Shown here: positions 1 through 64,000 of the stretch, piece after piece
Layout: every line of letters begins with the position of its first letter
Numbering within the stretch: the first letter of the stretch is position 1
Assembly: GCA_045534575.1 (NCBI GenBank)
Contig: JAZSJZ010000006.1
Location: 14,374-78,373 of the forward strand
DNA: 64,000 bases
DNA from: Christensenellaceae bacterium
GTDB lineage: Bacteria; Bacillota; Clostridia; Christensenellales; Borkfalkiaceae
Direction: 5' to 3'
The notes under the pieces: generated by a model
Databases searched by the model: none
Told to the model about the DNA's origin: nothing
The model's input: the letters and a program-made list of their open reading frames with translations, nothing else
Position numbers and translations under genes: made by a program

Positions 1-3
1 TAT

Positions 4-189
4 TTAGTCGTTATCATCCTTATTTTTTATTTCTTTTTCAACTTCTTCAAGGTCTTTAACGATTGACTCAATGAGTTCGTCTTCCGTCATATTCTCTCGC
101 TCTTTGGCTCTTTTCTCTCTTCTATCATATAAGTCTTGAAGTTCTTTTTTATAATCTTCTAATATTTTATTTAGCGTTTCTTGATCCAT
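4..189 (-). CDS. hypothetical small charged protein (61 aa)
   Basis: Complete ORF in track; K/E/D-rich, probably helical; weak AAGGG RBS about 7 nt upstream; no family recognised. Confidence 0.3.
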   Translation of the reverse strand: MDQETLNKILEDYKKELQDLYDRREKRAKERENMTEDELIESIVKDLEEVEKEIKNKDDND

Positions 190-229
190 AATTTACCCTT
201 TTATTTTTTTTGGTTTACAAAATAAATTG

Positions 230-1300
230 TTAGTTCTTAATTGCTTTTAAAATTAGTTTTCTTAAATAAATGTAGAGATAGCACGCGCCAACAATTAAAA
301 TGAATAAACTAATAATGAACAGCCATCTAACAAAAAGCGGTTCTTTAACAAATTTATTCATAAAGAAAAGAATAATATTGCTAATTAGTAAAAACGCAAG
401 CGAGTGCTTTCCCGCAAGTTCTAAAATTTTGAAATTCTTTATTAATTTGCTAAGAAGGAAGTAACAATAAATTACGAAGAACGGTCCAATTACCCAGGTT
501 AGGCTTGGCGGAAATCTTGACGGGAAAAAGCCAAAATGAATAAGGTAAACTAGTAACATTAGCGAGCAGAAAAGCGAAATGAAGAAAAGTTTAATATCAA
601 AAACAATATTATGTTCGCTAAGATAAAAGCCTATTAAAAAGTAAAAGCCGTATTGAATAATTGGGAAGCAGTTAAACCTTAAAGTGCCAACGAACACACC
701 GAAAAAGTCGCTAGTTACGGTTGCGTAGTTAAACCCGGTAAAGGCAAGGCATAAAAGCACAACGATAACAAACTTTATCTTGTTTTGAACGAGTTTCTTT
801 ATTGGCTTAAAAAGAAAAATATTTGCTAGGAACACGAAAGCAAAACTTACCAAAAATTCGCTAAAGCCAGGGATATTTCTTATCAAAATTAAATCAACAA
901 TATTCACAAAATGCGCATTTTGAAGTAGAAGAAGGCTAAACGTTCCCGAAACGTAAAACGCAAGAAGCGTTTTAATAAACCCAATTAGCATTCTTTTTTC
1001 GGCGTTTTCTTTGTTAGAATAGGCAAGTGGAAAAACAAAGCCAAGGCAAAACATAAACCCCGAAAACGAGGTTAGGCTAACGAAAACCGTGAAAGGCGTG
1101 TCGATAAGCATTTCCCCCGTTTCTAGCGTTTTTGGATAAAACATAAACACGTGGCATAAAATCATTAAAAAGACCATTATGCCTTTCATAACGTCAATGC
1201 TGTTGTCCCTATTTGGTTGTAATTTAGAATAGTAACCCATAATCACTTCAATTATAGCATAATTTAAAAATAAATCAATAACTTTAATCTTTTTTGACAC
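230..1300 (-). CDS. integral membrane acyltransferase (acyltransferase-3 / DUF1624-like)
   Basis: 356 aa, about 10 hydrophobic spans; N-terminal NRDNSIDVMKGIMVFLMILCH resembles the R..D.lKG....H signature of membrane O-acyltransferases. Confidence 0.5.
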   Translation of the reverse strand: MSKKIKVIDLFLNYAIIEVIMGYYSKLQPNRDNSIDVMKGIMVFLMILCHVFMFYPKTLETGEMLIDTPFTVFVSLTSFSGFMFCLGFVFPLAYSNKENAEKRMLIGFIKTLLAFYVSGTFSLLLLQNAHFVNIVDLILIRNIPGFSEFLVSFAFVFLANIFLFKPIKKLVQNKIKFVIVVLLCLAFTGFNYATVTSDFFGVFVGTLRFNCFPIIQYGFYFLIGFYLSEHNIVFDIKLFFISLFCSLMLLVYLIHFGFFPSRFPPSLTWVIGPFFVIYCYFLLSKLIKNFKILELAGKHSLAFLLISNIILFFMNKFVKEPLFVRWLFIISLFILIVGACYLYIYLRKLILKAIKN

Positions 1301-1404
1301 GCAACAGCATTTTTTTGCAAAATTTTATTAAAACCGCTCAAAATTTATAACTTTAACTATTTTTCGTTTGACTTTTTAAACGAACCATTATATTATTGTA
1401 TTAA

Positions 1405-1420
1405 GTTAGCAATGGCTAAC
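1405..1420. promoter_or_regulatory. palindrome GTTAGC-AATG-GCTAAC, candidate metalloregulator operator upstream of feoA
   Basis: Perfect 6-bp arms. Half-sites match the GTTAGC/GCTAAC core of DtxR/IdeR-type operators but the spacing differs. A DtxR-family gene lies at 4150-4515. Confidence 0.3.
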
Positions 1421-1438
1421 AAGCGCTTTGGAGGAGAA

Positions 1439-1657
1439 ATGAACGTAAGCATTGCCGAAATTGGAAAAGAATATATCATAAAAAGCGTTGAAACTTTCGA
1501 TGAAGAACTTAATGCTTTTTTGTTTTCGCTCGGCTGTTACAGTGGCGAGCCGATAACTCTTGTTGCCAAGCGTAACAAAGGGTTTGTGGTTGCCATTAAA
1601 GACGCTAGATATAGCATTGACCTAGCCCTTGCCAAAGCCATTATTTTAGAAGAATAA
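1439..1657 (+). CDS. feoA: ferrous iron transport protein A (FeoA)
   Basis: Small SH3-like FeoA-type protein upstream of feoB. Start moved to ATG 1439, preceded by GGAGGAG; the track start 1412 lies inside the palindrome. Confidence 0.8.
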   Translation: MNVSIAEIGKEYIIKSVETFDEELNAFLFSLGCYSGEPITLVAKRNKGFVVAIKDARYSIDLALAKAIILEE

Positions 1658-1827
1658 ATTAGTTCTTATTTTTTTGTGGCTTTGTTAGCCATAACTAACT
1701 AAACTAAAAACCGATTAGAATAGGTTTAAAAGAACTTGTCTAATATTGCAAGAAAGTTATGGTGCAAAAAGGTATTTTAAAAAAAGAGGGGCAATATATT
1801 AAGGTATAAACGACGATGGAGGAGAAG

Positions 1828-3828
1828 ATGAGAATTGCGCTAGCGGGCAATCCTAACAGCGGAAAAACGACTATGTTCAACGCGCTAACAGGAAGCAGTG
1901 AAAAGGTTGGCAACTGGGCGGGCGTTACCGTTGAGAAAAAGGAACGAAAAATTAAAAAATCGTTTTTCAACGGCAGTTTGGATTTGGTTGCGGTTGACCT
2001 TCCGGGGGCGTATTCAATGTCGCCGTTTACCGTGGAGGAGAGCGTTACGAGTTCCTACGTTAAAGAAAACAAGCCCGACGTTATCATTAACATTGTGGAT
2101 TCATCTAACCTATCTCGCAGTTTGTTTTTCACAACGCAACTTCTAGAACTTAACGTTCCACTAGTTATTGCGCTTAACAAGGTTGATACGCTAAAGAAAA
2201 AGCACACCGAAATTGACGTTAAAAAACTAGAAGAGCGTTTAGGTTGCCCCGTTGTTGAAACGGTTTCAACTTCTAACGAGGGCTTGAAGGAATTGGTAGC
2301 GAAGGCAATTTCTATCAAGGGTTTAAAGCAAAAACCGCCGTTTGAACAAGGCGAAATTGATTTAACCGATAGAAAAGCCGTTGAAAGCGCTGATAGGGCG
2401 CGCTTTGCGTTCGTAAACGGCGTTGTTAAACAGGTTGAAAAGCGAGAAGTTCTCACTAAAAACGCAACTTGGCAAGATAGATTAGACGACGTTTTAACAA
2501 ACAAGTGGCTAGGGCTTCCTATCTTTGCCGTCGTTATGTTCTTGGTGTTTGGAATATCGCAAGCCTGGCTCGGTCCTTTAGTTGCCGACCTATTCGTTGG
2601 CGTTTTAGAAAGTGGGCAAAACTTGGTTGCAAACGCGCTTTTAAACGAGGCGGGCGAACTTGGAATTTGGGCTTCTATCCTCGTTGACGGCGTTATAGGC
2701 GGGGTAATTGCGGTTATTAGTTTTTTGCCACTTGTTATGATAATGTATTTTTTAATCGCGCTTTTAGAAGATTGCGGTTATATGGCAAGGGCTTCCGTAG
2801 TTCTAGACCCTATCTTTAAAAGGGTGGGGCTATCGGGCAAATCGATTATTCCGTTCGTTGTTGGAACGGGTTGCACAATCCCCGGCGTTATGGCGTGCAG
2901 AACGATAAGAAACGAACGTGAAAGGCGCGCTACCGCTATGCTTACTCCTTTTATGCCGTGCGGGGCAAAACTTCCTGTTATCGCTCTTTTTGCCGGCGTT
3001 TTCTTCAGTGATTCGGCGTGGGTTGGGGTAACGATGTATTTTATGGGCATTTCAATAATTTTATTAGGCGCAATGCTCATAAATCTTATAACGGGGCATA
3101 AGGCAAGAAAATCGTTCTTTATTATTGAACTTCCCGAATATAGAGCGCCAAGTTTATGGGGCGCGGTAAAATCAATGGTTTCGCGCGGGTGGTCGTATAT
3201 CGTAAAAGCGGGCACGATTATTCTCGTTTGCAACTTCGTAATTCACGTTATGCAAACGTTCAACTGGCGGTTTGAAGCCGTTGAGGCGAGCCAATCTATC
3301 CTTCACGACGTTGCTACCCCTTTTGCTTTCGTTATTGCTCCTATTTTGGGCGTTTGCGCTTGGCAGTTTGCGGCGGCTACTATAACGGGCTTTATTGCAA
3401 AAGAAAACGTTGTTGGAACGCTCGCCGTTTGCTATAGCATAACTAATTTTATCAATATTGACGAGTTGATTTTGGAAAGCGGTTCGGCGGAAGTTGCTAT
3501 GGTGTTTGGAATAACTAAGGTTGCAGGTCTTGCCTTTTTGGCGTTTAACCTTTTCTCACCGCCATGCTTTGCCGCAATAGGCGCGATGAACGCTGAAATG
3601 AAATCAAAAAAATGGTTGTGGGCGGGCATATTGTTGCAACTTGCAGTTGGCTTTACCGTTTCGTTCTTGATTTTCTTCTTCGGCTCGCTCTTTACGGGCG
3701 CTTCCTTTGGCGAAGTGTGGATGCCAATAGTCGGCTGGCTCATCGTCGGGCTAATAGTTGCGATAATTACATATCTTATCATAAAAAAGAAAAAGGAACT
3801 AAAAGCCGAGGCTTTTTTAAAGGGCTAA
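1828..3828 (+). CDS. feoB: ferrous iron transporter FeoB (G-domain plus permease)
   Basis: MRIALAGNPNSGKTTMFNALTG G1 motif, DLPG, NKVD, then a polytopic membrane domain. ATG 1828 has GGAGG 5 nt upstream; the track start 1816 is also possible. Confidence 0.95.
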   Translation: MRIALAGNPNSGKTTMFNALTGSSEKVGNWAGVTVEKKERKIKKSFFNGSLDLVAVDLPGAYSMSPFTVEESVTSSYVKENKPDVIINIVDSSNLSRSLFFTTQLLELNVPLVIALNKVDTLKKKHTEIDVKKLEERLGCPVVETVSTSNEGLKELVAKAISIKGLKQKPPFEQGEIDLTDRKAVESADRARFAFVNGVVKQVEKREVLTKNATWQDRLDDVLTNKWLGLPIFAVVMFLVFGISQAWLGPLVADLFVGVLESGQNLVANALLNEAGELGIWASILVDGVIGGVIAVISFLPLVMIMYFLIALLEDCGYMARASVVLDPIFKRVGLSGKSIIPFVVGTGCTIPGVMACRTIRNERERRATAMLTPFMPCGAKLPVIALFAGVFFSDSAWVGVTMYFMGISIILLGAMLINLITGHKARKSFFIIELPEYRAPSLWGAVKSMVSRGWSYIVKAGTIILVCNFVIHVMQTFNWRFEAVEASQSILHDVATPFAFVIAPILGVCAWQFAAATITGFIAKENVVGTLAVCYSITNFINIDELILESGSAEVAMVFGITKVAGLAFLAFNLFSPPCFAAIGAMNAEMKSKKWLWAGILLQLAVGFTVSFLIFFFGSLFTGASFGEVWMPIVGWLIVGLIVAIITYLIIKKKKELKAEAFLKG

Positions 3829-3829
3829 A

Positions 3830-4027
3830 ATGGGAAACGCTGAAATTATCGCATTAGTTGTTGTAGCCGTCGTTATCGGGCTTGCAACGTTTTATATTTT
3901 AAAAACCAAAAAAGGTCAACGAAAGTGCATAGGTTGCCCAAGCAGGGGCGAGTGCAATAAAAAATCAAAAGATAATAAGGTTTGCGCTTGTTGCCAACAG
4001 AATAAAACCAAAGAAAAAGAAAACTAA
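3830..4027 (+). CDS. FeoB-associated Cys-rich membrane protein
   Basis: 65 aa, one N-terminal TM helix then a CIGCPSRGEC...CACC cysteine cluster; starts 2 nt after the feoB stop. Confidence 0.7.
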   Translation: MGNAEIIALVVVAVVIGLATFYILKTKKGQRKCIGCPSRGECNKKSKDNKVCACCQQNKTKEKEN

Positions 4028-4081
4028 GTAATACGCTTGCATTGCTAAGAACCTAAAAACTTAAAATTAAAATAAACAAAA

Positions 4082-4125
4082 AGAGCAAACAAACAAGATT
4101 AAACTTGCGTGTTTGCTCTTTCTTT
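4082..4125. terminator. hairpin between convergent feo operon and dtxR-like gene
   Basis: AGAGCAAAC ... GTTTGCTCT 9-bp stem with a long loop, T-rich flank. Confidence 0.4.
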
Positions 4126-4149
4126 AAAATATTTGATTAGTTTTAAACT

Positions 4150-4515
4150 TTAGTTCTTTTCGTTAAACTCTTTTAAGGTTTGCATAAGTTCTTGAGATAT
4201 AACGTGTTCAACACGGCAGGCGTTTTCTTCTGCAACCGATTTTTCCGCACCCATTTTAACAAAAACTTCGGTAATAATTTTATGGCGTTCATAAATCTCG
4301 GTCGAGTGCGTCAAGCCTTTTTTCGTAAGTTTTATTTCGCCTTGAGGAGAAATAGTAATAAACTCGGCTTTTTGCAACAGCCCCACCGCTCTAGATACGC
4401 TGGCTCTTGAATATTCAAGTTCGTTAGCGATATCAACTGAATAGACGCTTGATTTCTTTTTCGTCAATAATAAAATCGTCTCTAAATACATTTCTTGCGA
4501 CTCGCGGTATTTCAT
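4150..4515 (-). CDS. DtxR/MntR-family metal-dependent transcriptional repressor
   Basis: 121 aa; SQEMYLETILLL...SVDIANELEYSRASVSRAVGLLQK wHTH plus a helical dimerisation/metal domain; no SH3-like tail. Confidence 0.8.
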   Translation of the reverse strand: MKYRESQEMYLETILLLTKKKSSVYSVDIANELEYSRASVSRAVGLLQKAEFITISPQGEIKLTKKGLTHSTEIYERHKIITEVFVKMGAEKSVAEENACRVEHVISQELMQTLKEFNEKN

Positions 4516-4634
4516 ATTTCCCCCAAAAAACTATCGTTGATAATATTATATAACAAAAATTTGCATTTGTAAAGACTTAAATAAAATTTGCTGTTTTTAA
4601 CTTAGTTTTAATCAGTCGAATATAATTAAAATCT

Positions 4635-4681
4635 TTGCAAAATTGTCGATAACGGGCTTATAGGTTAACTTTTTGCATATA
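4635..4681 (+). repeat. intergenic repeat copy a (core CGATAACGGGCTTATAGG at 4647-4664)
   Basis: 47-nt unit TTGCAAAA..CGATAACGGGCTTATAGG..CTTTTTGCATATA; 44/47 identical to 6781-6827; outer arms GCAAAA/TTTTGC. Confidence 0.85.
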
Positions 4682-4708
4682 TAAACGGATTGAAAATAAA
4701 AAATTTTA

Positions 4709-4733
4709 AGGGCTGACCAATTTGGTCAGCCCT
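4709..4733 (-). terminator. intrinsic terminator downstream of the ECF S-component gene
   Basis: AGGGCTGACC-AATTT-GGTCAGCCCT 10-bp perfect stem 13 nt after the stop; U-rich tract on the minus strand. Confidence 0.55.
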
Positions 4734-4745
4734 AATTTCTATTTA

Positions 4746-5273
4746 TTATCGTTTTAAAATTATTTTATTGTATAGTTTATAAATTCCAAAGCCCCAGCAT
4801 AGAACCATACCCAAAACCGCGCCTACAACAGCTTGCAAGATTTGATACGGCATTTTTAAAATTGCGTATTCGGGCGTGCTGTAAATAAAGGCTCTGCCTA
4901 AAGAATAGCCCACAACCATAATAATTGCGCCAATAAAAACTCCAATGCCTGAAGATATTTTTGGGTGTTTTTTCATAACGTAGTGAGAAAATACCGAAAT
5001 TACAACCGCTTGCAGTCCGTGAACGGCTAGTGAAACGAACATTGGTGTTGGGTAAAAGAACAAATCCCCTAAAAACGCTCCCACACCACCTACCATAAAC
5101 GCTGAAATAGGGTCTAGCATAATAGAGGCGAGGCATATTACGATATCGTTCATATAAAGATGACCTCCGGGAACTGGAACGCCGAACGAACTCATTGCAA
5201 TGTTGAGCGCCATAAACATTGCCGTAACGCAAAGAACGACGGTTGTTCTTTGCTTATTGTTTTTTGTTTGCAT
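4746..5273 (-). CDS. ECF-transporter substrate-specific (S) component, substrate unknown
   Basis: 175 aa, 5-6 TM helices, typical small S-component look. Its position divergent from a MocR/PdxR-like regulator hints at a vitamin B6-related substrate (inference). Confidence 0.55.
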   Translation of the reverse strand: MQTKNNKQRTTVVLCVTAMFMALNIAMSSFGVPVPGGHLYMNDIVICLASIMLDPISAFMVGGVGAFLGDLFFYPTPMFVSLAVHGLQAVVISVFSHYVMKKHPKISSGIGVFIGAIIMVVGYSLGRAFIYSTPEYAILKMPYQILQAVVGAVLGMVLCWGFGIYKLYNKIILKR

Positions 5274-5365
5274 TTTGAAATTCTCCTTGCAATTTTATTA
5301 AAAATATTATACAATATTTCTGGCTATATTAAAATAACCAAAAAAGGAGAATATTATATTACCAG

Positions 5366-6457
5366 ATGAAATACTTGCTTGATAAAACTATGCGCCCAGC
5401 GTATTTGCAAATTTATAAACTTATTCGAGAAGATATAATAAATGAAATTTATCCGTATAATAGCAAATTGCCGTCAAAGAGGCTTCTTAGCGAAGAACTT
5501 GGCGTTAGCACCATAACGGTCGAACATGCTTATGCGTTGCTTATAGACGAAGGATATATTGAGGCTAGAGAGCGAAGCGGTTTTTTCGTTATTTTTAAAA
5601 AGTGTGATGGTTTTGCCGTTTCAAATGAGGAGCTAACACATCACAAAATTGCATTGCAATCAAGTAACAGCCATCCAGATTTTCCTTTTTCATTGCTAGC
5701 AAAAACAATGCGAAAAGTTTTATTAGATTACGCCCAAGATATCCTTCAAAAATCTCCAAATCTAGGGTGCGATGAACTAAGGTGCGCCATTAAACAATAT
5801 CTTATTCGCAACCGAGGCATGAACGTAGATATCAATCAAATCGTTATAGGCTCTGGCGCGGAATATCTTTACGGGCTTATTATCGCTATGCTTGGAAGAG
5901 ATCAAATATATGCTATTGAATCGCCGTCCTATATGAAAATTGAACAAGTTTATAGCGCTGAAGGCGTGGAATATGAATTGCTTCCTTTAAAGCGCGACGG
6001 AATAGAAAGTATGGCGCTATCTCTAACAAAAGCAACCGTTCTTCACACAACGCCTTATAGAAGTTTTCCAACGGGCATAACGGCTTCGGCAAATAAACGG
6101 CACGAATACGTGCGCTGGGCAAAAGAAAATGGGCGAATTATTATTGAGGATGATTTCGAATCGGAGTTTTCAGTTTCGTCAAAGCCACAAGATACGCTTT
6201 TTTCTCTTTCATCGGATGATAACGTAATTTACCTTAACACGTTTTCGAAAACTATTTCTCCAGCGCTCCGCGTTGGCTATATGGTTCTTCCAAAGCGTTT
6301 AGTTGATAAGTTTGAGGAAAAACTTGGGTTTTACTCTTGCACCGTTCCAACGTTCGAACAATACGTTTTATATGAACTAATTAGTAGCGGCGATTTTGAA
6401 AGGCATATAAATCGCGTTAGAAGGCATAAGCGAAAAGAACTTGTTGTAAAAAATTAA
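5366..6457 (+). CDS. MocR-subfamily GntR regulator (wHTH plus aminotransferase-fold domain), apparently C-terminally short
   Basis: N-terminal GntR wHTH (KLPSKRLLSEELGVSTITVEHAY), fold-type-I domain with PLP lysine context NTFSKTISPALRVGY. Ends at HINRVRRHKRKEL, where family members normally continue for about 80-100 aa. Confidence 0.75.
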   Translation: MKYLLDKTMRPAYLQIYKLIREDIINEIYPYNSKLPSKRLLSEELGVSTITVEHAYALLIDEGYIEARERSGFFVIFKKCDGFAVSNEELTHHKIALQSSNSHPDFPFSLLAKTMRKVLLDYAQDILQKSPNLGCDELRCAIKQYLIRNRGMNVDINQIVIGSGAEYLYGLIIAMLGRDQIYAIESPSYMKIEQVYSAEGVEYELLPLKRDGIESMALSLTKATVLHTTPYRSFPTGITASANKRHEYVRWAKENGRIIIEDDFESEFSVSSKPQDTLFSLSSDDNVIYLNTFSKTISPALRVGYMVLPKRLVDKFEEKLGFYSCTVPTFEQYVLYELISSGDFERHINRVRRHKRKELVVKN

Positions 6458-6463
6458 AAATGC

Positions 6464-6481
6464 TGATAACGGGCTTATAGG
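6464..6481 (+). repeat. intergenic repeat copy b (TGATAACGGGCTTATAGG)
   Basis: Starts 7 nt after the MocR stop; its 3' G-run (ATAGGGGG) sits at RBS distance from the barstar ATG. Confidence 0.8.
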
Positions 6482-6492
6482 GGGACTATTAT

Positions 6493-6774
6493 ATGAAAAA
6501 GTATATTTTTGAAAGAGAAGAATTTAAGTGGGCGGAAGAATTTTATGAGGTTATTAAAAGAAAAATGGAATTGCCAGATTATTTTGGCTCTAATGCTGAC
6601 GCTCTTTGGGATATGTTGACGGGTTTTATTGAAACGCCGTGTGAAATTGTTTTAATTGGTTTTGATAGAGAAGAAAATGAATATAATAAAAATATGTTAA
6701 AACGAATTATCTCTTGTTTTGAAACGGCTGAAAAAGAGTTTCCAGATCAATTTAAAATTACGAAAATAAATTAA
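6493..6774 (+). CDS. barstar-family ribonuclease inhibitor (orphan)
   Basis: 93 aa; ELPDYFGSNADALWDMLTG closely matches the barstar core (LPEYYGENLDALWDCLTG). No barnase-like gene adjacent. Confidence 0.8.
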   Translation: MKKYIFEREEFKWAEEFYEVIKRKMELPDYFGSNADALWDMLTGFIETPCEIVLIGFDREENEYNKNMLKRIISCFETAEKEFPDQFKITKIN

Positions 6775-6780
6775 GTTTTT

Positions 6781-6827
6781 TTGCAAAATCTTCGATAACG
6801 GGCTTATAGGCTAACTTTTTGCATATA
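6781..6827 (+). repeat. intergenic repeat copy c (core CGATAACGGGCTTATAGG at 6793-6810)
   Basis: 47-nt unit, 3 mismatches to copy a; begins 7 nt after the barstar stop. Confidence 0.85.
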
Positions 6828-6902
6828 ATATATATAATTATGGAAAAGAAAAATTCTAAAAATCTGCAAAAGGAAAAAATTTTTAAAATTTGTTAAAAAT
6901 AG

Positions 6903-6931
6903 TTGACAACAAAAAAAATTAGTGCTAGAAT
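6903..6931 (+). promoter_or_regulatory. sigma-A-type promoter of the T-box operon
   Basis: TTGACA (6903-6908), 17 nt spacer, TAGAAT (6926-6931). Confidence 0.55.
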
Positions 6932-6937
6932 AACAAA

Positions 6938-7199
6938 AATTAAAAGGCTATGACGAAGACGGTTTGAAAAGGCGTTTCCAGAGAGTCGGTGGGTGGTGTG
7001 AACCGACAACAAGTTTTCAAAAACTTATCACTTCCGAGCCGAAACCCAAAAGCGAAAGCAAGTAGGCGTTTCCGTGAATCTGCGTAAATGAAGCGGAATT
7101 GTTAGATTCCTAAGTGGCGAAGAAATTCGCAATTTGAGTGGTACCACGAGTAGTATTTTACCCGTCTCAAAGTGTTCTTTGAGGCGGGTTTTGTTTTTT
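6938..7199 (+). promoter_or_regulatory. T-box leader (tRNA-sensing riboswitch), specifier best read as AUC (Ile)
   Basis: K-turn GACGAAG, AGAGAG, distal-loop GGUGUGAA, AGCGAAAGCAAGUAG, T-box GAGUGGUACCACGAG (7136-7150), terminator CCCGTCTCAAAG/CTTTGAGGCGGG plus T-run (7161-7199). AUC-A (7027-7030) lies directly 5' of CUUC, which pairs with GAAG 6955-6958. Confidence 0.85.
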
Positions 7200-7257
7200 G
7201 CCAAAGGTTTTAATTTTACCTTTCGGCTAGCCAAATCGGCAAAAAAGGAGAAAAAAA

Positions 7258-9522
7258 ATGTCAACAGTATCTCGCGAAAAACTTTTAGAAGTTGCCAAGC
7301 GCATAAAAGAAATGCGCCTCATTTTTGGTTACACTTTTGATGATATGGCAAAGCTTACCGACGTTTCCGTTAAAGAGTTTAGAGAACTAGAAAGCGGAAA
7401 GGTAGATTTCCCTTTTTCATTTATTCATAAGTGTGCGCAAGCCTTCAACATTGGCATTACCGACCTTTTGGAAGGTAGAAGCGCCAATCTTTCTACATAT
7501 ACCGTCATAAGGCGTGGTCAAGGTCAAGAAACGGCTAAAGAAAAGGGCATTGAAATTAAAAACCTTGCTCCTAACTTTAGAGATAAACTTTCTCAGCCTT
7601 ACTTTGTTAAATACGAAGCCGCAAAAGACGAAACTGCGCCTATCAACCTTGCAACTCACTCAGGGCAAGAGTTTGACTTTGTTTTAAAGGGCAAGTTAAA
7701 GGTTCAAATCGGCGGGCACGTTGAAGTTTTAGGTGAGGGCGATAGCATATATTATAATAGTTCGCAACCGCACGGGATGATTGCTATCGGCGGGGAAGAC
7801 TGTGAGTTCTTAGCCGTTGTTTTAGCAGGCGAAGAAATCAAGGAAGAGAACGAAAGAGAAATAATCGTATCGTCTAAATCCGAGCAAAAACTCGTGTGCG
7901 AGAAGTTTATCTCTACCAAAGAAGACGAAAACGGCGCGCTTGAATCAATCGAGTTTAAGAACACTGAAGTTTTCAACTTCGGCTTTGACGTGGTTGATAA
8001 AATTGCCGATAAATATCCAGATAAACTCGCGCTTTTGCACCTTGATAAAAACAAGGTTGAAAGAAGGTTTACCTTTAAAGATATTAAGCGCCTTTCAAAT
8101 CAAGTGGCTAACTATTTCACCTCGCTTGGCATTAAGCGTGGCGATAAGGTTATGCTCGTTTTAAAACGCCACTATCAATTCTGGCCTATCATGGTTGCTC
8201 TTCATAAACTCGGCGCGGTGGCAATTCCTGCAACCAATCAGTTAAAAAAGCACGATTTTGAATACCGTTTCAATGCTGCGGGCGTTAAGGCTATCGTTTG
8301 CACTGCCGATGGCGACACTGCAGATATCGCTGAAGAGGCAACAAAGAGTTGCCCTCAAGTTGAGTGCAAAATTATGGTTGGCGAAACGGTAAGGCTTGGC
8401 TGGCACGATTTCAACGTTGAGAGTGCGCTTTTCACTCGTGAGTTTAAACGCACGCAAGATACTTCTTGTGGCGACGATATCGCTCTAATGTTCTTCACTT
8501 CTGGAACGACGGGCAACCCTAAAATGGCTGCGCACAAGCACACCTACGCTTTAGGGCATTTCGTAACGGCAAAATATTGGCACTGTTGCGAAAGAGACGG
8601 GCTTCATCTCACTATTTCGGATACGGGCTGGGGCAAATCGCTTTGGGGCAAACTTTACGGGCAATGGCTTTGCGAGGGCGCTGTGTTCGTTTACGATTTT
8701 GATAAATTTGACGAAAACGATATTTTGCCAATGTTTGCTAAATATCAAATCACCACGTTCTGCGCTCCGCCAACTATGCTTAGGATGCTTATTCGTGGCG
8801 ATTTATCTAAGTTCGATTTAACTTCTATCCACCATATGACGACTGCTGGCGAGGCGTTAAACCCAGAAGTTTTCAAGCAGTTCAAGAACGCTACGGGCTT
8901 AGAAATTATGGAAGGCTTTGGTCAAACCGAAACGACGCTCACCATTGCAAACCTTGTTGGCGGTGCGCCAAAGATTGGCTCAATGGGCAAGGCTTCACCG
9001 CAGTATGATATCGATATTATTGACGCTGAAGGTAAATCCGTTGCAACGGGCGAGGTTGGCGAAATCGTTATAAGAACTAGCAACGGCGCGCCTTGCGGTC
9101 TGTTTAAAGAATATTATCTTGACGACGAGAAAACTAGCGAAGCGTGGTATGACGGCGTTTATCACACCGGCGATACCGCTTGGCGTGATGAAGATGGCTA
9201 TTTCTTCTACGTTAGCCGTATTGATGATGTTATCAAATCTTCAGGTTATAGAATCGGGCCTTTCGAAATCGAAAGCGTTATTATGGAACTTCCTTACGTT
9301 GTTGAGTGTGGTGTTTCTGCCGTTCCAGACGAAGTTCGCGGTCAAGTGGTTAAGGCTAGCATCGTTCTAACCAAAGGCACTGAGCCAACTGAAGAGTTGA
9401 AAAAGGAAATTCAAAATTACGTAAAAAAGAACACCGCGCCTTATAAATATCCGCGCGTTATCGTGTTCAAAGACGAACTTCCAAAAACCATTAGCGGAAA
9501 AATTCAACGCAATAAACTTTAA
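7258..9522 (+). CDS. fusion protein: XRE-type HTH + cupin + AMP-forming acyl-CoA synthetase (ANL family)
   Basis: 754 aa. N-terminal HTH (FGYTFDDMAKLTDVSVKEFRELESGK), cupin (HSGQEFDFVLKGK...PHGM), then FFTSGTTGNPK, GFGQTETT, YHTGDTA, PKTISGKIQR adenylate-forming motifs. AAGGAG RBS. Confidence 0.85.
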   Translation: MSTVSREKLLEVAKRIKEMRLIFGYTFDDMAKLTDVSVKEFRELESGKVDFPFSFIHKCAQAFNIGITDLLEGRSANLSTYTVIRRGQGQETAKEKGIEIKNLAPNFRDKLSQPYFVKYEAAKDETAPINLATHSGQEFDFVLKGKLKVQIGGHVEVLGEGDSIYYNSSQPHGMIAIGGEDCEFLAVVLAGEEIKEENEREIIVSSKSEQKLVCEKFISTKEDENGALESIEFKNTEVFNFGFDVVDKIADKYPDKLALLHLDKNKVERRFTFKDIKRLSNQVANYFTSLGIKRGDKVMLVLKRHYQFWPIMVALHKLGAVAIPATNQLKKHDFEYRFNAAGVKAIVCTADGDTADIAEEATKSCPQVECKIMVGETVRLGWHDFNVESALFTREFKRTQDTSCGDDIALMFFTSGTTGNPKMAAHKHTYALGHFVTAKYWHCCERDGLHLTISDTGWGKSLWGKLYGQWLCEGAVFVYDFDKFDENDILPMFAKYQITTFCAPPTMLRMLIRGDLSKFDLTSIHHMTTAGEALNPEVFKQFKNATGLEIMEGFGQTETTLTIANLVGGAPKIGSMGKASPQYDIDIIDAEGKSVATGEVGEIVIRTSNGAPCGLFKEYYLDDEKTSEAWYDGVYHTGDTAWRDEDGYFFYVSRIDDVIKSSGYRIGPFEIESVIMELPYVVECGVSAVPDEVRGQVVKASIVLTKGTEPTEELKKEIQNYVKKNTAPYKYPRVIVFKDELPKTISGKIQRNKL

Positions 9523-9526
9523 TAAT

Positions 9527-10957
9527 ATGAAAAAAACTTTTGTTACGAATATGCCCAATCATATAGGAGCATTCTTGAAGGCGAGCAAATGTTTTTCTAA
9601 ATTAGGTGTAAATATAACCAGAGTAAGCTACAACAAAGCGGTTGATTCGCATACTTTATTTATCGACGTTGATGGTGAAGAAAACGCGCTTGAGAAAGCA
9701 ACGGAAATGTTAAATAAAATAGGCTATCTTTCAAACGAACAACAAAAAAGCAAGGTGGTTTTAATTGAGTTTCGTTTGAAAGATTGTCCCGGTAGCGTTA
9801 CTGCTGTTTTAGAACTTATAAGTAAGTTTAACCTTAATATTTCGTATATCAGTTCTCAAGAAAACGGAAGTGGCTATCAGTTTTTCAAGATGGGTTTATA
9901 CGTTAGCGATTCATTAACTTTAACTGAATTTTTGGCGCAAGCTCAAATGCTTTGTCAGGTTAGAATTGTGGATTATAATAATACTGAAAAGGTTTTTGAT
10001 AATAGCATATTCTATAACACATACGTAGATGGGCTTGTAAAAACAATGAAGCTTTCATCAAAAATGAAAGAAAGTTTATTAGTTAACGTTAATCTTGCAA
10101 TGCAAACACTTGATGAAACTGGGCTTTCACCATATAAAACTTTTGACAGTATAAGTAAATTTGCAGAACTTTTAGCAGAATGCAGAGGAAAAAACTTTAA
10201 CCCTAGAATAACTGAGCACATTATTACTGAAAAGACCAAGATAACTTTGATAGAGCCTGATTGCGGTAGTAATATGGCAATTATAGAAAGCGACGGCGAA
10301 AGGGTTTTCGTCGATTCTGGTTATGCTTGTTATCGACAAGAAATGCTTAAACTGTTGAAACGATTGGTTCCTGACTTTAACAAAGAGAAAATTGTTGTAA
10401 CTCACGCCGACGTTGACCATTGTGGGCTATTAAACGAGTTTAGCGAGGTTATTACAAGTCAAAGAACAGCAGAATGTTTGATTGCGGAAGCCGAAAATAA
10501 TGAAGGCTTTAGAGAAAACAATGCGTTACACAAGCCTTACGTTAATATCTGCAAGATTTTGACTGGTTATAAGCCTATAGATAGGTCAAAATTGCGTCCG
10601 CAATGGAACAAATCAAAGTTCAATTTAGATATAGAACAAATAGGTTTTTTTTCAGTTGGAGAGCTTTGTTTTGAGGTTTACGAAGGCAAGGGAGGGCATC
10701 TTTTAGGAGAAATTGTGCTTATTGATTTTAAGCACAAGGTTGCATTTACTGGTGATATTTTTATAAATTTAAACGATTTAACGAAAAAACAAGCTGAATA
10801 TAATAAATATGCTCCTATTTTAATGACTTCGGTTGATACAAATTCTAATCTTTGCGCGCAAGAGCGCATTTCTTTTCTACAAAGATTAGGCGCTGGAACG
10901 TGGAATATATTTGGTGGCCACGGACAAAAAAAGATATATCAAACACAAAAAATATAA
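9527..10957 (+). CDS. tandem ACT-domain protein fused to an MBL-fold hydrolase domain
   Basis: 476 aa. Two ACT-like beta-alpha-beta-beta-alpha-beta units at the N-terminus (HIGAFLKASKCFSKLGVNI; CPGSVTAVLELISKFNLNI). C-terminal MBL fold has THADVDHCG in place of canonical HxHxDH. Starts 4 nt after the upstream stop. Confidence 0.7.
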   Translation: MKKTFVTNMPNHIGAFLKASKCFSKLGVNITRVSYNKAVDSHTLFIDVDGEENALEKATEMLNKIGYLSNEQQKSKVVLIEFRLKDCPGSVTAVLELISKFNLNISYISSQENGSGYQFFKMGLYVSDSLTLTEFLAQAQMLCQVRIVDYNNTEKVFDNSIFYNTYVDGLVKTMKLSSKMKESLLVNVNLAMQTLDETGLSPYKTFDSISKFAELLAECRGKNFNPRITEHIITEKTKITLIEPDCGSNMAIIESDGERVFVDSGYACYRQEMLKLLKRLVPDFNKEKIVVTHADVDHCGLLNEFSEVITSQRTAECLIAEAENNEGFRENNALHKPYVNICKILTGYKPIDRSKLRPQWNKSKFNLDIEQIGFFSVGELCFEVYEGKGGHLLGEIVLIDFKHKVAFTGDIFINLNDLTKKQAEYNKYAPILMTSVDTNSNLCAQERISFLQRLGAGTWNIFGGHGQKKIYQTQKI

Positions 10958-11045
10958 TAGTAAACGTAAGCTAAAAAAATTTTTTTGTTAAATATTGTGG
11001 CGTTTTTTACCCTCAATATATTATAAAAACTAAAGCAAAAATCGT

Positions 11046-11063
11046 CGATAATCGACCTATAGC
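11046..11063 (+). repeat. intergenic repeat copy d (CGATAATCGACCTATAGC)
   Basis: Subtype 2 core, preceded by GCAAAAATCGT and overlapping the following terminator stem. Confidence 0.75.
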
Positions 11064-11093
11064 CCCGCTTTTTTGCTAAAAGCGGGGCTTTTT
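11061..11093 (+). terminator. intrinsic terminator of the T-box operon
   Basis: AGCCCCGCTTTT/AAAAGCGGGGCT stem followed by TTTTT. Confidence 0.75.
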
Positions 11094-11314
11094 CGTGCGT
11101 AAATTTTCATTTTTTAAAACGGGAAACCCAAAAAATGCTCGCAAATTAAATTCAAACGGCAAATAAATTTTATATCAAAGGCTATTTCAAAATGTTGTCA
11201 AAATTTATATCTATCATAATTCCCCGCCCAAAATCTTACAGCGCAAAAAAATTGTAGATTTTTGCTTTTTGTCAGTTTTCTATTGACTTTTGTCACGTTG
11301 TAATATAAAATGTG

Positions 11315-11335
11315 TTATGTAATATTATTACATAA
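11315..11335. promoter_or_regulatory. 21-bp perfect palindrome in the glycan-locus leader (candidate operator or 5'-UTR hairpin)
   Basis: TTATGTAATA-T-TATTACATAA, 10-bp perfect arms, just downstream of a TTGACT-17-TAAAAT promoter-like sequence (11283-11311). Confidence 0.3.
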
Positions 11336-11420
11336 TGACAAAATAGCGTTATGAATATCATTTAACGTTTAGTCATGCAACGGAAAAATAAAGAAGTTTT
11401 AAGGAGAAAAGTCTTAGATT

Positions 11421-12185
11421 ATGACTAATGAAAAAACTTACAAGTTGAAATTTGGACAAAAGATTTATCGTTTCATTAAAGCGATGATGGATTTTCTAAT
11501 TGCTTTAGTGGCGTTAATTGTTTTATCGCCAGTGTTTTTAATCGTAGCAATTGCAATAAAAATTGATTCTCGTGGTCCCGTTTTCTTCGTTCAAAAAAGA
11601 ATAGGTAAAAACGGAAAACTATTTAATTGCATTAAGTTTAGAAGCATGTCAGTTGAAGCACGTCATGACGTTGCTGGCTACGAATATGCTAACGTTACGG
11701 CGTATATCACGAAGGTTGGTAAGGTTATTAGAAAGTTGAGTATCGACGAATTGCCTCAATTTATAAACATTTTAACCTTTAAAATGAGTTTGATTGGTTA
11801 TAGACCATCGCAACCAACGGAGAACGAATTGAACGATGCTCGTGAAAGTTACGACGTATATCAAGTTCGTCCTGGTATTTCTGGCTGGGCTCAAGTTAAT
11901 GGTAGAGACGTTTTAGCGGCAAACCCAAAGAAAAAAGCGCAGTTTGATGCTTACTATTTAGAGCATTTTTCGCTATGGTTAGATATTAAAATATTCTTCA
12001 AGACGATAATCCAAGTTTTCAAGAGCGAAGGCGTGGAAGAGGGCGTAATTAACAACGAGCAAGAAGATGACGCCACTAATGCTAGCCAAGAACCTGCGAG
12101 CATTGAAGAAGTGGCAATTACCGATTCCGTAACAACCGAAATTATCGACACCCTCGAAAGTGACGAAAAAAAAGAAGTCGTTTAA
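11421..12185 (+). CDS. initiating sugar-phosphate transferase (bacterial sugar transferase family, WbaP/EpsL-like)
   Basis: One N-terminal TM, then SRGPVFFVQKRIGKNGKLFNCIKFRSM, DELPQFINIL, RPGISGWAQVNGR motifs. Confidence 0.85.
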   Translation: MTNEKTYKLKFGQKIYRFIKAMMDFLIALVALIVLSPVFLIVAIAIKIDSRGPVFFVQKRIGKNGKLFNCIKFRSMSVEARHDVAGYEYANVTAYITKVGKVIRKLSIDELPQFINILTFKMSLIGYRPSQPTENELNDARESYDVYQVRPGISGWAQVNGRDVLAANPKKKAQFDAYYLEHFSLWLDIKIFFKTIIQVFKSEGVEEGVINNEQEDDATNASQEPASIEEVAITDSVTTEIIDTLESDEKKEVV

Positions 12186-12270
12186 CTAACAGCGTTTAAA
12201 GCGGTGAAATTATTTAATTAAATTTTAGCCGAATAAACTCTAAAAAGCAAAAACAATAGGGAGCAAAACT

Positions 12271-13032
12271 ATGGATAGTAAAATGGAACAAGATTTAGTT
12301 TCAATTATCATGCCTAATTACAACGGCGGAAAATACATTGAAGAAACGGTAAAAAGTATATTTTTCCAAACGTATCAAAATTGGGAACTATTATTCGTGG
12401 ATGATTGCTCCACAGATAATTCTTTAGATGTGATTAGATCTTTTAACGACGAAAGAATTAAGGTTTTTCAAAACGGTGTTAATAGCGGGGCGGCGGTTAG
12501 TAGAAATTACGCTTTGAAAATGGCAAAAGGAAGGTGGATTGCTTTTTTGGATAGCGATGATTTATGGGCGCCTGAAAAGTTAGAAAAACAAATAGCGTTT
12601 ATGCAAAGCAACGATATTGCGTTTTCTTACACGGATTATGATGTTATTGATGAAAATAATGAGATTATTTCAACTTTCAAACCTCGTCTTGATGTTTGCT
12701 CTTACAAAGACATATTAAAGCATAATCATATCGGTTGCTTGACGGTTGTTTGCGATTCAAAAAAGATAGGCGAAATTATAATGCCAACCGAAGCAATAAA
12801 AAGAGAAGATATGGCTTGTTGGTTGAGGATCTTGAAAACTGGAACAAAAGCGTTTTGTCTTCATGAATCTTTGGCTCAATATAAAGTGCACTCTAATTCC
12901 GTATCGTCTAACAAATTGAAAATGATTAAATTTCAATGGCGAGTGTATAGAAAAGTTGAAAAAATCAACTTTTTTAGTGCCTTATACTACATGATGTGCT
13001 GGGCGTTTTCTGGTCTAAAAAAATACAAATAA
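12271..13032 (+). CDS. glycosyltransferase family 2
   Basis: VSIIMPNYNGGKYIEETVKSI...FVDDCSTDNS...FLDSDDLW (GT-A fold, DxD). Confidence 0.85.
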   Translation: MDSKMEQDLVSIIMPNYNGGKYIEETVKSIFFQTYQNWELLFVDDCSTDNSLDVIRSFNDERIKVFQNGVNSGAAVSRNYALKMAKGRWIAFLDSDDLWAPEKLEKQIAFMQSNDIAFSYTDYDVIDENNEIISTFKPRLDVCSYKDILKHNHIGCLTVVCDSKKIGEIIMPTEAIKREDMACWLRILKTGTKAFCLHESLAQYKVHSNSVSSNKLKMIKFQWRVYRKVEKINFFSALYYMMCWAFSGLKKYK

Positions 13033-13053
13033 TAACTTAAAGGAGTAAAGAAG

Positions 13054-13836
13054 TTGGGAGTTCAAGTTTTAGTTGTAACGATGAATCAACAAGGGGCAGC
13101 TTTGTTGGAGAAAATGAATATTCGCTCTGACGTAATAGTTGGTAACCAATGCGATATAAATAGCATTGAGGAGTTTGATTATAGAAACAAAAATGTTAAA
13201 TTCCTTAACTTTGCTGAGCGTGGTGTTGGGTTAAATAGAAACAATACTTTAATGAGGGCCGATGGCGACATTGTTTTATTTGCCGACGACGACGTTGTTT
13301 ACAATGACGATTACGTAGAAAAAGTGGAGGCTTTTTACAAAGAGAATCCTAATGCTGATGTTGCTATTTTTAATTTTGAAACTTCGCGAGGTGATGAGCC
13401 TTTGCAAGATATAGTAACAAAAACTGAAAGAATAAATAAGGTAAAAGCCAGAAAATACGGAACTTTTTGTGTGTCAGCAAGAAGAGATTCGCTAAGAAAG
13501 GCAAACATATATTTTCACTTATTGTTTGGTGGCGGAGCGAAATATAGTTGCGGTGAAGATACCATATTTTTACAGGACTGTTTTAAAGCTGGATTGAAAG
13601 TTTATACTTGCAAAGAGACTTTGGGGCAAGTAAGGCATGGAGAATCAACGTGGTTTTCAGGTTATAATGAAAAATATTTCATCGACAAAGGTGTTTTATT
13701 TTATTTTATAAACAAAAAAACTGCGAAAATTTTTGCTTTGGCGCATTGTTTGCGTTACAGAAAAGAGTATAAAGACTTTGGTTGGAAAAAAGCATATAAG
13801 TTAATAAAAAGAGGAATCAAAGAAGCAAAGGAATAG
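13054..13836 (+). CDS. glycosyltransferase (GT-A fold)
   Basis: 260 aa, VLFADDDVVY DxD-like motif, position in the glycan locus; TTG start as in track. Confidence 0.55.
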   Translation: MGVQVLVVTMNQQGAALLEKMNIRSDVIVGNQCDINSIEEFDYRNKNVKFLNFAERGVGLNRNNTLMRADGDIVLFADDDVVYNDDYVEKVEAFYKENPNADVAIFNFETSRGDEPLQDIVTKTERINKVKARKYGTFCVSARRDSLRKANIYFHLLFGGGAKYSCGEDTIFLQDCFKAGLKVYTCKETLGQVRHGESTWFSGYNEKYFIDKGVLFYFINKKTAKIFALAHCLRYRKEYKDFGWKKAYKLIKRGIKEAKE

Positions 13837-13854
13837 TTATCGAAAGGTGAAATT

Positions 13855-14952
13855 GTGAAAAAAGTTATGTTTTTAATGACTCATCTTGGCGGAGTAGGCT
13901 GGGGTGGTGCGCATAAAATTACAGCTATGCTTGCAAATTTTCTTGCTGAAAATGGGTATGATGTTTCCATTGCGGTATCTCAAAAAAGTCGCATTGACTT
14001 TGAAATAAACAAAAACATAAAATTGTTTTACCTAGACGAACTTTTCAAAAGACCTAAATTTAGACCATTTTATTTTTTGAAGAAATTAGCAACGTTTCGT
14101 AAGTTATGCAAATCTCAAAAAATTGATTACGTTGTAGGATTTATTTCGAGCGTAGCGATATATTCTATACTTGCATGTGTGTTTTCAAAGAGAAAAGTAT
14201 TGGTTTCAGAAAGAACTGATCCGCACTTTGAGCCGAGCAAAAAGGTGTTAAGAGGGCTAAGAAATTTAGTTTTTTGTTTTGCTGACAAAATAGTTTTTCA
14301 AACGCCAGGCGCAAGAGATTATTATCCTAAAATTGTAAGGAAAAAGAGTTCTATAATTCCTAATCCAATATCAGATTCTTTACCTGAACCATATTTTGGC
14401 GAAAGGCAAAAGAAAATTGTTAATTTTTGCAGAATTGCGCCACAAAAGAATTTAAAGGTATTGTTAGAAGCATTTGATATCTTTTCAAAAACTCACCAAG
14501 ATTTTATTCTTGAAATTTATGGTGACGGGAAAGAGGGAAGTGATTACGTTGAGTCTGTTAAAAATTACGCTAAAAGTTTAAGTTCTTGCGATAAAATTTG
14601 TTTTTACCCAGCGTGTTCGGACGTTCATGAAAAAATAAAAGACGCAACGGCTTTCGCTTCTTCATCAGATTATGAGGGAATATCAAATTCTATGTTAGAG
14701 GCGTTGGCGATAGGCTTGCCCGTTATTGTTACCGATTGTCAAAACGGGGGCGAGCGAATGTGCATTGAAAATGGCAAAAGCGGAATAATTGTTCAAAGGC
14801 AAAATCCAGAAGAATTAGCTGAAGGATTGGCAAAAATAGCTGATGATAAAGAGTTTTCTGAGTTAATTTCTAAAAATGCGATTGAAATAAGAGAAAAGTT
14901 TTCGAAAGACAAAATATTTGATTTATGGGCTAAGACTTTTGAGAACTTGTAA
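13855..14952 (+). CDS. glycosyltransferase family 4 (GT-B fold)
   Basis: C-terminal SSSDYEGISNSMLEALAIGLPVIVTD matches the E(x7)E GT4 signature. Confidence 0.85.
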   Translation: MKKVMFLMTHLGGVGWGGAHKITAMLANFLAENGYDVSIAVSQKSRIDFEINKNIKLFYLDELFKRPKFRPFYFLKKLATFRKLCKSQKIDYVVGFISSVAIYSILACVFSKRKVLVSERTDPHFEPSKKVLRGLRNLVFCFADKIVFQTPGARDYYPKIVRKKSSIIPNPISDSLPEPYFGERQKKIVNFCRIAPQKNLKVLLEAFDIFSKTHQDFILEIYGDGKEGSDYVESVKNYAKSLSSCDKICFYPACSDVHEKIKDATAFASSSDYEGISNSMLEALAIGLPVIVTDCQNGGERMCIENGKSGIIVQRQNPEELAEGLAKIADDKEFSELISKNAIEIREKFSKDKIFDLWAKTFENL

Positions 14953-14991
14953 AATGCAAATTAGACTAAACAACAATTTGTAGGGGGCGCT

Positions 14992-16224
14992 ATGCAAAAC
15001 GTAGCAACGAATAAACTTAATATCACGGAAACGAGGAGGCGCTATAACGTTGAAGACGCGCTTTTGTTTGTCATATTAACAATAGCTTATACGATTGCTC
15101 ACAACTCACAATATTCAACTTATGCGTTATTGAGATATTCTGTTATTTTTGTAGAGTTGGGATTCTTGCTATTTTTAATATTAAAAAAGAGATTCTTAAA
15201 AATTGATTTCTTCACTATTTGGTGCGTTTTGTATTTTTTCTATTCATTGATTAGTGTTTTTTGGTGCAAAAATTTATCAATTTCTTTGGATATGATTCAA
15301 ACGCTATTGTTGATGTATCTCACGCTTATTTTAACCACGTGCGTTATTGATAACGCAAGAAGGATGAATCTAATTCTCTTTTCTAATCTTATCGCACTGT
15401 TTTTACTTGCTATTTATATCGTTAACAACATAGATTTGACAACTTTGGGTGATGAAAGAATTGGCGCAGATTCTTTAAATACGGTATGGAACGCAAATAA
15501 CATTGGAATTAAATTATGTATTGGCGTTGGTATTGCTATATATTTCCTTTTTCAATCGAAGAACTTAATTTTTAAGATTTTTTCTCTTGGGTCTGGAATA
15601 TTTATGGGATATATTACGCTATTTACAGGCTCTAGAACGGCGCTATTAATGCTTTTATTAATTGTTTTCATGTTTATAATTTTAAGTTCTAAGAGATATA
15701 GACTTTTAGCAATTATTATAGCGGTAACAGCTGTAGTAGCGTTATACTTCTTTATTATGAACAATGAATTATTGTATAACGTTTTAGGCTCACGGATGGA
15801 AGATATGATAGAAGGTCTGTTTGGTGGCAGAACAAACGAAGGGAGCTTTAATGAACGTTCTCATATGATTGAATTAGGCTTTAAGTGGTTTTTAGAAAAA
15901 CCTTTCTTCGGGTATGGAGTAAATAGTTATAGATCGCTTTATTTATTAGAGATGGGATGGGAAACATATTCGCATAATAATTTTATAGAAATGCTTGTAA
16001 ATGGTGGAATTGTAGGCTTTATTATTTACTATTCTATTTACGCTTACGTGATAGTAAAACTAATTCGTGCGTTAAGAAAAGATAGATCACTTACAATCGT
16101 TTTGCTATCAACTTTAGTTGTTTCAACGCTAATTTTACAAATTAGCCTTATTTCTTATTACGGAACCATTTATAATCTAATTCTTATGCTGGCGGTAAAT
16201 CAATTAGCCAGAGTAAAAGCCTAA
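14992..16224 (+). CDS. Wzy-like O-antigen/oligosaccharide repeat-unit polymerase (O-antigen ligase family)
   Basis: 410 aa, polytopic (10 or more TM), GSRTALLMLLL motif region and a large loop, flanked by GTs. Confidence 0.7.
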   Translation: MQNVATNKLNITETRRRYNVEDALLFVILTIAYTIAHNSQYSTYALLRYSVIFVELGFLLFLILKKRFLKIDFFTIWCVLYFFYSLISVFWCKNLSISLDMIQTLLLMYLTLILTTCVIDNARRMNLILFSNLIALFLLAIYIVNNIDLTTLGDERIGADSLNTVWNANNIGIKLCIGVGIAIYFLFQSKNLIFKIFSLGSGIFMGYITLFTGSRTALLMLLLIVFMFIILSSKRYRLLAIIIAVTAVVALYFFIMNNELLYNVLGSRMEDMIEGLFGGRTNEGSFNERSHMIELGFKWFLEKPFFGYGVNSYRSLYLLEMGWETYSHNNFIEMLVNGGIVGFIIYYSIYAYVIVKLIRALRKDRSLTIVLLSTLVVSTLILQISLISYYGTIYNLILMLAVNQLARVKA

Positions 16225-16247
16225 AAAAACAGCAAAGAGGTAATAAA

Positions 16248-17222
16248 TTGGATAATTTTGAAATTAAGGTAAGCGTAACCTTGATTGCGTATAAGCACGC
16301 GCGTTACATAGAAAGATGCTTAGATAGCATTTTAGAGCAAAAAGTTAACTTCAAATATGAAATAATAATCGCTGACGATTGTTCTAACGATGGGACCAAA
16401 GAAATTCTCTTAAAATATAAAGAAAAATATCCTGATATCATTGTTCCTATAATAAACGAGAAAAACCTTGGGGTTTCTCAAAACGGTTTGAAAGTGGCGA
16501 GAGCTTGTCGTGGAAAATATATTGCAGGAGGAGAAGGTGATGATTTTTGGACCGATCCTAATCGTTTGCAAAAGCAGGTTGATTATCTAGATTCTCACCC
16601 AGATATTGTTGCTGTAGCAAGCAATTATTATAACGTTGACCATAACGGTGAGAACCCTCAAGTCGCTTTGATGCGTTGGCAAACAAATAAAAGATATTCG
16701 TTAAAACATTTTTTAAGATATGGAATGGTTTTGCACGGGAACACTTTTTTGCGAAGGAACGTAATGCCTGTTTCTGATGAAAAATATTTAAAGTTGAAGA
16801 CCGCAGAGCCAACGATGGGGGATGTTATAAATAGAGTTTTGTTGTACGATAAGGGAGATATTTTTGTGCTTCCTGATATATTGCATGCTCATCGAAGTGG
16901 GGAAGGCAGCAAAACAAGCTTTTTCTACAGCCAAAAGGATAAGATTATAGAATATTCTTATATGTATTTTCGAATTGTGGACAACATTACAAAATATTTT
17001 GATTATAGATACAATTTGCAAGGATTAAAAGTAAATAAAGCGGCAGATATTCTTTTAAGGAAAAGGGTGTTTAAAAGAAAACATAAAATCGATAGCAAAG
17101 AAATGAAATTGTTTTTTAAATCAATTCCGTTCAGCGTTAGAGTGAAGGCGCAGTTTGTATTTTATGTAAGATTGTGGAGAAGGATGATAGGAAAAATTGG
17201 AAGAAAATTAAAATTGTATTAA
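16248..17222 (+). CDS. glycosyltransferase family 2
   Basis: VSVTLIAYKHARYIERCLDSIL...IADDCSNDGT...GEGDDFW. Confidence 0.8.
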   Translation: MDNFEIKVSVTLIAYKHARYIERCLDSILEQKVNFKYEIIIADDCSNDGTKEILLKYKEKYPDIIVPIINEKNLGVSQNGLKVARACRGKYIAGGEGDDFWTDPNRLQKQVDYLDSHPDIVAVASNYYNVDHNGENPQVALMRWQTNKRYSLKHFLRYGMVLHGNTFLRRNVMPVSDEKYLKLKTAEPTMGDVINRVLLYDKGDIFVLPDILHAHRSGEGSKTSFFYSQKDKIIEYSYMYFRIVDNITKYFDYRYNLQGLKVNKAADILLRKRVFKRKHKIDSKEMKLFFKSIPFSVRVKAQFVFYVRLWRRMIGKIGRKLKLY

Positions 17223-17232
17223 GGGTAAATTA

Positions 17233-18792
17233 ATGAGTAAGAATACTACGTCTAAAGGTTTAATGTGGAGAACTATCGAGGGTATTGGCTCGCAAGGAAT
17301 GCAATTTTTCGTGCAATTATTTCTTGCGAGATTATTGCTTCCAGAAGATTTTGGTGTAATAGCGATATTAAACGTATTTATCAATATAGCAAATACTTTT
17401 GTTAACAGCGGATTAACTTCCGGTTTGTTGCAGAAGAAAGATTCAACTAAATTAGATTTCTCTACTGTTTTTTACGTTGAATTTTTGGTTGCGATTGTAA
17501 TGTATATTGCAATTTATTTTCTTGCACCGTTTGTTTCTACTTTTTATGAAAATCCTAAATTAACAAGTTATCTTCGAGTGTTTGCATTAACGATAATTTT
17601 AGGATCATTAGGCTCAATTCAAACCGCTACGTTAAGGTATAAACTAGATTTTAAATCAAGTTGCATTGCAAACTTAATTGCTATTTTAATGCAGGGAATT
17701 TCGGGTGTCTTTTTTGCATTACATAATTTTGGTGTTTGGAGCTTAATACTCTCTCAAATAGTATATAGACTTACAGCCTTCTTGTTTTTGTTGATTTTTG
17801 CAAGATGGATACCAATGTTAAGGTTTTCTTTCCAAAGTTTTAAGAGATTGTTTGCGTATAGTTGGAAATTGTTTGTTGGTTGGTTAATTGGAACTATTTA
17901 CGTTGATTTATTTTCGCTTATAATTGGAAGAGTTTACGATGATAAAACTTTAGGTTTTTATTCAAAGGGGAATAGTATTCCTAGTGCGATCAATAGAGTA
18001 GTTACTCAAACGACAACCGCCGTTATGTTTCCGGCTATTGCAAAATCTCAAGATAATTTCAATAAAGTAAAATATCAAACAAGAACAATGATTTCGTTGA
18101 CGGCGGCTCTCATTTTGCCGATTATGGCGGGTGTTGCTGCTGTTGCTGAACCTTTTGTAATGGTTGTTTTGACCTCTAAATGGGCTGGCGCAATACCTGT
18201 TATTCAAATTATTTGCATTTCTTCAGCTATAAACGTTGTGAACAATTCTAATATGCAATCGTTTAACGCAATAGGAAGATCGGATGTTTTTTTACGTTGT
18301 GAAATTATAAAAAGAAGTATAACGATTCTTTTAGTTTTTATTTTTGCCAATATAGATTTTAACTTGATGCTATTTTCAATGGTAATTATGGGAGTTTTTT
18401 CCCTTGTATTAAATAGTTTCTACAATAAAAAGTTGTTAAGTTATACTAGGAAAGAACAAGCAATTGATATTTTGCCATATTTCGTATATAGCATGCTATT
18501 CTTCTCGGTAATTTATTGTCTTAACTTCATACACGTTAATTATTTCGTTAAATTGTTGATACAGTTATTAGCTTGCGTAGTTATATATCTTGCCAGCGTA
18601 TTCTTTATAAAACTAAACGCTTTTGTTGCAATCAAACGCTTTGCGGTAAGTATTTTTAAGAATAAATCTAAAACAAATTATAATGATTCCCAAAACAATG
18701 AAGAAGCTATAGCTAAAGTTGAGGAAAGTAATCTTTTAGAAGAAAAGAAAAGTTATATTCCTTGTTCAAGCAAGGTTAAAAGAAAAGGTTAA
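17233..18792 (+). CDS. Wzx-like polysaccharide flippase (MOP superfamily)
   Basis: 519 aa, about 12-14 TM, typical polysaccharide biosynthesis protein N-terminus (QFFVQLFLARLLLPEDFGV); hydrophilic C-terminal tail. Confidence 0.8.
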   Translation: MSKNTTSKGLMWRTIEGIGSQGMQFFVQLFLARLLLPEDFGVIAILNVFINIANTFVNSGLTSGLLQKKDSTKLDFSTVFYVEFLVAIVMYIAIYFLAPFVSTFYENPKLTSYLRVFALTIILGSLGSIQTATLRYKLDFKSSCIANLIAILMQGISGVFFALHNFGVWSLILSQIVYRLTAFLFLLIFARWIPMLRFSFQSFKRLFAYSWKLFVGWLIGTIYVDLFSLIIGRVYDDKTLGFYSKGNSIPSAINRVVTQTTTAVMFPAIAKSQDNFNKVKYQTRTMISLTAALILPIMAGVAAVAEPFVMVVLTSKWAGAIPVIQIICISSAINVVNNSNMQSFNAIGRSDVFLRCEIIKRSITILLVFIFANIDFNLMLFSMVIMGVFSLVLNSFYNKKLLSYTRKEQAIDILPYFVYSMLFFSVIYCLNFIHVNYFVKLLIQLLACVVIYLASVFFIKLNAFVAIKRFAVSIFKNKSKTNYNDSQNNEEAIAKVEESNLLEEKKSYIPCSSKVKRKG

Positions 18793-18848
18793 AATAAAAG
18801 GCTTTAATTGATGTCAAGGATGAACAAAGAAAAACAAGGAGAAGAATA

Positions 18849-20126
18849 GTGTTTAAAGGGAAGAAATTGCTAGTATTAGGTGGCGCGTTTCAACACTGCA
18901 AGGTTGTTGAAGCAGCGAAAGAAATGGGCGTTAAGGTTTACGTTGCTGACTATTTAGAGGTTGAAAATTCACCTGCAAAGCGCATTGCAGACGTTAGTCT
19001 TTTAATTGATATTAAGGACGTAGACGGTATTGTTGAATATTGTAAGAAAGAGCAAATTGACGGCGTTATTGCCGTTTGTCTTGACGCTTGTCAAAGACCA
19101 TATCAAGCCGTTTGCGAAAAGTTAAATCTTCCTTGTTTTGGAACAAAAGAGCAATATCATCTTTTAACTGATAAAAACGCTTTTAAAGAATGCTGTATTA
19201 AACACGGAGTTGACGTAATTCCTCAGTATTCACTAGAAGATGTTGAAAAGGGCGTTGTTGAGTATCCGCTTTTAGTTAAGCCTTGTGATAGTCGCGGGTC
19301 GCGCGGTTCAATGGTCTGCTATGATAAGGAAGACGTTTATAAAGCCATTAAAGAGGCTGAGAAGGAAAGTTCCAACGGCGACGTTTTAATTGAAAAATAT
19401 ATGGGGAACAAAAAGGATATTTGTATAACGTATAGCGTTATCAACGGCGAGGTTTATTTAACTAGAGTGGGCGACAGAAGACTTGGTAGAATAGAAGATA
19501 AAATGGAAAGAGTTTCAATGATGGGAATGGCTCCTTCTAAATTTTCTAAAATGTATGCTGAAAAAGTTAGTCCTCGCGTTGAAAATATGTTAAAGAGCAT
19601 TGGGCTTTATAACGCGCCTGCGTTTATGCAAGGCTTTGTTGATGGAGATACCGTTAGATTTTACGATCCCGGATTAAGATATCCTGGCGCAGAATATGAA
19701 AGAATGTATGAAAAGGTTCATGGTGTGAGCCTTGTAAAACATCTTATAGAGTTTGCCTTAACTGGAGAAGTGCAAAGAGATTTTACGCTTCCTAAGGATG
19801 GCTACTTGCAAAAAGGCAAGGTTTCTCCTTATCTTTTAATTTCTATTAAGCCCGGTAAAATTGCAAAAATAATAGGGGAAGAAAAGGTAAAAGCCCACCC
19901 TGCCGTTGTTGCGATGTTTGCTAAATATAAGGTTGGCGACGTGGTTGCCGCAACCTATAACGTTAATCAACGCTATTGCGAAATAGACCTTCTTTGCGAA
20001 AACGTTGACGAGCTTAGCTCGGTTATTGATTGGATTTATGATACCCTTATCATTTTAGATGAAAACGGCGAAAATATGGTCTTTTCAAAAATAAATACAG
20101 AAGAATTCAGGAAGGAATATAATTAA
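18849..20126 (+). CDS. ATP-grasp domain ligase
   Basis: KKLLVLGGAFQHCKVVEAAKEMGVKVYVAD pre-ATP-grasp, LLVKPCDSRGSRGS, VLIEKYM motifs. Confidence 0.75.
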   Translation: MFKGKKLLVLGGAFQHCKVVEAAKEMGVKVYVADYLEVENSPAKRIADVSLLIDIKDVDGIVEYCKKEQIDGVIAVCLDACQRPYQAVCEKLNLPCFGTKEQYHLLTDKNAFKECCIKHGVDVIPQYSLEDVEKGVVEYPLLVKPCDSRGSRGSMVCYDKEDVYKAIKEAEKESSNGDVLIEKYMGNKKDICITYSVINGEVYLTRVGDRRLGRIEDKMERVSMMGMAPSKFSKMYAEKVSPRVENMLKSIGLYNAPAFMQGFVDGDTVRFYDPGLRYPGAEYERMYEKVHGVSLVKHLIEFALTGEVQRDFTLPKDGYLQKGKVSPYLLISIKPGKIAKIIGEEKVKAHPAVVAMFAKYKVGDVVAATYNVNQRYCEIDLLCENVDELSSVIDWIYDTLIILDENGENMVFSKINTEEFRKEYN

Positions 20127-21403
20127 TGGATCCAGCAATTATTAGTTTAATTATTTTGGTCGTAACAATAGTGTTGTTTATCGTTCGCGTTATTCCTAAC
20201 GCTGCAACTGCATGCCTATCGTGTGTGTTGTTCGTGTTGTTCGGTATTTGTTCGGTGGCGGATGCTTTCTCGGGCTTTTCAAACACAATCGTAATTTTAG
20301 TGTTCGGTATGATGGTTGTTGGAACGGCTATGCAAGAAACGGGAATTGCAAAGCTTATTGGAGAAAAAGTAACCAAGATATCTAGAGAAAATGAGAAATT
20401 ATTTATTCTCTTTGCTGGCTTAACCTCAGCAATTTTATCAACTTTTTTATCAAACACCTCGGTTATTGCTATTTTCTTGCCTATTATTGCAAGCGTATCG
20501 CAAGCAAACCCGAATATGAAGAGATTAAATTTAACTCTCCCCGTTACAATGGGCGCAATGTTTGGTGGCGTTTGCACGCTCGTTGGATCAACTCCACAGC
20601 TTACCGCAAACGGCATTTTAAAGGAGTGGTTTAGCGTTGAGCTTGGAATGTTTGATTATACACTACCTGGCATAATTATTTGCGCAGTTTATATTCTCTA
20701 TACCGTTTTCATTGGTCATAAGCTTGGCAACAAGATTTGGGGCGATAGAGTGATGGATAGCGAAATGGTGGTTAAAGAAGCTGACGGACCTCAAGAGTAT
20801 AATAAAACAAAAATGATTATAATGGGCGTAATTTTTGCGCTTACTATCGTATCCTTCATAGGCGCTTGGATAACTACCGAAATGACCGCCGCAATCGCTG
20901 CGCTTTTATGTATAATTACGGGTTGCGTGAAGCAAAAGAGCGTTATCAAAAAGACTGATTGGTCTGTTATCTTCATCCTTGCAGGATGCTTGGGCATTGC
21001 AAAAGGTTTAGCAAAAGGTGGCGTAGGTGATTTGTTAGGTAACGCTGTTAGCGTTGTTTTACATAATGGAATTCCTCCAATTATCATTTTTGCAGTTTTC
21101 GTTCTTGCAACAATGATTGTTAGCAACTTTATTACTAATTCTACTGCCGTTGTAATTTTCTTGCCGGTTGCATTGTCGCTTTGCGGTGCTTTAAATTTAA
21201 ACCCGCTAGCGTTTACTTTAGGAATAGTTTTTGCTGCAAACTTAACTTTCTCAACTCCTCTTGCAAATGCGCAAACCGGTATGACCCTCGTTGCTGGCTA
21301 CAAGTTCTCTGACTATATTAAATATACGTGGCCACTTGCGCTTTTAACGTTTGTAACAATTTTAATCGTTGTTCCACTTTTTTATCCGTTAACGGTGGCA
21401 TAA
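20126..21403 (+). CDS. SLC13/DASS-family anion (di/tricarboxylate-type) permease
   Basis: 425 aa polytopic protein with the two-repeat architecture typical of CitT/ArsB-NhaD superfamily permeases; ATG overlaps the ATP-grasp stop (TAATG). Confidence 0.65.
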   Translation: MDPAIISLIILVVTIVLFIVRVIPNAATACLSCVLFVLFGICSVADAFSGFSNTIVILVFGMMVVGTAMQETGIAKLIGEKVTKISRENEKLFILFAGLTSAILSTFLSNTSVIAIFLPIIASVSQANPNMKRLNLTLPVTMGAMFGGVCTLVGSTPQLTANGILKEWFSVELGMFDYTLPGIIICAVYILYTVFIGHKLGNKIWGDRVMDSEMVVKEADGPQEYNKTKMIIMGVIFALTIVSFIGAWITTEMTAAIAALLCIITGCVKQKSVIKKTDWSVIFILAGCLGIAKGLAKGGVGDLLGNAVSVVLHNGIPPIIIFAVFVLATMIVSNFITNSTAVVIFLPVALSLCGALNLNPLAFTLGIVFAANLTFSTPLANAQTGMTLVAGYKFSDYIKYTWPLALLTFVTILIVVPLFYPLTVA

Positions 21404-21418
21404 AAGGGTAGGTTAAAT

Positions 21419-22510
21419 ATGAAAATTAATGTAACACAATCGTCAATGCCGACTTATGAAGAGTATTGCGAAGAGATAAAATCTATTTGGGAAACCGTTC
21501 ATTTAACGAATATGGGTCCTATTCACAACAAGCTTAAAGTCCAAATTAAAGACTACTTAAAGGTTGATAACGTTGAACTTTTTGTTAACGGGCATTTGGG
21601 GCTATACGTTGCAATTAAGGCTTTAGGCTTAAAGGGCGAAATTATAACAACGCCTTTCACTTTTGCTTCAACGACCAACGCTATTATGCAAGCAAATTGC
21701 ACTCCCGTTTATTGCGACGTAAAAGAAGATTACACTATCGATGAAGATAAAATCGAAGCGTTAATAACTGAAAAAACCGTTGCCATTATGGGCGTTCACG
21801 TTTACGGAAATATTTGCAACGTTGATAAAATTCAAAAAATAGCAGACAAGCACGGTCTAAAAGTTATTTACGACGCCGCTCACGTTTTCGGCGTGGAATA
21901 TAACGGGAAAGGCATCGGTTCTTATGGCGACGTTTCGATGTTCAGTTTCCACGCTACTAAGGTTTTTCACACCATTGAAGGCGGTTGCTTAACTTTTAAA
22001 GACGAAAATCTTGCAAAGAAAATTGCTCTAGAGCGCAACTTTGGCGTAAACGGCGACGAACTTACGGTTTTTGGAACTAACGCAAAGATGAACGAATTCC
22101 AAGCCGCAATGGGAATTTGCAATCTTCGCCATATAGACGATGAACTTGCTTTAAGAAAAGCCGTTTTCGAAAGATATAATGAAAATTTGAAGTCCGTTGC
22201 AGGCATTAAACTTTTGCCAAGCCAAAACGTTAAGAGAAATTACGCTTACTATCCAATTTTAATTGACGAAAAACTTTTCGGGCTATCTAGAGATGAACTT
22301 AGTCAAAAACTTTTTGAAAAGGGAATATTTGCTCGTAAATATTTTTATCCGCTAGTGTCGGAAAATAAGGAATTTGGCAAAGATTTATCACACACTACGC
22401 CTATCGCAAAAGAATTTTCACGAAACGTTGTTTGTTTACCGCTTTACGCGCATTTAGCTCTTAGCGACGTTGATATGATTTGCGAAATCATAAAAGGACT
22501 TAAAGCGTAA
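21419..22510 (+). CDS. DegT/DnrJ/EryC1/StrS-family sugar aminotransferase
   Basis: 363 aa, PLP lysine context MFSFHATKVFHTIEGG, typical N-terminus. Confidence 0.85.
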   Translation: MKINVTQSSMPTYEEYCEEIKSIWETVHLTNMGPIHNKLKVQIKDYLKVDNVELFVNGHLGLYVAIKALGLKGEIITTPFTFASTTNAIMQANCTPVYCDVKEDYTIDEDKIEALITEKTVAIMGVHVYGNICNVDKIQKIADKHGLKVIYDAAHVFGVEYNGKGIGSYGDVSMFSFHATKVFHTIEGGCLTFKDENLAKKIALERNFGVNGDELTVFGTNAKMNEFQAAMGICNLRHIDDELALRKAVFERYNENLKSVAGIKLLPSQNVKRNYAYYPILIDEKLFGLSRDELSQKLFEKGIFARKYFYPLVSENKEFGKDLSHTTPIAKEFSRNVVCLPLYAHLALSDVDMICEIIKGLKA

Positions 22511-22569
22511 AAGGAAAAAGGTATAATTGTTGCTGAATTTTATAACATTGACGAAATTATTTGGAGTAA

Positions 22570-23745
22570 TTGATAATTTATAGTATGGAAAATATTCAAG
22601 GCGTTCAACAGAAAAAAGATAGAAATTATTCGTTAGATCTTTTAAGGATTTTATGCATGATTGCTATCGTTGTTATACATATTCTAAGTCATGGAGGACT
22701 AAGTGAGAAATTTTTGGCGACAAGCATAGGAGATGTGTTTTATGGTTTACTAAACTCCATTTGTGCTTGCGCCGTTAATGTATTCGTTTTAATAAGCGGG
22801 TATTTTATGGCGGTTGGTAAATTTAACATAAAAAGGTTAATATCAACGGTTCTATCGGTTTGGTTCTATTCTTGGCTTTTTATAGCAATAGTTAAAATAA
22901 CTAATTTTAAATCTACAACTTTTGAAGAGTTACTAAAAGGTTTTTTGCCTATTTCATTCAAGCAATATTGGTTTGCAACATGCTATATTTGTTTGTATCT
23001 TGTTTCACCATTTTTGAATAAGTTAATGAACGCCTTAGATAAAAAGTTGCATTTTGTTCTTATCGTTTTGCTTTTTATAATTTTTTCAGTTTGGCACGAC
23101 TTAGTGCCGTTATCCGACCCGATGGGGTTGTCAAACGGCTATAGTTTCGTCTGGTTTATATTTCTTTATCTTTTAGCTGGCTTTATTCGACTTTACGGCT
23201 ACACTTTTAAGGAAAGAAAAAAGTTTACGTATATTTTAACTTTTTTTGTTGCTGTTGCTATTATGATGGTTGCTCGCTATGTTATGCGCTTTATAGGAGG
23301 CAAAATAGCGGAAATTGGTTCAAGAGAGCTTGTTGGGCATTTCTCAAGATATTGCTCGATTTTAACCGTGATTTCGAGCATATCAATTTTTATGCTCTTT
23401 AAGACGATAAATATTAAAGGTAAGTTCAGCTCAAAAATTATCGGCTTTATCGCACCACTTACCTTTGGCGTTTATCTTATTCATGATAATTCAAACATAA
23501 AAGGTTATATTTTTAATAATTTAATTCATACTCAAAATTTTCCTACTTCAATTCTTTTATTTGTTTATTTTACGTTTGCAGTTTTTGCGGTATTTTTCGC
23601 TTGCTGTCTTATTGAATTTGTTAGAAAAATATTGTTTAATTTCTTAGAAAAATCTAAAATTTATAATAAGTTGACAGACAAACTTCAATCAAAAATTGAT
23701 GGTTTATTAACTAAGGAACAAGAAAAAGGAGAAACACAACAATGA
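22570..23745 (+). CDS. acyltransferase-3 family membrane O-acyltransferase
   Basis: [24 protein letters not shown] signature, about 10 TM. Confidence 0.75.
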
Positions 23746-24611
23746 AAGGTATAATTTTAGCCGGAGGAAAAGGAACTAGGCTTTATCCTATGACAAAAGC
23801 AGTTTCAAAACAGCTTCTTCCTATCTATGATAAGCCACTAATTTACTATCCGTTATCAATTTTAATGCTTGCGGGTATTAGAGAGGTTTTGCTTATTTCA
23901 ACTCCCGAAGCAATCGGCTCTTACGAGGAACTACTTGGCAATGGTAGCGATATTGGTATTTCAATTGAATATTGTGTTCAAGACAAACCACGCGGTCTTG
24001 CTGATGCGTTTATTTTAGGTGAAAAGTTCATTGGCGACGATAGCGTTTGCTTAATTTTGGGCGATAACGTTTTCTACGGTCAAGATATGACTAAATGTTT
24101 AAAAAAGGCTATGGAAAACAAGGTTGGCGCAACGATTTTCGGCTATCCTGTAAACAATCCAAAAGATTTTGGCGTTGTTGAGTTTGACGATAAGCGCAAC
24201 GTTATTTCCATTGAAGAAAAGCCTGCAAAACCAAAGAGCAATTATGCTGTTCCGGGGCTATATTTTTACGATAACAAAGTTGTTGAGATTGCTAAAAACG
24301 TTAAGCCTTCGGCTCGTGGAGAAATTGAAATTACCGCAATCAATAATACTTATCTTGAAATGGGCGAACTTAAAGTTACGCTTTTAGGTCGTGGTATGGC
24401 GTGGCTCGATACGGGAACACCGCTTGGAATGTATAAAGCGAGCGGATTTGTTAAAACCGTTCAAGAAATGCAAGGCTTTTACGTATCTTGTATTGAAGAA
24501 ATTGCTTGGCGCAGAGGCTTTATCACAACCGAGCAACTTTTAAAACTTGGCGAAAACTTAAAGCAAACGGAATACGGTCAATACCTTATTTCTTTAGCAA
24601 AAGGAGAATAA
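23742..24611 (+). CDS. rfbA: glucose-1-phosphate thymidylyltransferase
   Basis: [36 protein letters not shown], strongly conserved RmlA sequence. Confidence 0.95.
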
Positions 24612-24617
24612 TACATA

Positions 24618-25640
24618 ATGAAAACAGTTTTAGTTACGGGTGGTGCGGGGTTTATCGGCGCAAACTTTGTTTATCATATGCTTGATAAGCATAAAGATTA
24701 TAAAATTATTTGTGTTGACTGTTTAACTTATGCGGGCAATATGTCCACGCTAGAAGAGGCGCTCAAAAACCCAAACTTCAAGTTCTATAAAACCAATATT
24801 TGCGATAGAGTGGGCATTTACAAAATTTTCGAAACCGAAAAACCAGATATCGTTGTGAATTTTGCGGCGGAAAGCCACGTTGATAGGTCTATTGAAAACC
24901 CTGAAGTGTTCCTTCAAACAAACATTTTAGGAACGCAAGTTATGATGGATGCGTGCAGAGTTTACGGCATTGAACGTTATCACCAAGTTTCAACCGACGA
25001 AGTTTACGGCGACCTTCCTCTCGATAGGCCTGACCTTTTCTTCACTGAAGAAACGCCGATACATACTTCTAGCCCTTATAGTAGTTCAAAGGCGGGCGCT
25101 GACCTTCTAGTTTTAGCGTATCACAGAACTTTTGGGCTTCCAGTTACAATTAGCCGTTGTTCTAATAACTATGGACCTTATCACTTCCCTGAAAAACTTA
25201 TTCCTTTAATGATTGCAAACGCGCTAAACGATAAACCGCTCCCTGTTTACGGCGAGGGCATTAACGTTCGCGATTGGCTCTACGTAGAAGACCACTGCAA
25301 GGCAATCGATCTTATTATTCACAAAGGAAGAGTTGGTGAGGTTTATAATATCGGCGGGCATAACGAAATGCGAAATATCGATATCGTTAAACTTATCTGC
25401 AAGGAACTTGGCAAGAGTGAAGATTTAATCACATACGTTACCGATAGAAAGGGCCACGATATGCGCTATGCAATAGACCCAACTAAGATTCACACAGAAC
25501 TTGGCTGGCTTCCAGAAACAAAGTTCGCCGATGGTATTAAGAAAACTATTAAGTGGTATCTTGAAAACCGCAAGTGGTGGGGAGATATCATTAGTGGCGA
25601 ATACCAAAAATATTACGAAAAAATGTATGGTAAAAGATAA
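24618..25640 (+). CDS. rfbB: dTDP-glucose 4,6-dehydratase
   Basis: VTGGAGFIGANF, SPYSSSKAGADLL (YxxxK), HQVSTDEVYGDL. Confidence 0.95.
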   Translation: MKTVLVTGGAGFIGANFVYHMLDKHKDYKIICVDCLTYAGNMSTLEEALKNPNFKFYKTNICDRVGIYKIFETEKPDIVVNFAAESHVDRSIENPEVFLQTNILGTQVMMDACRVYGIERYHQVSTDEVYGDLPLDRPDLFFTEETPIHTSSPYSSSKAGADLLVLAYHRTFGLPVTISRCSNNYGPYHFPEKLIPLMIANALNDKPLPVYGEGINVRDWLYVEDHCKAIDLIIHKGRVGEVYNIGGHNEMRNIDIVKLICKELGKSEDLITYVTDRKGHDMRYAIDPTKIHTELGWLPETKFADGIKKTIKWYLENRKWWGDIISGEYQKYYEKMYGKR

Positions 25641-25701
25641 TTAAAAATGGTGGGGTGTGTTATTTGCGCCTCATCTTTTTTAAAGAAGTGCGCAAAAAGT
25701 G

Positions 25702-25719
25702 CGTTAATCGAGTTATTGG
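25702..25719 (+). repeat. probable degenerate intergenic repeat copy (CGTTAATCGAGTTATTGG)
   Basis: 15/18 match to subtype-2 core CGATAATCGACTTATAGG, preceded by GCGCAAAAAGTG as in copy d; downstream of the rfbB stop. Confidence 0.45.
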
Positions 25720-25766
25720 CGTGCTATTTTCAAAATAATAGTTATTTAATTAGTTTTTAAAAAGCC

Positions 25767-25795
25767 TTGCAAGTTATTGTTAATTATGGTAAAAT
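25767..25795 (+). promoter_or_regulatory. sigma-A-type promoter for the KdsC-like gene
   Basis: TTGCAA, 17 nt spacer, extended -10 TGGTAAAAT. Confidence 0.5.
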
Positions 25796-25817
25796 ATTTA
25801 AAACAAAAGGTGATATT

Positions 25818-26300
25818 ATGATTAAATATTTAGTTATGGACGTTGACGGCACGCTGACCGATGGTAAAATTTATATGGGCATAGACGGCGAAGTTTTAAA
25901 GACTTTCAGCGTTAAAGACGGCTTAGGCATTAAAGACCTTTTAATTCCAACTGGGGTTGTTCCAATTATTATTACGGGAAGGCAGTCGCAAATTCTTCTT
26001 AATAGGTGCAAGGAATTAACCATTACTGAAGTGCATCAAAAGGTTAGCGATAAGGTTTCTCTCTTAGAAAAAATCGTTGAAAAAAGGGGCGCAAAGCTTT
26101 GTGAATTTGCTTACGTTGGCGACGATTTGAACGACCTTCTTTGTATGAAAAAAATAAAAGAAGGCGGTGGGCTTATCGGTTGCCCGAGTGATTCTTGCAA
26201 AGAGGTTATCGCTCTTGCCGATTTTGTTAGTTCAAGAGTTGGTGGAAACGGCGCAGTTAGAGAATTTATTGATTATATTTTAGAACTTAATAAAAAATAG
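25818..26300 (+). CDS. KdsC-family HAD-IIIA phosphatase (ulosonate-phosphate phosphatase-like)
   Basis: LVMDVDGTLTDGKIYM, ITGR, YVGDDLNDL motifs. Start moved to ATG 25818 (AAGGTGA RBS) because the promoter lies inside the track ORF extension. Confidence 0.75.
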   Translation: MIKYLVMDVDGTLTDGKIYMGIDGEVLKTFSVKDGLGIKDLLIPTGVVPIIITGRQSQILLNRCKELTITEVHQKVSDKVSLLEKIVEKRGAKLCEFAYVGDDLNDLLCMKKIKEGGGLIGCPSDSCKEVIALADFVSSRVGGNGAVREFIDYILELNKK

Positions 26301-26311
26301 CGTTAAAAAAT

Positions 26312-26347
26312 GCGTAGCGATAAGATTATCGCTACGCAAAATTTTTT
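26312..26347 (+). terminator. intrinsic terminator ending the glycan locus
   Basis: GCGTAGCGATAA-GA-TTATCGCTACGC 12-bp perfect stem, then AAAATTTTTT. Confidence 0.7.
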
Positions 26348-26401
26348 GAACAAGTTTATTTTCTTGAAGTGCCTCTTTTAATAAGTCAAAGTAAAAAAGG
26401 C

Positions 26402-26419
26402 TGATAATGGGCTTATAGG
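26402..26419 (+). repeat. intergenic repeat copy e (TGATAATGGGCTTATAGG plus CTTACTTTTT tail)
   Basis: The tail runs up to the stop codon of the minus-strand DUF2726 gene. Confidence 0.8.
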
Positions 26420-26427
26420 CTTACTTT

Positions 26428-27024
26428 TTATAAATATTTTTTAATGGTTTTATAAATTTTTTCGCTATCAATTCCGTCTTTTACCCAAAAAGTTACAAGC
26501 GGAATTTTTGCCTTTTTGCAAATTTCTTGCACCTTTAAATCTCGCTCTTGTCTATCTTTCCTAAAATGCGTGTTATCGTTAATTTCAATTAAAACGAGCG
26601 GGCGATAGTTAAAATCAAAAATGCCAAAATCAACGTTTCTAAAAAGTTCGTTCCTAAAGCCCTCGCCCTGCTTATCGATAATAGAAGCAAGGTTGACTTG
26701 CGGTAAAATGATATAATCATTGCCAAAATATGCTTGCAAAACAAAAAGATATTCTCGCTCGCTAGCCGTAATTAAGCTATCTTTTAGCGAATACGAAGCG
26801 ACCTTCTTCTTATCTTTTAACTTGACAAAGATTATTATAATCGCCGTGATAATTATGCAAAAAGCGATAGCAATTATTTGTGGCGTTGTTAAAGTTAATA
26901 AGTTATTCATAATTGAATTATAACATTTTAGATTAGCAAAAAGCAATAAATTCATTAAAAATAACCAAAAACGAGCAAAAATTCTTAAAAAATATTTTTT
27001 AGTTATGTGCCAAAAATAGCGCAT
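26428..27024 (-). CDS. membrane-anchored DUF2726-like (PD-(D/E)xK nuclease-fold) protein
   Basis: TM helix (IIAIAFCIIITAIIIIFV), then SEREYLFVL...LPQVNL...VDFGIFD...LVLIEINDNTH...RDLKV...IPLVTF, the DUF2726 pattern. The true start may be the internal MNNLLTL. Confidence 0.6.
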   Translation of the reverse strand: MRYFWHITKKYFLRIFARFWLFLMNLLLFANLKCYNSIMNNLLTLTTPQIIAIAFCIIITAIIIIFVKLKDKKKVASYSLKDSLITASEREYLFVLQAYFGNDYIILPQVNLASIIDKQGEGFRNELFRNVDFGIFDFNYRPLVLIEINDNTHFRKDRQERDLKVQEICKKAKIPLVTFWVKDGIDSEKIYKTIKKYL

Positions 27025-27039
27025 ATGTTTAAAAACGGG

Positions 27040-27057
27040 GCTATAAGCCCATATTTT
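27040..27057 (-). repeat. degenerate intergenic repeat copy f (GCTATAAGCCCATATTTT)
   Basis: Retains CTATAAGCCCA (reverse complement of TGGGCTTATAG); inverted relative to copy e on the other side of the DUF2726 gene. Confidence 0.5.
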
Positions 27058-27248
27058 TGGCTAAAAACAGGGCAAAAAAGGCAAATTTACGGCGCAAAAC
27101 TTCTAAAAACTAACCAAAAATCTAAAAAAAGCAATAAAAAACATCAAAAAATTTATTAAAAATTATTGAAAGATTGATATTATTATGATAATATAATATC
27201 AAGTAAATGAAAACGGCGCATTTTTTATGCGCGAATTTTGGAGATTCT

Positions 27249-29966
27249 ATGTTTAAGGTTAATCAAAGAAAGTCGCCAATAAGCGTTTTCGTTGCGATAG
27301 TTTTGGCGGTTTTATTGTCGCTAACGGTAGGGATGGCTTCTATTAGTTTTGCTCAAACGGAAGCAGAAACCTATTTTGAGGCGAACAAAGAAACGGTAAA
27401 GATTATCGATAGCGGAGCAGTTTATTTTGCGAAACTCAAGGATGCTTACGCATCGGATGCCTCGAGCCTTGAATCAATGCAGAAAATAGTTGAAGTTGCA
27501 ACTGCCCTTAATGATTTTAAGGACGATTACGTTGAAACAGACTATTCTTCTGATAATTGGACGAGGATTCAAAAGATTATCGACCAAACGGTGGCTTATG
27601 CTAGAGTTGAGAGCGATAATTACCTAAATTACGATAGTTCCAAATACTTATCTAGAATAGAAAAAGAGAAAGTTGAAATCGAGAAGATTGAAACGCTAGA
27701 GCAAAGTTATGCGGAATTCGTAGAACAAAGTTTGAAAGCTGTTGACGATAAGAAAAACACGTTAATCGCACCAAACGAACAAAACAAAGATGCTAAAGCA
27801 AATCAAATCGTTGGCTTCTTAGATGAAGACGCATTAGCTGAAGTTGAGTTGATTGCCGTAGCGGCAAGGGAAGTTATTTCAGCTATTGCACTTGACAAGA
27901 GCGATTACGAAACGAGCATTGATGCGGTTGAGGCTGTTGCCGATAAAGCAATCGAAGAAATGCTAGCCGTTAAGAAGAACGTTGTTGAAAGGGCTTACGA
28001 CGATTTAGAAGATTATTACGCAATCAAAAAAGGCGAAAAGGAAGGCGATCTTGACGAGGCTAAAGCGCACGCTGAACAAGAAGTTAAAAAAGCGCAAGAG
28101 TTTTTGCAAGATGCATCTAAAGCCGTTAAAGAAAACTACACGTCTGAGGCAATTTTGTTTGAAAAATTCCTAGCTGGTGAAGAACTTAACGACGAATCTT
28201 TCAAAAAGAAAGACACGCTCTCAACCGAATCTGGCTCAGTGGTAGTAAAAGCCTTTATTAAAGAAAACGGCGAAAAAACGCCGATTGCGATTTTCCCAGC
28301 GGCAACCACGCTTTCAGTTTTCGATAACGTATCTTCCGCAAAAGAAAACGCAAGAGTTGCAATCAATAAGCAGTGCAAAGATTTAGGCGTTTCATACCTT
28401 GCTTCAATCAAGGTTTACCACGGCATTAGCGAGTGGGCTACCGTTACCGAGTTTGAAGGAAAAGAGGTTGTTTACCAAGTAACCGTTGACCTTAACGCAT
28501 ATTATAGCGAGTTCGTTGACCAAGAAAAGACCTTCTTTGAAGATATTTTAAGCAATATTGGCTTAAACGGAAAGAGCAAAGAAAACAAACTTTCGAAAAT
28601 TTTAGACGCGCAAAAGATTATGGCTGACGCCGATGCTTCTTTACTATATATATATTTAGGAAGGGGCGAAATTAAAGCGCTTGATTATTCAATAGACACA
28701 TCTGGAGGAATATTGATGTTTGAAACTAATTCATTTAACAATTTTGCCGTAGCGCAAACGAACGATTCTAGCATTTTTGCTAATCCGTTCTTCTACGTTA
28801 TTGCAGCAATCGTTCTAATTCTTGCTATTATCATTATCGTAGCGATTATCAAGAACAAGAAATTCTCTATCACCTTCCACTCAAACGGCGGAACAAAGGT
28901 TGCTCCTATCAAGGTTAAGAAAGGCGAATCGTTCGTAATGCCAAACAGCCCAACTAAGAAAGGCTTTATCTTTGGCGGTTGGTATGAAGATAAACTTTGC
29001 AAAGTTAGATTTATTGATACTTACCTTGAAAAGAGAGGCAACAAGAACGTTTATGCTAAGTGGCATAAGATTTTAAGCGGAAAAGACGTTGATGCTTATT
29101 TCAATAAACTTAAATCATACCTTGCTTCGTTCTCAGTTTTAGGTGAAGCGTTTGAAATTGAAGATGGCGATAGCGTTCTCTTAGCAAAACTTGTTAAAGA
29201 TAACGGCGAACTTAAGTTCTACGTAGCGTTAGAACAAGAAAAACTCGCTAGCGACGGCTTCAATGTTGTTGACGCTCAAGGCGAAGAATTCGAAAGCGTT
29301 CCAACACTTATCAATATCAACACTAGAGAAGCTTACGCTGAAGCAGTTGAAATTGCTAATATCATCATTGAAGAATATGAACTTCAACCTATCCAAGGCG
29401 AATACCCTGACGGCAACGTGTTTGACTTTATCGTTTCTACTTACTGCGAAGAAGAAATTGAAGAAGAAATCGTTGAAGAAGTTCAAGAAGAAGTAGTTGA
29501 AGAAGTAGTTGAAGAGCCTGCTCAAGAAGAAGTTCAAGAAGAAGTAGTTGAAGAGCCTGTTCAAGAGGAAATCGTTGAAGAAGTAGCTGAAGAAGTTGCT
29601 AGCGAAGAAGACCTCGTTAAATACTATAAAGCGTTAAGAACTTTCGCTAAAGGCTACGCACTTGCTGAAAATAACGATAAGGTAAGCGACGGCATGGCAC
29701 TACTTAAACTCTACGTTTCAAGTGAAGCGGTTAAACTCTTTGTAAACCTTGATGCTCAAGAAAACGGCTTAGAAGAAGGCAAGGGAGATACCCCAGCGTT
29801 AAAACTCGTAACTAACGAGAAGACCTTTAACGAAGCAAAAGAGTTAATCGTTAAACTTATGGCTTACTACGGCTTAGAAGAAACGGGCGAAGAAATTGGT
29901 GAACTTAAAGAAGCGGGCGCTGGAAATGGTTTCTGCTATAGACTTCACTTCTCAACCGAAGAATAA
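27249..29966 (+). CDS. large signal-peptide/TM protein with Listeria-Bacteroides-type repeat, acidic repeat and two copies of a ~100-aa module
   Basis: Start at ATG 27249 (GGAG RBS). Signal peptide, about 480 aa helical region, TM (FFYVIAAIVLILAIIIIVAII), FSITFHSNGGTKV...GFIFGGWY repeat, (EEV/IVE)n tract. Confidence 0.6.
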   Translation: MFKVNQRKSPISVFVAIVLAVLLSLTVGMASISFAQTEAETYFEANKETVKIIDSGAVYFAKLKDAYASDASSLESMQKIVEVATALNDFKDDYVETDYSSDNWTRIQKIIDQTVAYARVESDNYLNYDSSKYLSRIEKEKVEIEKIETLEQSYAEFVEQSLKAVDDKKNTLIAPNEQNKDAKANQIVGFLDEDALAEVELIAVAAREVISAIALDKSDYETSIDAVEAVADKAIEEMLAVKKNVVERAYDDLEDYYAIKKGEKEGDLDEAKAHAEQEVKKAQEFLQDASKAVKENYTSEAILFEKFLAGEELNDESFKKKDTLSTESGSVVVKAFIKENGEKTPIAIFPAATTLSVFDNVSSAKENARVAINKQCKDLGVSYLASIKVYHGISEWATVTEFEGKEVVYQVTVDLNAYYSEFVDQEKTFFEDILSNIGLNGKSKENKLSKILDAQKIMADADASLLYIYLGRGEIKALDYSIDTSGGILMFETNSFNNFAVAQTNDSSIFANPFFYVIAAIVLILAIIIIVAIIKNKKFSITFHSNGGTKVAPIKVKKGESFVMPNSPTKKGFIFGGWYEDKLCKVRFIDTYLEKRGNKNVYAKWHKILSGKDVDAYFNKLKSYLASFSVLGEAFEIEDGDSVLLAKLVKDNGELKFYVALEQEKLASDGFNVVDAQGEEFESVPTLININTREAYAEAVEIANIIIEEYELQPIQGEYPDGNVFDFIVSTYCEEEIEEEIVEEVQEEVVEEVVEEPAQEEVQEEVVEEPVQEEIVEEVAEEVASEEDLVKYYKALRTFAKGYALAENNDKVSDGMALLKLYVSSEAVKLFVNLDAQENGLEEGKGDTPALKLVTNEKTFNEAKELIVKLMAYYGLEETGEEIGELKEAGAGNGFCYRLHFSTEE
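29448..29610 (+). repeat. in-frame GAA-rich imperfect tandem repeat encoding (E-E-I/V-V/Q-E)n
   Basis: GTTCAAGAAGAAGTAGTTGAAG at 29481 and 29532; AAGTAGTTGAAGAGCCTG[CT]TCAAGA repeated; lies inside the CDS. Confidence 0.7.
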
Positions 29967-29985
29967 TCTAAACTAACAAAATTTG

Positions 29986-30016
29986 ACCGCTCGGTATTAA
30001 CCGAGCGGTTTTTTTT
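29986..30016 (+). terminator. intrinsic terminator
   Basis: ACCGCTCGG-TATTAA-CCGAGCGGT followed by TTTTTTT. Confidence 0.8.
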
Positions 30017-30158
30017 GCCGTAAAGGACAAAACGGCAAAGATTTAGGGCTTAAAGATTTTTCATTTTGCATTGACTTTTTGCCTTTCATAAAATATAATA
30101 TATATACTCGCTAAAAAAGTTTTTAACAAACAAATTTTTCAAAAAGGAGGGTGCGGTT

Positions 30159-30848
30159 ATGCAAATTAAGGGGCTTCAAAAATTAACGCTTTTAGATTAC
30201 CCTGAAAAAGTTGCTTGCACGGTGTTTACGGCGGGCTGTAATATGCGGTGCGGGTTTTGCCATAATGCGACACTCGTTACCAAAATTGACCAAAATTTTA
30301 TTAGCGAAGAAGATTTTTTTAAGTTTTTAAAGGGAAGAGTTGGCATTTTAGACGGCGTTTGCGTAACAGGAGGCGAGCCACTTCTCCAAAAAGATATCGA
30401 AAATTTTTTAGCGAAAATCAAGGCTTTAGGTTTTTTGGTTAAGCTCGACACAAACGGAACTTTCCCTGACCTTTTAAAAGATTTAGTAGAAAAAAATCTC
30501 GTTGACTATGTTGCAATAGATATTAAAAACTCACCCGATAAATACGCTTTAACTTGTGGCGTAAAAGACGTTGATATTGCGCAAATTAAACAAAGCGTAG
30601 ATTTTTTAATCAACGGCAAAATTGATTACGAGTTTAGAACGACGGTAACTAACGAACTTTTTGACGAGAGCGATTTTGAAAAAATCGGCTTGTTTATTAA
30701 AGGCGCAAAAAAATATTTTATTCAACAATTTATCGATTCTGGCGACCTAGTTGGTGGCTCTTTTTCTGCACCTCAACCTAAAATGCTAGATAAATTCAAA
30801 GAAATTGTTTCCCCTTTTGTTAAACGGGTGGAAATTCGTGGTGTTTAA
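30159..30848 (+). CDS. nrdG: anaerobic ribonucleoside-triphosphate reductase activating protein (radical SAM)
   Basis: LLDYPEKVACTVFTAGCNMRCGFCHN (CxxxCxxC), GVCVTGGEPLL. Confidence 0.9.
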   Translation: MQIKGLQKLTLLDYPEKVACTVFTAGCNMRCGFCHNATLVTKIDQNFISEEDFFKFLKGRVGILDGVCVTGGEPLLQKDIENFLAKIKALGFLVKLDTNGTFPDLLKDLVEKNLVDYVAIDIKNSPDKYALTCGVKDVDIAQIKQSVDFLINGKIDYEFRTTVTNELFDESDFEKIGLFIKGAKKYFIQQFIDSGDLVGGSFSAPQPKMLDKFKEIVSPFVKRVEIRGV

Positions 30849-30871
30849 AGCGAAAATTTTTTACCCTTGAA

Positions 30872-30919
30872 ACACAATATATTGTGGTTTTTTCATAAAA
30901 TTAACACAAAATATTTGGT
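30872..30919 (+). promoter_or_regulatory. tandem NrdR-box-like palindromes upstream of nrdD
   Basis: ACACAATATATTGTGG (30872-30887) and ACACAAAATATTTGGT (30904-30919), 32 bp apart, just upstream of TTGACA (30928) and TGTTACTAT. They fit the acaCwAtATaTwGtgt consensus. Confidence 0.6.
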
Positions 30920-31015
30920 TAAAAGCATTGACAAGGGCTACTTACTTATGTTACTATTATTGCACAGCGAAGAATTAAGTTTACATAAAAAAATTACAAA
31001 TGGAGAGGTAAAAAG

Positions 31016-33397
31016 ATGTATCAAGTAGTTAAAAGAGATGGAAAAATCGTAGAATTTGATATTTCCAAAATTAACGTAGCAATCACCAAAGCTTTTGAAG
31101 CAACACAAAAACAATATCACCCTAACGTTATTGATTTTCTTGCGCTTAAGGTTTGCGCAGATTTCGAATCAAAGATTAAAGACGGAAAAGTTTCGGTTGA
31201 AGATATTCAAGATAGCGTTGAATCGGTTTTAGTTCAAGCCGGCTATGGCGACATTGCTAAGGCTTACATTCTTTACCGTAAACAAAGAGAAAAAATCCGT
31301 AACATGAACGCAACGATGCTCGACTACAAAGAGATCGTTGATAGTTATGTTAAAGTTGCCGATTGGCGTGTTAAAGAAAACTCTACCGTTACCTATTCCG
31401 TAGGCGGGCTTATTCTTTCTAACTCGGGCGCAATCACGGCTAACTATTGGCTTAGCGAGATTTACGATGATGAAATTGCTAACGCGCACAGAAATGCAGA
31501 TATCCACCTTCACGACTTATCAATGCTCACAGGTTACTGCGCAGGTTGGTCGCTTCGTCAATTAATCGAAGAAGGTTTGGGCGGTGTTCCTGGCAAAATT
31601 ACGTCATCTCCAGCAAGCCACTTGGCAACGCTTTGCAACCAAATGGTAAACTTTTTAGGTATTATGCAAAACGAGTGGGCGGGCGCGCAAGCGTTCTCGT
31701 CTTTCGATACCTATCTTGCACCGTTTGTTAAGGTTGATAACCTTTCTTACCGTGAAGTTAAAAAGGCGATTGAATCGTTTATTTTCGGCGTAAACACTCC
31801 AAGCCGTTGGGGAACACAAGCACCGTTCTCTAACGTTACTTTCGACTGGGTTGTTCCCGGCGACTTAGCAGAACTTAACGCTATCGTTGGCGGAAAGGAA
31901 ATGCCTTTCAAATATAAAGATTGTAAGGCTGAAATGGATATGATTAACAAAGCCTTCATTGAAATTATGATTGAAGGCGATGCTAACGGTCGTGGATTCC
32001 AATACCCAATTCCAACCTATTCTATAACTTCTAATTTCGACTGGTCTGAAACCGAAAACAACAAGTTGTTATTCGAAATGGCTTCAAAATACGGCACTCC
32101 ATATTTCTCTAACTATATCAACAGCGATATGGAACCTAGCGACGTTCGTTCAATGTGCTGTAGATTAAGGCTTGATTTGAGAGAACTCCGCAAAAAATCT
32201 GGCGGTTTCTTTGGTAGCGGTGAAAGCACCGGTTCTATCGGCGTTGTTACTATCAATATGCCAAGAATTGCTTACCTTGCTGAAAACGAACAAGATTTCT
32301 ACAAGCGCTTAGATAGACTTATGGACGTTTCTGCTCGTTCATTAAAGACTAAGAGAACGGTTATCACTAAACTTTTAGAAGAAGGTTTATACCCTTATAC
32401 TAAGAGATATCTTGGCACTTTTGCAAACCACTTCTCAACCATTGGTCTTGTTGGTATGAACGAAGCGTGCCTCAACGCTAAGTGGGTTCGTGAAGACTTA
32501 ACTCACGAAAAGGCTCAACAATTCACCAAAGACGTTCTCAATCATATGAGAGAAAGACTTTCTGATTACCAAGAACTTTACGGCGACCTTTACAACCTCG
32601 AAGCAACGCCAGCAGAATCTACTTCTTTCCGCTTGGCTAAGCACGATGTTAAGAGATTCCCTGATATCATCACGGCTTCTCAAGGCGAAACCCCTTACTA
32701 CACCAACTCTTCACACCTTCCTGTTGGCTATACTGACGATATCTTCTCGGCTCTTGACATTCAAGACGAACTTCAAACACTTTATACTTCTGGAACGGTA
32801 TTCCACGCCTTCCTTGGTGAAAAACTTCCTGATTGGAAGTCTGCCGCTACTCTCGTTAAGAAGATTGCCGAAAGATATAAACTCCCTTACTACACTTTAT
32901 CTCCAACCTATTCGGTATGCAAAAACCACGGCTATTTAATCGGCGAGCAAAGAAAGTGCCCTATCTGTGGCGAAACTGCTGAAGTTTACTCTAGAATTAC
33001 CGGCTACTATCGTCCTGTTCAAAACTGGAACGACGGTAAAACTCAAGAATATAAAGAAAGAAAGGTTTACAAGGTTTTAGACGCTATCGAAGGCGATATT
33101 GCGCACCTTTCCGATAAAAAAGAAAAGGTAACCGCGGTTGAAACTGCTTGTAATGATAGCGACGCTAAACTTATTCTTTGCGCAACCAAGACTTGCCCTA
33201 AGTGCACTATGGTTACCGTTCTTCTTGATAAAGCCGGCTTAAAATACGAAAAGATTTACGCTGAAGATAACGAACAATTCTTCATTGAAAGAGGAATAAA
33301 AGAAGCTCCAACGCTCATCGTTGAAAAGGACGGGGCTTATAGTTTAATTGCTAATCCGTCTAACATTAAGAAATTCATTGAAGATACTAGAGCGTAA
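31016..33397 (+). CDS. nrdD: class III anaerobic ribonucleoside-triphosphate reductase with C-terminal thioredoxin-fold extension
   Basis: ATP-cone N-terminus (VVKRDGKIVEFDISKI), RSMCCRLRLD loop, Zn site CKNHG...CPICG, glycyl-radical motif SRITGYYRPV. An extra 76-aa CPKC thioredoxin/glutaredoxin-like domain occupies aa 718-793. Confidence 0.95.
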   Translation: MYQVVKRDGKIVEFDISKINVAITKAFEATQKQYHPNVIDFLALKVCADFESKIKDGKVSVEDIQDSVESVLVQAGYGDIAKAYILYRKQREKIRNMNATMLDYKEIVDSYVKVADWRVKENSTVTYSVGGLILSNSGAITANYWLSEIYDDEIANAHRNADIHLHDLSMLTGYCAGWSLRQLIEEGLGGVPGKITSSPASHLATLCNQMVNFLGIMQNEWAGAQAFSSFDTYLAPFVKVDNLSYREVKKAIESFIFGVNTPSRWGTQAPFSNVTFDWVVPGDLAELNAIVGGKEMPFKYKDCKAEMDMINKAFIEIMIEGDANGRGFQYPIPTYSITSNFDWSETENNKLLFEMASKYGTPYFSNYINSDMEPSDVRSMCCRLRLDLRELRKKSGGFFGSGESTGSIGVVTINMPRIAYLAENEQDFYKRLDRLMDVSARSLKTKRTVITKLLEEGLYPYTKRYLGTFANHFSTIGLVGMNEACLNAKWVREDLTHEKAQQFTKDVLNHMRERLSDYQELYGDLYNLEATPAESTSFRLAKHDVKRFPDIITASQGETPYYTNSSHLPVGYTDDIFSALDIQDELQTLYTSGTVFHAFLGEKLPDWKSAATLVKKIAERYKLPYYTLSPTYSVCKNHGYLIGEQRKCPICGETAEVYSRITGYYRPVQNWNDGKTQEYKERKVYKVLDAIEGDIAHLSDKKEKVTAVETACNDSDAKLILCATKTCPKCTMVTVLLDKAGLKYEKIYAEDNEQFFIERGIKEAPTLIVEKDGAYSLIANPSNIKKFIEDTRA

Positions 33398-33408
33398 AAG
33401 GTGAAATT

Positions 33409-34323
33409 ATGTTTGATATTATAATTATCGGTTCTGGAACGGCTGGTATGACTGCGGCGATTTACGCGCTTAGAAACAATAAGAAAGTGTTACTCATCGA
33501 GTCAACCGCCGTTGGCGGACAAATAGCCTTTTCTCCAAAGGTAGAAAACTTTCCAAGTTACCGTTCAATAAGCGGTGAGGAATTTTCGCACAAACTTTTT
33601 GAACAAGTGTTAGACCTTGGCGCAAGTTTTGAACTCGAAGAGGTTATCGCTGTTGAAAAGGAGAAGGACGACACCTTCTTAGTTACTACCGACTGCGGAA
33701 CGCACAAAGGCAAAAGCGTTATTATCGCTACCGGCGTTAAGCAAAAGCATATCGGCATTGAAGCAGAAGAAAAACTTCTCGGCAAAGGCGTTTACTACTG
33801 CGCTATTTGCGACGGCGCTTTCTATAAAGGTAAAGAAGTTGCCGTGGTGGGCGACGGAAACTCTGCGCTTCAATCGGCAATCTTGTTATCTTCAATCTGC
33901 TCGAAAGTTCACGTTTTAACTTGGTTCGATAAATTCTTTGGCGACCTAAGCCTTGTTGATAACCTAAGAAGTTTAGAAAACGTTATCATAACGCCTAACA
34001 CTGAGGTTATTGATTTTGCTGGCAAAGATTCGCTAGACGGCGTTGTTATCCGTCGCAAAGAGGACGGCACGGTTTATACTCTTAACGTTCCTGCTATCTT
34101 CGTTGCAATCGGTCAACTTCCTGATAACGACAAGTTTAAAAAACTCGTTGACCTTGACGAGCAAGGCTATCTTCTAGCAGACGAGGCTATGAAAACTAAA
34201 ACAGCGGGCTTATTCGTTGCGGGCGACTGCAGAAAAAAAGCAATTAGGCAACTTACCACTGCCGCTTCCGATGGCGCAATTGCCGCAATGAGCGCGATTG
34301 AATATATCGGCTCGTTAAAATAA
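33409..34323 (+). CDS. trxB: thioredoxin-disulfide reductase
   Basis: IIIIGSGTAGMTAA FAD site, redox CAICDG, VVGDGNSA NADPH site, 304 aa. Confidence 0.9.
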   Translation: MFDIIIIGSGTAGMTAAIYALRNNKKVLLIESTAVGGQIAFSPKVENFPSYRSISGEEFSHKLFEQVLDLGASFELEEVIAVEKEKDDTFLVTTDCGTHKGKSVIIATGVKQKHIGIEAEEKLLGKGVYYCAICDGAFYKGKEVAVVGDGNSALQSAILLSSICSKVHVLTWFDKFFGDLSLVDNLRSLENVIITPNTEVIDFAGKDSLDGVVIRRKEDGTVYTLNVPAIFVAIGQLPDNDKFKKLVDLDEQGYLLADEAMKTKTAGLFVAGDCRKKAIRQLTTAASDGAIAAMSAIEYIGSLK

Positions 34324-34350
34324 AAATGGGTGTTTAATTACATAAACAAT

Positions 34351-34385
34351 AGCGTGTTCTTGATTTTAGAACACGCTATTTCTTT
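34351..34385 (+). terminator. intrinsic terminator after trxB
   Basis: AGCGTGTTCT-TGATTTT-AGAACACGCT 10-bp stem, T-rich tail. Confidence 0.7.
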
Positions 34386-34487
34386 GTTACCTTAAAGTTG
34401 CCAATTGATGCTTGGTAATTTGTGAATATTAAAGTTTTTTGTTGTTTTTGTTTGTTGTTTATGATAAAATTTAAAAAGAGGTAAAAA

Positions 34488-36005
34488 ATGAAAAAAATAT
34501 TATCAAAAACTTTAATTTTATTATTTTCTTTTGTTTTAGTTGTTTGCACGTTTTTAACTGGTTGCGAATTGAACAATTCATCAAACGTATCAAGTTCTTC
34601 AGTTGAAGATAGTTCTTCAGTTGATAATAGTTCTTCGGCTGATAATAGTTCTTCGGCTGAAAATAGTTCGTCTGAAGAAGGCTCTTCGTCTAGTTCGCTT
34701 CCTGATAAACCTAATGAGGATGAAATAACAAAAGTTTTAATTATCGAAGGTAAAGGAATCGATTCATCAGCAATGAAAAACATGCTTGAAGAGTTAAATT
34801 ATTTGGCAACCATAGTATCGCCGTCAAGCGTGCCGAGAAGTCTTAATGAGTTGCTTGAATATGACCAAGTTATATTGGCGAACGTTAACGCTAGAGATTT
34901 ATCTAACGAATTTAGCGAGAATCTCAACAAATTCGTTTATGACTACGGTGGCGGATTGTTGACCACTGGAGGCGATAATTCTTATTATTATGGTAATATG
35001 CAAGGAACTCTCATTGAATCAATGCTTCCCGTTGTTGTTGCGCCAGAATACCCAAAATACGCTGCAACAATGATAGTTCTTGATGCTTCGGGTTCAATGT
35101 ATTATGATATTGACAAAGGTGGAGCAACACAAGATGATTGTTTCTTTGATGAATCAACCCCAGAATATCAAAATACTAGAATGAAATACACAAAAGATGC
35201 TTTAATAAATGCTTCGATGACTATTTTTGGAAAAAACGATTACGTAGGTCTTATTCATTTTGGTAAAACTTCATACCAATATCCTATAGTTGACCTTCCT
35301 TTAACCTCAGTCGTTTCACCCGCTCAGTTTATAACTGCTCTTAATAGCGGCGTTAAAACAATAGCGGGCACTTCTTGGAAAGAACCGCTAGAGGAAGCGA
35401 TTAACCAGCTCAAAAACTGTAACGCTGAAAAAAGTAAGAGTATTATCTTTATCACAGACGGGGACCCTCAAGATAGTTATAGCATTAATTTTAAACAAAT
35501 TGCCCAAGACGCTTATGAAGATTACGGCATTTCAATATCAACCATTGCAATTTCGAATGATATAACTAGTAAGTGGAGAGCGGAGTTGCAAGATATTGCT
35601 AGCATGACTAAAGGTAGATTTTACGAGTGCTATTTTTCGCAACAAATCCTTCAGGCTATTGAGGGCGAATGCAAAATGGTGACTTATTCTATTGAGGGCG
35701 AACAAAAAAGCTACGCTGTTGAAATCAAAAACGATTCTCTAATAACTAACGGTGTTTTGGCTCTTCCTAACGTTAAAAAATATAACAAGTTAGTAATAAA
35801 GCAAGGTGCTGATGAAATCGCTGTTGTTAAAAATGACGACAATTCCTTCGTTCGTGAAGATTGCCTATACGCTTGTTGGAAGTATGGCAAGGGTAACGTT
35901 GGCAGTTTTGCAAGTAGCTTTAGCGATGAATGGGCAAGCTCGTATTATAGCGACAATAATGGAAAAACTTTCTTGCAAAACGCAGTAACGTTGCTTCTCC
36001 CTTAA
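34488..36005 (+). CDS. lipoprotein with Ser-rich linker and von Willebrand factor A domain
   Basis: Lipobox FLTGC, (SSxxNSS)n linker, MIDAS VLDASGSM, IIFITDGDP. Confidence 0.7.
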   Translation: MKKILSKTLILLFSFVLVVCTFLTGCELNNSSNVSSSSVEDSSSVDNSSSADNSSSAENSSSEEGSSSSSLPDKPNEDEITKVLIIEGKGIDSSAMKNMLEELNYLATIVSPSSVPRSLNELLEYDQVILANVNARDLSNEFSENLNKFVYDYGGGLLTTGGDNSYYYGNMQGTLIESMLPVVVAPEYPKYAATMIVLDASGSMYYDIDKGGATQDDCFFDESTPEYQNTRMKYTKDALINASMTIFGKNDYVGLIHFGKTSYQYPIVDLPLTSVVSPAQFITALNSGVKTIAGTSWKEPLEEAINQLKNCNAEKSKSIIFITDGDPQDSYSINFKQIAQDAYEDYGISISTIAISNDITSKWRAELQDIASMTKGRFYECYFSQQILQAIEGECKMVTYSIEGEQKSYAVEIKNDSLITNGVLALPNVKKYNKLVIKQGADEIAVVKNDDNSFVREDCLYACWKYGKGNVGSFASSFSDEWASSYYSDNNGKTFLQNAVTLLLP

Positions 36006-36089
36006 TATAACGATGAAAAAGTGGGTTTGCAAAATCCGCTTTTTAATATTTTTTAAAGGCTCATAAAATAAATTTTAAAAAAATACCGT

Positions 36090-36107
36090 GCTATAAGTCG
36101 ATTATCG
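36090..36107 (-). repeat. intergenic repeat copy g (reverse complement CGATAATCGACTTATAGC)
   Basis: 17/18 identical to copy i; forms an inverted pair with copy h 47 bp away. Confidence 0.8.
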
Positions 36108-36153
36108 AAACTAAAAAGTGGCTCAATGGGGGGCTTTTTTAGAGAAAAACAAC

Positions 36154-36171
36154 CTTAAACGGGCTTATAGC
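36154..36171 (+). repeat. intergenic repeat copy h (CTTAAACGGGCTTATAGC)
   Basis: AACGGGCTTATAGC retained; GGGCT-TAT-AGCCC mini-hairpin. Confidence 0.65.
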
Positions 36172-36296
36172 CCTACTTTGCCAAAAATTTTTTTAAGAAT
36201 TTTTAAAAAACACTTGATAAATTTCAAATTATCTTATATAATATTATAGAATAATGACGTAGTGTAACAAATTCTACGCTTTGAGAGGTTTAGGTT

Positions 36297-36911
36297 ATGG
36301 AAGCTGAAAACAAGAAGAAATGGTATTTTGCCACTATCGAAGAACTTGAAGTTGACCAAGAGGGTAACTTTGTTGTAAATTCTAACGAGGCGTTTGAAGC
36401 CGCTGAAGAAGACGTTGCTGCTACGGTTGCTCCAGAAATTCAAGAAAGCGTTGCCGCTGTTGGCGAACAAAAACCTAAATATGTTAACAAGAGCTTTGCT
36501 CAAAAAATGCTCGTTGCTGACGAAGTTATTCAAGATAGATACGACGAACTTAAGAACTACGCTTTAAGATTTAAAAAGTTAAAAGCAAGAATTTCTAAGA
36601 AGTTCGATTCTATCAACCAAGGTCGTTTGCAATTCGTTAAATTATCGGTTGCGGGTAAAACTTTGAAACTCTATCTTAATATGGACATTGCTACTACCGA
36701 CCCTAAATTCCACTGCAAAGATATGAGAGATAAGAAAACCTACGAACCTGTTCCTGTTTTATTACGTATCAAATCAGGCCGTGCCGTTCGTTACGCTAAA
36801 ATCTTAATTGATCAATGTGCTGAACAACACGGACTTGTTGAGAATAAAAAATTCCAAGAAGTTGACGCTATTGCTTTAATTGAACAAGCAGTGGCTGCGA
36901 AAAAAGGTTAA
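36297..36911 (+). CDS. hypothetical cytoplasmic protein carrying the ~100-aa module also present twice in the 27249 protein
   Basis: 204 aa, no signal peptide. RYDELKNYALRF...LKLYLNMD...PVLLRIKSGRAV..AKILIDQ parallels YFNKLKSYLASF...LKFYVALE and YYKALRTFAKGY...VKLFVNLD. Confidence 0.5.
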   Translation: MEAENKKKWYFATIEELEVDQEGNFVVNSNEAFEAAEEDVAATVAPEIQESVAAVGEQKPKYVNKSFAQKMLVADEVIQDRYDELKNYALRFKKLKARISKKFDSINQGRLQFVKLSVAGKTLKLYLNMDIATTDPKFHCKDMRDKKTYEPVPVLLRIKSGRAVRYAKILIDQCAEQHGLVENKKFQEVDAIALIEQAVAAKKG

Positions 36912-36925
36912 ATAAGGTGATTAAA

Positions 36926-37777
36926 ATGAAAAAGATCTCAAGTCTTCTCGTTATCGTGCTTTCGCTCGTTTTAGCGACTTGCATTGTGTTTACGGGATGT
37001 AACAAAAACAAAGGTGAAAACTCAAGCTCTAGTTCTACACAAGGAAGATTATCCGTTGGTGGCGACGATGAATCTTCATCTTCATCTAGCGTTGAAGATT
37101 CAAGTAGTTCTAGTTCAACCGGCGCGCCACAAGGACCAAGTTCTTCAAGCGTTGAACCAGGTGCATCTAGTTCTTCAAGCTCTTCAAGCTCAACTTCAAC
37201 TCAGCCAGGCTCGTCAGATTCATCTCAAGGCGGTGGTGGCGGTGGTTCTGCAACCGTTGTTGCTTTCTTCGATTTCTCAACTTTAGGTTTAGCAAAGGGC
37301 GATGCTGTTAACGGACTATACAATAACAATTTCTATAATATTATAGCTGGTGTATACACTACTTCAACTGCTGGCATTGCAGCGCTTGACGGTTCTCAAC
37401 AAGGCCACTCTTTCACTGGTGCTGTTCAACTTGGTAAAAAAGGCTCGTTCTCTAACAAGTCTATTCAATTCACAGTAACGGGCGCTTGCACTATCGAAGT
37501 TTACGCAACTCGCGGTTCTTCTACTGTTGCTAGCGGTAACTTATCACTAGTAAACCAAGCAGGTCAAACAGTTGCAACTTTGCAACCTACTGCTGACCTT
37601 AACGTTCAAGTTTTCCAAATTACTACTGCTGGAACTTACGCACTTTGCGCTTTAGACGACGTTTCTTCAATAAACGTTTGGGGTATTGCGGTTGAAGGTG
37701 AAGACGTTGGCGGTGGAGATGACGTAGAAGATTCTTCAAGCGAAAGAGATCCTGATACGCCTAACTACGACAACTAA
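36926..37777 (+). CDS. lipoprotein with long Ser-rich linker and beta-rich C-terminal domain of unknown function
   Basis: MKKISSLLVIVLSLVLATCIVFTGC lipobox. ATG 36926 preferred (AAGGTGA RBS) over the track GTG 36917. Confidence 0.5.
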   Translation: MKKISSLLVIVLSLVLATCIVFTGCNKNKGENSSSSSTQGRLSVGGDDESSSSSSVEDSSSSSSTGAPQGPSSSSVEPGASSSSSSSSSTSTQPGSSDSSQGGGGGGSATVVAFFDFSTLGLAKGDAVNGLYNNNFYNIIAGVYTTSTAGIAALDGSQQGHSFTGAVQLGKKGSFSNKSIQFTVTGACTIEVYATRGSSTVASGNLSLVNQAGQTVATLQPTADLNVQVFQITTAGTYALCALDDVSSINVWGIAVEGEDVGGGDDVEDSSSERDPDTPNYDN

Positions 37778-37911
37778 TTAGATTTTGTTCTTAGTTAAAC
37801 TTAATAAATCATAAATCTTGCGCCCTTCTTAGGGCGCAAAAACTATATATAGTGGTTTTCGTTGCAAAGTTTATGGATGCATAAAAATTGCATTATTTCA
37901 GTGAAAATCGC

Positions 37912-37940
37912 TTGACAATATTATAATAATATAGTAAAAT
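37912..37940 (+). promoter_or_regulatory. sigma-A-type promoter of rpmG-secE-nusG
   Basis: TTGACA, 17 nt spacer, TAAAAT. Confidence 0.5.
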
Positions 37941-37990
37941 TGATTAGCACTTCGGGAACGGGGTGTTAATTTTTTAGGAAGGCAAAGAAA

Positions 37991-38152
37991 ATGGCAAAGG
38001 GAGTTAGAACAAGAATTACGTTAGCATGCACAGAATGCAAGCAAAGAAATTACGACGTTTATAAGAACAAGAAAAACACTCCGGACAGAATCGAACTTAA
38101 CAAATATTGTCCGTTCTGCAAAAAGCATACTGCACACAAAGAAACGAAGTAA
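37991..38152 (+). CDS. rpmG: 50S ribosomal protein L33
   Basis: Not in the ORF track (53 aa). [53 protein letters not shown] with CxxC...CxxC; canonical position before secE. Confidence 0.9.
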
Positions 38153-38184
38153 TTTTTGCATAGAGTTTTTTAAAGAGGTTTATA

Positions 38185-38427
38185 ATGAGCAAAGAAACAT
38201 CTAAAAAAGAAAAGGGCAAAAAGCCTAATTTTTTCGTTAGAATAGGAAGCTGGTTCAAGGTTAAATTCGGCGGAATGAAGTCGGAGATTAAAAAGGTTTC
38301 TTGGCCAAAGTTTGGCACGGTTGTTAAGCAAACGGGCGTTGTTCTTGCTGTCGTTTTAGTTTTCTTAATCGTGGTAACTTTATTCGATTCCGGTTTAACG
38401 GCTTTAGTTGGTCTTTTGATGAAATAG
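38185..38427 (+). CDS. secE: preprotein translocase subunit SecE
   Basis: 80 aa, EIKKVSWPKF motif and a single C-terminal TM; rpmG-secE-nusG synteny. Confidence 0.85.
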   Translation: MSKETSKKEKGKKPNFFVRIGSWFKVKFGGMKSEIKKVSWPKFGTVVKQTGVVLAVVLVFLIVVTLFDSGLTALVGLLMK

Positions 38428-38436
38428 GGAGTGAGT

Positions 38437-38967
38437 ATGAGAACACCTGACACACCTGCATGGTATATTCTTCATACCCGTTCTGGTTACGAGGCTTTGG
38501 TTAAAACAGGGCTTGAAAAACTTATCGAAAACAGTAACCTTGGCGATACTATTTTCGATATTCAAATCCCAATGGAACAAACCATAGAAGAGAAAAACGG
38601 CAAAAAGAAGGTTGTTTTAAGAAAGAGATTTCCTTCATACGTTTTTCTTAAAATGATTTATAAAAACGATTTATGGTTCGTTATCACAAACACTCGTGGC
38701 GTTACGGGCTTTGTAGGCCCACAAGGTAAGCCAACGGCTTTAACCGAAGCGGAAGTTAAAAGGCTTGGGTTAGAGACTAAGGTTGAGAATTTCGACGTTG
38801 TTGTTGGCGATACGGTTAAAATCGTTACGGGCGCGCTCGAAGGCTTCATTGGCGAAGTTGAATCGCTTGATAATAACAATCAAAAGGCAATGGTTAAAGT
38901 TTCTATGTTCGAAAGAGAAACAAGCATCGAAGTAACCTTTGCAGAACTTAGTAAAATAGATGCTTAA
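38437..38967 (+). CDS. nusG: transcription termination/antitermination factor NusG
   Basis: WYILHTRSGYE NGN domain, KOW VGDTVKIVTGALEGFIGEV. ATG 38437 preferred for RBS spacing over GTG 38431. Confidence 0.95.
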   Translation: MRTPDTPAWYILHTRSGYEALVKTGLEKLIENSNLGDTIFDIQIPMEQTIEEKNGKKKVVLRKRFPSYVFLKMIYKNDLWFVITNTRGVTGFVGPQGKPTALTEAEVKRLGLETKVENFDVVVGDTVKIVTGALEGFIGEVESLDNNNQKAMVKVSMFERETSIEVTFAELSKIDA

Positions 38968-39070
38968 TTTAAATTAGTTATTGCTCGCAAAAAGGTTTTG
39001 CGAGTTGTGGGAGAGGCGTTAAATTTTTTCTATGGCGCCTTGCAATTACCACTTATATGGAGGTATAATT

Positions 39071-39496
39071 ATGGCAAAAAAAGTTACGGCTGTAGTAAAA
39101 CTTCAATTACCTGCCGGTAAAGCAACTCCGGGCCCACCTGTTGGTTCAACCTTAGGTCCTTACGGTATCAACATTCCGGGCTTCACGAAGGAATTCAACG
39201 CAAAAACGACTGATAAGGCTGGTCTTATCATTCCTGTAGTTATCACGATTTATCAAGATAGATCCTTCACGTTCATCATGAAAACCCCGCCTGTTCCTGT
39301 TCTTATCAAGAAGGCGTGCGGTATCGAATCGGCAAGTGCAACACCTAACAAAGTTAAAGTTGCTAAACTTACCAAGGCGCAAGTTGAAGAAATTGCCAAG
39401 ACGAAGATAGTTGATACTAATGCTGCTTCACTCGAGGCTTGCATGAGCATGGTTGCTGGTACTGCTCGCAGTATGGGCATCACTGTTGAGGACTAA
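39071..39496 (+). CDS. rplK: 50S ribosomal protein L11
   Basis: [25 protein letters not shown]...; GGAGG RBS 7 nt upstream; the track ORF is 5'-extended. Confidence 0.97.
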
Positions 39497-39546
39497 TATA
39501 GTTTGTGGGAGGGTTTTTCCCGTTTGACCACAAGGAGGTTTATTTT

Positions 39547-40236
39547 ATGAAATACGGTAAAAAATACGTTGACAGTAGAAAATCTTACGACCGCGCTATT
39601 CAATACGAAGTTGGCGAGGCAATGGATATAGTATTAAACACTGCTAAGGCTAAATTTGACGAAACGGTTGAACTTCACGTTAAACTTGGTGTTGACCCTA
39701 AACAAGCCGACCAACAAGTTCGTGGCGTTATCGTTTTACCTAACGGAACTGGTAAATCTGTTAAAGTTCTCGTTATCGCTAAGGGCGAAAAGGCTGACCA
39801 AGCACAAGAAGCAGGCGCAGAATTCGTTGGCGCTGAAGAAATCGTTGCTAAAATCCAAAAGGAAAACTGGTTCGATTTCGACGTTGTTATCACCACCCCT
39901 GATATGATGGGCGTTGTTGGTAGAATTGGTAAGCTTTTAGGTCCTAAGGGTTTAATGCCAAACCCTAAGTCTGGCACGGTTACTATGGACGTTGCTAAGG
40001 CTGTTAAAGATGCTAAGGCTGGTAAAGTTGAATATAGACTTGATAAGCAAGCAATCATCCACTGCCCAATCGGTAAGAAGAGTTTTGGTAAGGAAAAACT
40101 TATCGAAAACTACACTGCTTTATACGAAGCAATAGTTAAGGCTAAACCAGCTGCTGCAAAAGGTCAATACGTAAAGAGCGTAACCTTAGCAAGCACAATG
40201 GGCCCTGGCGTTAAAGTTTCTAACAAAACTCTTTAA
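39547..40236 (+). CDS. rplA: 50S ribosomal protein L1
   Basis: [10 protein letters not shown]...[30 protein letters not shown]. Confidence 0.97.
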
Positions 40237-40277
40237 TTTTAGTTGACACAATTAATTTTTTGTGTTAAAGTTACTAA

Positions 40278-40400
40278 GTAATAATTGAATAGCCGAAGAA
40301 AGCTGGTTTTAAGTCTCGCAAGAGCACCCGCCGAGGAAGTTTTAAAAACGCTATTTTATCGCGCTCTTTTGCTGTCCTTGGCAAAGGAGCGTCTTTTTTT
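40278..40400 (+). promoter_or_regulatory. rplJ (L10) leader with attenuator hairpin
   Basis: Structured leader after a TTGACA promoter-like site (40243). GCTCTTTTGC/GCAAAGGAGC stem plus T8 (40363-40400) just before the rplJ RBS. Firmicute L10 leaders are known to act by attenuation. Confidence 0.5.
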
Positions 40401-40427
40401 GGCTATATTCTTAAAGGAGGTATTATT

Positions 40428-40949
40428 TTGTCAGCAAATTTAGAGAACAAAAAGCAAGTTGTTGAAAGCATTAAGGAAAAAATCCAAAACGCTAAGTCAG
40501 TTGTTTTTGTTGACTACAAGGGTTTAACCGTTTTAGAAGACACTGAATTTAGAAATGAATTTAGAAAAGCAAACTGCGAATACAAAGTTTTGAAAAACAC
40601 CTTAGTTAGAAAAGCGTTCAACGAACTTGGTATCACTTGTTTTGACGAGGACTTAAACGGTCCAACAGCAGTTGCTTTTGGTGAAGACGAAACTGCTGCA
40701 GCAAAAGTAGTTGTTGAGGCTTGCAAAAAGTTCAACGACAAAATTTCAGTAAAAAGTGCATACGTTGACGGCGCTTACGTTGACGTTAAGGGTGTTAAAG
40801 CATTATCTGCAATGCCATCTAAGGAAGAACTCATTGCAAAAATGCTTGGTTCTATGCAAGCACCTATCACAAACTTTGCAGGTGCTTTATCTGGCATCAC
40901 TAGAAAACTCGTTATTGCGCTTAATGCAATTAGCGAAAAGAAGGCATAA
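40428..40949 (+). CDS. rplJ: 50S ribosomal protein L10
   Basis: TTG start with AAAGGAGG RBS; typical L10 sequence and position. Confidence 0.95.
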
Positions 40950-41011
40950 TTTGCCTAATCAACAAACAGCAAAATTTTAAAAAAATAAATAATAATCGGA
41001 GGATATTTAAA

Positions 41012-41383
41012 ATGGCTGATATTGCAAAATTTTTAGAAGAAATTAAGAGTATGACTGTTCTTGAACTTAACGAACTCGTTAAGGCTTTAGAAGAAGAATT
41101 TGGCGTTAGCGCTGCTGCTCCTGTTGCAGTTGCTGCTGCTCCAGCTGCCGCTGCTGCTCCAGCTGAAGAAGAAAAGACTGAATTCAACGTTGTTCTCAAA
41201 GACATGGGTAGCAACAAGATTGCTGTTATCAAGGCAGTTAGAGAAATCACTGGTCTTGGTTTAGCAGAAGCTAAGGCTTTAGCTGAAAAAGGTGGCGTAA
41301 TCAAAGAAGCTGTTGCTAAAGACGAAGCAGAAAAGATGGTTGCTAAGTTCAAAGAAGCTGGCGCAACTGCAGTTGCTGAATAA
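41012..41383 (+). CDS. rplL: 50S ribosomal protein L7/L12
   Basis: Ala-rich hinge, C-terminal domain [24 protein letters not shown]. Confidence 0.97.
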
Positions 41384-41400
41384 TTTAAGCAAAACAAAAA

Positions 41401-41424
41401 AGGCAAGTTATCTTGCCTTTTTTT
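41401..41424 (+). terminator. intrinsic terminator after rplL
   Basis: AGGCAAG-TTAT-CTTGCCT followed by T7. Confidence 0.8.
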
Positions 41425-41586
41425 GTTGCTAAAATTTATTTGCTTTTTTATGCTTTTTATAAAAATTAAGTTTTTTAAAGGGTATAAAACTTTGCAAAAT
41501 TTAAAGCGTTAAAAAATCAAGGAATTTTGAACAAAAATAAGTATTTTTGAATTTAAACTTAAACACTTGCAAAATATGCCGAAAAA

Positions 41587-41640
41587 TGTCGCATTTTGGC
41601 TTAAAATATGCGTGCAAAACATTTGTTAAAAATATCGACA
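41587..41640. promoter_or_regulatory. two 0A-box-like heptamers upstream of the spo0A homologue
   Basis: TGTCGCA (41587-41593) and reverse-complement TGTCGAT (41634-41640); each is one mismatch from TGTCGAA. Weak evidence in AT-rich DNA. Confidence 0.25.
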
Positions 41641-41743
41641 TTTTTTGTTTATTTTTGTTCAAAAATAATAAAAAATAGTTTGGAATTTTCGCGTTTTATG
41701 TTATAATTTTTATTGTTGAAAAAAGATATAAAAGGAGTCAAAA

Positions 41744-42505
41744 ATGTCTAAACACACTGTATTTATTTTACAAGAGAAACAGAGTGCAATAGATGAACTG
41801 ACGAAAATTTTAACAAGCGCCGATTTTGAGGTTATCGGTAGCAGTTGTTATGGCAATAAGGCAGTTGAAGCCGTTGCCGAGAGTAAACCTGATTTTTTAA
41901 TTCTTGGAATAATTTCGTTTTGTCTTGACGGGCTAGAGGTTATGGCAAGGGTAAAAGAAATGAAAGTTAATACTAAATGCATCGTTATAAGTTCCATAAC
42001 TAGAGAAGAAATCATCCAAAAGGCTTTTGAAGAGGGCGCTTATTACTACTTTGCAAAACCGCTTGATGAAAAAGTTTTGGTCGATAGGCTTTTAGGCTTT
42101 ATGAAAAAAGAGCAAGTGGCTGAGGTTAAATCGTTTAGCGGTGAGATTAAAAAGAGCGTGAGTTTAGATGAAAAAATCAGCAAAATTTTCATATCGGTTG
42201 GAATTCCACCGCATATCAAGGGTTATACATATCTTCGCGAAGGCATAAAAATGGCGGTCAAAACGCCTGAAGTTATAAACAACATAACTAAAAAACTTTA
42301 CCCGTCGATTGGCGAAAAATATCAAACGTCGGCGTCGAAGGTAGAAAGAGCGATTCGCCACGCAATCGAAGTTGCTTGGAATAGGGGCAGAATAGATAGC
42401 ATAAATTCAATTTTTGGAGTTAGGGCTTACGTTGGTAGCGAAAAGCCTACTAACGGCGAATTTATTGCACTCGTTGCCGATAAAATGATTCTCGAAGGGG
42501 CTTAA
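41744..42505 (+). CDS. spo0A: Spo0A-family sporulation regulator with degenerate (pseudo-)receiver domain
   Basis: C-terminal domain matches Spo0A very closely (GIPPHIKGYTYLREGI, SKVERAIRHAIEVAWNRG, KPTNGEFIALVADKM). The receiver fold is present but D10/D11/D56 equivalents are Q10/E11/G55. Confidence 0.85.
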   Translation: MSKHTVFILQEKQSAIDELTKILTSADFEVIGSSCYGNKAVEAVAESKPDFLILGIISFCLDGLEVMARVKEMKVNTKCIVISSITREEIIQKAFEEGAYYYFAKPLDEKVLVDRLLGFMKKEQVAEVKSFSGEIKKSVSLDEKISKIFISVGIPPHIKGYTYLREGIKMAVKTPEVINNITKKLYPSIGEKYQTSASKVERAIRHAIEVAWNRGRIDSINSIFGVRAYVGSEKPTNGEFIALVADKMILEGA

Positions 42506-42717
42506 TAGGTTGTAATTTTAAACAAAAATCTTTTGCTAAATCTTAAAAAACATTAATTTTTAGTAAAATATAAAAAAATATCAAAAAATTTATAAAAAAC
42601 ACTTTACAAATTTTCATATAATAAATATAATAAGTGCGCTTGAATCATTTAAGCGCATATATTTTTTGCAAGTTTTGCATAGAATTGCGTATAAGAGCGT
42701 TCATTTGGAGGTTTTTC

Positions 42718-43260
42718 ATGCCAAAATATAAACTTTGCCCAAGATGTGAGTTAAATTATATTCTAGAAGACGAGCAATTTTGCGGTGTTTGTAAAGCCGA
42801 ACTTAAAATAGGCCCTCAACTCACGTTCGCCGTTGACGACGATGAGGATAATCAAGAAAAACTTTGCCCTATTTGCAAAAGGGTTTATATTCCCGTTACC
42901 GCCGATATGTGCGATACCTGCAAAGAACAATCGCAATATGGCGACGATAAGGACGAAATTGATCTCGATAAGGATGAAAAATGGCGTGATTTCCTCGATG
43001 ACGACGAGAAAGACGATATCATAAACAAGGAAAATAGCGAGGAATTCTTGTCTTTATCGGAACTTGAAAAGCAAGAGGCTGAGGAACTTTTCGACGACGA
43101 GGAAGAAGAATATACTGACGACGACGAAATGATGGAAACTCGCGACGATTTTGACGACGATTTCGAAATTATTCCTTTCAAAGAAGGCGACTACGACGAA
43201 GACGACGAGGATGACGACGAAGACGATGACGATTTCGACGACGAGGATGACGATATTTAA
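42718..43260 (+). CDS. zinc-ribbon protein with extremely acidic C-terminal tail
   Basis: Start at ATG 42718 (GGAGG RBS). CPRC..CGVC and CPIC..CDTC pairs, then a D/E-rich tail ending DDEDDDEDDDDFDDEDDDI. Confidence 0.5.
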   Translation: MPKYKLCPRCELNYILEDEQFCGVCKAELKIGPQLTFAVDDDEDNQEKLCPICKRVYIPVTADMCDTCKEQSQYGDDKDEIDLDKDEKWRDFLDDDEKDDIINKENSEEFLSLSELEKQEAEELFDDEEEEYTDDDEMMETRDDFDDDFEIIPFKEGDYDEDDEDDDEDDDDFDDEDDDI

Positions 43261-43294
43261 GTTTTAGAATAATTTTCTTGAATTTGGCAATAAT

Positions 43295-43552
43295 ATGTTT
43301 ATGATTAAGTCAAATTTAAGTTTTGAATCTGTAAAGCGAGCGGTTGAGGCGCTGTTTAACCAAAAGGTTAAAATCACGCAAAACTTAGGCAGAAACAAGT
43401 TCGTTTCATATCAAGGCGTGGTAAGCGGGGTGTATCCAGCGCTGTTTACCATAACGCCAGACCTTCCTAATAACTTTAAAACGAGTTTTTCTTACGCTGA
43501 AGTTATTTGTGGAGACGTTAAAATTTCAACAAAACAAGAAAAAAGGGGCTAA
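43295..43552 (+). CDS. veg: Veg-family protein
   Basis: KITQNLGRNKFVSYQGVVSGVYPALFTI...SFSYAEV parallels B. subtilis Veg (LKANGGRRK..ERSGIL.ETYPSVFVI..SYSYADI). Confidence 0.75.
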   Translation: MFMIKSNLSFESVKRAVEALFNQKVKITQNLGRNKFVSYQGVVSGVYPALFTITPDLPNNFKTSFSYAEVICGDVKISTKQEKRG

Positions 43553-43653
43553 GAGCCCTTTTTTTGTTGCGTTTAAAAGCAAAAAAGTTAGTGTTTGTTC
43601 TAAATTTTAGCCTTTAATCATAATATTACTTAGAGAATTTTCGAGGTGATAAA

Positions 43654-45120
43654 ATGATTCAAGCGGAATATGATAATTTTACGTTATGCTCAAAAAAATG
43701 CACACAAAAAAAGAACGAACTAGAGTGTTCGCTCAATCTATCTCAAGACTATTTTGATAAAATTTTGTCAGTTTCGGCTAAAATTGTTGAAACTACGGCA
43801 AACGTTGAGGCTGGTTTAATTATTTATGGCGGAACGGTTGTTTTTAACGCAATTTTCCAAAACGAAGAACTAGAGCGAAACGAGGTTGGCGCAAGATTTT
43901 CCTTCTCGATGCCAATCGATGGTGGAGCAACAAATGCTAGCGCAAAATATCAAATAGATAACGTTAAAATCAAAAAAGAAGGCGGAATGCTTTTTGCCGT
44001 TCTAGATTTAACCTCTATTATTTGCTACGTTGAAAAGGAAGACAAAAAATATTTAACAAGTTCAAATTGCCTTGTTAATCGTGCTAAAAACTTTAGCCTT
44101 TGCGATATTGAATTTGGAAAAGTTTTCGACCTTGACGACGAGTTTGATGTTAAACGCATAAAAAAGGTGCTTTGGCAGGATGCTAGAGCGAGCGTAACTT
44201 CACTAGAAGTGAAAGAAAATGCCGTTATTTGCGATGGCGAGGTAACCTTGTGCGTTTGTTTGTTGCCTTTTTTAGAAAATAGTGATATATTAAAAGAAGA
44301 AAGAATTATTCCTTTCCGTTTTGAAGTGGATGCTGATGGGGCTGAGAGTTTTATGCTCGCAAGGTCTTCAGCAAGCGTTGAGAAGTTGCAACTTAAAGTT
44401 GTTGTTGATGAAGAAAATAACAAATCAACCATAACCGCCGAGATTGCCGTGAAAATTTTTGGCTTCGTTCAAGGCGAAATTGAAGAAGATTTTATCGTTG
44501 ACGTTTTTAGCCCAACCGTAGAACTGAAGCCAAGTTTTGTTGAAAGGTCGATTGATAAACTCATTTCACAAACGAGTTTTATTCACAAAATTTCAGGTAA
44601 AGCCATTTGCGACGTGCCAGAATATTCACGCTTTATCAAACTTATTTGCGAAAGCATTGAGTATTCCACGTCTTTAGAAAACGACGAAATTTTGCTCGTT
44701 GGCGTTATGAATGCAGACGCGCTTTTCTCTTCAGGAGAGGGCGAACTTATCTGCAAAAAAGCCTCGCTTCCGTTCACGATAAATCTTCCAACTGAGGGCG
44801 ACGAAAAGGAAGTTGAAGCCGTTTTGCAAAGCGTTTCGGCAAAACTTAGAAGCGGTGCAATAGAGGTCGATTTAGCACTTAGAATTTGTGAGGTAAAAAC
44901 CAAGAAGTTGGTCTATATGCTCGTTAACGACGTTATTGAGGGTGAAGAAACGCCAGAAAACGATAGCGCAATTAGCGTTTATATTGCTCAAAAGGGCGAT
45001 GACGAATGGACTTGTATGAAACGGTTGCAAGCGTCAATTGAAGAAATTTATAAGTTCAATAAAGATATTGAATTTCCGCTTAAAGGCGATGAGAGAATAA
45101 TCGTGTTTAGGCAAAAATAA
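43654..45120 (+). CDS. DUF3794-like repeat protein with C-terminal LysM-like motif (SipL/SpoVID-analogue candidate)
   Basis: 488 aa. C-terminus SVYIAQKGDDEWTCMKRLQASIEEIYKFN...GDERIIVF fits the LysM pattern; lies between veg and ispE among sporulation genes. Family assignment is from memory only. Confidence 0.4.
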   Translation: MIQAEYDNFTLCSKKCTQKKNELECSLNLSQDYFDKILSVSAKIVETTANVEAGLIIYGGTVVFNAIFQNEELERNEVGARFSFSMPIDGGATNASAKYQIDNVKIKKEGGMLFAVLDLTSIICYVEKEDKKYLTSSNCLVNRAKNFSLCDIEFGKVFDLDDEFDVKRIKKVLWQDARASVTSLEVKENAVICDGEVTLCVCLLPFLENSDILKEERIIPFRFEVDADGAESFMLARSSASVEKLQLKVVVDEENNKSTITAEIAVKIFGFVQGEIEEDFIVDVFSPTVELKPSFVERSIDKLISQTSFIHKISGKAICDVPEYSRFIKLICESIEYSTSLENDEILLVGVMNADALFSSGEGELICKKASLPFTINLPTEGDEKEVEAVLQSVSAKLRSGAIEVDLALRICEVKTKKLVYMLVNDVIEGEETPENDSAISVYIAQKGDDEWTCMKRLQASIEEIYKFNKDIEFPLKGDERIIVFRQK

Positions 45121-45134
45121 AAAAGAGGTAACTA

Positions 45135-46052
45135 ATGAAAACGGTTCGCGAAAAAGCTTACGCAAAAATAAATTTGTTTTTAGATATCGTAGGGGTTGAC
45201 GATGTTGGCTACCATATGCTCGATAGCGTTGTTTCAACCATTTCGCTTTTCGATAGCGTTACGGTAACTAAAAGAAAAGACGATAAAATCGTTTTAAAAA
45301 CAGCGGGCAGTTTGTATTCTATAACCGACGGGTTTGATAACAACGCCTATAAAGCGGCAAAACTTCTTCAAGAAACTTACCAAACATTGGGCGTTGATAT
45401 AACGCTTAATAAAAATATTCCCGTAGCAAGCGGTCTAGGCGGTTCTTCTGCCGATATTGCCGGCGTTTTAAAAGCAATGAAAAAACTTTTTGCAATAAAA
45501 GAAGATATTAAACCGCTTGCCGATAAGTTAGGAAGTGATTCGGGTTATCTTTTAACGGGTGGCTTTGCTAGGCTAACAGGTAGGGGCGAAATTGTAGAAG
45601 AACTTGAGTTAACTAATAAACTTTATCTCGTTATAGCCGTTGCTAAAGGCGGGGTGAACACGGCGGATTGCTATAAGGAGTTCGACAACGAAAAAACCTT
45701 GCCAAAATTAGGCGGAGCATTAAACCTTATCGAAAACTTATCTAAAAACCAAATTGACCAAAATGATTTTTATAACGCACTTTATCTTCCAGCAACTAAG
45801 ATTAACCAAAAAGTGAAAGAACTTTATGAAGATATGAAAGCGTTATCGCCAAAAGCAGTTGCAATGAGCGGGAGCGGAAGTAGTGTGTTCGCAGTATTCG
45901 ATTCGTTCGAACTTACCGAGTGGGCTCGTTTAAAATTAAAGAAAAAGTATAAAGACGTGTTTACTGCTCAAACGCTAACCAAAGACGAAATGCTAAAAGG
46001 CGGGCTTTTTGCCAAATCGCCTTATCGGCTTGAAGAAGACGAAATGAAATAA
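45135..46052 (+). CDS. ispE: 4-diphosphocytidyl-2-C-methyl-D-erythritol kinase
   Basis: AYAKINLFLDIVG, PVASGLGGSSADIAGVL GHMP kinase motif. Confidence 0.9.
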   Translation: MKTVREKAYAKINLFLDIVGVDDVGYHMLDSVVSTISLFDSVTVTKRKDDKIVLKTAGSLYSITDGFDNNAYKAAKLLQETYQTLGVDITLNKNIPVASGLGGSSADIAGVLKAMKKLFAIKEDIKPLADKLGSDSGYLLTGGFARLTGRGEIVEELELTNKLYLVIAVAKGGVNTADCYKEFDNEKTLPKLGGALNLIENLSKNQIDQNDFYNALYLPATKINQKVKELYEDMKALSPKAVAMSGSGSSVFAVFDSFELTEWARLKLKKKYKDVFTAQTLTKDEMLKGGLFAKSPYRLEEDEMK

Positions 46053-46070
46053 ACTCAATAAAAAGAAATA

Positions 46071-46100
46071 GCGCAACCTAAAAAGGTTTGCGCTTTTTTT
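46071..46100 (+). terminator. intrinsic terminator after ispE
   Basis: GCGCAACC/GGTTTGCGC stem (one bulge) followed by T7. Confidence 0.6.
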
Positions 46101-46161
46101 GTTTAAGAAACTTTAAACGTGTCAATACTTATAGTATCACAAATAAAGGGGACTTAAAAAA

Positions 46162-46689
46162 ATGAAACGCCTATGCATAAGTTTTGCCGTTATTCTCATA
46201 ATAATTTTAGCATTTAGCCAAATTCCAACAAAACAAGAAAACTCTCAGTATTTGCGAATTCATATTCGTGCTAATTCTAACGCTAGCGTTGACCAACAAA
46301 TAAAACTTGAAATTAGAGATTTGGTTGTCAACTTTCTTGCAAAAGATATTGCTTGCATCCACTCTAAAGAAGATGCAATGAAACTTATTGAGAGTAAGAA
46401 AAGTGCCGTTAACGGGCTTATAGACGGGTTTTTGCAACAAAAAGGTTTTAATTATAGCGCAAACGTTAAGATTTGCAAGGAAGAATTTCCGTCGCGGCAA
46501 TATGAAGACGTTACTTTGAGCGCAGGCTATTATGACGCCGTAATTATTGAGCTTGGAAAGGCTGAGGGCGATAATTGGTGGTGCGTTGTTTTTCCACCGC
46601 TTTGCTGGACAGATACGTCCGTTAAATATAAATCAAAAATCTTAGAAATTATAGACGATTTTTTTAACATTAACAATAAGGAGGAATAA
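46162..46689 (+). CDS. spoIIR: stage II sporulation protein R
   Basis: YLRIHIRANSNASVDQQIKLEIRD and NWWCVVFPPLC hallmarks. Confidence 0.85.
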   Translation: MKRLCISFAVILIIILAFSQIPTKQENSQYLRIHIRANSNASVDQQIKLEIRDLVVNFLAKDIACIHSKEDAMKLIESKKSAVNGLIDGFLQQKGFNYSANVKICKEEFPSRQYEDVTLSAGYYDAVIIELGKAEGDNWWCVVFPPLCWTDTSVKYKSKILEIIDDFFNINNKEE

Positions 46690-47408
46690 TGAAAAAAGCG
46701 TTAAAAATTTTAACTTTATCGCTTGCGTTCGTGGCAGTTGTATCAATTTTTGGCATTATTTCAATAAATAATAGAAAGAGTGATGCCGAAGTTTTCAGTC
46801 AAGACCAAGCGGTTATGATAGCAACTTATCGTCAAGGCTCAACGGGCGCGACGGTAAAAACTATTCAACGAAAACTAAAGAATTGGGGCTACTATACCGG
46901 CTCGGTTGACGGCATTTTCGGTGCGAAAACTACGGCTGCCGTTAAATACTTCCAAAGAAAGAACGGGTTAACTGCTGACGGCATTGTGGGAAGCAAAACG
47001 CTAAAAGCGCTTGGCATTTCAACTTCTGCGTCTTCAACCTCGGGTGGCAGTTACTCTAACAGTGATTTAAACCTTTTAGCAAGAGTTATCAGCGGTGAAG
47101 CGCGTGGCGAAAACTATACAGGCAAGGTTGCCGTTGGCGCTGTTGTTTTAAACAGAGTTAAAAGTTCATCGTTCCCAAACACAATTTCAGGCGTTATTTA
47201 TCAGCCGTATGCTTTCACAGCGGTAGCAGACGGGCAAATAAACGTTGCGCCAGATAACGCGTGCTATGAAGCGGCAAAGGCTGCGCTTAACGGTTGGGAC
47301 CCAACGGGTGGCGCAATTTATTATTACAATCCAAAAACAGCAACTAGCTCTTGGATTTTCTCAAGAACTACGGTTGCCGTAATCGGTAATCACGTTTTTG
47401 CAATTTAA
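46689..47408 (+). CDS. sleB: spore cortex-lytic enzyme (PG-binding domain plus SleB/CwlJ hydrolase domain)
   Basis: GSTGATVKTIQRKLKNWGYYTGSVDGIFG PG_binding_1; ISGEARGE...GAVVLNRV...VIYQPYAFTAV hydrolase_2. Confidence 0.85.
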   Translation: MKKALKILTLSLAFVAVVSIFGIISINNRKSDAEVFSQDQAVMIATYRQGSTGATVKTIQRKLKNWGYYTGSVDGIFGAKTTAAVKYFQRKNGLTADGIVGSKTLKALGISTSASSTSGGSYSNSDLNLLARVISGEARGENYTGKVAVGAVVLNRVKSSSFPNTISGVIYQPYAFTAVADGQINVAPDNACYEAAKAALNGWDPTGGAIYYYNPKTATSSWIFSRTTVAVIGNHVFAI

Positions 47409-47420
47409 TGAGGAGGGAAG

Positions 47421-49274
47421 ATGGAAAACAAAAAGAATAATGCAACTGAAAAGGTTGAAAATATAACGAACGAAACTTCCAACGAAAAAAGCGAGCAAAA
47501 AGCGCAAAATTCAAAAACGGCGCAAAAAAACGCCGAGAAAAAGGCTGAAAATCAAAGAACTAAAAATGCCGTTCAAAAAAAGAACGACAAGAAGGCTAAA
47601 AAATCAGCAAAGACCGAAAAACAGTCGGCTCGTGAAAAGAAGAAAGAGTTAAGAAAAGAACTTAATAAGAAAAAACGCGAAGAGTGGAAAAGAGAGCGTT
47701 TGAGAAGAAAAGAAGAACGCCTTGCTCGCCGTGATATGTTGAAAAAAGAAAGTAAAAAAGATAGAGAAAAACGCCTTCAAGCCGAGAAACAAGCAAAACT
47801 TAAGGAAAGGCTTGCAAAACGAGAAGAAAAAATTAAAAGACTTGAAGAAAAAAATGCGCTCCGTCGCCAAAAACTTGCCGATAGAAGGATGCTCCGTGAA
47901 CAAAAAATGCGAGAAAAAAACGAGCAAAAAAGAGAGCGTTCAAGAAAGGGTCTTGGCGGTTGGATAACAGCAGTTTCCATCCTTGGCGCAACGACTTTAG
48001 CCTTAGCCACACTTTTCACGCTATCGCTAACAACGCCACTTGGCTCTAGCGATGACGTTAGTATGGTTGGCGGGGTGGACGAGGCTTTCTACGAATTTGT
48101 TGATATGGTTAACGATATGGACGTGAACCTATCAAAACTCGTTGTTTCAACCGATGAAAAATCGCAACAAAAAATCTTAAGCGACCTTGTTGTTTCGTCA
48201 ACTTTAGCGGAGGTTGCAGTGTCTAGATTACCGCTAAAAGACGAGAGTAGATATTACACTATGAAATACGTTAACCAAGTTGGCGATTTCTCAAAATACC
48301 TCAATAACAAGCTTATAGACGGGGATAACCTTAATAAGGACGACAAAGAAAACCTATCTAGCCTTTATAAAATTACCAACACTTTAAAGAACGAAATAAA
48401 TCTTGCGGTTGATAGCATGGGTGAAGATTTCAACTTTGCAACTATGCTTGATGAAAATAGCGATAACGTTGTTTTAAAGGCGTTTAACAACCTAGAATCT
48501 AACGCGATTGACTACCCAACTTTAATCTATGACGGTCCTTTTAGCGACGGGCTTCAAACTAAAGAAGTTAAGAATTTAAAGGGCGAGGAAATTAATCTCG
48601 TTGAGGCTAGAGCCATTTTCGAAAAGGCTTTTCAAGACTATAACGTGAAGGAAATTGAAGAACTTGGCGAATTAAACTCTAGAATTAACACCTATAATTT
48701 TGAAGCAAAGTCAAACGATACAATTCTTTTTGCCGAAATTTCTAAAAAGGGCGGAAAGGTTATCAGTTTTAACACCTTTGCCGACTGCTATAATAAGAAT
48801 TATTCTTTAGAAGATTGCATTGAAATCGGTTACGATATGATCGAAAGTTTAGGCGTTAGTGGTATGACTGCCGTTTGGGCTACCGAAAGCGGTGCTACGG
48901 CTTATATTAACTACGCTTACGAAACTAAAGACGCTATCTGCTACCCTGATATGATTAAGGTCGCAGTATGTATGGAAAGGGGCGTTGTTTCTAACTTTGA
49001 CGCTAGAGAATACTATTTCAACCATCAAGAAAGAAAAATTGAAGCGCCAACCTTAACAAAAGAGCAAGCCGTTGCAAAAATCAATAAAGATATTCAAGTT
49101 GATACGGTAAGGCTTGCAATCGTTCCAAAGGGCACTGAAAAGGAAGTTTTAACTTATGAAATTGCTGGCGTTTATGAAGATAATCAATATTTCGTTTACG
49201 TTGACGCAAAAACAGGCAGAGAAGTTAACATCTTTAAAGTGGTAGAAAACACCGAAGGAAAACTCATAGTTTAA
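47421..49274 (+). CDS. ypeB: germination protein YpeB with a long K/E/R-rich N-terminal extension
   Basis: TM at about aa 180, YpeB body and C-terminal PepSY-like repeats (VLTYEIAGVYEDNQYFVYVDAKTGREVNI); directly follows sleB. Confidence 0.75.
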   Translation: MENKKNNATEKVENITNETSNEKSEQKAQNSKTAQKNAEKKAENQRTKNAVQKKNDKKAKKSAKTEKQSAREKKKELRKELNKKKREEWKRERLRRKEERLARRDMLKKESKKDREKRLQAEKQAKLKERLAKREEKIKRLEEKNALRRQKLADRRMLREQKMREKNEQKRERSRKGLGGWITAVSILGATTLALATLFTLSLTTPLGSSDDVSMVGGVDEAFYEFVDMVNDMDVNLSKLVVSTDEKSQQKILSDLVVSSTLAEVAVSRLPLKDESRYYTMKYVNQVGDFSKYLNNKLIDGDNLNKDDKENLSSLYKITNTLKNEINLAVDSMGEDFNFATMLDENSDNVVLKAFNNLESNAIDYPTLIYDGPFSDGLQTKEVKNLKGEEINLVEARAIFEKAFQDYNVKEIEELGELNSRINTYNFEAKSNDTILFAEISKKGGKVISFNTFADCYNKNYSLEDCIEIGYDMIESLGVSGMTAVWATESGATAYINYAYETKDAICYPDMIKVAVCMERGVVSNFDAREYYFNHQERKIEAPTLTKEQAVAKINKDIQVDTVRLAIVPKGTEKEVLTYEIAGVYEDNQYFVYVDAKTGREVNIFKVVENTEGKLIV

Positions 49275-49292
49275 AACTTTTAAAAAACAAAA

Positions 49293-49324
49293 CTCCCCGA
49301 TAATCGACTTATAGGGGAGTTTTT
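49293..49324. terminator. bidirectional terminator between ypeB and the convergent lipoprotein gene, built around repeat copy i
   Basis: CTCCCC-GATAATCGACTTATA-GGGGAG plus TTTTT; A-run on the other side. Confidence 0.75.
49298..49315 (+). repeat. intergenic repeat copy i (CGATAATCGACTTATAGG)
   Basis: Subtype-2 core forming the apical part of the 49293-49319 hairpin. Confidence 0.85.
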
Positions 49325-49335
49325 GTTTTATTAGT

Positions 49336-50781
49336 TTAAAATTTTGCGCCAACATTAGCATAGGATTGGTTTAGTTTTAAAAAGTTAGATAGGTTGATTG
49401 TTCCATCTAAATTTCTAAGTTGCGAATCTATTTTTAAATAGTCAAAGTCAAAGTCAGTTGATATAAACGGGTTATCAATTTTTATGCTTTCGCCACGTTC
49501 ACTAGATATGCCTGAATTAACGGTATTGTTTTTGTTAATAAAATTTGTTTCGCCATTTAAGGCTTGTAGAAAGTAGCAATTTTCCGCAGTGCCAACGTAA
49601 GTATCTGCGTTAGTCGTTTGTAAATTAGAATATGAAACGTTGTTTTTAAACACGTTATGCGATTTATTAATTCCGTAAATTGGTCCGTAGGTTACGCCAT
49701 TTTCTTCCCAAACTGAGCTATACGTTGCATTATCTTTGGTAAATCTTCCCGTTGCAAAATTTCTTTTGCCGTTGTTATATGCAGTGCAGTTGGTTAAGGT
49801 TATTGTGCCCGGGTTAGAATTATCATCAAACCCATTTGCCATATTTTGAAAGGCAATGCAGTTTTCAACGGTGTGGTCAACTTCTAATGCTCTACCGCCA
49901 AGTTTATATCCGTTGCCATCTCCAATTTGGTTTGTTGATATAACGCCATTTTCATCAATAGATAATCCGTTTTTAAAGGCGATGCAGTTTTTTAAACTAA
50001 CTGAACCAATAACGCCTGACTCACGCTTGGTAAATAAATCCCAACCATCATCACTATTGCAGTATGATATGCAACCATCGAAGCTGTTTCCGTAACCGAC
50101 AAAAATCTTGCAAGCAAAGCCATCGGCATCGTCACCTACAACGTCAATATTCCCAAACGACGTGCAGTTTAAAATTTTGTTATTATCTGGCCAATTTTCA
50201 ATAGTGTTTTTTGAACTTCCGCTAATCTGCACTCCAGAGTCGCCATTAAAGCAAGCAATGCATCTTTCAACAATATTATTGTTGCCACTAATTCTAATTC
50301 CGTTATCTAAAGAATTTTTAAAAATTATGCCATACACATACCAAAAATCGCCAGCTATGTTCATTCCGTTGTTTTGTTTTTGAAAGTCAAATGTTGCAAA
50401 ACCATCGTAACAAACTAGATTAATTTTATCATTCTCAGTTCCTTTTTGGGTAACTTTAATTTCGTTTGCAATTTTATATTCACCGCTTTTTAAAACAATA
50501 GTAGATTTGTTTTTGGCTATAAAATTGTTTAATGCAAAGCTAAGGTTAGTAGGGTTTTGTTTTGAGCCATCACCTATGCCGTTTGGCGAAACGAAGATGG
50601 CAGAATTTTCATCAATTTCGTTTACGCTTGTGCTGTTTTGCGATTGAGTTGAACTGCTACTATCAGCTTGGCTTGTGCTATTATTTTCAGCGGAACTTGA
50701 GCTGTTTTCTGTATTGGTTTTTGCGCAACTGCAACAAAAAATAAGAACAAAAGATACTGCTAAAAGTAAAAATTTTTTCAT
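49336..50781 (-). CDS. lipoprotein, right-handed parallel beta-helix (pectate-lyase-fold) protein
   Basis: Signal/lipobox, Ser/Asn-rich linker, FVSPNGIGDGSKQNPTNL start of the beta-helix domain, repeated N..G/NG.R turns. Confidence 0.65.
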   Translation of the reverse strand: MKKFLLLAVSFVLIFCCSCAKTNTENSSSSAENNSTSQADSSSSTQSQNSTSVNEIDENSAIFVSPNGIGDGSKQNPTNLSFALNNFIAKNKSTIVLKSGEYKIANEIKVTQKGTENDKINLVCYDGFATFDFQKQNNGMNIAGDFWYVYGIIFKNSLDNGIRISGNNNIVERCIACFNGDSGVQISGSSKNTIENWPDNNKILNCTSFGNIDVVGDDADGFACKIFVGYGNSFDGCISYCNSDDGWDLFTKRESGVIGSVSLKNCIAFKNGLSIDENGVISTNQIGDGNGYKLGGRALEVDHTVENCIAFQNMANGFDDNSNPGTITLTNCTAYNNGKRNFATGRFTKDNATYSSVWEENGVTYGPIYGINKSHNVFKNNVSYSNLQTTNADTYVGTAENCYFLQALNGETNFINKNNTVNSGISSERGESIKIDNPFISTDFDFDYLKIDSQLRNLDGTINLSNFLKLNQSYANVGAKF

Positions 50782-50868
50782 CTTTATATATCCCCTTAAA
50801 GGCGTTTGTTCTCGCAGTTTTTGTTTTTACTAGTCTTTGCCAAAATTCGCTAGTTTTAAATTACCTTG

Positions 50869-50886
50869 CCTATAACACCGTTATCG
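50869..50886 (-). repeat. intergenic repeat copy j (reverse complement CGATAACGGTGTTATAGG)
   Basis: 16/18 to subtype-1 core; ATAAC-GGT-GTTAT inner hairpin. Confidence 0.75.
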
Positions 50887-50905
50887 CGTGGTTTTTGTTG
50901 TTTTA

Positions 50906-51526
50906 TTAGTTTTTAATATCTTCAAGTTCTTGAACTTCTTGCGTGCTAGTAGTTGTTTGAGTTTGATTGTTTTCTTGAACTTGTTTTTCGCTATTTTCAA
51001 AAACTTCTTCTTGAAGTTTAACTTTATTATTTTTTTCGCGGTAGCGGAAAATTGCAACGACTAACGATACTAGCGTGAACGCTGACGAAAATGCGCCGGG
51101 GTAAGAGTTTGCTAAAAGGTTATAGCAAATCCAAGGCGGAACAGAAATAATATAAACCTTTCTTAGCGTGTTCTCGTGCGAAATTTTTAGCGCAAACGTT
51201 GCAATAACCGTGCCTATTATTGGTAGAATGGAAAACCATTTATCAAAGGTTAAAATTCCCATTACGGTTGATAAAATTGCAAAGCCGAAAGCCCACGCAT
51301 AGTGCTTAGCCCACTTTTTATCAATGGAATAAATTATTCCTCGAAAAACGTTTAAAGCGTTCATAATAAGCGCGGTGAAAGCGCCTAAGAAAAAGTAGTG
51401 AACGCACCAAAGCGCATTGCCGATATATTGCGCTAAAAGTATGTGCGCGCGCTTTTTAAACTGATAGCAACCGATGGTTAAAATCATCGCAACTATGCCG
51501 ATTGCTTGAATTATAATATCTTCCAT
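50906..51526 (-). CDS. YgjV-family inner membrane protein
   Basis: 206 aa, 5-6 TM, IQAIGIVAMILTIGCYQFKKR...LWCVHYFFLGA resembles YgjV; hydrophilic tail. Confidence 0.6.
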   Translation of the reverse strand: MEDIIIQAIGIVAMILTIGCYQFKKRAHILLAQYIGNALWCVHYFFLGAFTALIMNALNVFRGIIYSIDKKWAKHYAWAFGFAILSTVMGILTFDKWFSILPIIGTVIATFALKISHENTLRKVYIISVPPWICYNLLANSYPGAFSSAFTLVSLVVAIFRYREKNNKVKLQEEVFENSEKQVQENNQTQTTTSTQEVQELEDIKN

Positions 51527-51554
51527 AACAAAAGAAAAAATTTAAAAAGTCGGG

Positions 51555-52538
51555 CTATAGCATCGTTTTCCGTAGTTCTTCGCTAGATAAAGGCGAAATC
51601 TCACTTGGCGCAATATCTAAAACGGTTTTGCAACCAACCTCGCCGTTTTTGCTCTTTTTGAAAACTGCGCGAGCATAAGCAACTAAAACGCTTGCCGTAA
51701 ACTCAGGGTTAGAATCAAGCTTTAACTTATATTCGATAACGTGGTTGTTCTCAAGGGCATTTCCAGTGTTGCCAGAGCGAATAACAACGCCACCGTGAGG
51801 AATTCCCTTGTGGTTTTTATCAAGTTCTTCTTGAGAGATGAAGTTTACCGTTGTGTCGTAATCGGCGAAATATTTAGGCATTGTTTTAATTTTTTGTTCA
51901 ATAGCCTTTTTATCTGCGTTATCTTCCGCCACAACGAAGCAAAGCCTAGTGTGTTTTTCACGAGTGGTAAATTCTTTTTGCTCGCCGGCTCTAACCGATT
52001 CTAAAGCAGACTCAACGGGGCAAGTGTATTGACGGGCGTCAATAACGCCTTCAATTCTTCTTATCGCATCGCTATGCCCTTGACTAACGCCTTTGCCCCA
52101 GAAAGTATAGTCCTTTCCGCAAGGCAGAATTGCCTGAGCGTAAACACGGTTTAAAGAGAACATACCGGGGTCCCATCCGCAAGAAATGAGCGCAACCTTT
52201 TTGCCAAGTTTAGCCATTTCGTCAACTGAAGAGAAGTGGGTAGGAATGTCGGCATGCGTGTCAAAACTATCAACAACGTTAAAATGCTCGGCTAGAGTTT
52301 TGGTCATTGTAGGAAGGTCTGTTGCGCTTCCGCCACAAATAATCAAAACGTCAATATCGTTTTTAAAATTTAAAATATCGCTAGCAGAATAAACCTTTGC
52401 GCCCTCAGTTTGAAGAGATAAGGAACTTGGGTTTCGTCTTGTGAAAACGCCAAAAAGCTTCATATCGGGGTTTTGGGCGATAGATAGTTCAACGCCCTTG
52501 CCTAAATTGCCATAGCCGTAAATTGCAACGCTAATCAT
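51555..52538 (-). CDS. ddh: meso-diaminopimelate D-dehydrogenase
   Basis: ISVAIYGYGNLGKGVE Rossmann start, CGWDPGMFS, WGKGVSQGHSDA motifs typical of Ddh. Confidence 0.88.
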   Translation of the reverse strand: MISVAIYGYGNLGKGVELSIAQNPDMKLFGVFTRRNPSSLSLQTEGAKVYSASDILNFKNDIDVLIICGGSATDLPTMTKTLAEHFNVVDSFDTHADIPTHFSSVDEMAKLGKKVALISCGWDPGMFSLNRVYAQAILPCGKDYTFWGKGVSQGHSDAIRRIEGVIDARQYTCPVESALESVRAGEQKEFTTREKHTRLCFVVAEDNADKKAIEQKIKTMPKYFADYDTTVNFISQEELDKNHKGIPHGGVVIRSGNTGNALENNHVIEYKLKLDSNPEFTASVLVAYARAVFKKSKNGEVGCKTVLDIAPSEISPLSSEELRKTML

Positions 52539-52729
52539 AATAACTCCTAGATAAATTCAATATTGAATTTATAATATAATTTTTAGTAAACTTTGTCAAT
52601 AATTGAAGTGCTCTTTAATGATTTTTGCCTTATTTTGTGCTAATAGATAAAATAAACTCAACTTATTTTATGAAAACCGTTCAAAAAAATTTAAAATTAT
52701 GCTATAATTTAAAAAAGGGGGGCGAAAAT

Positions 52730-53704
52730 ATGAACGAAAACAAAAAACTTGCGCTTATTAGAATTTATCAAACGCTTTTAAAAAAATCTTCAAAAAAAGC
52801 CCCGCTCTCGCAAGAGAAAATTTGCGAAATTTTGCAAAATGACTATGGTTTGCAGGTCGAAAGGCGAGCCGTTTCAAGAAATTTAGAACTGTTAGAGCAA
52901 GTGGGCGTGGAAATTGTTAAAACAAAGCAAGGCGTTTATTTAGACGGCGGAGTTTTATCGTTTGACGATTTAACGATTATTACCGATAGTTTAGTGTCTT
53001 CTAGATACGCTCAAGAAAAAGACGTTTTAGAAATCATTGAAAAACTATCGAATTTAACTAACGCAAAAGCCGTTTTGAACGCTCAAAACGTTGTGAACGT
53101 TGGCAAAGAAACGCCGAGTTTATCTAGCCACGTTTTGTTTAACGTTTCTCAAATAAGTGAGGCTATAGGTCGAAAAACGCAGTTAAAATTTGAATATAAT
53201 AAGTTTGGGGCAGATAAAAAATTGCATAAAACGAGCGAGCAAATCGTATCGCCGAACAAACTTGTCGTGCATAATCACAGATATTATCTTTTAGCCTATC
53301 AAGAACTAAAAAAGCGTGTGTTTTTCTGCCGAGTTGATAAAATGACCTCGGTTGAAATTTTAGAAAAGCCCTCAACCGATTTTAAAACGCTAGAAGGCTT
53401 TGAAAACGGCGTTGACTATAAAGCCGTTTCAACGCAAATGCCGTTTATCTATACCGATATGCCAACAAAGGTTTCGTTTTTGTGCGACGGGTATTTAATC
53501 GACCAAGTTATCGATTGGTTCGGCTTTGAAATAGAGATTGAAAAGGTTAAGGAAAGGTATAAAATAACGGTAGAAATTAGCCCAAGCGCAATGGAATTTT
53601 GGGCAATGCAATATTTATCTAGCGTTGAAATTTTAGAGCCGAAAGACCTTCGTGAAAAAGTAAGAACAAATCTTTTAAATGCAACCCAAAAATATAAAAA
53701 GTAA
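52730..53704 (+). CDS. WYL-domain transcriptional regulator (HTH + WYL)
   Basis: Start at ATG 52730 (G-rich RBS; TGCTATAAT extended -10 at 52700 lies inside the track extension). IVSPNKLVVHNHRYYLLAY WYL-like core. Confidence 0.7.
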   Translation: MNENKKLALIRIYQTLLKKSSKKAPLSQEKICEILQNDYGLQVERRAVSRNLELLEQVGVEIVKTKQGVYLDGGVLSFDDLTIITDSLVSSRYAQEKDVLEIIEKLSNLTNAKAVLNAQNVVNVGKETPSLSSHVLFNVSQISEAIGRKTQLKFEYNKFGADKKLHKTSEQIVSPNKLVVHNHRYYLLAYQELKKRVFFCRVDKMTSVEILEKPSTDFKTLEGFENGVDYKAVSTQMPFIYTDMPTKVSFLCDGYLIDQVIDWFGFEIEIEKVKERYKITVEISPSAMEFWAMQYLSSVEILEPKDLREKVRTNLLNATQKYKK

Positions 53705-53705
53705 G

Positions 53706-53723
53706 GCTATAAGCCCGTTAAAC
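53706..53723 (-). repeat. intergenic repeat copy k (reverse complement GTTTAACGGGCTTATAGC)
   Basis: The conserved tail AAAAAGTAAGG overlaps the last codons and TAA stop of the WYL gene. Confidence 0.75.
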
Positions 53724-53725
53724 AC

Positions 53726-53757
53726 TAAAAAAGCCCTCCGCTGGAGGGCTTTAATTT
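53726..53757. terminator. bidirectional terminator between the WYL regulator and trpB2
   Basis: AGCCCTCC-GCT-GGAGGGCT stem flanked by A6 and a T-rich run. Confidence 0.75.
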
Positions 53758-53761
53758 GTTT

Positions 53762-55126
53762 TTAAAGTTTTGGGAGTTTATCAATGCTAACCTTTAGTTC
53801 CTCGTCGGTTGGCACGTAGTTTTCCATAATGCCGTCGTTAAACTTTTGGTAGGCATACATATCGAAATAGCCCGTTCCCGTCAAACCAAACACGATAGTT
53901 TTTGCTTCGCCTGTTTCTTTGCACTTTAACGCCTCGTCAATGGCAACCTTTATTGCGTGAGAAGATTCAGGCGCTGGCAAAATGCCTTCAACCTTAGCAA
54001 ACGTTTGAGCCGCTTCGAAAACTTCGGTTTGAGTTACCGAGCGCGCTTCCATAAGTTTATCATCGTAAAGTTGAGATAAAACCGAACTCATTCCGTGGTA
54101 TCTTAAACCGCCGGCGTGGTTAGCGGCAGGAATATAGGAACTGCCGAGGGTATACATTTTAGCAAGTGGGCAAACACGACCAGTGTCGCAATAGTCGTAA
54201 GCGTAAACGCCACGGGTAAGGGTTGGGCAAGACGCAGGCTCAACCGCAATCAAGCGGTAATTTTTCTCGCCACGAATCATTTCGCCGGCAAACGGAGAGA
54301 TAAGTCCGCCAAGATTAGAGCCACCGCCCGCGCAACCGATAATAATATCAGGCGTTATGCCGTATTTATCGAGCGCAGTTTTGGTTTCTAAGCCGATAAC
54401 CGTTTGGTGAAGAAGAACTTGGTTTAAAACCGAGCCTAAAACGTAGCGATAGCCGTCTTTAGAGGTAGCACATTCAACCGCTTCCGAAATAGCGCAACCA
54501 AGGCTACCCGTAGTTCCCGGAAACTCAGCGTTAATCTGCCTACCAACTGAAGTTAGCATAGAAGGCGAAGGGGTAACTGAAGCGCCGTAAGTTCTCATAA
54601 CTTCGCGCCTAAACGGTTTTTGCTCGTAAGAACACTTAACCATAAAAACTTCGCAGTTTAGGTCTAAATAAGCGCACGCCATTGAAAGCGCCGTGCCCCA
54701 TTGCCCCGCTCCCGTTTCGGTGGTAACGCCCTTTAAGCCTTGCTTTTTAGCATAGTATGCTTGAGCGATTGCCGAGTTTAACTTGTGGCTACCCGAAGTG
54801 TTGTTGCCCTCGAACTTATAATAAATATGCGCCGGCGTTTGAAGTTTTTGCTCTAAGCAATAAGCCCTAACCAAAGGCGATGGGCGATACATTTTGTAAA
54901 AATCACGAATTTCTTCAGGGATTTCAAAAAATCTAGTAGTATCGTCAAGTTCTTGCTTAGCAAGTTCTTGGCAGAAAACTTTTGAAAGGTCATCTAGCGT
55001 TGCCTCTTTGCCCGTTTGCGGGTTTAAAAGCGGAGCGGGCTTGTTAATCATATCGGCCCTTAGGTTATACCAATATTTTGGCATTTCGCTCTCTTCGAGA
55101 TAAATTTTGTAAGGAACGTCTTTCAT
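53762..55126 (-). CDS. trpB: TrpB2-type tryptophan synthase beta-like PLP enzyme (stand-alone)
   Basis: 454 aa, long TrpB2-type N-terminus (PKYWYNLRADM), PLP lysine GSHKLNSA, GGGSNLGG. No trpA or other trp genes nearby. Confidence 0.88.
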   Translation of the reverse strand: MKDVPYKIYLEESEMPKYWYNLRADMINKPAPLLNPQTGKEATLDDLSKVFCQELAKQELDDTTRFFEIPEEIRDFYKMYRPSPLVRAYCLEQKLQTPAHIYYKFEGNNTSGSHKLNSAIAQAYYAKKQGLKGVTTETGAGQWGTALSMACAYLDLNCEVFMVKCSYEQKPFRREVMRTYGASVTPSPSMLTSVGRQINAEFPGTTGSLGCAISEAVECATSKDGYRYVLGSVLNQVLLHQTVIGLETKTALDKYGITPDIIIGCAGGGSNLGGLISPFAGEMIRGEKNYRLIAVEPASCPTLTRGVYAYDYCDTGRVCPLAKMYTLGSSYIPAANHAGGLRYHGMSSVLSQLYDDKLMEARSVTQTEVFEAAQTFAKVEGILPAPESSHAIKVAIDEALKCKETGEAKTIVFGLTGTGYFDMYAYQKFNDGIMENYVPTDEELKVSIDKLPKL

Positions 55127-55229
55127 AATGTTTCTCCTTATTTCGTTAAACTTCTGGAAAATCAGTTATAGTATGGTTTTTACGTTTTTGGGAAGGCAAA
55201 TTGCGAGGTTTTTCCAATGGAAAACTCAA

Positions 55230-55492
55230 AAAATAAAAAAGCCCAAGAACAAAAGTTCTTGGGACGATATTTACCGTGGTGCCACCCAATTTCTTGCAAA
55301 ACTGCAACTTACTTCATACTAACATATGAATTGCGCTTTAACGGACGCAACCCGTCAATTACTACTTGCTTTCGCTTTCGATTGCCCTCATAAGCCCATT
55401 CGCCATACCGCCCTTATCGTGCTCACACCGCCCACAACTCGCTGAAAAGTTAAAGTAAGGTTACTATCCTTAATCATAGGTTTAATAAATTG
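55230..55492 (-). promoter_or_regulatory. T-box leader, UGG (Trp) specifier
   Basis: On the minus strand: GAUUAAGGAUAGUAA, CAGCGAG, GGCGGUGUGAGC, GAA-UGG-G specifier (UGG = complement of 55396-55398), AGCGAAAGCAAGUAG, T-box GGGUGGCACCACGG (55274-55287), terminator CCCAAGAAC/GTTCTTGGG plus U-run (55231-55263). Confidence 0.88.
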
Positions 55493-55499
55493 TAACATC

Positions 55500-55528
55500 A
55501 TATTATCACTAAAATTAGTGGTTGTCAA
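55500..55528 (-). promoter_or_regulatory. sigma-A-type promoter of the Trp T-box/trpB2 unit
   Basis: Minus strand TTGACA (55523-55528), 17 nt spacer, TAATAT (55500-55505). Confidence 0.55.
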
Positions 55529-55550
55529 TTAAAAAAACGCATAAATTTTT

Positions 55551-56165
55551 TTAATTTACCTTTTCAAAATCGCTTGCAGGGTGCTTGCACAGTGGGCAAA
55601 TGAAATCTTCGGGAAGCGTTTCGCCGTCAAACTCCACTTCATAGCCACAAATCATGCACCGCCAAAGCGACTTAGTCGTTTCAACCTTTTTAGGCTTTGG
55701 CTTAATATTTTTGTGGTAAAATTCGTAAGTGGCGGAAGGCAAGCTGCTAAAATCGCCACTTTCGGTTATTTCAGCGATAAAAAGCGTGTGCGTTTTAAGT
55801 TCCACTTGGTTTATGACCTTTGCCGAAATGAAAGCGTTTGTGCCTTTGGTAATTGCTAAAAGCCCGTTTTCAACTCGCTTAGCGTTAGAAAAAGAGGCGA
55901 ACTTGTCTTCATCTCTTCCGCTAACAAACCCAAACTTTTTAAAAAGTTCAAAGTCCGCACTCTCGTCAATGATAGATAGCGTGAAAACGCCCGTTTCTTT
56001 TATTAAATCGTGAGTAAACCCGGTGTTATTCACGGCAATAGATAAAACGTTAGGGTTAGAGGCAATTTGCATAGCCGTGTTAATTATGCAAGCGTTATCT
56101 TTGCCGTTTGCCTTTGCCGATAAAACGAATAAGCCGTAAGATAGTTTTTTTAAAGCGTCGCTCAT
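55551..56165 (-). CDS. flavin reductase-like domain fused to C-terminal rubredoxin
   Basis: LSYGLFVLSA...NACIINT flavin reductase fold; C-terminal WRCMICGYE...FICPLCKHP rubredoxin CxxC pairs. Confidence 0.8.
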   Translation of the reverse strand: MSDALKKLSYGLFVLSAKANGKDNACIINTAMQIASNPNVLSIAVNNTGFTHDLIKETGVFTLSIIDESADFELFKKFGFVSGRDEDKFASFSNAKRVENGLLAITKGTNAFISAKVINQVELKTHTLFIAEITESGDFSSLPSATYEFYHKNIKPKPKKVETTKSLWRCMICGYEVEFDGETLPEDFICPLCKHPASDFEKVN

Positions 56166-56271
56166 AAAATTCTCCTAAACCTTATGCAGATAATACTATT
56201 TTATCATAAAAATTAAATTTGTCAATACTAGTTTAAACTTTTCCGCATTTTAAATTTATGCTAAAAGTGGG

Positions 56272-56289
56272 GCTATAAGTCGATAAATA
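56272..56289 (-). repeat. intergenic repeat copy l (reverse complement TATTTATCGACTTATAGC)
   Basis: The 3' 13 nt ATCGACTTATAGC match subtype 2; AAAAGTGGGG tail. Confidence 0.6.
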
Positions 56290-56320
56290 GCAAATTTTCA
56301 CAAAATAATCATAACTTAAA

Positions 56321-56350
56321 TGAAAAAGTGGTGGCAAAAACCACCACTTT
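56321..56350 (-). terminator. intrinsic terminator of the ABC operon
   Basis: AAAGTGGTGG-CAAAAA-CCACCACTTT stem; U-run on the minus strand. Confidence 0.7.
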
Positions 56351-56354
56351 AAAA

Positions 56355-59000
56355 CTAAACCTTTCTAATTGCTTCAATAGGCGACTTTTTGCTCACCTTT
56401 ATGATAGGAATCAAAGAAGCAAGCGTCATAGAAACAAATAAAAGAACTGCAACTAAGCCAATGATAGGGAAAGTAAAATAAAGGAACTGAACACCTGTTA
56501 AAACGCCTTTCGCAAAAACTTTGTTGAGTAGTGGCAATGCAATTACATAAGAGGCAATATAAAACACCGAAGTTATAAGATAGAATATAACGCCAAGCGC
56601 ATAATAAATTTTAAAAATGCTCCAGCTAGTGCCACCGATTGCACGTATTATACCTATGTTTTTCTTGCTGTCGGAGACCACCGAAGAAATATAATTTATA
56701 AACATAAGCATGGAAATAACCAGGAATGCCGAGCCAAAAACTAAAAAGAGAGTTCTCAGAGCAATTAAGGTTAATTCGGTAAAAATGATATCTTGTGTAT
56801 AATCGCTATCTGCAAAAATAGTATATTCACTAAAAAATTTCGCATATTCAAGCGACTCTTCACGAGTTTCTGCCTTTTTCATAAGTATTTTAGAAACTGG
56901 TGTATTGCTTTCGTTCGCAAGTTCTGAGAAGAACTCATCTGAAATGTAAGTAATGCCCATCATCTGCATTTCAGGACTTTCTTTAAACAAAACCCCTTTA
57001 ACGACAACTTCTTTTTCAATTTTTTTACCTATGCTTTCATAATTTAAACAAAGTGTTATTGTTTCTCCAACTCGCGGTGGAACTACGTTTTTAGGGGGAT
57101 AAGTATAATATCCACCAGGGTATGTGTCAACCCATTCAGTATAGTAATAATCTTCGTTATTTAGTTTTTCTCCAAAAAATTTTTCATAATCGCTCTTGCT
57201 TAAATAAATCTCGTTATCTTCAAGTGAAATATCTTCTGTTTCAGATAAATATTGAAACCCGTCGGCAGTATATAACAACTCGTAATAACCAACAAAATTA
57301 TGAACAGGGCGTACATCGATTGAAAAGTTTTTTCCATTCACAAAAAATCCATCATTTTCTAAAAAAAGTATACCTTCACCACCAATCACACCATTTTCCG
57401 CAAATTTTAAGCTTCCATGAGCAGACGCTATTTTATTAACCCACTCATCATTTACAAATAGAGAACAATAAAGTTTTTTCATTGCAAGCTCTTCAATAGT
57501 AAACATATCATCTGTTGAGTATTGAACGTTGCCGTTAGGAGATTTATCCACCAATGCTTGCAATTCTTCATACTTTTCTATAAAACCAAATTTTTCATAG
57601 TCGGTTTTTAATATGCCAGCAACCTTTAGTGTAGCACTGCTACCCGGATAAATTTCCATAACAAAGATTTTACCTATTAAATCTTCGATCTTCGCATCGC
57701 TATTGAGTGCAACATTTGCATCCCCGTCTATATATTTACTATTTGCCCGTATAAGCCCAATAGCATAATAATCTGTAATGTATGCGCTTTGGATATCTAA
57801 CGGCAAATATTCGCCTATCATAGCATATCCTAAAATGTTTTTAATATCCTCCGCGCTATTAATTTCAATATAGCTGTTTCCGTGCCAAAATATACCCGTA
57901 GGGGAATATCGGTCCGTTGTAATTGTATAATACGGCGTCCCAAACTTAATGTTACGTTGATATAAAAAATCAGTATATGGTGAATACTTGTTTTCAATAT
58001 TATATTGATTTATGTAAGATACATTTTTTCTATCCGCTTCCACATTGATATTACCATTACCATTATAATCTATTCCTTGTATAAATTGATAATATGGCAC
58101 ATTGTCGTCAAACAATTTATCAGATAAACTTCTATCTGAATCAACCTTCAAAACAGAGCCGAGAATGCAAAACATTGCGCACGCTAAAAAAGACAAAATT
58201 AATGAAATGGTAAACCTAATTTTTCGCTTAAAAATGTTTTTTATTGCAAATTTACCAACGTATTTTGGCGGAAATTTAGGTTTAATCGACTTATAGACAG
58301 ACTTTTCTTCATTATCGCTTGCAATTTCAGTTTTGTTCTGAACGCTTTCGATAACACCGTCTTTCATGGTGATAATTTTATCTGCATAGCGATTAGCAAA
58401 ATCTAAATCGTGGCTAACAACGACCACAGCAATCTCTTTTGAGAGCTCTTTTAAAATTTGAAAAACGTTTTCTGCGTTGCCACTATCAAGGTTTCCCGTT
58501 GGCTCGTCGGCAAGAAGAAGTTTTGCTCCCTTTGCAAGTTGGCGCGCTATTGCAACACGTTGGCGTTCACCGCCAGAAAGTTCGTAAGGCAATCTTTCAC
58601 CATAACCTGACAACCCAACCTTTGTTAAACTTTCTTCAATCATTTCGGGCGTTGCGGTAATTCCTGCAATGTTTAACTGAAGTTCTATGTTTTGAAAAAC
58701 GGTTAATTCTTCTAAAAGATTAAACTCTTGAAAGATAATTCCAACGTAAGAAGCACGATAGGAATCATATTCGCTTTGCGAAAAACTTTTCATTGAAACG
58801 CCGTCAACTAAAACGTCGCCAATGCTAATTTTATCTAGCCCGCCTAAAAGGTTTAAAAACGTTGATTTACCGCAACCAGACTTACCAACGATAAAGCACA
58901 TACCTTTAGTTTCAAACGTGCAAGAAACACCTTTAAGAGCAAGAACTTTATTCTTGCTCTTAGTGTTGTAAACGTGTCTTAAATCTCTAACCTCAATCAT
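56355..59000 (-). CDS. fused ABC transporter ATPase + FtsX/MacB-type permease with large extracytoplasmic domain
   Basis: Walker A GKSGCGKST, LSGGERQRVAIAR, LLLADEPTGNLD; TM at about aa 255; about 480-aa loop; C-terminal FtsX-like 3-TM bundle. Confidence 0.85.
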   Translation of the reverse strand: MIEVRDLRHVYNTKSKNKVLALKGVSCTFETKGMCFIVGKSGCGKSTFLNLLGGLDKISIGDVLVDGVSMKSFSQSEYDSYRASYVGIIFQEFNLLEELTVFQNIELQLNIAGITATPEMIEESLTKVGLSGYGERLPYELSGGERQRVAIARQLAKGAKLLLADEPTGNLDSGNAENVFQILKELSKEIAVVVVSHDLDFANRYADKIITMKDGVIESVQNKTEIASDNEEKSVYKSIKPKFPPKYVGKFAIKNIFKRKIRFTISLILSFLACAMFCILGSVLKVDSDRSLSDKLFDDNVPYYQFIQGIDYNGNGNINVEADRKNVSYINQYNIENKYSPYTDFLYQRNIKFGTPYYTITTDRYSPTGIFWHGNSYIEINSAEDIKNILGYAMIGEYLPLDIQSAYITDYYAIGLIRANSKYIDGDANVALNSDAKIEDLIGKIFVMEIYPGSSATLKVAGILKTDYEKFGFIEKYEELQALVDKSPNGNVQYSTDDMFTIEELAMKKLYCSLFVNDEWVNKIASAHGSLKFAENGVIGGEGILFLENDGFFVNGKNFSIDVRPVHNFVGYYELLYTADGFQYLSETEDISLEDNEIYLSKSDYEKFFGEKLNNEDYYYTEWVDTYPGGYYTYPPKNVVPPRVGETITLCLNYESIGKKIEKEVVVKGVLFKESPEMQMMGITYISDEFFSELANESNTPVSKILMKKAETREESLEYAKFFSEYTIFADSDYTQDIIFTELTLIALRTLFLVFGSAFLVISMLMFINYISSVVSDSKKNIGIIRAIGGTSWSIFKIYYALGVIFYLITSVFYIASYVIALPLLNKVFAKGVLTGVQFLYFTFPIIGLVAVLLFVSMTLASLIPIIKVSKKSPIEAIRKV

Positions 59001-59038
59001 AACAAATTATCCTTTCATTTTTGTTTTGAAAAATTCGT

Positions 59039-59560
59039 TTAAATAGATGGAACTAAAACTATGAGCAAAAGCGTATCTGGGAAATAGAAGAAATATACCC
59101 TTTGCGTTATAAGCCAATAATATGAGTTTTCAAAATTAGGAATATATTCTTTTGGAATTTCTCCTGCTCCAAGTGTTGAAGCTTTCCACTCATCATCGAA
59201 AAAATCTTCTTCCATTTCAGTGTTTTTTTGGTTTGAAAATGAGTTTTCGTTTAACCATTCTATCGGTTCGGTTTTAAATTCATATACCGTAAATTGTCTA
59301 TGCCGACCATTAGCAAACGAATTGTCAAAAAAATGATATAAAACGTCTGTGTCGGTTGGAATTTCAACGGCTGTTAGTTCTTGTATCCTATCTCTTTGTT
59401 GCCAAGCGTCTTTAGAGCAAGCGCTCAAGGAAAAAATGCTAACAGCAATTAAAATGCTACACAAAAATAATTTAACTGCGTTTTTCGAACAAACTTTTAA
59501 CGTTTTTTTGCGTAATTTTTTCACTTTCGCACCTTTTTTATTTGCCGTGCAATACGTCAA
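59039..59560 (-). CDS. hypothetical lipoprotein co-transcribed with the ABC fusion
   Basis: Lipobox SLSAC after a basic N-terminus; 38-bp gap to the ABC start; no family recognised. Confidence 0.45.
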   Translation of the reverse strand: MTYCTANKKGAKVKKLRKKTLKVCSKNAVKLFLCSILIAVSIFSLSACSKDAWQQRDRIQELTAVEIPTDTDVLYHFFDNSFANGRHRQFTVYEFKTEPIEWLNENSFSNQKNTEMEEDFFDDEWKASTLGAGEIPKEYIPNFENSYYWLITQRVYFFYFPDTLLLIVLVPSI

Positions 59561-59748
59561 AACTTAATCCTTTTTTCTTGCTTTTAATTATAGCATATAG
59601 GGGGCGGGTTGTAAATATAATCTAAAAAATTTTTGCGTTTCAAAATTGATAAAAAACTAATAAAACAACGTTTAAATAAAAATTGCAAAAACGTTTGTTT
59701 TGTGTTATATTATTTATAGCAGTTTAAACTGCTTAAATAAGGTGGGTT

Positions 59749-61632
59749 ATGAAAAAATTTGTTTTAGTGTTTGTTTTAATTTTAGTTTTTGCGCTTTCAG
59801 CGTGCAATAATATGGCGCAAAACTTTGAAAATAGTTCTAGTTCTCAAGGCTTTTCGTCTTTTCAAAACGAAAACCAAGGCGGGCAAAATTCGCAAGGCAA
59901 TTCTTCTAGCGGAGGGGCAAATTCTTCTAACGAAGAACAAAACTCGGCTTCAAACGAAGGGGCGAATACTTCTAGTTCCATAAACACTTCTTCTTCAAAT
60001 TCTAGTTCGCAAGGTCAATCTTCTTCGTATTCTTCGAGCATTTCCGTTTCAACGAATATTCCTTCAAGCGTAGAGTCGGTTTTAAACACGGCAATAAGCG
60101 AAACGGTTTTAATGCCAACGGGAATAGTTGAACACGACTATATTATTTTCCCAAGAGTTTCAAAAACCAACCTTGTTTATATGACCTTTGAATCGCACGA
60201 TACGTCGATTATCGATAACGAGGGAAGAGTTTATCAAGGTTCGAGCCAAAAGCAAGTTACCGTTAGCGGTTATTTTTCCTTTGATGGCTACACTAAGAAA
60301 AAAGATTACACTTTAACCGTTGCGCCTAAGAAGGAAGAGTCGGTAAAAATAACCAAGAACGATGCTAGAATTAAAAAAATTGTTGAAGTTAATAGCGTTT
60401 CAGCCTTAAAAACGGCGGTATCTTCTTTAAGCGCGGGCGATTGCATTTTGTTAAAGAGCGGAACTTACTCTGGGTTTAATTCAAAAATTGAGGCAAGCGG
60501 AACAGAGCAAAACCCAATCTTTATTCTTAGCGAGGTGGACGGCGGAGCGGTGTTCACTGGCTCAACCTATTTTGATTGCCGTGGCAATAACGTTATAATT
60601 TCCGGCTTAAAGTTCGCGAACGGCTCGCCAGCAAATTCGCGTGGCGCGGTAAGTTTTTTAGGCGATGATTGTAGGCTTACGAACTGCCTTTTTGATAGTT
60701 TTTATGAATCTAGCGTTGACGAAAAGTGGGTATCGCTTTCGGGAAAGCGGGCTGAGGTTGACCACAACGAGTTTGTTGGAAAGTCAGCGCCGGGCGCGCT
60801 TTTAACCATTTGGCGTGAAGACGATTCTAGTCAATTTCATCATATTCACCACAATTTGTTTAAAGATTTTCCAGCGGGAGATGCAAACGGCTTTGAAACG
60901 ATAAGGGTTGGCGATTCTACTATGAGCCAAAGTGATGCTTATTGTTTAATCGAAAACAACGTTTTCTCTTCATGCAACGGCGAAATTGAGATAATTTCTG
61001 TTAAAAGCGGAAGAAATATGGTTAGAAACAACACGTTTATCGAGTGCCAAGGTCATTTAACGTTTAGGCACGGCAAGAATAACTACGCTTATTCTAACGC
61101 GTTCTTGTGCAACGAGGTTTCAAATTCTGGCGGTATTCGCGCATACGACGGCGGGCACGTTATTAAGAACAACTACGTTTACGGGCAAAGGTCAACTTCA
61201 AACACAAGGGCTGGGTTTATTCTTCACTCGGGCGAAAACGAGGTGGGCGATATACCGAAAATAAACGCCGGTTGGACGGCTTATAACTGCCTTGTTGAAA
61301 ACAACACAGCGGTTAACTGCCAGCAAAGTTTTATGTTCTGCAAAAAATATACTTACGCAACCAAAGATATCGTTTTAAAAAATAACGTTGCTTCAAACTC
61401 TTCTTGCGCCGGCTTTAGAGTGAACATTGAGCCTAGAAATTTGCAATCTAGCGGTAATTTGGTTTACGCAAGCTCTGTTTATACTTCTAACACAACGTTT
61501 TCTAACCTTTCGGGCTTAGAGGTTAAAGCATATTTCTTGCCAACCATCTCTCAATTTGGTTGCTACGAATATTCAGGCTGTGGCTCAAGTGGCGTTAAGG
61601 TTTTGACCGAACAAAACGTAGGAAATTATTAA
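59749..61632 (+). CDS. lipoprotein polysaccharide lyase, PL6-like (chondroitinase B / alginate lyase fold)
   Basis: Lipobox ALSAC, S/N/Q-rich linker, then CRLTNC, KWVSLSG..AEVDHNEF, NGFETIRVGDS, CNGEIEIISVKSGRNMVRNNTF, GHLTFRHG, GGIR motifs as in PL6 enzymes. Confidence 0.75.
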   Translation: MKKFVLVFVLILVFALSACNNMAQNFENSSSSQGFSSFQNENQGGQNSQGNSSSGGANSSNEEQNSASNEGANTSSSINTSSSNSSSQGQSSSYSSSISVSTNIPSSVESVLNTAISETVLMPTGIVEHDYIIFPRVSKTNLVYMTFESHDTSIIDNEGRVYQGSSQKQVTVSGYFSFDGYTKKKDYTLTVAPKKEESVKITKNDARIKKIVEVNSVSALKTAVSSLSAGDCILLKSGTYSGFNSKIEASGTEQNPIFILSEVDGGAVFTGSTYFDCRGNNVIISGLKFANGSPANSRGAVSFLGDDCRLTNCLFDSFYESSVDEKWVSLSGKRAEVDHNEFVGKSAPGALLTIWREDDSSQFHHIHHNLFKDFPAGDANGFETIRVGDSTMSQSDAYCLIENNVFSSCNGEIEIISVKSGRNMVRNNTFIECQGHLTFRHGKNNYAYSNAFLCNEVSNSGGIRAYDGGHVIKNNYVYGQRSTSNTRAGFILHSGENEVGDIPKINAGWTAYNCLVENNTAVNCQQSFMFCKKYTYATKDIVLKNNVASNSSCAGFRVNIEPRNLQSSGNLVYASSVYTSNTTFSNLSGLEVKAYFLPTISQFGCYEYSGCGSSGVKVLTEQNVGNY

Positions 61633-61693
61633 ACTTCAAAGCCTTAAATCATAATTTTTAACTGTAGAAAAATTTAAAGCAAAAATAAAAAAA

Positions 61694-61725
61694 CTGTCCT
61701 ATAACCTCGTTATCGGGCAGTTTTT
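61694..61725 (+). terminator. intrinsic terminator of the PL6 gene, built around repeat copy m
   Basis: CTGTCCTATAAC-CTC-GTTATCGGGCAG (12-bp stem, one mismatch, one G-U) plus TTTTT. Confidence 0.75.
61698..61715 (-). repeat. intergenic repeat copy m (reverse complement CGATAACGAGGTTATAGG)
   Basis: 16/18 to subtype-1 core; ATAAC-GAG-GTTAT inner stem. Confidence 0.75.
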
Positions 61726-61732
61726 GTTTAAG

Positions 61733-61764
61733 AAAAAGCGACCTTGCGCTAGTGCAAGGTCGCT
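61733..61764 (-). terminator. intrinsic terminator of the 61793-63604 gene
   Basis: AGCGACCTTGC-GCTAGT-GCAAGGTCGCT stem; U-run on the minus strand (A5 at 61733-61737). Confidence 0.75.
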
Positions 61765-61792
61765 AAAAGTTTAGTTCTAAATAATTTAGTTT

Positions 61793-63604
61793 TTAGTTAA
61801 TTTCAACCGCGCCAATTTCAACAACACCGTTTACTCTTTGGTTTAAGTAAAAATCATAGTAGCCACAATTTGTTGCCGTTCCCGCATTTGCTACGACGGA
61901 TTGCATCGAAGGGCGAAGGTCGTTATCGAGCGTGGTTGCACCGGTTATCGTCGTTGCGTTCAGCAAGCTATTAAACGCTGAAACGCCCGTTTGAGAATCT
62001 TCAAACATATTGAACTTGTAGTTATTAGTATTGTTGCCAGCAAAGAAATAGTTGTTATAGAAGGTTATGTTCTTAGAATAGTTCGAAGAAAAATCAGTTC
62101 TAACTAAAGCGTTTCCTTCTGCGCCGTAAACAAGGTTGTTTATAAACGAAATGCCGTCAACTTTTGCAATAACGATTTCACCCGCCCACGATTCGTTTGA
62201 AGTGGTGTTGTTATAAAGCGTGTTGTTTATGAATTTTGTTGAATAAACAACGCCCGTTGAACTCGTTTCGTAGCCACCAACTCTTATTCCGCACATAGAA
62301 TTGTTTTTAACGATATTGTTGCGAACCAAAATGTTTTTAACGGGATAACTCGTTTGCTTTTCTTCGCTACCAACCTCAATACCGAATTGGCAGTTATAGA
62401 TTAAGTTTTGTTGCAAAATTATATCTCTAGAGCCGTCAACGTAAAGCCCAGCGCAGTCAGCGTAATCGCAGAAGCTGTTATAAATAACGTTTCCGCTTGC
62501 AATGCAGAATCTTGGTTGGTCTAGGCTTGCAGTTGAGCAGTAGCCTGCGTTGCCGTAAAAGTCAATGCCGATGTTAGTAATGTCGTGAACTTCGTTTTCA
62601 ATAACGTAAACGTATTCGCAGTTAGCGGTAACCGATAGCGTTTCAGCCCAACCCGTTACGTTATCGTAAAGTTCGTTGTTTGCTATAATAACGTGGCTAA
62701 TAGGGTTAGATTGCTCGCCGAAAAGCAAAATGCCGTTCGCTCCGGAATTTGTATCGCTTTGAGGGTTAGAGGAGGTGGTTTTAATTTCGTGAATGGTTAA
62801 ATTTCTCAAAATTAAGTGGTTTTGCCCATTTCCCCACATCGCAATGCCGTGAGCCGATTTTGCCGTTACGTTATAAATTTCAATGCCCTCGAAAACAATG
62901 TATTGGCAACCTGCGTCAAATTGGAAAGCGTAACTTTCGCTCTTTGTGGTTGGGTTTGTAATGATAGGCGTTTCGTTAGGGTAGTTACGGATTGTAACGT
63001 AGTTTTGGCTATCGCCTTTAGCGTTTACGAAATAGCCGTCGTATGAAGAAGGCGTATAAGTTCCGCCACGAAGGTATAGCGTTTGACCTTTTTGAACCTC
63101 GTCTAACGCTTCTTGCAAAGAATAAGGGCTATTCAAACTGCCGTCGCCATTGCCGTTAGGAGAGGCGAAAATAGCGTTTTGCGCTAGGCTTGGATTAAAT
63201 TCGTATTCGCCAAGAGATTTATAGTATGATAAAAATGCTTCGTCTTTTGCGCTAGCACTGTCAAAAGAGCCTTCGATGCGCGCGTCAAAGCGTTGGGCAA
63301 AGTTCAACTCTTCGCCAACTGCTGGCGTTTGAGAAGAAGAATTTCCACCGCTTGAAGAACTACTTGAGTTTTCGTTCCCTGTTTGATTGCTGTTTTGGTT
63401 TCCGCTTTGATTTCCATTTTCGTTTCCGTTTTGATTTCCGTTTTGGCTATCGCTATTAGACGAGCCAGAACCGTTATCTTGCGAGTAAATTCCGTTAGGC
63501 GAGTTTTTCGAACTTGAACTGTTTTGTTGATTTTTCGAGCAAGCCGAAAGTAAAACTAACGTTACCGCTAAAACTATCGCAACGATTAAACTTAACTTTT
63601 TCAT
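61793..63604 (-). CDS. lipoprotein, right-handed parallel beta-helix protein (putative polysaccharide lyase/hydrolase)
   Basis: Lipobox LLSAC, S/N/G/Q-rich linker, FASPNGNGDGSLNSPYSLQEAL...LYLRGGTY, many NN-containing beta-helix turns. Confidence 0.65.
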   Translation of the reverse strand: MKKLSLIVAIVLAVTLVLLSACSKNQQNSSSSKNSPNGIYSQDNGSGSSNSDSQNGNQNGNENGNQSGNQNSNQTGNENSSSSSSGGNSSSQTPAVGEELNFAQRFDARIEGSFDSASAKDEAFLSYYKSLGEYEFNPSLAQNAIFASPNGNGDGSLNSPYSLQEALDEVQKGQTLYLRGGTYTPSSYDGYFVNAKGDSQNYVTIRNYPNETPIITNPTTKSESYAFQFDAGCQYIVFEGIEIYNVTAKSAHGIAMWGNGQNHLILRNLTIHEIKTTSSNPQSDTNSGANGILLFGEQSNPISHVIIANNELYDNVTGWAETLSVTANCEYVYVIENEVHDITNIGIDFYGNAGYCSTASLDQPRFCIASGNVIYNSFCDYADCAGLYVDGSRDIILQQNLIYNCQFGIEVGSEEKQTSYPVKNILVRNNIVKNNSMCGIRVGGYETSSTGVVYSTKFINNTLYNNTTSNESWAGEIVIAKVDGISFINNLVYGAEGNALVRTDFSSNYSKNITFYNNYFFAGNNTNNYKFNMFEDSQTGVSAFNSLLNATTITGATTLDNDLRPSMQSVVANAGTATNCGYYDFYLNQRVNGVVEIGAVEIN

Positions 63605-63710
63605 AATTTCTCCATTTAATAATGTTTTAAAATATGTCTAAATTAAACCTTTTAACTTAGGCTCTGTATTCAATTAAACCACTTTAGATTGGTTTTGACA
63701 ATAAAAAAAC

Positions 63711-63743
63711 AAAAAAAGGCGACTTGCAAAAACGCAAGTCGCC
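63711..63743 (-). terminator. intrinsic terminator after the 45-aa ORF
   Basis: GGCGACTTGC-AAAAAC-GCAAGTCGCC stem; U7 on the minus strand. Confidence 0.75.
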
Positions 63744-63751
63744 AAGTTAAA

Positions 63752-63889
63752 TTACCAAATAATATCGTAATCGGTATCGCCTTCGTTGCCGTGGTCTAAG
63801 TTTCCGCCACCAGAACCCGTTGGGCTCATAAAAACGGAGTCTTGTAAAAAGTAAACTATGGTTAAAATAGGTTCTTTAAATTCCTTCAT
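63752..63889 (-). CDS. small 45-aa protein of unknown function
   Basis: Below the ORF-track size cutoff. MKEFKEPILTIVYFLQDSVFMSPTGSGGGNLDHGNEGDTDYDIIW; GGAGG 8 nt upstream; starts 14 nt after the upstream stop; followed by a strong terminator. Confidence 0.4.
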   Translation of the reverse strand: MKEFKEPILTIVYFLQDSVFMSPTGSGGGNLDHGNEGDTDYDIIW

Positions 63890-63903
63890 AACAATTTCCT
63901 CCG

Positions 63904-64000
63904 TTAATCGATTTGTGCGCCGTATTTGTTGAAAATTTCTTTATGGATTTCACCCATTAGATAATATGCGCCACGTGCAATATCGCAAATTCTTCTTTCT
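63904..64000 (-). CDS. 3' end of an unidentified gene (partial, runs off the window)
   Basis: The open frame ends ...RRICDIARGAYYLMGEIHKEIFNKYGAQID-stop at 63904-63906; too short to assign. Confidence 0.35.
   Translation of the reverse strand, partial: ERRICDIARGAYYLMGEIHKEIFNKYGAQID

Follow-up and report, generated by a model that had tools for sequence, protein, structure and literature searches.

Uncultured gut Clostridia of one entire clade carry a 36-base motif, mostly close behind genes but also within them, and each of its copies is central to about 300 bases of helically phased A-tracts. The motif is kept in place and in orientation between species while its flanks diverge, its copies within genes arose by substitution and not by insertion, and it has no orientation bias relative to transcription. 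The phasing around the copies points to a chromosome-folding or supercoil-organizing site of a kind not described before, and not to a mobile repeat. We propose, with moderate confidence and from sequence evidence, that each copy is an architectural site at the DNA level, that is, a putative protein-bound bending site with phased arms, located at the ends of transcription units.

A dispersed motif family

The original prediction described a dispersed repeat family present in both orientations in the 64-kb window (the whole stretch of DNA that was analysed). All 14 of the positions it listed were recovered, in the orientations it gave, and the total is larger; scored with a 38-nt PWM trained on copies from relatives, the window has 19 copies that reach 10 bits or more, where a third-order Markov null predicts 0.12. 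The degenerate 18-mer has 4 exact matches there (0.0 expected) and 10 matches with at most two mismatches (0.10 expected). The 19 copies are as follows.

4638..4673, plus strand: motif copy, 42.4 bits, CGGG subtype; between an ECF-S transporter gene (4746-5273, minus strand) and a DtxR-type repressor gene (4150-4515, minus strand), antisense to both, and downstream of a hairpin at 4709-4733
6455..6490, plus strand: motif copy, 41.0 bits; takes up the entire 35-nt gap between the GntR/aminotransferase stop codon (6455-6457) and the barstar ATG (6493)
6784..6819, plus strand: motif copy, 44.2 bits; begins 10 nt past the barstar stop, upstream of a promoter-like site (6903-6931) and a T-box leader
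11037..11072, plus strand: motif copy, 41.9 bits, TCGA subtype; tail overlaps a terminator hairpin (11061-11089); last before a 14.6-kb polysaccharide cluster
25693..25728, plus strand: weak motif copy, 16.7 bits; first beyond the polysaccharide cluster
26393..26428, plus strand: motif copy with the window's top score, 45.1 bits; convergent gap, abutting the stop codon of a DUF2726 gene (26428-27024, minus strand)
27031..27066, minus strand: weak motif copy, 15.7 bits; left half degenerate; sole window copy in a divergent gap
36081..36116, minus strand: motif copy, 25.3 bits; after a VWA gene (34488-36005); left half of an inverted pair, 67 bp apart
36145..36180, plus strand: motif copy, 22.4 bits; right half of the inverted pair
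44903..44938, minus strand: genic copy, 22.8 bits; antisense in a SipL-domain gene (43654-45120), in-frame reading KKLVYMLVNDVIE
46398..46433, plus strand: genic copy, 37.4 bits; sense in spoIIR (46162-46689), read as KSAVNGLIDGFL
48293..48328, plus strand: weak genic copy, 16.4 bits; sense in ypeB (47421-49274)
49289..49324, plus strand: motif copy, 36.2 bits; convergent gap, nested in a hairpin
50860..50895, minus strand: weak motif copy, 14.3 bits; sense orientation, in the tandem gap that separates two minus-strand genes
51545..51580, minus strand: weak copy, 13.1 bits; contains CTATAG, whose TAG serves a DAP dehydrogenase gene (51555-52538, minus strand) as its stop codon
53697..53732, minus strand: motif copy, 21.7 bits; convergent gap, after the terminator hairpin of a PALP-enzyme gene; tail contains the WYL gene stop codon (53702-53704)
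56263..56298, minus strand: motif copy, 29.7 bits; tandem gap between an ABC transporter gene and a flavin reductase gene, sense orientation
58271..58306, plus strand: genic copy, 21.7 bits; antisense in an ABC ATPase/permease gene (56355-59000, minus strand), read as EKSVYKSIKPKFP
61689..61724, minus strand: motif copy, 26.0 bits; convergent gap, nested in a hairpin

The full 36-base consensus is AAAAAnnGnCGATAA[C/T][G/C]G[G/A]CTTATAG[C/G]CnnACTTTT, and the two subtypes that had been predicted are both seen, with centers CGGG and TCGA. The core is a near-dyad of half-sites GnC[G/T]ATAA about 5 bp apart, with its axis at about position -2 (counted from the C of CTTATAG), and A and T runs that flank the half-sites round off the 36 bp. 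A longer unit with GCAAAA/TTTTGC outer arms had also been proposed; the A-run and ACTTTT arms are general among the copies, but the terminal G and C are not. Beyond the window, over 118 stretches have the motif; they come from dozens of MAG species, uncultured and Christensenellales-like, in which it occurs at a frequency of about 1 per 3.5 kb after removal of the copies used for locus finding.

Position relative to genes

The motif had been thought strictly intergenic, with no copy inside a coding sequence. This does not hold, since four window copies lie within Pfam-supported genes (spoIIR, ypeB, the SipL-domain gene and the ABC transporter gene) and a fifth, 51545-51580, covers the final codons and stop of the DAP dehydrogenase gene. 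The relatives' loci are 8-kb MAG pieces that were selected for an exact motif match, a selection that is corrected for in the density counts, and their gene calls are crude (longest ORFs, picked greedily); the window, unlike these loci, is an unbiased sample. The share of copies in ORFs is 36–43%, real genes among them, and 43% of unbiased copies are genic. Per kb there are 1.33 copies in convergent, 1.20 in tandem and 0.285 in divergent gaps, against 0.146 in genes; the excess in intergenic over coding DNA is about 8-fold, and convergent gaps are about 4.7 times denser than divergent ones. The motif also lies close to the 3' ends of genes, at a median of 33–44 nt from the upstream stop codon. 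Two particular placements noted earlier were confirmed, namely the copy at 6464 set tight against barstar (6455-6490 runs from the preceding stop to the barstar ATG) and the WYL stop codon supplied by the motif tail.

Such placement could be that of an operator for a global transcription factor, or of a protein roadblock that aids the end of transcription at gene ends. A dyad-symmetric core is typical for dimeric regulators, stop codons lie near the copies, and the copies are conserved in place. We nevertheless consider this very unlikely: the motif is rarest at promoter sites (the divergent gaps), one site per about 3.5 kb is far above usual regulon numbers, copies lie within genes in both orientations, and ordinary intrinsic terminators adjoin several copies, so that a roadblock is unneeded.

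Hairpins and orientation

The core had been reported to form the top of hairpins at 49293-49319 and 61694-61720, where the element would double as an intrinsic terminator. These two hairpins do fold significantly on both strands (z -3.4 to -5.8). The one at 49289-49324 reaches -19.7 and -20.1 kcal/mol on the two strands, with z about -5, and is plausibly a bidirectional terminator; the one at 61689-61724 has z values of -3.4 and -5.8. They are an exception and not the rule of the family (2 of the 19 window copies), and for typical copies folding is on a par with that of shuffles (z -0.2 to -0.9). The complementarity of the outer stems is likewise not general, since at least 4 of 5 pairs form in 9% of copies compared with 8.4% for randomly re-paired arms, and there is no covariation. 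The motif matches no Rfam family. Copies in tandem gaps number 69 sense and 84 antisense, and those within genes 82 sense and 62 antisense.

That the motif might be an RNA element of 3' UTRs, a terminator or a stabilizing hairpin, is suggested by the strong hairpins followed by U-runs at the two window copies and by the many copies that lie directly past stop codons. This reading is already largely refuted by the missing orientation bias and covariation; typical copies that fold like shuffles and the lack of an Rfam match also speak against it, as does phasing across 300 bp of duplex DNA, which has no meaning for an RNA, and we find it scarcely credible. Because orientation is random, stems do not covary and typical copies do not fold, we conclude that the motif acts at the level of DNA and not RNA.

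Conservation and origin of the copies

In syntenic blocks from species that are 65–82% identical (about 74%), 41 of 60 copies have a partner in the same orientation. Core identity is 0.91 for genic copies, compared with 0.71 in their flanks, and 0.75 for intergenic copies, compared with 0.36 in theirs; in mfd, synonymous sites are frozen inside the motif. The inverted pair 36081..36116/36145..36180 is found again in a second species (L048), its order and orientation unchanged. Genic copies align with motif-less orthologues without length change, the differences being substitutions and not insertions, and in spoIIR the domain follows its Pfam profile collinearly through copy 46398..46433, which is therefore not an insertion. 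Some intergenic cases of presence and absence resemble short indels, in alignments that are unreliable. A drive from biased uptake could be an alternative way of keeping copies intact in place.

The original prediction offered a REP- or MITE-like element among its options, which as a mobile repeat would depend for its spread on a transposase gene at another genomic location. The motif is indeed a short, scattered and partly palindromic sequence, with the enrichment past genes and in convergent gaps that REPs have, and the indel-like intergenic cases, unreliably aligned as they are, would fit. We think mobility highly improbable, however, given that stable stem-loops and stem covariation are both absent; that the consensus is without a GTAG or CGTC end tag (a criterion given in PMC3733652); that over a third of copies are in ORFs, including real genes, where they arise without indels; that position and orientation are conserved at orthologous sites across a divergence as deep as about 74% identity; and that the flanks, which would lie outside any 36-nt insert, are phased to the motif. 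As had been noted, no transposase or RAYT gene is in the window: none of the window ORFs tested has a transposase or Y1 (RAYT) domain.

Among known systems, the REP/BIME family (BIME-2 gyrase sites and the IHF-site-bearing BIME-1/RIP) is similar in being short, high-copy, partly dyad-symmetric and located downstream of genes and in convergent gaps, and at the DNA level in that such elements are thought to bind topology or architecture proteins (PMC6379681). REPs, in contrast, are GC-rich stable hairpins with the GTAG/CGTC tag that are strictly extragenic and RAYT-mobilized, whereas the present motif has neither hairpin nor tag, evolves by substitution in place also in genes, keeps its position, and has phased arms of about 150 bp. 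HIP1 of cyanobacteria and the Rickettsia palindromic elements are iterated palindromic motifs that, like this one, also occur inside protein-coding genes. HIP1 is only 8 bp long, and the Rickettsia elements are 100–150 bp insertions that add peptide segments, whereas genic copies of the motif bring no change in length.

Helically phased arms

Around the motif, and in register with it, A/T content rises and falls every 11.42 bp (bootstrap 11.35–11.50), and the phasing is coherent to about 140–175 bp from it, or about 150 bp per side. Its amplitude is 0.028, compared with 0.005±0.001 at other A5 tracts. It is kept around 56 copies that lie deep in ORFs of at least 400 aa (0.0277 versus 0.0073±0.0018), it was reproduced with the same peak phases in an independent metagenome set of 128 copies, and it is present around the window's own 19 copies (r = 0.40 versus 0.007±0.098). 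The phasing is mirror-symmetric about a center at -2 to -1.5 (r = 0.82), with AA as the source of the signal on the left and TT on the right. Copies of all classes, those in genes among them, are such mirror centers. The spacing is about 10.0 bp in the central 50 bp and 11.4–11.5 bp in the arms.

Phasing of A/T tracts at about 11 bp over at least 100 bp, in coding and intergenic DNA alike, is also a property of A-tract clusters, of the ~11-bp "structural code" of bacterial genomes and of plectoneme-pinning sequences, where it has been read as favoring plectonemic loops and apices (PMC4132750, PMC6301789). Those signals are diffuse and not anchored to a conserved sequence, whereas the phasing here is locked to a specific 36-bp core with a defined mirror axis, and other A5 tracts of the same genomes have almost none of it.

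A rival reading takes the motif for a strong site of DNA gyrase, comparable in function to BIME-2/REP of E. coli or to the Mu strong gyrase site; the core would be the G-segment, the arms would be wrapped right-handedly, and positive supercoils downstream of genes would be removed. The E. coli gyrase motif found by Topo-seq is symmetric, with a 36-bp central part and helically periodic flanks, and is enriched downstream of transcription units, and BIME-2 repeats are strong sites independent of transcription (PMC6379681). The core of our motif, likewise symmetric and about 36 bp long, favors gene ends and convergent gaps, and its CGGG subtype has GGGC at -3..0, a GxxC that resembles the four-base gyrase cut site (PMC12630141). 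The TCGA center, on the other hand, has no GxxC, the period differs from those of E. coli (10.75 bp) and S. pneumoniae (about 10 bp), and each side is phased over about 150 bp, compared with roughly 65 bp for gyrase. Gyrase recognition is moreover degenerate and by indirect readout, whereas the core here is highly sequence-specific and is conserved across species. We regard a gyrase site as unlikely.

A DNA uptake sequence like the USS of Haemophilus or the DUS of Neisseria, spread and maintained clade-wide by the preference of a competence receptor and by recombination, seems to us quite unlikely. Like those sequences the motif is very abundant, family-wide, in both orientations, tolerated in coding DNA and now and then nested in terminators; it enters genes through substitutions and is retained at orthologous places, and the low-GC 14.6-kb polysaccharide cluster, perhaps horizontally acquired, is without copies. 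Uptake does not predict the 4.7-fold avoidance of divergent gaps, however, and sequence-specific uptake is not known in Firmicutes. The Haemophilus USS itself has helically phased T-tracts, genic copies and terminator co-option, but its phasing consists of two tracts on one side (PMC3458573), unlike the mirror-symmetric arms described here, which extend to both sides and also in genes. An uptake receptor would not select long two-sided phasing, and the arms therefore count against this explanation. Depletion from genes is also stronger here, with 43% of unbiased copies genic compared with 65% for the USS (PMC3458573).

A proposed architectural site

For the architectural site that we favor, the core would be read sequence-specifically by a putative, probably dimeric, DNA-bending protein, the foremost candidate being a site-specific protein of the HU/IHF (DNABII) type. 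At 11.4 bp the period of the arms exceeds the helical repeat of 10.5 bp, and they would therefore favor right-handed writhe; core and arms together would set the place of a plectoneme tip under negative supercoiling or of a right-handed wrap on a protein oligomer. Curvature, handedness and pinning are here read from the periodicity of the bases. Periods above 10.5 bp have been associated with plectonemic loops, and phased AT-tracts with plectoneme apices (PMC4132750); plectonemes can be pinned by DNA sequence according to PMC6301789, and one study holds, to the contrary, that bending is not conferred by some ancient periodic motifs (PMC7537859). Since the sites cluster close behind genes and between convergent ones and avoid gaps that hold only promoters, we propose that, where transcription units end, they may organize or insulate the supercoiling that transcription generates; of all steps in the explanation, this function as an insulator of supercoils is the weakest. 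Another option of the original prediction, a protein-binding site selected at operon boundaries, is supported by the 8-fold intergenic density, the 4.7-fold excess in convergent over divergent gaps, the proximity to stop codons, and the kept place and orientation of the copies.

The motif and its copies

The original prediction of a dispersed repeat family was sound in its main point: a degenerate 18-mer for the core occurs in the window 4 times exactly and 10 times at no more than 2 mismatches, where 0.00 and 0.10 are expected. We built a 38-nt weight matrix from relatives, with position 0 set at the C of CTTATAG. Its matches of at least 10 bits number 19 in the window, compared with 0.12 in a third-order Markov null, and 14 of these reach at least 20 bits. 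All 14 positions first listed were recovered on the strands given for them, and the two subtypes were borne out, the four bases 5' of CTTATAG being mostly CGGG or TCGA. Five copies had been missed. Four of these lie inside Pfam-supported genes and the fifth holds the end of another; the claim that the repeat is strictly intergenic is therefore wrong.

Copies in the window that the original prediction missed
44903-44938: within the SipL-domain gene
46398-46433: within spoIIR (37 bits; translates as KSAVNGLIDGFL)
48293-48328: within ypeB
51545-51580: supplies the last codons and TAG stop of the diaminopimelate dehydrogenase gene
58271-58306: within the ABC transporter gene

A scan of species-representative genomes gave at least 118 stretches with the motif; among those listed, nearly all come from uncultured MAGs of gut or rumen that bear the label Christensenellaceae, Christensenella sp. 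or "Clostridia bacterium". Over 865 kb of these loci together with the window, 397 copies match the matrix, as against 1 in shuffles. When the copies that had brought the loci in were removed, an unbiased set of 240 copies in 830 kb remained, 1 copy per 3.5 kb, which is also the density in the window. A further 120 matches in viral contigs (L119-L238) were rejected as family members; they are mostly a chance match to the start region of one recurrent enterobacterial prophage gene (GCAGCGATAACCAGCTTATAGCTCAACTTCAT), one per contig, in DNA of ~50% GC.

The full consensus is AAAAAnnGnCGATAA[C/T][G/C]G[G/A]CTTATAG[C/G]CnnACTTTT, and that from 240 copies is AAAAAnnGnCGATAAYSGRCTTATAGSCnnACTTTT. It is a near-dyad in which half-sites GnC[G/T]ATAA flank about 5 bp, with some conserved asymmetries: a G in the left half stands opposite a T in the right half, and the right A/T run is displaced by 2 bp. 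No preferred spacing of neighbouring copies was found, and pairs 7-13 nt apart are the near-palindrome matching itself. Positions -4 and -1 co-vary as C..G or T..A (85% complementary versus 52% expected) and are too near each other for hairpin pairing. One apparently orthologous site, at the edge of a syntenic block (L009 4871 and L101, loci of two MAGs), seems to be CGGG in one species and TCGA in the other. Perhaps a symmetric protein contact allows two states, to which the two subtypes correspond.

Twelve of the motif-bearing MAG loci (L001, L006, L007, L019, L027, L030, L033, L052, L056, L058, L088 and L115) are labelled Acidiphilium, Parasutterella excrementihominis or Thermoplasmatales. 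Their contigs are 34-49% GC and carry Firmicute-type genes (e.g. mfd in L019), and they look like mislabelled bins. The motif, which already flags these MAGs, could therefore serve as a sharp taxonomic marker for an uncultured gut and rumen clade.

Placement relative to genes

In the unbiased set, and by gene calls that are crude in the loci, density per kb falls from 1.33 in convergent and 1.20 in tandem gaps to 0.285 in divergent gaps and 0.146 in genes; the comparison of intergenic with coding DNA on which the original prediction had been staked thus came out in its favour. Tandem-gap copies lie at a median of 33-44 nt from the upstream stop codon, which is nearer than the next start for 119 of 153, and several copies overlap the stop codon. 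ORFs nevertheless hold 36% of all copies in the loci and 43% of the unbiased ones, and Pfam-confirmed genes with copies include mfd, an addA-like gene, uvrB, a P-type ATPase gene and spoIIR. Copies are oriented at random with respect to transcription (69 sense and 84 antisense in tandem gaps, 82 and 62 in genes).

Readings of the motif as a promoter (sigma-70, sigma-D or extended -10) were rejected, since divergent gaps are where it is rarest and promoters of the ordinary TTGACA/TATAAT-like kind occur apart from it, as at 6903-6931. A replication-oriented signal of the KOPS or Chi kind was likewise set aside: over the 118 loci listed, orientation is unrelated to gene direction, and GC skew in the window follows gene strand. 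By eye, none of the cre, Fur box, DnaA box, Spo0A box and dif consensus sequences fits the motif.

Between two syntenic blocks, one MAG locus has ~2.8 kb (L011 2509-5302) where that of another species has ~0.25 kb (L012 2450-2704), and motif copies stand at both borders of the longer segment (2394 and 5267). This may be a sign that variable segments are bordered by copies.

Conservation of copies and the mobile-repeat reading

The carrier species are 65-82% identical in syntenic DNA, and of 60 copies that lie in syntenic blocks, 41 are matched by a copy with the same orientation at the orthologous position. Identity of core versus flank is 0.91 versus 0.71 in genes and 0.75 versus 0.36 between genes, the last being about random. 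In mfd, three copies are common to two species and synonymous positions are frozen over the motif; the inverted pair at 36.1 kb of the window is found again in another species.

The original prediction had likened the family to REP or MITE elements, and such a reading has high copy number and location at gene ends in its favour. One end of a REP carries a conserved tetranucleotide, GTAG or CGTC, according to an excerpt of PMC3733652. Neither tag is present in the 240-copy consensus, and the stable stem-loop and the restriction to extragenic DNA are also lacking. The copies expected of a MITE, derived by insertion and length-polymorphic, with terminal inverted repeats and target-site duplication, were not seen either: genic copies and motif-less orthologues can be aligned with no indels (intergenic cases of presence and absence align too poorly to judge), and across the copy in spoIIR the Pfam domain stays collinear with its profile. 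In these genic copies the motif arose by substitutions, with no change in length. The prediction had also stated that no transposase or RAYT gene is present in the window, and there it was right, as no transposase or Y1 (RAYT) domain was found among the window ORFs tested. With no stem covariation, no end tag, genic copies of unchanged length and orthologous placement, the REP/MITE reading fails, and from these alignments the motif is to all appearance not a mobile repeat.

RNA, hairpin and terminator tests

Complementary outer stems of differing sequence had been noted at two copies. In general they do not exist: none of four registers shows outer-stem covariation, and positions -15 to -11 form at least 4 of 5 pairs with +7 to +11 in 9% of copies, versus 8.4% for randomly re-paired arms. 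In typical window copies the fold is no more stable than in shuffled sequence (z of -0.2 to -0.9). The proposed role as an intrinsic terminator, that is a GC-rich hairpin followed by a T-run, stands for two copies, 49289-49324 and 61689-61724, which alone lie in significant hairpins (on both strands, z of -3.4 to -5.8), and both of these are between convergent genes; it falls for the family at large, stem pairing over 397 copies being that of the null. Canonical intrinsic terminators adjoin several copies as separate elements; sigma-70-like promoters, too, occur as separate elements. Among Rfam matches in the window, two T-boxes alone reach the gathering score; at E up to 1 nothing credible falls on any copy, and a match of 30.9 bits (cut-off 100 bits) overlaps the hairpin at 61.7 kb. 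A hairpin or terminator model was rejected for all but those two copies, and the motif is neither an RNA hairpin nor, in general, a terminator.

Phased A-tracts flank the motif

In the average over copies, A/T content on either side shows an oscillation phased to the motif, with a period of 11.42 bp (bootstrap 95% range 11.35-11.50; 11.45 for intergenic and 11.35 for genic copies) and with peaks visible to ~140-175 bp from the centre. The amplitude around 5504 A5 tracts outside the motif is 0.003, and size-matched subsamples of these give 0.0052±0.0011 versus 0.028 for the motif; the phasing is therefore no general property of A-runs. It persists deep inside genes, where 56 copies at least 200 nt within ORFs of at least 400 aa give an amplitude of 0.0277 versus 0.0073±0.0018. 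It was reproduced, with identical peak positions, in 128 copies on 66 independent metagenome contigs, and the window's 19 copies match a template made from the other loci (r = 0.40, null 0.007±0.098).

The phasing is mirror-symmetric about -2 to -1.5 (r = 0.82). Its carriers are AA in the left arm and TT in the right arm, TA and AT contributing little; these are therefore A-tracts with dyad polarity. The flanks show a preference for A/T over G/C and no specific bases, in unrelated genes, and thus the phasing is not residual homology of a longer repeat.

The spacing of A/T blocks is ~10.0 bp over the central 50 bp (-26 to +24), which include the core, and 11.4-11.5 bp in the arms, and the right-arm peaks, when extrapolated, miss the observed left-arm peaks by ~4.5 bp. 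This switch broadly fits a tight planar or oppositely wound central loop with writhed arms.

Comparison with known systems

The motif might be a strong DNA gyrase site, with which it has in common a symmetric centre of ~36 bp (core -19 to +16), periodic flanks and a bias to positions downstream of genes. The flanks of gyrase motifs, however, have a period of ~10-10.75 bp over ~47 bp per side (PMC6379681, PMC12630141). The 11.42-bp arm period lies outside both 10.75 and ~10 bp, and phasing out to ~140-175 bp on each side far exceeds the ~65 bp of gyrase. Sequence specificity differs as well. The GxxC of the 4-bp staggered gyrase cut can be placed as GGGC at -3 to 0 in the CGGG subtype only; the TCGA subtype has CGAC there.

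An uptake sequence (USS or DUS), of which genomes carry hundreds to thousands, would account for copy number (about 1 per 3.4-3.5 kb), balanced orientation, the mixture of intergenic copies with genic ones made by substitution, and nesting in terminators; the carriers found are all uncultured MAGs, seen as 8-kb pieces only. It predicts neither symmetric phasing over 150 bp nor avoidance of divergent gaps. Weaker still than the gyrase-site and uptake readings are the REP/MITE and RNA-element readings, and with them a global operator or roadblock.

The motif fails the defining tests for a REP, a MITE, a terminator and the gyrase motif. No description of its sequence or of such an element was found in the literature, and a search by sequence returned primers only. 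We file it nearest to dispersed architectural or topology-related DNA sites such as REP/BIME and the A-tract "structural code" clusters; that it represents a new class is a tentative view, toward which we lean less than away.

A possible apex site for supercoiled DNA

The core is sequence-specific, dyad-like and under selection at the DNA level, lies amid ~300 bp of helically phased A-tracts and prefers the ends of transcription units. Phased AT-tracts are found at the apices of plectonemes (PMC4132750; also an excerpt of PMC6301789). From established DNA mechanics we infer that A-tracts phased above the helical repeat would follow a right-handed superhelical path, the geometry of negatively supercoiled interwound arms. 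A rough calculation with the plectoneme geometry that Boles, White and Cozzarelli reported gives ~11.2-11.4 bp at superhelical densities of -0.06 to -0.08.

We suggest that a putative bending protein, likely a dimer, would bind the core and fix a tight loop, after which the arms would interwind, or else wrap in the right-handed sense on an oligomer. Supercoils would thereby be pinned at gene ends and neighbouring transcription units possibly insulated. Judged from sequence patterns, we consider it an even call whether a bending protein on the core and interwound or wrapped arms act in this way. A fuller version strikes us as possible and somewhat doubtful: an undescribed class of chromosome element, made up of an apex site and a clade-specific bending protein, with arms selected, even through codon choice in genes, to interwind as a negative plectoneme, so that hundreds of supercoil tips per genome would be topological insulators at the ends of transcription units.

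As a lead, a site-specific protein of the HU/IHF type would be a reasonable first candidate. A search of the loci with B. subtilis HBsu found one HU-like (DNABII) gene, 39% identical to it, at 498-764 of MAG locus L054, with a motif copy ~120 nt downstream. This gene is uninformative, since many genes have a copy behind them and HU is, to our knowledge, universal.

A decades-old argument takes the faint ~11-bp periodicity of bacterial genomes for a structural code for supercoiled DNA; the signal is normally diffuse and without an experimental handle. Here the phasing is concentrated at a discrete, conserved 36-bp sequence, which makes synthesis, mutation, pull-down and single-molecule supercoiling assays possible. 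If the plectoneme reading is true, plectonemes or topological boundaries of a bacterial chromosome would have a defined sequence element, and a candidate protein, to position them, selection on DNA shape would reach ~150 bp into coding sequences, and REP-like biology (high copy number, gene ends) would have arisen without transposition.

Other features of the window

The window is from the chromosome of a spore-forming member of the Clostridia, carrying T-boxes, nrdD, spo0A, spoIIR, sleB/ypeB and nusG-rplKAJL. Plus-strand copies of the motif prevail left of ~50 kb and minus-strand copies right of it. At 49300-50900 gene strand changes from mostly plus to mostly minus and cumulative GC skew flattens; this is poor evidence for a replication terminus, since local skew tracks gene strand and a search found no dif-like site.

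No copy occurs for 14.6 kb across a polysaccharide biosynthesis cluster (11421-25640; sugar transferase, GT2 and GT4 glycosyltransferases, Wzy, flippase, DegT aminotransferase and RmlA/RmlB-like genes), which is bracketed by the copies at 11037-11072 and 25693-25728. The cluster is 33-34% GC, versus ~38% elsewhere in the window; it could be DNA exchanged horizontally, or no more than a tight operon. The stretch with nusG-rplK-rplA-rplJ-rplL, spo0A and veg (36180-44900) is also free of copies, over 8.7 kb. RNA leaders, one of them sub-threshold, also lie in the window.

RNA leaders in the window
6941-7172 (+): T-box leader, upstream of an ACT-domain/acyl-CoA synthetase-like gene (7258-9522)
40275-40406: L10 leader, just 5' of rplJ; sub-threshold (43.3 bits, cut-off 44 bits) and probably real
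55257-55486 (-): T-box leader, upstream of a PLP-dependent enzyme gene (53762-55126)

Follow-up and report, generated by a model that had tools for sequence, protein, structure and literature searches.

A putative isoleucine-starvation-induced salvage operon with a T-box-controlled HTH-cupin-acyl-CoA synthetase in a Christensenellaceae bacterium

Christensenellaceae bacterium likely possesses a salvage operon that is induced by isoleucine starvation. In the 64-kb stretch of DNA that was analysed (the window), a T-box leader with an isoleucine specifier precedes two genes. The first encodes a fusion of an XRE-type HTH, a cupin and an AMP-forming acyl-CoA synthetase (ORF1, 754 aa), and the second a protein with two ACT domains and an MBL fold (ORF2, 476 aa). 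The window was compared with about 110 related loci from genomes and metagenomes. This comparison strongly supports the idea of a salvage operon, and none of the three outcomes that had been named beforehand as contradicting it was found, i.e. a specifier outside the branched-chain amino acids, a ligase grouping with acetyl- or aryl-CoA ligases, or a gene pair widespread without T-boxes and with an assigned unrelated function. If the model is true, genes are assigned to a route that physiologists have known for sixty years. The literature searched describes no dedicated tRNA-gated cluster with its own activating ligases for this route.

An isoleucine T-box controls the operon

Promoter, T-box leader and both reading frames are located where the original prediction had placed them, and all features described here are on the plus strand. 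The sigma-70-type promoter (6903-6931) consists of TTGACA (6903-6908), a 17-nt spacer and TGcTAGAAT, whose -10 hexamer occupies 6926-6931, and it matches 11 of 12 consensus positions plus the extended -10 TG. Most homologous leaders also have a consensus-like promoter upstream. Directly downstream follows the T-box leader RNA (6941-7172) with Stem I, the Stem II region, Stem III and the antiterminator, which in an Rfam search of the window matched RF00230 over its full length (1-219) with 101.4 bits (E 3e-21; gathering score 93). In the Rfam alignment, the 5' strand of the Stem I basal helix, GAAG (6955-6958) beside the K-turn GA motif, pairs with CUUC (7031-7034), and the codon slot is thus A7027-U7028-C7029, followed by A7030. 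The scan with the Rfam model and the Stem I register, both proposed earlier as checks, thereby confirmed AUC (Ile) at 7027-7029 as the specifier. Compensatory changes in the basal helix of homologous leaders (GGAG/CUCC, GAAA/UUUC, GCGG/CCGC, GGAA/UUCC) fix this register. In T-boxes a purine mostly follows the specifier on its 3' side; as a point against the model, 21 of the 82 leaders with a parseable basal helix have a C there. The codon CUU (Leu) three nucleotides upstream was rejected as specifier, as this slot is unconserved (CTT, CCC, CCT, CAG and CGG across leaders).

The T-box sequence AGUGGUACCACG (7137-7148) was assigned by Rfam, and its columns are invariant in alignment A1. The UGGU bulge would pair with the 3' end of the tRNA (A73-CCA). 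An intrinsic terminator (7160-7199), formed by a 13-bp hairpin at 7160-7189 and a U tract, competes with the antiterminator; its fold energy is -27.2 kcal/mol (z = -4.2), and none of 200 shuffles was equally stable. A second intrinsic terminator (11061-11089; 12-bp stem with 7 GC pairs, T tract) closes the two-gene operon. Transcription from the promoter enters the leader, where, following established T-box knowledge, uncharged tRNA-Ile(GAU) would pair with the specifier and, by its acceptor end, with the UGGU bulge. This would stabilise the antiterminator over the terminator at 7160-7189, and transcription would reach ORF1 and ORF2 only at low charging of tRNA-Ile.

ORF1 is a predicted 2-methylbutyrate--CoA ligase

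ORF1 (7258-9522) belongs to clade I of a fusion family. Its HTH (HTH_19, aa 14-73, nt 7297-7476) reached 25.8 bits, under the Pfam cut-off of 30.2, and matched XRE proteins of the PDB at 1e-4. It is followed by a Cupin_2 domain (aa 132-188, nt 7651-7821; 53 bits) and by the acyl-CoA synthetase (aa 248-748, nt 7999-9501), which is defined by homology and by the Pfam domains AMP-binding (aa 248-620, 219 bits) and AMP-binding_C (aa 670-748, 77 bits) and carries the motifs TAKYW (aa 437-441) and PKTISGKIQR (aa 742-751). The ligase had been read earlier as an activator of short branched acids, and its best matches agree with this. The top PDB match is 3ETC (616 bits, E 5e-184, 51.6% identity over 529 columns), far ahead of 4-hydroxybutyrate-CoA ligase (355 bits) and ACSM2A (329 bits); 3ETC is MacsMa, which prefers 2-methylbutyrate as substrate (PMC10455477). 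The best NCBIfam model is MbcS, an enzyme selective for 2-methylbutyrate and isobutyrate (PMC10026030), and as the score is 435 bits with an equivalog cut-off of 850, ORF1 is not an MbcS orthologue. Judged by these homologies, ORF1 is most likely a 2-methylbutyrate--CoA ligase. 2-Methylbutyrate is a gut acid.

The N-terminal HTH-cupin is kept in both clades of the fusion family, and a search for a conserved operator of this module found none. The HTH-cupin probably adds a second layer of control, by DNA binding or by ligand sensing on the enzyme, in a loosely BirA-like manner, and the trigger-enzyme role proposed for this candidate regulator is plausible.

Paralogous ligases are divided between isoleucine and valine T-boxes

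The fusion family forms two clades in the related loci, and these clades differ in the amino acid to which their T-boxes respond. In clade I, the specifier is ATC in all 64 parsed leaders, so that the isoleucine assignment made from the window alone has proved invariant; in clade II it is a valine codon (GTA in 23 parsed leaders, GTC in one). About 8 fusion genes had no T-box motif in a regex scan. As leader and gene layout recur in more than 100 independent loci, a chance arrangement can be dismissed. A strict partition with one amino acid per paralogue is a prediction of amino-acid supply, not of membrane tuning.

In most related loci a P-loop protein gene lies downstream of the ligase genes, and VOR alpha and beta genes come next in every locus with enough downstream sequence, about a dozen in all. 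Clade-II genes are usually followed by the P-loop protein gene and vorDBAC, and the gap between ACS-II and the P-loop gene is often only 0-40 nt. In locus L005, the order is T-box(Ile), ACS-I, MBL, T-box(Val), ACS-II, P-loop, VorD, VorB, beta, gamma, IlvE. In family searches, its VorB matched NF005507 with 551 bits (cut-off 399) and its IlvE matched NF009897 with 481 bits (cut-off 307). In at least this one locus, ilvE joins the cluster and makes the route from acid via acyl-CoA and 2-oxoacid to amino acid complete. Reductive carboxylation of 2-methylbutyrate is a proposed isoleucine route in M. ruminantium (PMC2812497), and the original prediction had invoked such a route for the operon. It now has direct genomic support from the paralogue clade behind valine T-boxes, the linkage to vorDBAC and the presence of ilvE in L005. 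The 64-kb window itself contains no VOR or other 2-oxoacid:ferredoxin oxidoreductase gene, no P-loop gene and no clade-II gene, which is why the pathway in Christensenellaceae bacterium rests on homology with other genomes.

Going by homology and comparative genomics, ORF1 would convert exogenous 2-methylbutyrate, ATP and CoA to 2-methylbutyryl-CoA. VorDBAC, a 2-ketoisovalerate-type ferredoxin oxidoreductase presumably encoded elsewhere in the genome, would reductively carboxylate this to 3-methyl-2-oxopentanoate, which IlvE would transaminate to isoleucine. The sister clade behind the valine T-box in relatives, probably as a rule in one transcript with the P-loop gene and vorDBAC and in L005 also with ilvE, would by the same route supply valine from isobutyrate.

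Alternatively, 2-methylbutyryl-CoA could, as with MbcS in S. aureus, mainly be made to prime FabH in the synthesis of anteiso branched-chain fatty acids, and the isoleucine T-box would then reflect isoleucine as the normal primer source. The top NCBIfam model, MbcS, has a documented role in branched-chain fatty acid synthesis (PMC10026030, PMC11167679), and the operon in the window has no adjacent VOR or IlvE gene. Such a lipid role is nevertheless unlikely to be the main one, since relatives cluster the ligase genes with vorDBAC, often as an operon, and in L005 also with ilvE, and since the clade-II copy answers to the charging of tRNA-Val. Roles in lipid priming and in amino-acid supply can coexist. 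VOR and IlvE are reversible and best known from amino-acid fermentation, and isoleucine and valine might be degraded via IlvE, VOR and acyl-CoA with the AMP-forming enzyme working in reverse. This catabolic direction is barely credible, as by the T-box evidence a breakdown of an amino acid would be induced when its tRNA is uncharged, which is regulatory nonsense. Moreover, the reaction of AMP-forming ligases is in effect irreversible in vivo, and fermenters rely on Ptb/Buk or on ADP-forming enzymes. Salvage for amino-acid supply is thus the preferred reading.

ORF2 is a probable accessory of the isoleucine regulon

ORF2 (9527-10957) starts 4 nt past the ORF1 stop codon. It consists of two ACT domains (aa 2-64 and 76-147), a helical linker (aa 162-218) and an MBL fold (aa 227-473), with a Lactamase_B match of 44 bits at aa 245-414. 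The two ACT matches are marginally below cut-off (26.7 vs 27), and the AlphaFold model (pLDDT 86) has beta-alpha-beta-beta-alpha-beta units at both positions; some family members match the IlvA regulatory-domain model PF00585. The sequence THADVDH (aa 292-298) includes the metal motif H293-x-D295-x-D297-H298 (nt 10403-10420), to which H391, D410 and H465 add, and these columns are invariant or near-invariant across 32 family members with identities down to 21%. Foldseek returned only generic MBL matches. The tandem-ACT module probably senses a branched-chain amino acid and is fused to a putative binuclear-metal MBL domain.

The gene pair is not a conserved unit: the MBL gene follows the ligase in 17 of 32 genome loci, all in a Christensenellaceae-like subset, and in none of 80 metagenome loci that were collected via the HTH-cupin module. 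ORF2 is probably an accessory of the isoleucine regulon that is confined to certain lineages. In L009-L012, an MBL gene stands alone behind an AUC T-box (four MBL-only leaders; 87.6 bits, E 1e-19), and in many lineages including methanogens, where it stands alone, it occurs without T-box or adjacent ligase in uninformative contexts.

These distributions bear on the proposal that ORF2 is an amino-acid-gated thioesterase that undoes the work of the ligase when isoleucine is replete. The tandem ACT domains at its N-terminus would suit such a gate, and glyoxalase II is one of several thioesterases with an MBL fold. The profile of the family has a weak match to hydroxyacylglutathione hydrolases (E about 1e-6), and in L010 the next gene after the MBL encodes a MaoC-type hotdog protein. 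A brake needed at plentiful isoleucine would, however, be odd behind an isoleucine-starvation T-box of its own, as in L009-L012; most ligase loci lack the MBL, many genomes have it without an adjacent ligase, and its motif is HxDxDH rather than the HxHxDH of glyoxalase II. The counter-activity proposed originally is therefore rather improbable.

The ligand pattern H-x-D-x-D-H...H...D...H is presumably that of flavodiiron/ODP proteins (HxExDH) with Asp replacing Glu, and ORF2 might be a di-iron redox or sensor protein of this kind, coupled to amino-acid sensing, and no hydrolase. Weak matches to ODP in Pfam (25.5 bits), to flavorubredoxin and to the ODP structure 6qrq point in this direction, as does a flavodoxin gene that overlaps the start of the ORF2 homologue in L029. 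As all these matches are below threshold or generic, the flavodoxin is BilS-type and found in one locus only, and the chemistry has no obvious tie to isoleucine supply, a di-iron function is quite improbable. Our best guess is that ORF2 favours isoleucine supply and does not oppose the ligase, either as a hydrolase that frees a precursor or by clearing mis-activated acyl-adenylates or thioesters.

Comparison with known systems

The leader belongs to the same RF00230 family as those of the T-box-controlled branched-chain amino acid operons and aminoacyl-tRNA synthetase genes of Firmicutes (ileS, B. subtilis ilv-leu), with which it shares the Stem I specifier loop, the T-box bulge and the competing antiterminator and terminator helices, and here too the specifier names the amino acid provided by the genes under its control. 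These genes differ, as they are not ilv genes of de novo synthesis and encode neither a synthetase nor a transporter; their products are an HTH-cupin-ligase fusion and an ACT-ACT-MBL protein, and paralogous ligases are divided between isoleucine and valine T-boxes.

The identity of ORF1 to MacsMa of Methanosarcina acetivorans spans the whole catalytic region, including the Trp of TAKYW, which corresponds to the critical Trp259 of MacsMa, and the C-terminal PKTISGK lysine motif. Unlike ORF1, whose substrate is predicted, MacsMa has no N-terminal HTH-cupin and no T-box control. The two acids of Staphylococcus aureus MbcS are exactly those expected for clades I and II from their division between Ile and Val T-boxes, but MbcS is a single enzyme for lipid primer supply, whereas here there are two specialised paralogues with a link to VOR and, in the case of L005, also to IlvE. 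BirA and trigger enzymes presumably offer a parallel for an HTH fused to an adenylate-forming enzyme, and PuuR-type XRE-cupin regulators, which we take to be a known one-component layout, resemble the ORF1 N-terminus; both are only leads.

ORF2 has its tandem ACT domains before a metal-dependent catalytic domain like mycobacterial SerB2 (ACT-ACT-hydrolase), and all five MBL motif positions known from glyoxalase II and flavodiiron/ODP proteins are occupied, with HxDxDH in place of the HxHxDH of hydrolases or the HxExDH of di-iron proteins; no sequence or fold match among these families is nearer than generic MBL. With the VOR route of rumen bacteria and methanogens, known from labelling and growth requirements, the order of reactions is identical, and in L005 VorDBAC and IlvE are encoded in one cluster.

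The operon and its leader

A near-consensus promoter at 6903-6931 on the + strand (TTGACA, a spacer of 17 nt, TGcTAGAAT) is followed by a leader at 6941-7172 (+), which the Rfam model RF00230 matches over its full length with 101.4 bits, above the gathering score of 93. In the Rfam alignment, the basal helix of Stem I is formed by GAAG at 6955-6958 and CUUC at 7031-7034 (+), and the codon slot directly 5' of this helix holds AUC (A7027-U7028-C7029, +), followed by A7030. The T-box sequence AGUGGUACCACG with its UGGN bulge lies at 7137-7148 (+), and the leader terminator, a 13-bp hairpin with a U tract, at 7160-7189 (+). This terminator has a folding energy of -27.2 kcal/mol (z = -4.2), which was reached by 0 of 200 shuffled sequences, and the antiterminator and terminator helices are mutually exclusive. 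By its covariance score and these elements the leader belongs to the T-box family, and it is predicted to respond to uncharged cognate tRNA. When Stem I was folded by itself in ViennaRNA, the canonical T-box fold was not recovered (z = +1.2). Thermodynamic folding carries no information on this helix, which contains a K-turn, and the assignment therefore relies on the covariance model and on compensatory base changes.

The first gene, ORF1 (7258-9522, +; 754 aa), encodes an XRE-type HTH, a Cupin_2 domain, and a complete AMP-binding/AMP-binding_C ligase. ORF2 (9527-10957, +; 476 aa), which encodes two ACT units and a metallo-beta-lactamase (MBL) domain, starts 4 nt past the stop of ORF1, and the operon ends with a strong terminator at 11061-11089 (+). 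All details of these elements in the original prediction were found at their predicted positions. The polysaccharide cluster 3' of the operon is unrelated. The 5' neighbours at 5366-6774 are a PdxR-like MocR regulator of 363 aa that ends about 90 positions before the family profile does, and a barstar-like protein of 93 aa, adjoining which no barnase was identified. The window comes from a Christensenellaceae MAG, and the homologous locus L001 (JAZNBE01) matches at 99%.

The window contains a second T-box leader at 55257-55486 on the - strand (112 bits), whose codon slot reads UGG (Trp) in the Rfam register. This leader precedes the gene for a TrpB-like PLP enzyme at 53762-55126 (-; NF009057, 673 bits against a cut-off of 366).

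Specifier codons in two clades of the fusion

Relatives were taken from two sets, 32 genome loci retrieved with ORF2 as query and 80 metagenome loci retrieved with the HTH-cupin module, the latter among at least 568 matching loci. The leaders 5' of the fusion genes align well, and the fusion family falls into two clades. Members of clade I (ACS-I, the ORF1 type) are 52-80% identical to ORF1, and those of clade II (ACS-II) share 47-63% identity with ORF1 and 52-70% with the clade II paralogue at 9868-12150 of locus L005. A clade II gene usually lies directly 3' of a clade I gene and has its own promoter and T-box, with the valine codons GTA (n = 23) and GTC (n = 1) as specifiers among the parsed leaders.

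The reading of AUC as an isoleucine specifier, which had been made from the single leader, is borne out by the Rfam register and by the clade I leaders, as all 64 that could be parsed have ATC in the codon slot. The basal helix varies in a compensatory manner among homologues (GAAG/CUUC, GGAG/CUCC, GAAA/UUUC, GCGG/CCGC, GGAA/UUCC), which fixes the codon register independently of Rfam. The only other candidate, CUU (Leu), is ruled out, as this triplet varies freely among homologues whereas AUC is invariant. Two 'TGG' specifiers in the automatic table, those of the loci L079 and L082, are artefacts of leaders that are cut by the locus edge.

The base 3' of a T-box specifier is canonically a purine. 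In the 54 Ile leaders with a parsed basal helix, the base following the codon is A in 28, C in 21, and G in 5. The C is an oddity, and the leaders concerned include those of L004, L005, L027, L011, L012, and many metagenome loci.

A different arrangement is found in the locus L086 (510-4567), where another T-box motif directly 5' of the Ile T-box and ACS-I precedes a LeuA/CimA-like synthase. The next gene after the synthase encodes an 840-aa protein in which a xylose-isomerase-like TIM barrel is fused to an ANL ligase. Upstream regions of this type are also present in L080, L085, L087-L090, L093, and L107.

The ligase domain

The catalytic part of ORF1 is an AMP-forming synthetase of the ANL superfamily (PF00501, 219 bits; PF13193, 77 bits) with the core motifs SGTTG (aa 415), YHTGD (aa 635), and PKTISGKIQR (aa 742), the last of which contains the C-terminal catalytic Lys. 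The closest PDB entry is 3ETC with 616 bits and 51.6% identity, and the next matches follow far behind (4-hydroxybutyrate-CoA ligase, 355 bits; ACSM2A, 329 bits). 3ETC is MacsMa of Methanosarcina acetivorans; the acid that this enzyme preferentially carries through both reaction steps is 2-methylbutyrate, and an alternate Trp serves in its pocket (PMC10455477). This Trp is conserved, as W441 in the TAKYW motif of ORF1 aligns with the TAKYW Trp of MacsMa. By close homology and by the pocket Trp, ORF1 thus resembles the Macs-type synthetases that prefer 2-methylbutyrate, and the same preference can be predicted for ORF1, with indirect support from its Ile T-box and from the Val T-box on the paralogue.

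Among the NCBIfam models, MbcS (NF047394) fits ORF1 best. The score of 435 bits is below the equivalog cut-off of 850, which makes ORF1 a relative and not an orthologue of MbcS. The MbcS of Staphylococcus aureus selectively accepts 2-methylbutyrate and isobutyrate, but neither isovalerate nor acetate (PMC10026030); its two acids are exactly those that correspond to Ile and Val. The residues that are fixed differently in the two clades gather round the pocket region (A431P, L451F, G459A, S461A), and this pattern is at most suggestive of a smaller substrate for clade II.

Association with ferredoxin oxidoreductase and transaminase genes

Isobutyrate and 2-methylbutyrate are needed by, or are beneficial to, many rumen and gut anaerobes, and labelling studies since the 1960s have shown that carboxylation turns them into valine and isoleucine. 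Genes for such a pathway were searched in the window and in related loci by tblastn with the proteins of the homologous locus L061. In most related loci, a MinD/Mrp-like P-loop protein of 220-231 aa is encoded 3' of the ligase genes, and wherever the downstream sequence suffices, which is the case in about a dozen loci, the genes for the alpha and beta subunits of a 2-oxoacid:ferredoxin oxidoreductase come next. The alpha subunit satisfies the VorB model (551-555 bits against a cut-off of 399), indicating a 2-ketoisovalerate-type enzyme (VOR).

The ligase, VorDBAC, and the transaminase IlvE are co-localised in full in L005, with the order T-box(Ile) (98.6 bits), ACS-I, ACT-ACT-MBL, T-box(Val) (92.1 bits), ACS-II, P-loop, VorD, VorB, beta, gamma, and IlvE (NF009897, 481 bits against a cut-off of 307). 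As judged from its sequence, such a gene set would encode the full route from the acid via acyl-CoA and 2-oxoacid to the amino acid. Reductive carboxylation by such a route has long been inferred from physiology (e.g. PMC2812497). Induction of an AMP-forming ligase by uncharged tRNA is sensible only if the enzyme works anabolically.

The distance between the ACS-II and P-loop genes is only 0-40 nt in many loci, and VOR is thus probably read from the Val T-box promoter; in loci with ACS-I only, the vor genes lie behind their own promoter. In L061, the vor promoter is at 7304-7332. Within the 64-kb window, tblastn detected no VOR, P-loop, or clade II gene, which is why the later pathway steps are inferred for this organism.

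In the two loci examined in full, the P-loop NTPase gene lies between the ligase genes and vorD (L005 12483-13145, L061 7494-8189). Its matches to MinD/Mrp/ParA are weak, and the protein may serve VOR in maturation or as an Fe-S factor. In L005, ACS-I and the MBL gene are separated by a spacer of 440 nt (7558-8000), which holds two copies of a repeat of about 45 nt, and similar sequence recurs 3' of ACS-II in L005, L024, and L027. The spacer has no Rfam match, and a search for a riboswitch in it yielded only the repeated element. In the Oscillospiraceae MAG locus L028 (12680-17416), a T-box with UAC (Tyr) lies 5' of a 563-aa acyl-CoA ligase gene and a T-box with UUC (Phe) 5' of an oxidoreductase alpha-like gene. 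The branched-acid module may here have an aromatic counterpart, leading from arylacetate to Phe or Tyr, which hints that salvage by reductive carboxylation under tRNA control may be more general.

The ACT-ACT-MBL protein

The ORF2 family is compact (568 clusters at 50% identity among 1.8 billion representatives), and its architecture is constant. An AlphaFold model computed with 32 sequences (pLDDT 86) has two ACT units, a three-helix linker, and an MBL sandwich. Both ACT units have the beta-alpha-beta-beta-alpha-beta fold in the model, and the Pfam ACT match is marginal (26.7 bits against 27). Homologues carry PF01842, PF22629, PF13291, and PF00585, the last being the IlvA regulatory-domain model, and the weak matches of some members to this model and to the ACT model of the AHAS small subunit point to a branched-chain amino acid as the putative ligand.

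The MBL domain (PF00753, 44 bits) fills all five metal-motif positions, which are conserved down to 21% identity; invariant or nearly so are D263, G265, T292-H293-x-D295-x-D297-H298, G389-G390-H391, D410, and G464-H465-G466. In motif 2, the second His of HxHxDH is replaced by Asp (HxDxDH), and the ligand set of a binuclear site is complete. PDB sequence search, profile search, and Foldseek on the model yielded generic MBL relatives only, with BcII and an uncharacterised MBL as the top Foldseek matches. Profile matches to glyoxalase II and MBL thioesterases are weak (E ~1e-6) and stand amid beta-lactamases, lactonases, and RNases, and thus do not indicate this specificity.

The idea that ligase and MBL protein form a conserved pair did not hold up, as ACS-I lies immediately 5' in 17 of the 32 genome loci and the MBL gene is present in 0 of the 80 loci retrieved with the HTH-cupin module; the link of ORF2 to the ligase is lineage-specific. 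In four loci (L009-L012), the MBL gene stands alone behind its own AUC T-box (L009 leader, 87.6 bits, E 1e-19), and three close homologues have no T-box. The original prediction had proposed that the MBL protein could be a counter-activity to the ligase, and owing to the independent placement of the gene under Ile-starvation control this possibility is ranked low; a gene controlled in this way more likely helps in Ile supply than undoes the ligase reaction. MacsMa lets go of non-cognate acyl-adenylates (PMC10455477), and it is a speculation that a partner hydrolase such as the MBL protein might clear these.

Distant homologues stand alone in unrelated contexts and include proteins from Methanosarcina, Methanoregula, and Methanocorpusculum. 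The neighbours of five of them (Methanosarcina, Methanoregula, and three Clostridia) are unrelated and suggested no function. The stand-alone gene occurs in Methanosarcina sp. WH1 (CP009504, L113) and in Methanoregula (L114), and it was also in methanogens that the Macs enzyme with a preference for 2-methylbutyrate was characterised. In L029 (7456-7941), a gene for a BilS-type flavodoxin overlaps the MBL homologue at its start, and in L010 (9459-9887) a MaoC-like hotdog dehydratase gene follows 19 nt past the MBL gene of that locus. The MAG JAZUSI01 has two pairs of ACS-I and MBL genes (L003, L006), and the MAG JAFVWA01 has both a cluster copy (L020) and a solo T-box copy (L011) of the MBL gene; such duplicates within single MAGs are either true paralogues or the result of bins that mix strains.

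The HTH-cupin module and a possible regulatory role

The N-terminal part of ORF1 is recognisable as HTH and cupin, with Cupin_2 above its cut-off (53 bits) and HTH_19 below (25.8 bits against 30.2), while XRE structures are matched with an E of 1e-4 and the HTH families PF12844 and PF01381 are present in homologues. H134, E138, and H172 possibly form a His/Glu/His cupin triad. The module is kept in both clades, with HTH residues that are invariant across them, and is thus under selection. A shared operator was not found, as no palindrome is common to the 80 promoter regions; palindromes are present in particular lineages only, for example in L054, L055, and L057.

BirA, an adenylating enzyme that doubles as a ligand-dependent repressor, offers an attractive analogy for ORF1. 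In a joint reading, which is considered rather improbable, ORF1 would be a BirA-like trigger enzyme whose HTH-cupin part makes transcription, either of the operon that encodes it or of the vor operon, depend on how available the branched acid or the adenylate of this acid is, and at the same time the ACT-ACT-MBL protein would be a previously unrecognised branched-chain-amino-acid-sensing enzyme that is required for anaerobic Ile supply and is common to Clostridia and methanogens. If this were true, trigger enzyme and T-box would constitute an AND gate that demands both that the amino acid is needed and that the precursor is present, and the ACT-ACT-MBL protein might proofread acyl-adenylates or thioesters, or release the precursor.

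Relation to known systems

In the full-text literature searched, which covers few subscription journals, there was no description of the HTH-cupin-ligase fusion, of the strict Ile/Val T-box partition together with the VOR cluster, or of the ACT-ACT-MBL family as a member of an Ile regulon, and no genes were found to have been assigned there to the acid-activating enzymes of Clostridia or to the control of these enzymes. Databases name the homologues only "AMP-binding protein" and "MBL fold metallo-hydrolase". The locus and its about 110 relatives provide candidate genes for two specialised ligases, in which the T-box codon marks the amino acid served, and as the ligase genes adjoin VOR genes, and in L005 also IlvE, the pathway becomes directly testable. 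The cluster may serve as a marker for branched-chain-acid cross-feeding in gut and rumen metagenomes, and is relevant to the nutrition of gut and rumen anaerobes and to T-box regulons. T-box control, Macs/MbcS-type ligases, VOR, IlvE, ACT domains, and MBL domains are all of known kinds, and the two architectures flagged here are the fusion of HTH, cupin, and ligase, and the ACT-ACT-MBL protein with its HxDxDH site.

Follow-up and report, generated by a model that had tools for sequence, protein, structure and literature searches.

A Spo0A orthologue with an aspartate-less receiver in gut Clostridia suggests entry into sporulation without aspartate phosphorylation

The window analyzed here, a 64-kb stretch of DNA from a Christensenellaceae bacterium, carries a spo0A gene placed between rplL and a series of genes that includes several with roles in sporulation:

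41396 to 41423: palindromic hairpin after rplL with A and T runs on either side, a likely terminator
41744 to 42505, plus strand: spo0A coding sequence, 253 amino acids and a stop codon (open reading frame list, Pfam REC and Spo0A_C, TIGR02875)
42715 to 43260, plus strand: double zinc-ribbon protein, strongly acidic in its tail (PF12773, weak)
43295 to 43552, plus strand: veg (PF06257, E 8e-16)
43654 to 45120, plus strand: SipL-like gene with a SPOCS domain (PF12673, E 1.9e-15)
46162 to 46689, plus strand: spoIIR (PF09551, E 2.9e-40)
46689 to 47408, plus strand: sleB (PF07486 and PF01471)
47421 to 49274, plus strand: ypeB (PF14620, PF20769, and PF03413)

The hairpin 3' of rplL likely separates spo0A from the ribosomal operon. 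An earlier note on this DNA had named a SipL-like gene, spoIIR, sleB, and ypeB downstream of spo0A, and the Pfam matches between 43654 and 49274 bear this out. We surveyed 78 species-level GTDB genomes of gut Clostridia labelled Christensenellaceae by their depositors, an uncultured group represented by metagenome-assembled genomes (hereafter the clade). The gene order spo0A, zinc-ribbon (DZR), veg, sipL, ispE, spoIIR, sleB, ypeB is conserved in the clade, and a locus with core sporulation genes beside spo0A is found in at least 60 species, whereas the gene 5' of spo0A varies from locus to locus. The nearest Spo0A with the canonical active-site quintet E-D-D-S-K, from a related lineage (P0271), is encoded at the same locus, downstream of rpoBC; the gene in the window is therefore its positional orthologue and probably not a decoy. 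The zinc-ribbon gene adjoins spo0A in 60 of 80 loci and was considered as a dedicated Spo0A partner; this candidate was rejected because the gene stays with veg where spo0A and veg are apart. It also lies beside canonical-quintet spo0A genes (L081 and L082).

The spo0A open reading frame is real, with an ATG start codon and a GGAG 8 nt 5' of it, and its product has the two-domain architecture of the family:

41759 to 42091, plus strand: receiver domain (REC), residues 6-116, an aspartate-less pseudo-receiver (PF00072, AlphaFold2, TM score, dN/dS)
42176 to 42484, plus strand: Spo0A_C, DNA-binding and transcription-activation domain, residues 145-247 (PF08769, 1fc3/1lq1, dN/dS)

Three features place the protein in the Spo0A family, namely the Spo0A_C domain (E 9.8e-39, 132 bits, model positions 1-103 of 104), the receiver fold (Response_reg, E 3.1e-14, 53.5 bits, cut-off 30.2), and the whole-protein score against the NCBIfam Spo0A equivalog TIGR02875 (236.7 bits, cut-off 200). 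Over the C-terminal half, identity to 1fc3 and 1lq1, two solved Spo0A DNA-binding domains, amounts to 56-59%, the recognition-helix stretch VERAIRHAIEVAW is identical to that of 1lq1, and a fold search returned TM scores of 0.89-0.93 to the same two structures, so that the earlier assignment of the DNA-binding half to Spo0A stands. In the AlphaFold2 model the receiver adopts the (beta-alpha)5 fold (pLDDT 88-98) and matches solved receiver domains with a TM score of 0.94, and the linker (residues 123-138) is disordered. Both predicted folds are thus confirmed, the pTM of 0.51 giving no confidence in the arrangement of the domains relative to each other, and model and fold search are silent on whether the receiver sits in an active-like state.

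The residues that fill the active-site positions of the receiver are the following:

41771 to 41776, plus strand: Q10 and E11, codons CAA GAG, at the acidic pair (B. subtilis D10 D11), from the profile alignment
41906 to 41908, plus strand: G55, codon GGA, at the phospho-acceptor (B. subtilis D56), from pairwise and profile alignments
41990 to 41992, plus strand: S83, the conserved Ser/Thr switch residue, kept (Ser in 92% of clade sequences)
42056 to 42058, plus strand: K105, the conserved active-site Lys, kept (120 of 120 nearest relatives, 96% of clade loci)

Pairwise and profile alignments, all free of gaps, place Q10, E11, and G55 opposite B. subtilis D10, D11, and D56. Phmmer comparison with the Spo0A receiver structures 1dz3 and 9phz sets G55, again without gaps, opposite the Asp of LLLDIIMPHLDG, and an HMM built from 48 canonical Spo0A representatives pairs "ivdDne" with "ILQEKQ" and "vvllDiimpelDG" with FLILGIISFCLDG at top posterior probability; the acceptor column, occupied by Asp in 48 of 48 canonical sequences, holds Gly in the window protein. 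D50 and D62, the only Asp residues nearby, occur in canonical Spo0A too, and neither is thus a shifted acceptor. A sequencing error can be set aside because G55 recurs in a different species (L001, 84% nucleotide identity). The quintet of the protein is consequently Q-E-G-S-K and the complete DD-D-T/S-K signature of phosphorylatable response regulators is absent. The beta3-alpha3 loop is also altered, with S58 and F59 replacing the canonical M58 (D+3, 88%) and P59 (D+4, 90%); the clade consensus at these positions is L and S, and the canonical P77 (85%) is lost in the clade as well. All three replacements at the acidic positions and the retention of the Thr/Ser and Lys positions had been read correctly in the earlier note, as had their consequence that, with Gly at the acceptor, phosphorylation at the canonical site is, judging from the sequence, impossible.

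The lost site, treated in the earlier note as a peculiarity of one protein, proved to be a property of the lineage. Asp is found at position 10 in none of the 78 clade species (Gln in 70, Glu in 4), and the acceptor position 55 is occupied by Glu in 27, Asp in 25, Gly in 24, Ser in 1, and Asn in 1. The 120 nearest protein clusters carry Gln at position 10 in 117 cases, and Gly (88), Glu (19), Asp (9), or Ser (3) at position 55. Fitch parsimony on a rough neighbor-joining tree gives about 24 switches of the acceptor residue, an approximate count, and Asp-bearing and Asp-less forms are interleaved inside the single clade; proteins as close as 81% identity differ at this position, and the acceptor Gly is encoded by all four Gly codons. 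Position 11 is also variable, being Gly, Ala, Pro, or Asn in some members, and one subclade (Q-G-D-S-K) has kept D55 and lost both residues of the acidic pair. At least one carboxylate is always present among positions 10, 11, and 55, and a quarter to a third of the species combine Asp55 with an acidic residue 11 (Asp or Glu), so that some members, possibly the ancestor too, might retain weak phosphorylation. Loss of metal binding is not proved by a Gln at the first acidic position. Alongside K105 and S83, the clade retains Y101, an aromatic residue at 102 (Phe or Tyr), and a small residue at 84 (T+1), a combination closer to what one would expect of a domain still able to switch than of an inert dimerizer. 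On alpha5, L112 and R115 vary less within the clade than among canonical Spo0A proteins. The columns of the alpha1 specificity helix are equally variable in both sets and are therefore silent on the loss of a kinase partner.

The gene shows no sign of decay. Nine pairwise comparisons spanning the Gly, Glu, and Asp types gave dN/dS ratios of 0.04-0.14 for the receiver and 0.01-0.05 for the DNA-binding domain (0.087 and 0.030, respectively, for the window against L001). Over the whole gene, spo0A has a ratio of 0.095 with no stop codons or frameshifts, and the adjoining sporulation genes, equally intact, fall in the same range (sipL 0.109, spoIIR 0.117, sleB 0.100, and ypeB 0.091). The receiver is, by these ratios, under strong purifying selection.

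Candidate regulatory elements were found 5' of the gene:

41587 to 41593, plus strand: 0A-box-like TGTCGCA, 6/7 to TGTCGAA, at -157
41634 to 41640, minus strand: 0A-box-like TGTCGAT, 6/7, at -110, where the conserved clade box sits
41680 to 41707, plus strand: promoter-like TTGGAA-16-(TG)TATAAT, about 37 nt 5' of the start codon (10/12, with an extended -10 TG)

The promoter-like site is a consensus match from a scan, and both candidate boxes in the window are imperfect, so the case for autoregulation comes mainly from relatives. TGTCGAA occurs in 50 of 74 regions 5' of clade spo0A genes and in 46 of 800 control segments, an 11.5-fold enrichment, and the canonical 0A box is among the top three enriched 7-mers of these regions. 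In relatives, exact boxes on the same strand as the gene are concentrated between -175 and -125, and an exact TTCGACA is found at -85 to -135 in most clade spo0A promoters, whatever the acceptor type. In the window TGTCGAA is rare, with a single occurrence, inside ispE, where about eight would be expected. Of the alternative modes of control put forward in the earlier note (abundance, a ligand, or a partner), all of which stay hypothetical, the conserved boxes fit an autoregulated, abundance-based one and are not proof of it; boxes also precede canonical spo0A genes and may thus indicate function rather than mode of control.

The explanation that we favor, if only modestly, is that the window encodes a functional Spo0A, the positional orthologue proper to this lineage, whose pseudo-receiver acts without Asp phosphorylation. 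The first metal-binding Asp would have been replaced by Gln in the clade and the Met-Pro of the beta3-alpha3 loop lost, after which nothing would have tied the acceptor position to one residue, and Asp, Glu, Gly, Ser, or Asn could occupy it. The protein would still be a working transcription factor, its DNA-binding domain and recognition helix being almost unchanged and the 0A boxes in clade spo0A promoters being conserved in position, and the receiver would work independently of phosphorylation, most likely as a dimerization domain, constitutive or in an active-like state, held by the retained K105 and S83 and by at least one pocket carboxylate. Entry into sporulation may then be set mainly by the amount of Spo0A, through its autoregulated promoter, and not by His-Asp phosphotransfer. 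We infer phosphorylation-independent activity solely from the range of residues (D, E, G, S, and N) between which the acceptor freely changes. The more general proposition, that a family- or order-level lineage of gut Clostridia with at least 78 species starts endospore formation without His-Asp phosphotransfer, having had a pseudo-receiver since the base of the clade, a selectively neutral acceptor, and control by autoregulated abundance or by a partner or ligand acting on the conserved receiver, is one for which we find the balance even.

A tentative and rather less likely alternative is that the receiver is a regulated switch with a trigger other than Asp phosphorylation, such as a partner protein (a kinase-like protein or an anti-activator), a ligand in the old active-site pocket, or Hanks-type phosphorylation on Ser, Thr, or Tyr. 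Strong purifying selection on the receiver, the retention of K105, S83, Y101, Phe/Tyr102, and the small T+1 residue, the carboxylate always kept among positions 10, 11, and 55, and the raised conservation of L112 and R115 would all suit such a switch, and the known mechanisms of pseudo-receivers are diverse and include partners and ligands (PMC12632262). However, no conserved candidate partner gene linked to spo0A was found in the clade loci, the zinc-ribbon gene going with veg and the 5' neighbor varying, no kinase gene lies within the 64-kb window, and the free variation of the acceptor side chain speaks against a precise ligand site there. It is improbable that the gene is a decoy or auxiliary paralogue, as the earlier note had left open, with a canonical phosphorylatable Spo0A elsewhere in the genome running sporulation and the window copy modulating it or doing something else. 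Duplication is not foreign to the family, two spo0A genes having been counted in 10 of 118 Spo0A-positive genomes, with paralogues in some Clostridia (Galperin preprint), the window covers 64 kb of the genome, and degenerate sites are common among metagenomic Spo0A-like representatives, 105 of which include 20 that are aspartate-less and 35 that are pseudo-receivers of another type. This idea is opposed by the equivalog score, by purifying selection, by the location shared with a canonical-quintet Spo0A, by the conservation of the sporulation locus, and by the interleaving of Asp-bearing and Asp-less forms in one clade; moreover, no second spo0A was found in the window or within 10 kb on either side in the 80 loci. 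One apparent pair of copies (L078 and L079) was dismissed, the two proteins being identical and encoded at opposite ends of one record, which probably reflects a circular molecule or an assembly duplication and not a paralogue.

Even less credit can be given to two further possibilities, both of which we regard as very improbable. The gene could be a leftover from a time when the lineage still sporulated, its product drifting or taken over for regulation outside sporulation; descriptions of Christensenella minuta and its relatives call them non-spore-forming, and one tool predicted most Christensenellales metagenome-assembled genomes to be non-sporulating, but the low dN/dS ratios of spo0A and of sipL, spoIIR, sleB, and ypeB, the sporulation gene set preserved intact in dozens of species, and the formation of endospores by cultured Christensenellaceae, cited second-hand (PMC12536801), point the other way. 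To a similarly slight degree, His-Asp phosphorylation could persist at a different carboxylate, such as E11 or D62, given the conservation of E11/D11 and D62 and the retention of K105 and S83; D62, however, shows the same conservation in canonical Spo0A without serving as acceptor there, and some clade members have Gly, Ala, Pro, or Asn in place of an acidic residue 11. We know of no precedent for relocation of the acceptor in receivers.

If a pseudo-receiver acting without Asp phosphorylation is the right reading, the bacteria of this clade probably start sporulation without a phosphorylation step that has been taken as universal. Such a mode of entry would go against the textbook account, in which every endospore former activates its Spo0A by phosphorylating a conserved aspartate, whereupon the protein dimerizes and attaches to 0A boxes (PMC11210211). 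Spo0A phosphorylation is assumed in much of the work on gut spore formers, such as the search for sporulation kinases, and sporulation predictors that score the presence of spo0A or of sporulation kinases may misjudge lineages of this clade. A large, abundant, and host-associated clade in which the orthologous Spo0A is without its acceptor or acid pocket and selection still maintains the sporulation machinery would also constitute a natural experiment in which a developmental master switch has been rewired off two-component signaling. The pseudo-receiver field would gain a family whose output and DNA site are known, whose phenotype is clear, and which offers dozens of natural Asp, Glu, and Gly variants for comparison.

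The present Spo0A can be set beside several known systems. It resembles the canonical proteins of B. subtilis, C. difficile, and C. acetobutylicum in its two-domain architecture, its closely similar DNA-binding domain with the same recognition helix, the candidate 0A boxes 5' of its own gene, and its setting among sporulation genes; it differs from them in having Gly55, Gln10, and Glu11 in place of three Asp residues, in lacking the Met-Pro of the beta3-alpha3 loop, and in not lying beside spoIVB, the usual neighbor of spo0A. In B. subtilis, the Sad67 deletion and the isolated C-terminal domain activate sporulation genes without phosphorylation once inhibition by the receiver is removed. These constitutive alleles make a natural phosphorylation-independent Spo0A mechanistically plausible; they are, however, mutants made in the laboratory whose receiver is damaged or missing, whereas the receiver in the window is complete, well folded, and under purifying selection. 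A pseudo-receiver has been defined as a PF00072 match missing at least one of DD, D, T, and K, and as an aspartate-less receiver (ALR) if D is missing (PMC12632262). The window receiver lacks D both at the acceptor and in first place of DD and has kept T (as Ser83) and K, which makes it an ALR, and it also lacks the D+4 Pro, in keeping with the pattern of Pro loss and loop remodeling described for pseudo-receivers generally, whose mechanisms are still called a mystery (PMC12632262). In a 2015 ALR census, 7 of 391 REC-Spo0A_C proteins were listed as ALRs and received no discussion, and beyond this line in a census table our literature search found no description of an Asp-less or pseudo-receiver Spo0A or of Christensenellaceae Spo0A. 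The loss of the D+4 Pro is typical of ALR and pseudo-receiver regulators, of which HP1043/HsrA, ChxR, and Streptomyces BldM and WhiI are examples, and the window protein, like them, is a transcription factor that would be expected to act without phosphorylation; BldM and WhiI also govern a developmental program. Unlike these regulators, it has Spo0A_C as its output domain, and its state is fixed over at least 78 species while the acceptor drifts. Finally, additional or divergent genes of the Spo0A family occur in gut Clostridia, as in the paralogous spo0A of Clostridiales such as Anaerostipes hadrus, but those are extras beside a main gene, whereas the gene in the window is the positional orthologue.

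The window gene is a spo0A by descent, architecture, and DNA-binding domain, and it lies in the following setting.

Upstream of spo0A: nusG-rplKAJL and a terminator-like hairpin
41744-42505, + strand: spo0A open reading frame, 253 codons, GGAG 8 nt before the ATG
Downstream of spo0A: a zinc-ribbon gene, veg, a SipL/SPOCS gene, an ispE-like kinase gene, spoIIR, sleB, and ypeB

Both domains of the product were matched in Pfam: residues 6-116 correspond to the receiver (E 3.1e-14), and residues 145-247 cover the whole length of the Spo0A_C model (E 9.8e-39). The protein scores 236.7 bits against the NCBIfam Spo0A equivalog TIGR02875 (curated cut-off 200), and its C-terminal half shares 56-59% identity with two Spo0A DNA-binding domains of known structure, 1fc3 and 1lq1, in which the recognition-helix stretch VERAIRHAIEVAW is identical; the earlier note was thus right to call this half Spo0A. 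Aligned by phmmer to 1dz3 and 9phz, both structures of the Spo0A N-domain, the receiver shows no gaps near the active site, and Gly55 pairs with the Asp of LLLDIIMPHLDG. An HMM made from 48 Spo0A representatives with the canonical quintet [DE]-D-D-[ST]-K (positions 10, 11, 55, 83, and 105 in window numbering) likewise places Gly, not Asp, at the acceptor: with top posterior probability, its 'ivdDne' pairs with ILQEKQ and its 'vvllDiimpelDG' with FLILGIISFCLDG, and the acceptor column is Asp in 48/48 canonical sequences. Because of these alignments, B. subtilis D10, D11, and D56 correspond to Q10, E11, and G55, as had been read from the sequence at the outset, and the Ser and Lys said to be kept are present as Ser83 and Lys105. 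The window receiver is therefore an aspartate-less pseudo-receiver as defined in PMC12632262. Although its architecture and DNA-binding domain are those of canonical Spo0A, the protein lacks the conserved phospho-acceptor Asp and hence the canonical functional hallmark, activation by phosphorylation of that residue (PMC11210211). In the AlphaFold2 model (clade alignment), the receiver, a (beta-alpha)5 fold (pLDDT 88-98), and the Spo0A_C domain are both predicted with confidence; a disordered linker at residues 123-138 joins them, and the domain arrangement is not fixed (pTM 0.51). Foldseek confirmed both folds; neither analysis shows whether the receiver is active-like.

The closest relatives in a 5.8-billion-protein collection are only ~66% identical to the window protein. 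Of the 120 best matches, 117 have Gln at position 10; at position 55, 88 have Gly, 19 Glu, 9 Asp, and 3 Ser; and Lys105 is present without exception. Scanning a single genome for each GTDB species yielded 80 spo0A loci, all in uncultured gut or rumen MAGs labeled Christensenellaceae, Christensenella sp., or Clostridia bacterium by their depositors; the nearest, L001, has 90% protein identity and 84% DNA identity to the window gene. Of the 78 species-level sequences that could be used, 70 have Q at position 10, 4 have E, 4 another residue, and none Asp; position 11 carries D in 48, E in 18, G in 8, and other residues in 4. The survey of relatives for a D-to-G change that had been proposed finds Gly at the acceptor in 24 species, alongside E (27), D (25), S (1), and N (1). 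At least one carboxylate is present among positions 10, 11, and 55 in every sequence, and Lys105 is 96% conserved across the clade loci. A Q-G-D-S-K subclade retains Asp55 with both acidic-pair residues gone. Met at D+3, Pro at D+4, and Pro77, each 85-90% conserved in canonical Spo0A, are absent from the clade, a loss that has been described as a general pseudo-receiver signature (PMC12632262). In a rough neighbor-joining tree that includes 105 non-clade representatives, the group is monophyletic with the D, E, and G forms intermixed, and Fitch parsimony counts ~24 acceptor changes on it. The acceptor differs between proteins as similar as 81%, 76%, and 74% identity, and all four Gly codons are used, each one step from Asp or Glu codons. 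On the simplest view, phospho-chemistry ceased to be required, or became much less so, at the base of the clade, and the acceptor side chain has been drifting since. What had been noted for one protein, an absent acceptor beside sporulation genes, is confirmed, whereas its interpretation is supported in part and considerably widened: pseudo-receiver Spo0A has become fixed across a large clade.

Less likely readings are that the gene is a relic in a non-sporulating lineage or a decoy beside a canonical Spo0A encoded elsewhere. The former is opposed by purifying selection on the receiver, the DNA-binding domain, and the sporulation neighbors. In nine close pairs covering the G, E, and D types, Nei-Gojobori dN/dS ranges from 0.04 to 0.14 in the receiver and from 0.01 to 0.05 in the DNA-binding domain, with no obvious difference between types; between the window and L001 it is 0.095 for spo0A and 0.09-0.12 for sipL, ispE, spoIIR, sleB, and ypeB, which are full-length and include all the downstream sporulation genes claimed earlier. 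Most sufficiently long loci share one gene order: spo0A, zinc-ribbon gene, veg, sipL, ispE, spoIIR, sleB, ypeB. A search with the nearest full-quintet representative, P0123 (E-D-D-S-K), led to its 82%-identical relative P0271, which belongs to a 30%-GC lineage and lies in the arrangement rpoB, rpoC, 247-aa gene, spo0A, zinc-ribbon gene, veg, 507-aa gene, spoIIR, sleB, ypeB. Because this full-quintet protein shares the arrangement, the locus is older than the pocket loss and the window gene is a positional orthologue of canonical Spo0A, which argues against a decoy; moreover, no second Spo0A_C or receiver was found anywhere in the 64-kb window, nor in the 10 kb flanking each locus on either side. 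The window Spo0A is probably functional and, by position, the orthologue of canonical Spo0A. The loop of the P0271 lineage, LDIILSGKDG, already lacks Met-Pro, which suggests that degeneration was stepwise.

TGTCGAA, the canonical 0A box, ranks among the top three enriched 7-mers in the 350 nt upstream of clade spo0A genes and occurs in 50/74 regions versus 46/800 control segments (11.5-fold). Minus-strand copies peak sharply between -85 and -135, and plus-strand copies form another peak between -125 and -175. The box is found with every main acceptor type: 13/24 (G), 17/24 (E), and 18/24 (D). The window has two near-matches at the clade peak positions, both upstream of a TTGGAA-16-TGnTATAAT promoter-like site.

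41587-41593, + strand: 6-of-7 0A box, TGTCGCA
41634-41640, - strand: 6-of-7 0A box, TGTCGAT

This supports a working, autoregulated 0A-box regulator. Canonical spo0A genes are also autoregulated; upstream 0A boxes alone therefore do not show how activity is controlled. TTGTACA/TGTACAA (29/74 versus 26/800) and TTGAACA/TGTTCAA (27/74 versus 35/800) are strongly enriched in the same regions, often as TTTGTACAAAA beside the 0A box, and could represent either degenerate 0A boxes or a different regulator's binding site. Exact TGTCGAA occurs once in the window (45681-45687, within ispE) versus 8.0 +/- 2.7 expected from dinucleotide-preserving shuffles and appears to be avoided in this genome.

By inference, the receiver would act independently of phosphorylation, most likely as a constitutive or active-like dimerization module. 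The near-invariant Lys105 and the carboxylate always present at 10, 11, or 55 fit a structural salt bridge, and sporulation entry would be set mainly by Spo0A abundance through the autoregulated promoter. The main rival is that the receiver is still a switch, worked by a partner, a ligand, or Ser/Thr phosphorylation, which is favored by the retention of Ser83, the small residue 84, Tyr101, and an aromatic at 102; the absence of a partner gene linked to spo0A and the indifference to the acceptor side chain count against a precise site. Relocation of the acceptor to another residue is less likely. The window encodes no histidine kinase.

We found no description in the literature of an Asp-less or pseudo-receiver Spo0A, or of Christensenellaceae Spo0A in such terms. 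A supplementary table of the 2015 census of aspartate-less receivers (ALRs) counts 7 of them in 391 REC-Spo0A_C proteins but makes no comment on them, and the Galperin survey records that some Clostridiales have paralogous spo0A genes. Of the 105 nearest full-length representatives outside the clade, 20 are aspartate-less and 35 are other pseudo-receivers; because degenerate sites are so frequent there, pseudo-receiver Spo0A may be wider than the clade. Relatives of P0123 include 21 protein clusters with D-C-D-S-K (Cys for the second metal-binding Asp, acceptor retained) and seven with D-D-E-S-K, all of them further pseudo-receiver Spo0A lineages beyond the clade. According to PMC12536801 (citing Sun et al. 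2024), endospores have been observed in cultured Christensenellaceae, which would open the Spo0A question to experiment.

Four proteins (P0121, P0126, P0133, and P0142; 439, 454, 394, and 428 aa) have no receiver and three or four tandem Spo0A_C domains (PF08769, 311-398 bits, 3-4 stretches each), an architecture of which we know no description. In the window spo0A directly follows nusG-rplKAJL (38431-41383), in place of rpoB-rpoC; in most clade species its upstream neighbor is a ~630-aa lipoprotein without Pfam match, preceded by rplM-rpsI, and in the sister-lineage locus L082 it lies immediately 3' of rpoB-rpoC. The gene after spo0A encodes a double zinc ribbon with a very acidic tail (Pfam matches only weak, double-zinc-ribbon, close to cut-off) and its probable start is ATG 42715 rather than GTG 42634. 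Directly after a strong promoter-like site (TTTACA-17-TATAAT, 42603-42631), the leader of this gene carries a hairpin and T-run (42634-42658) that may be an attenuator. This gene (42715-43260) adjoins veg across the clade and in the canonical-quintet sister lineage, and stays there where spo0A is displaced (L019, L061, L073, L076, L081, and L082 compared). A barstar-family gene (6493-6774; PF01337, E 1e-17) follows a GntR-aminotransferase regulator gene, with no adjoining barnase-like gene recognized. A 121.7-kb contig (CAKQQS010000006.1) carries the identical spo0A gene at each end (L078 and L079), probably a circularized or duplicated assembly end, not two gene copies.
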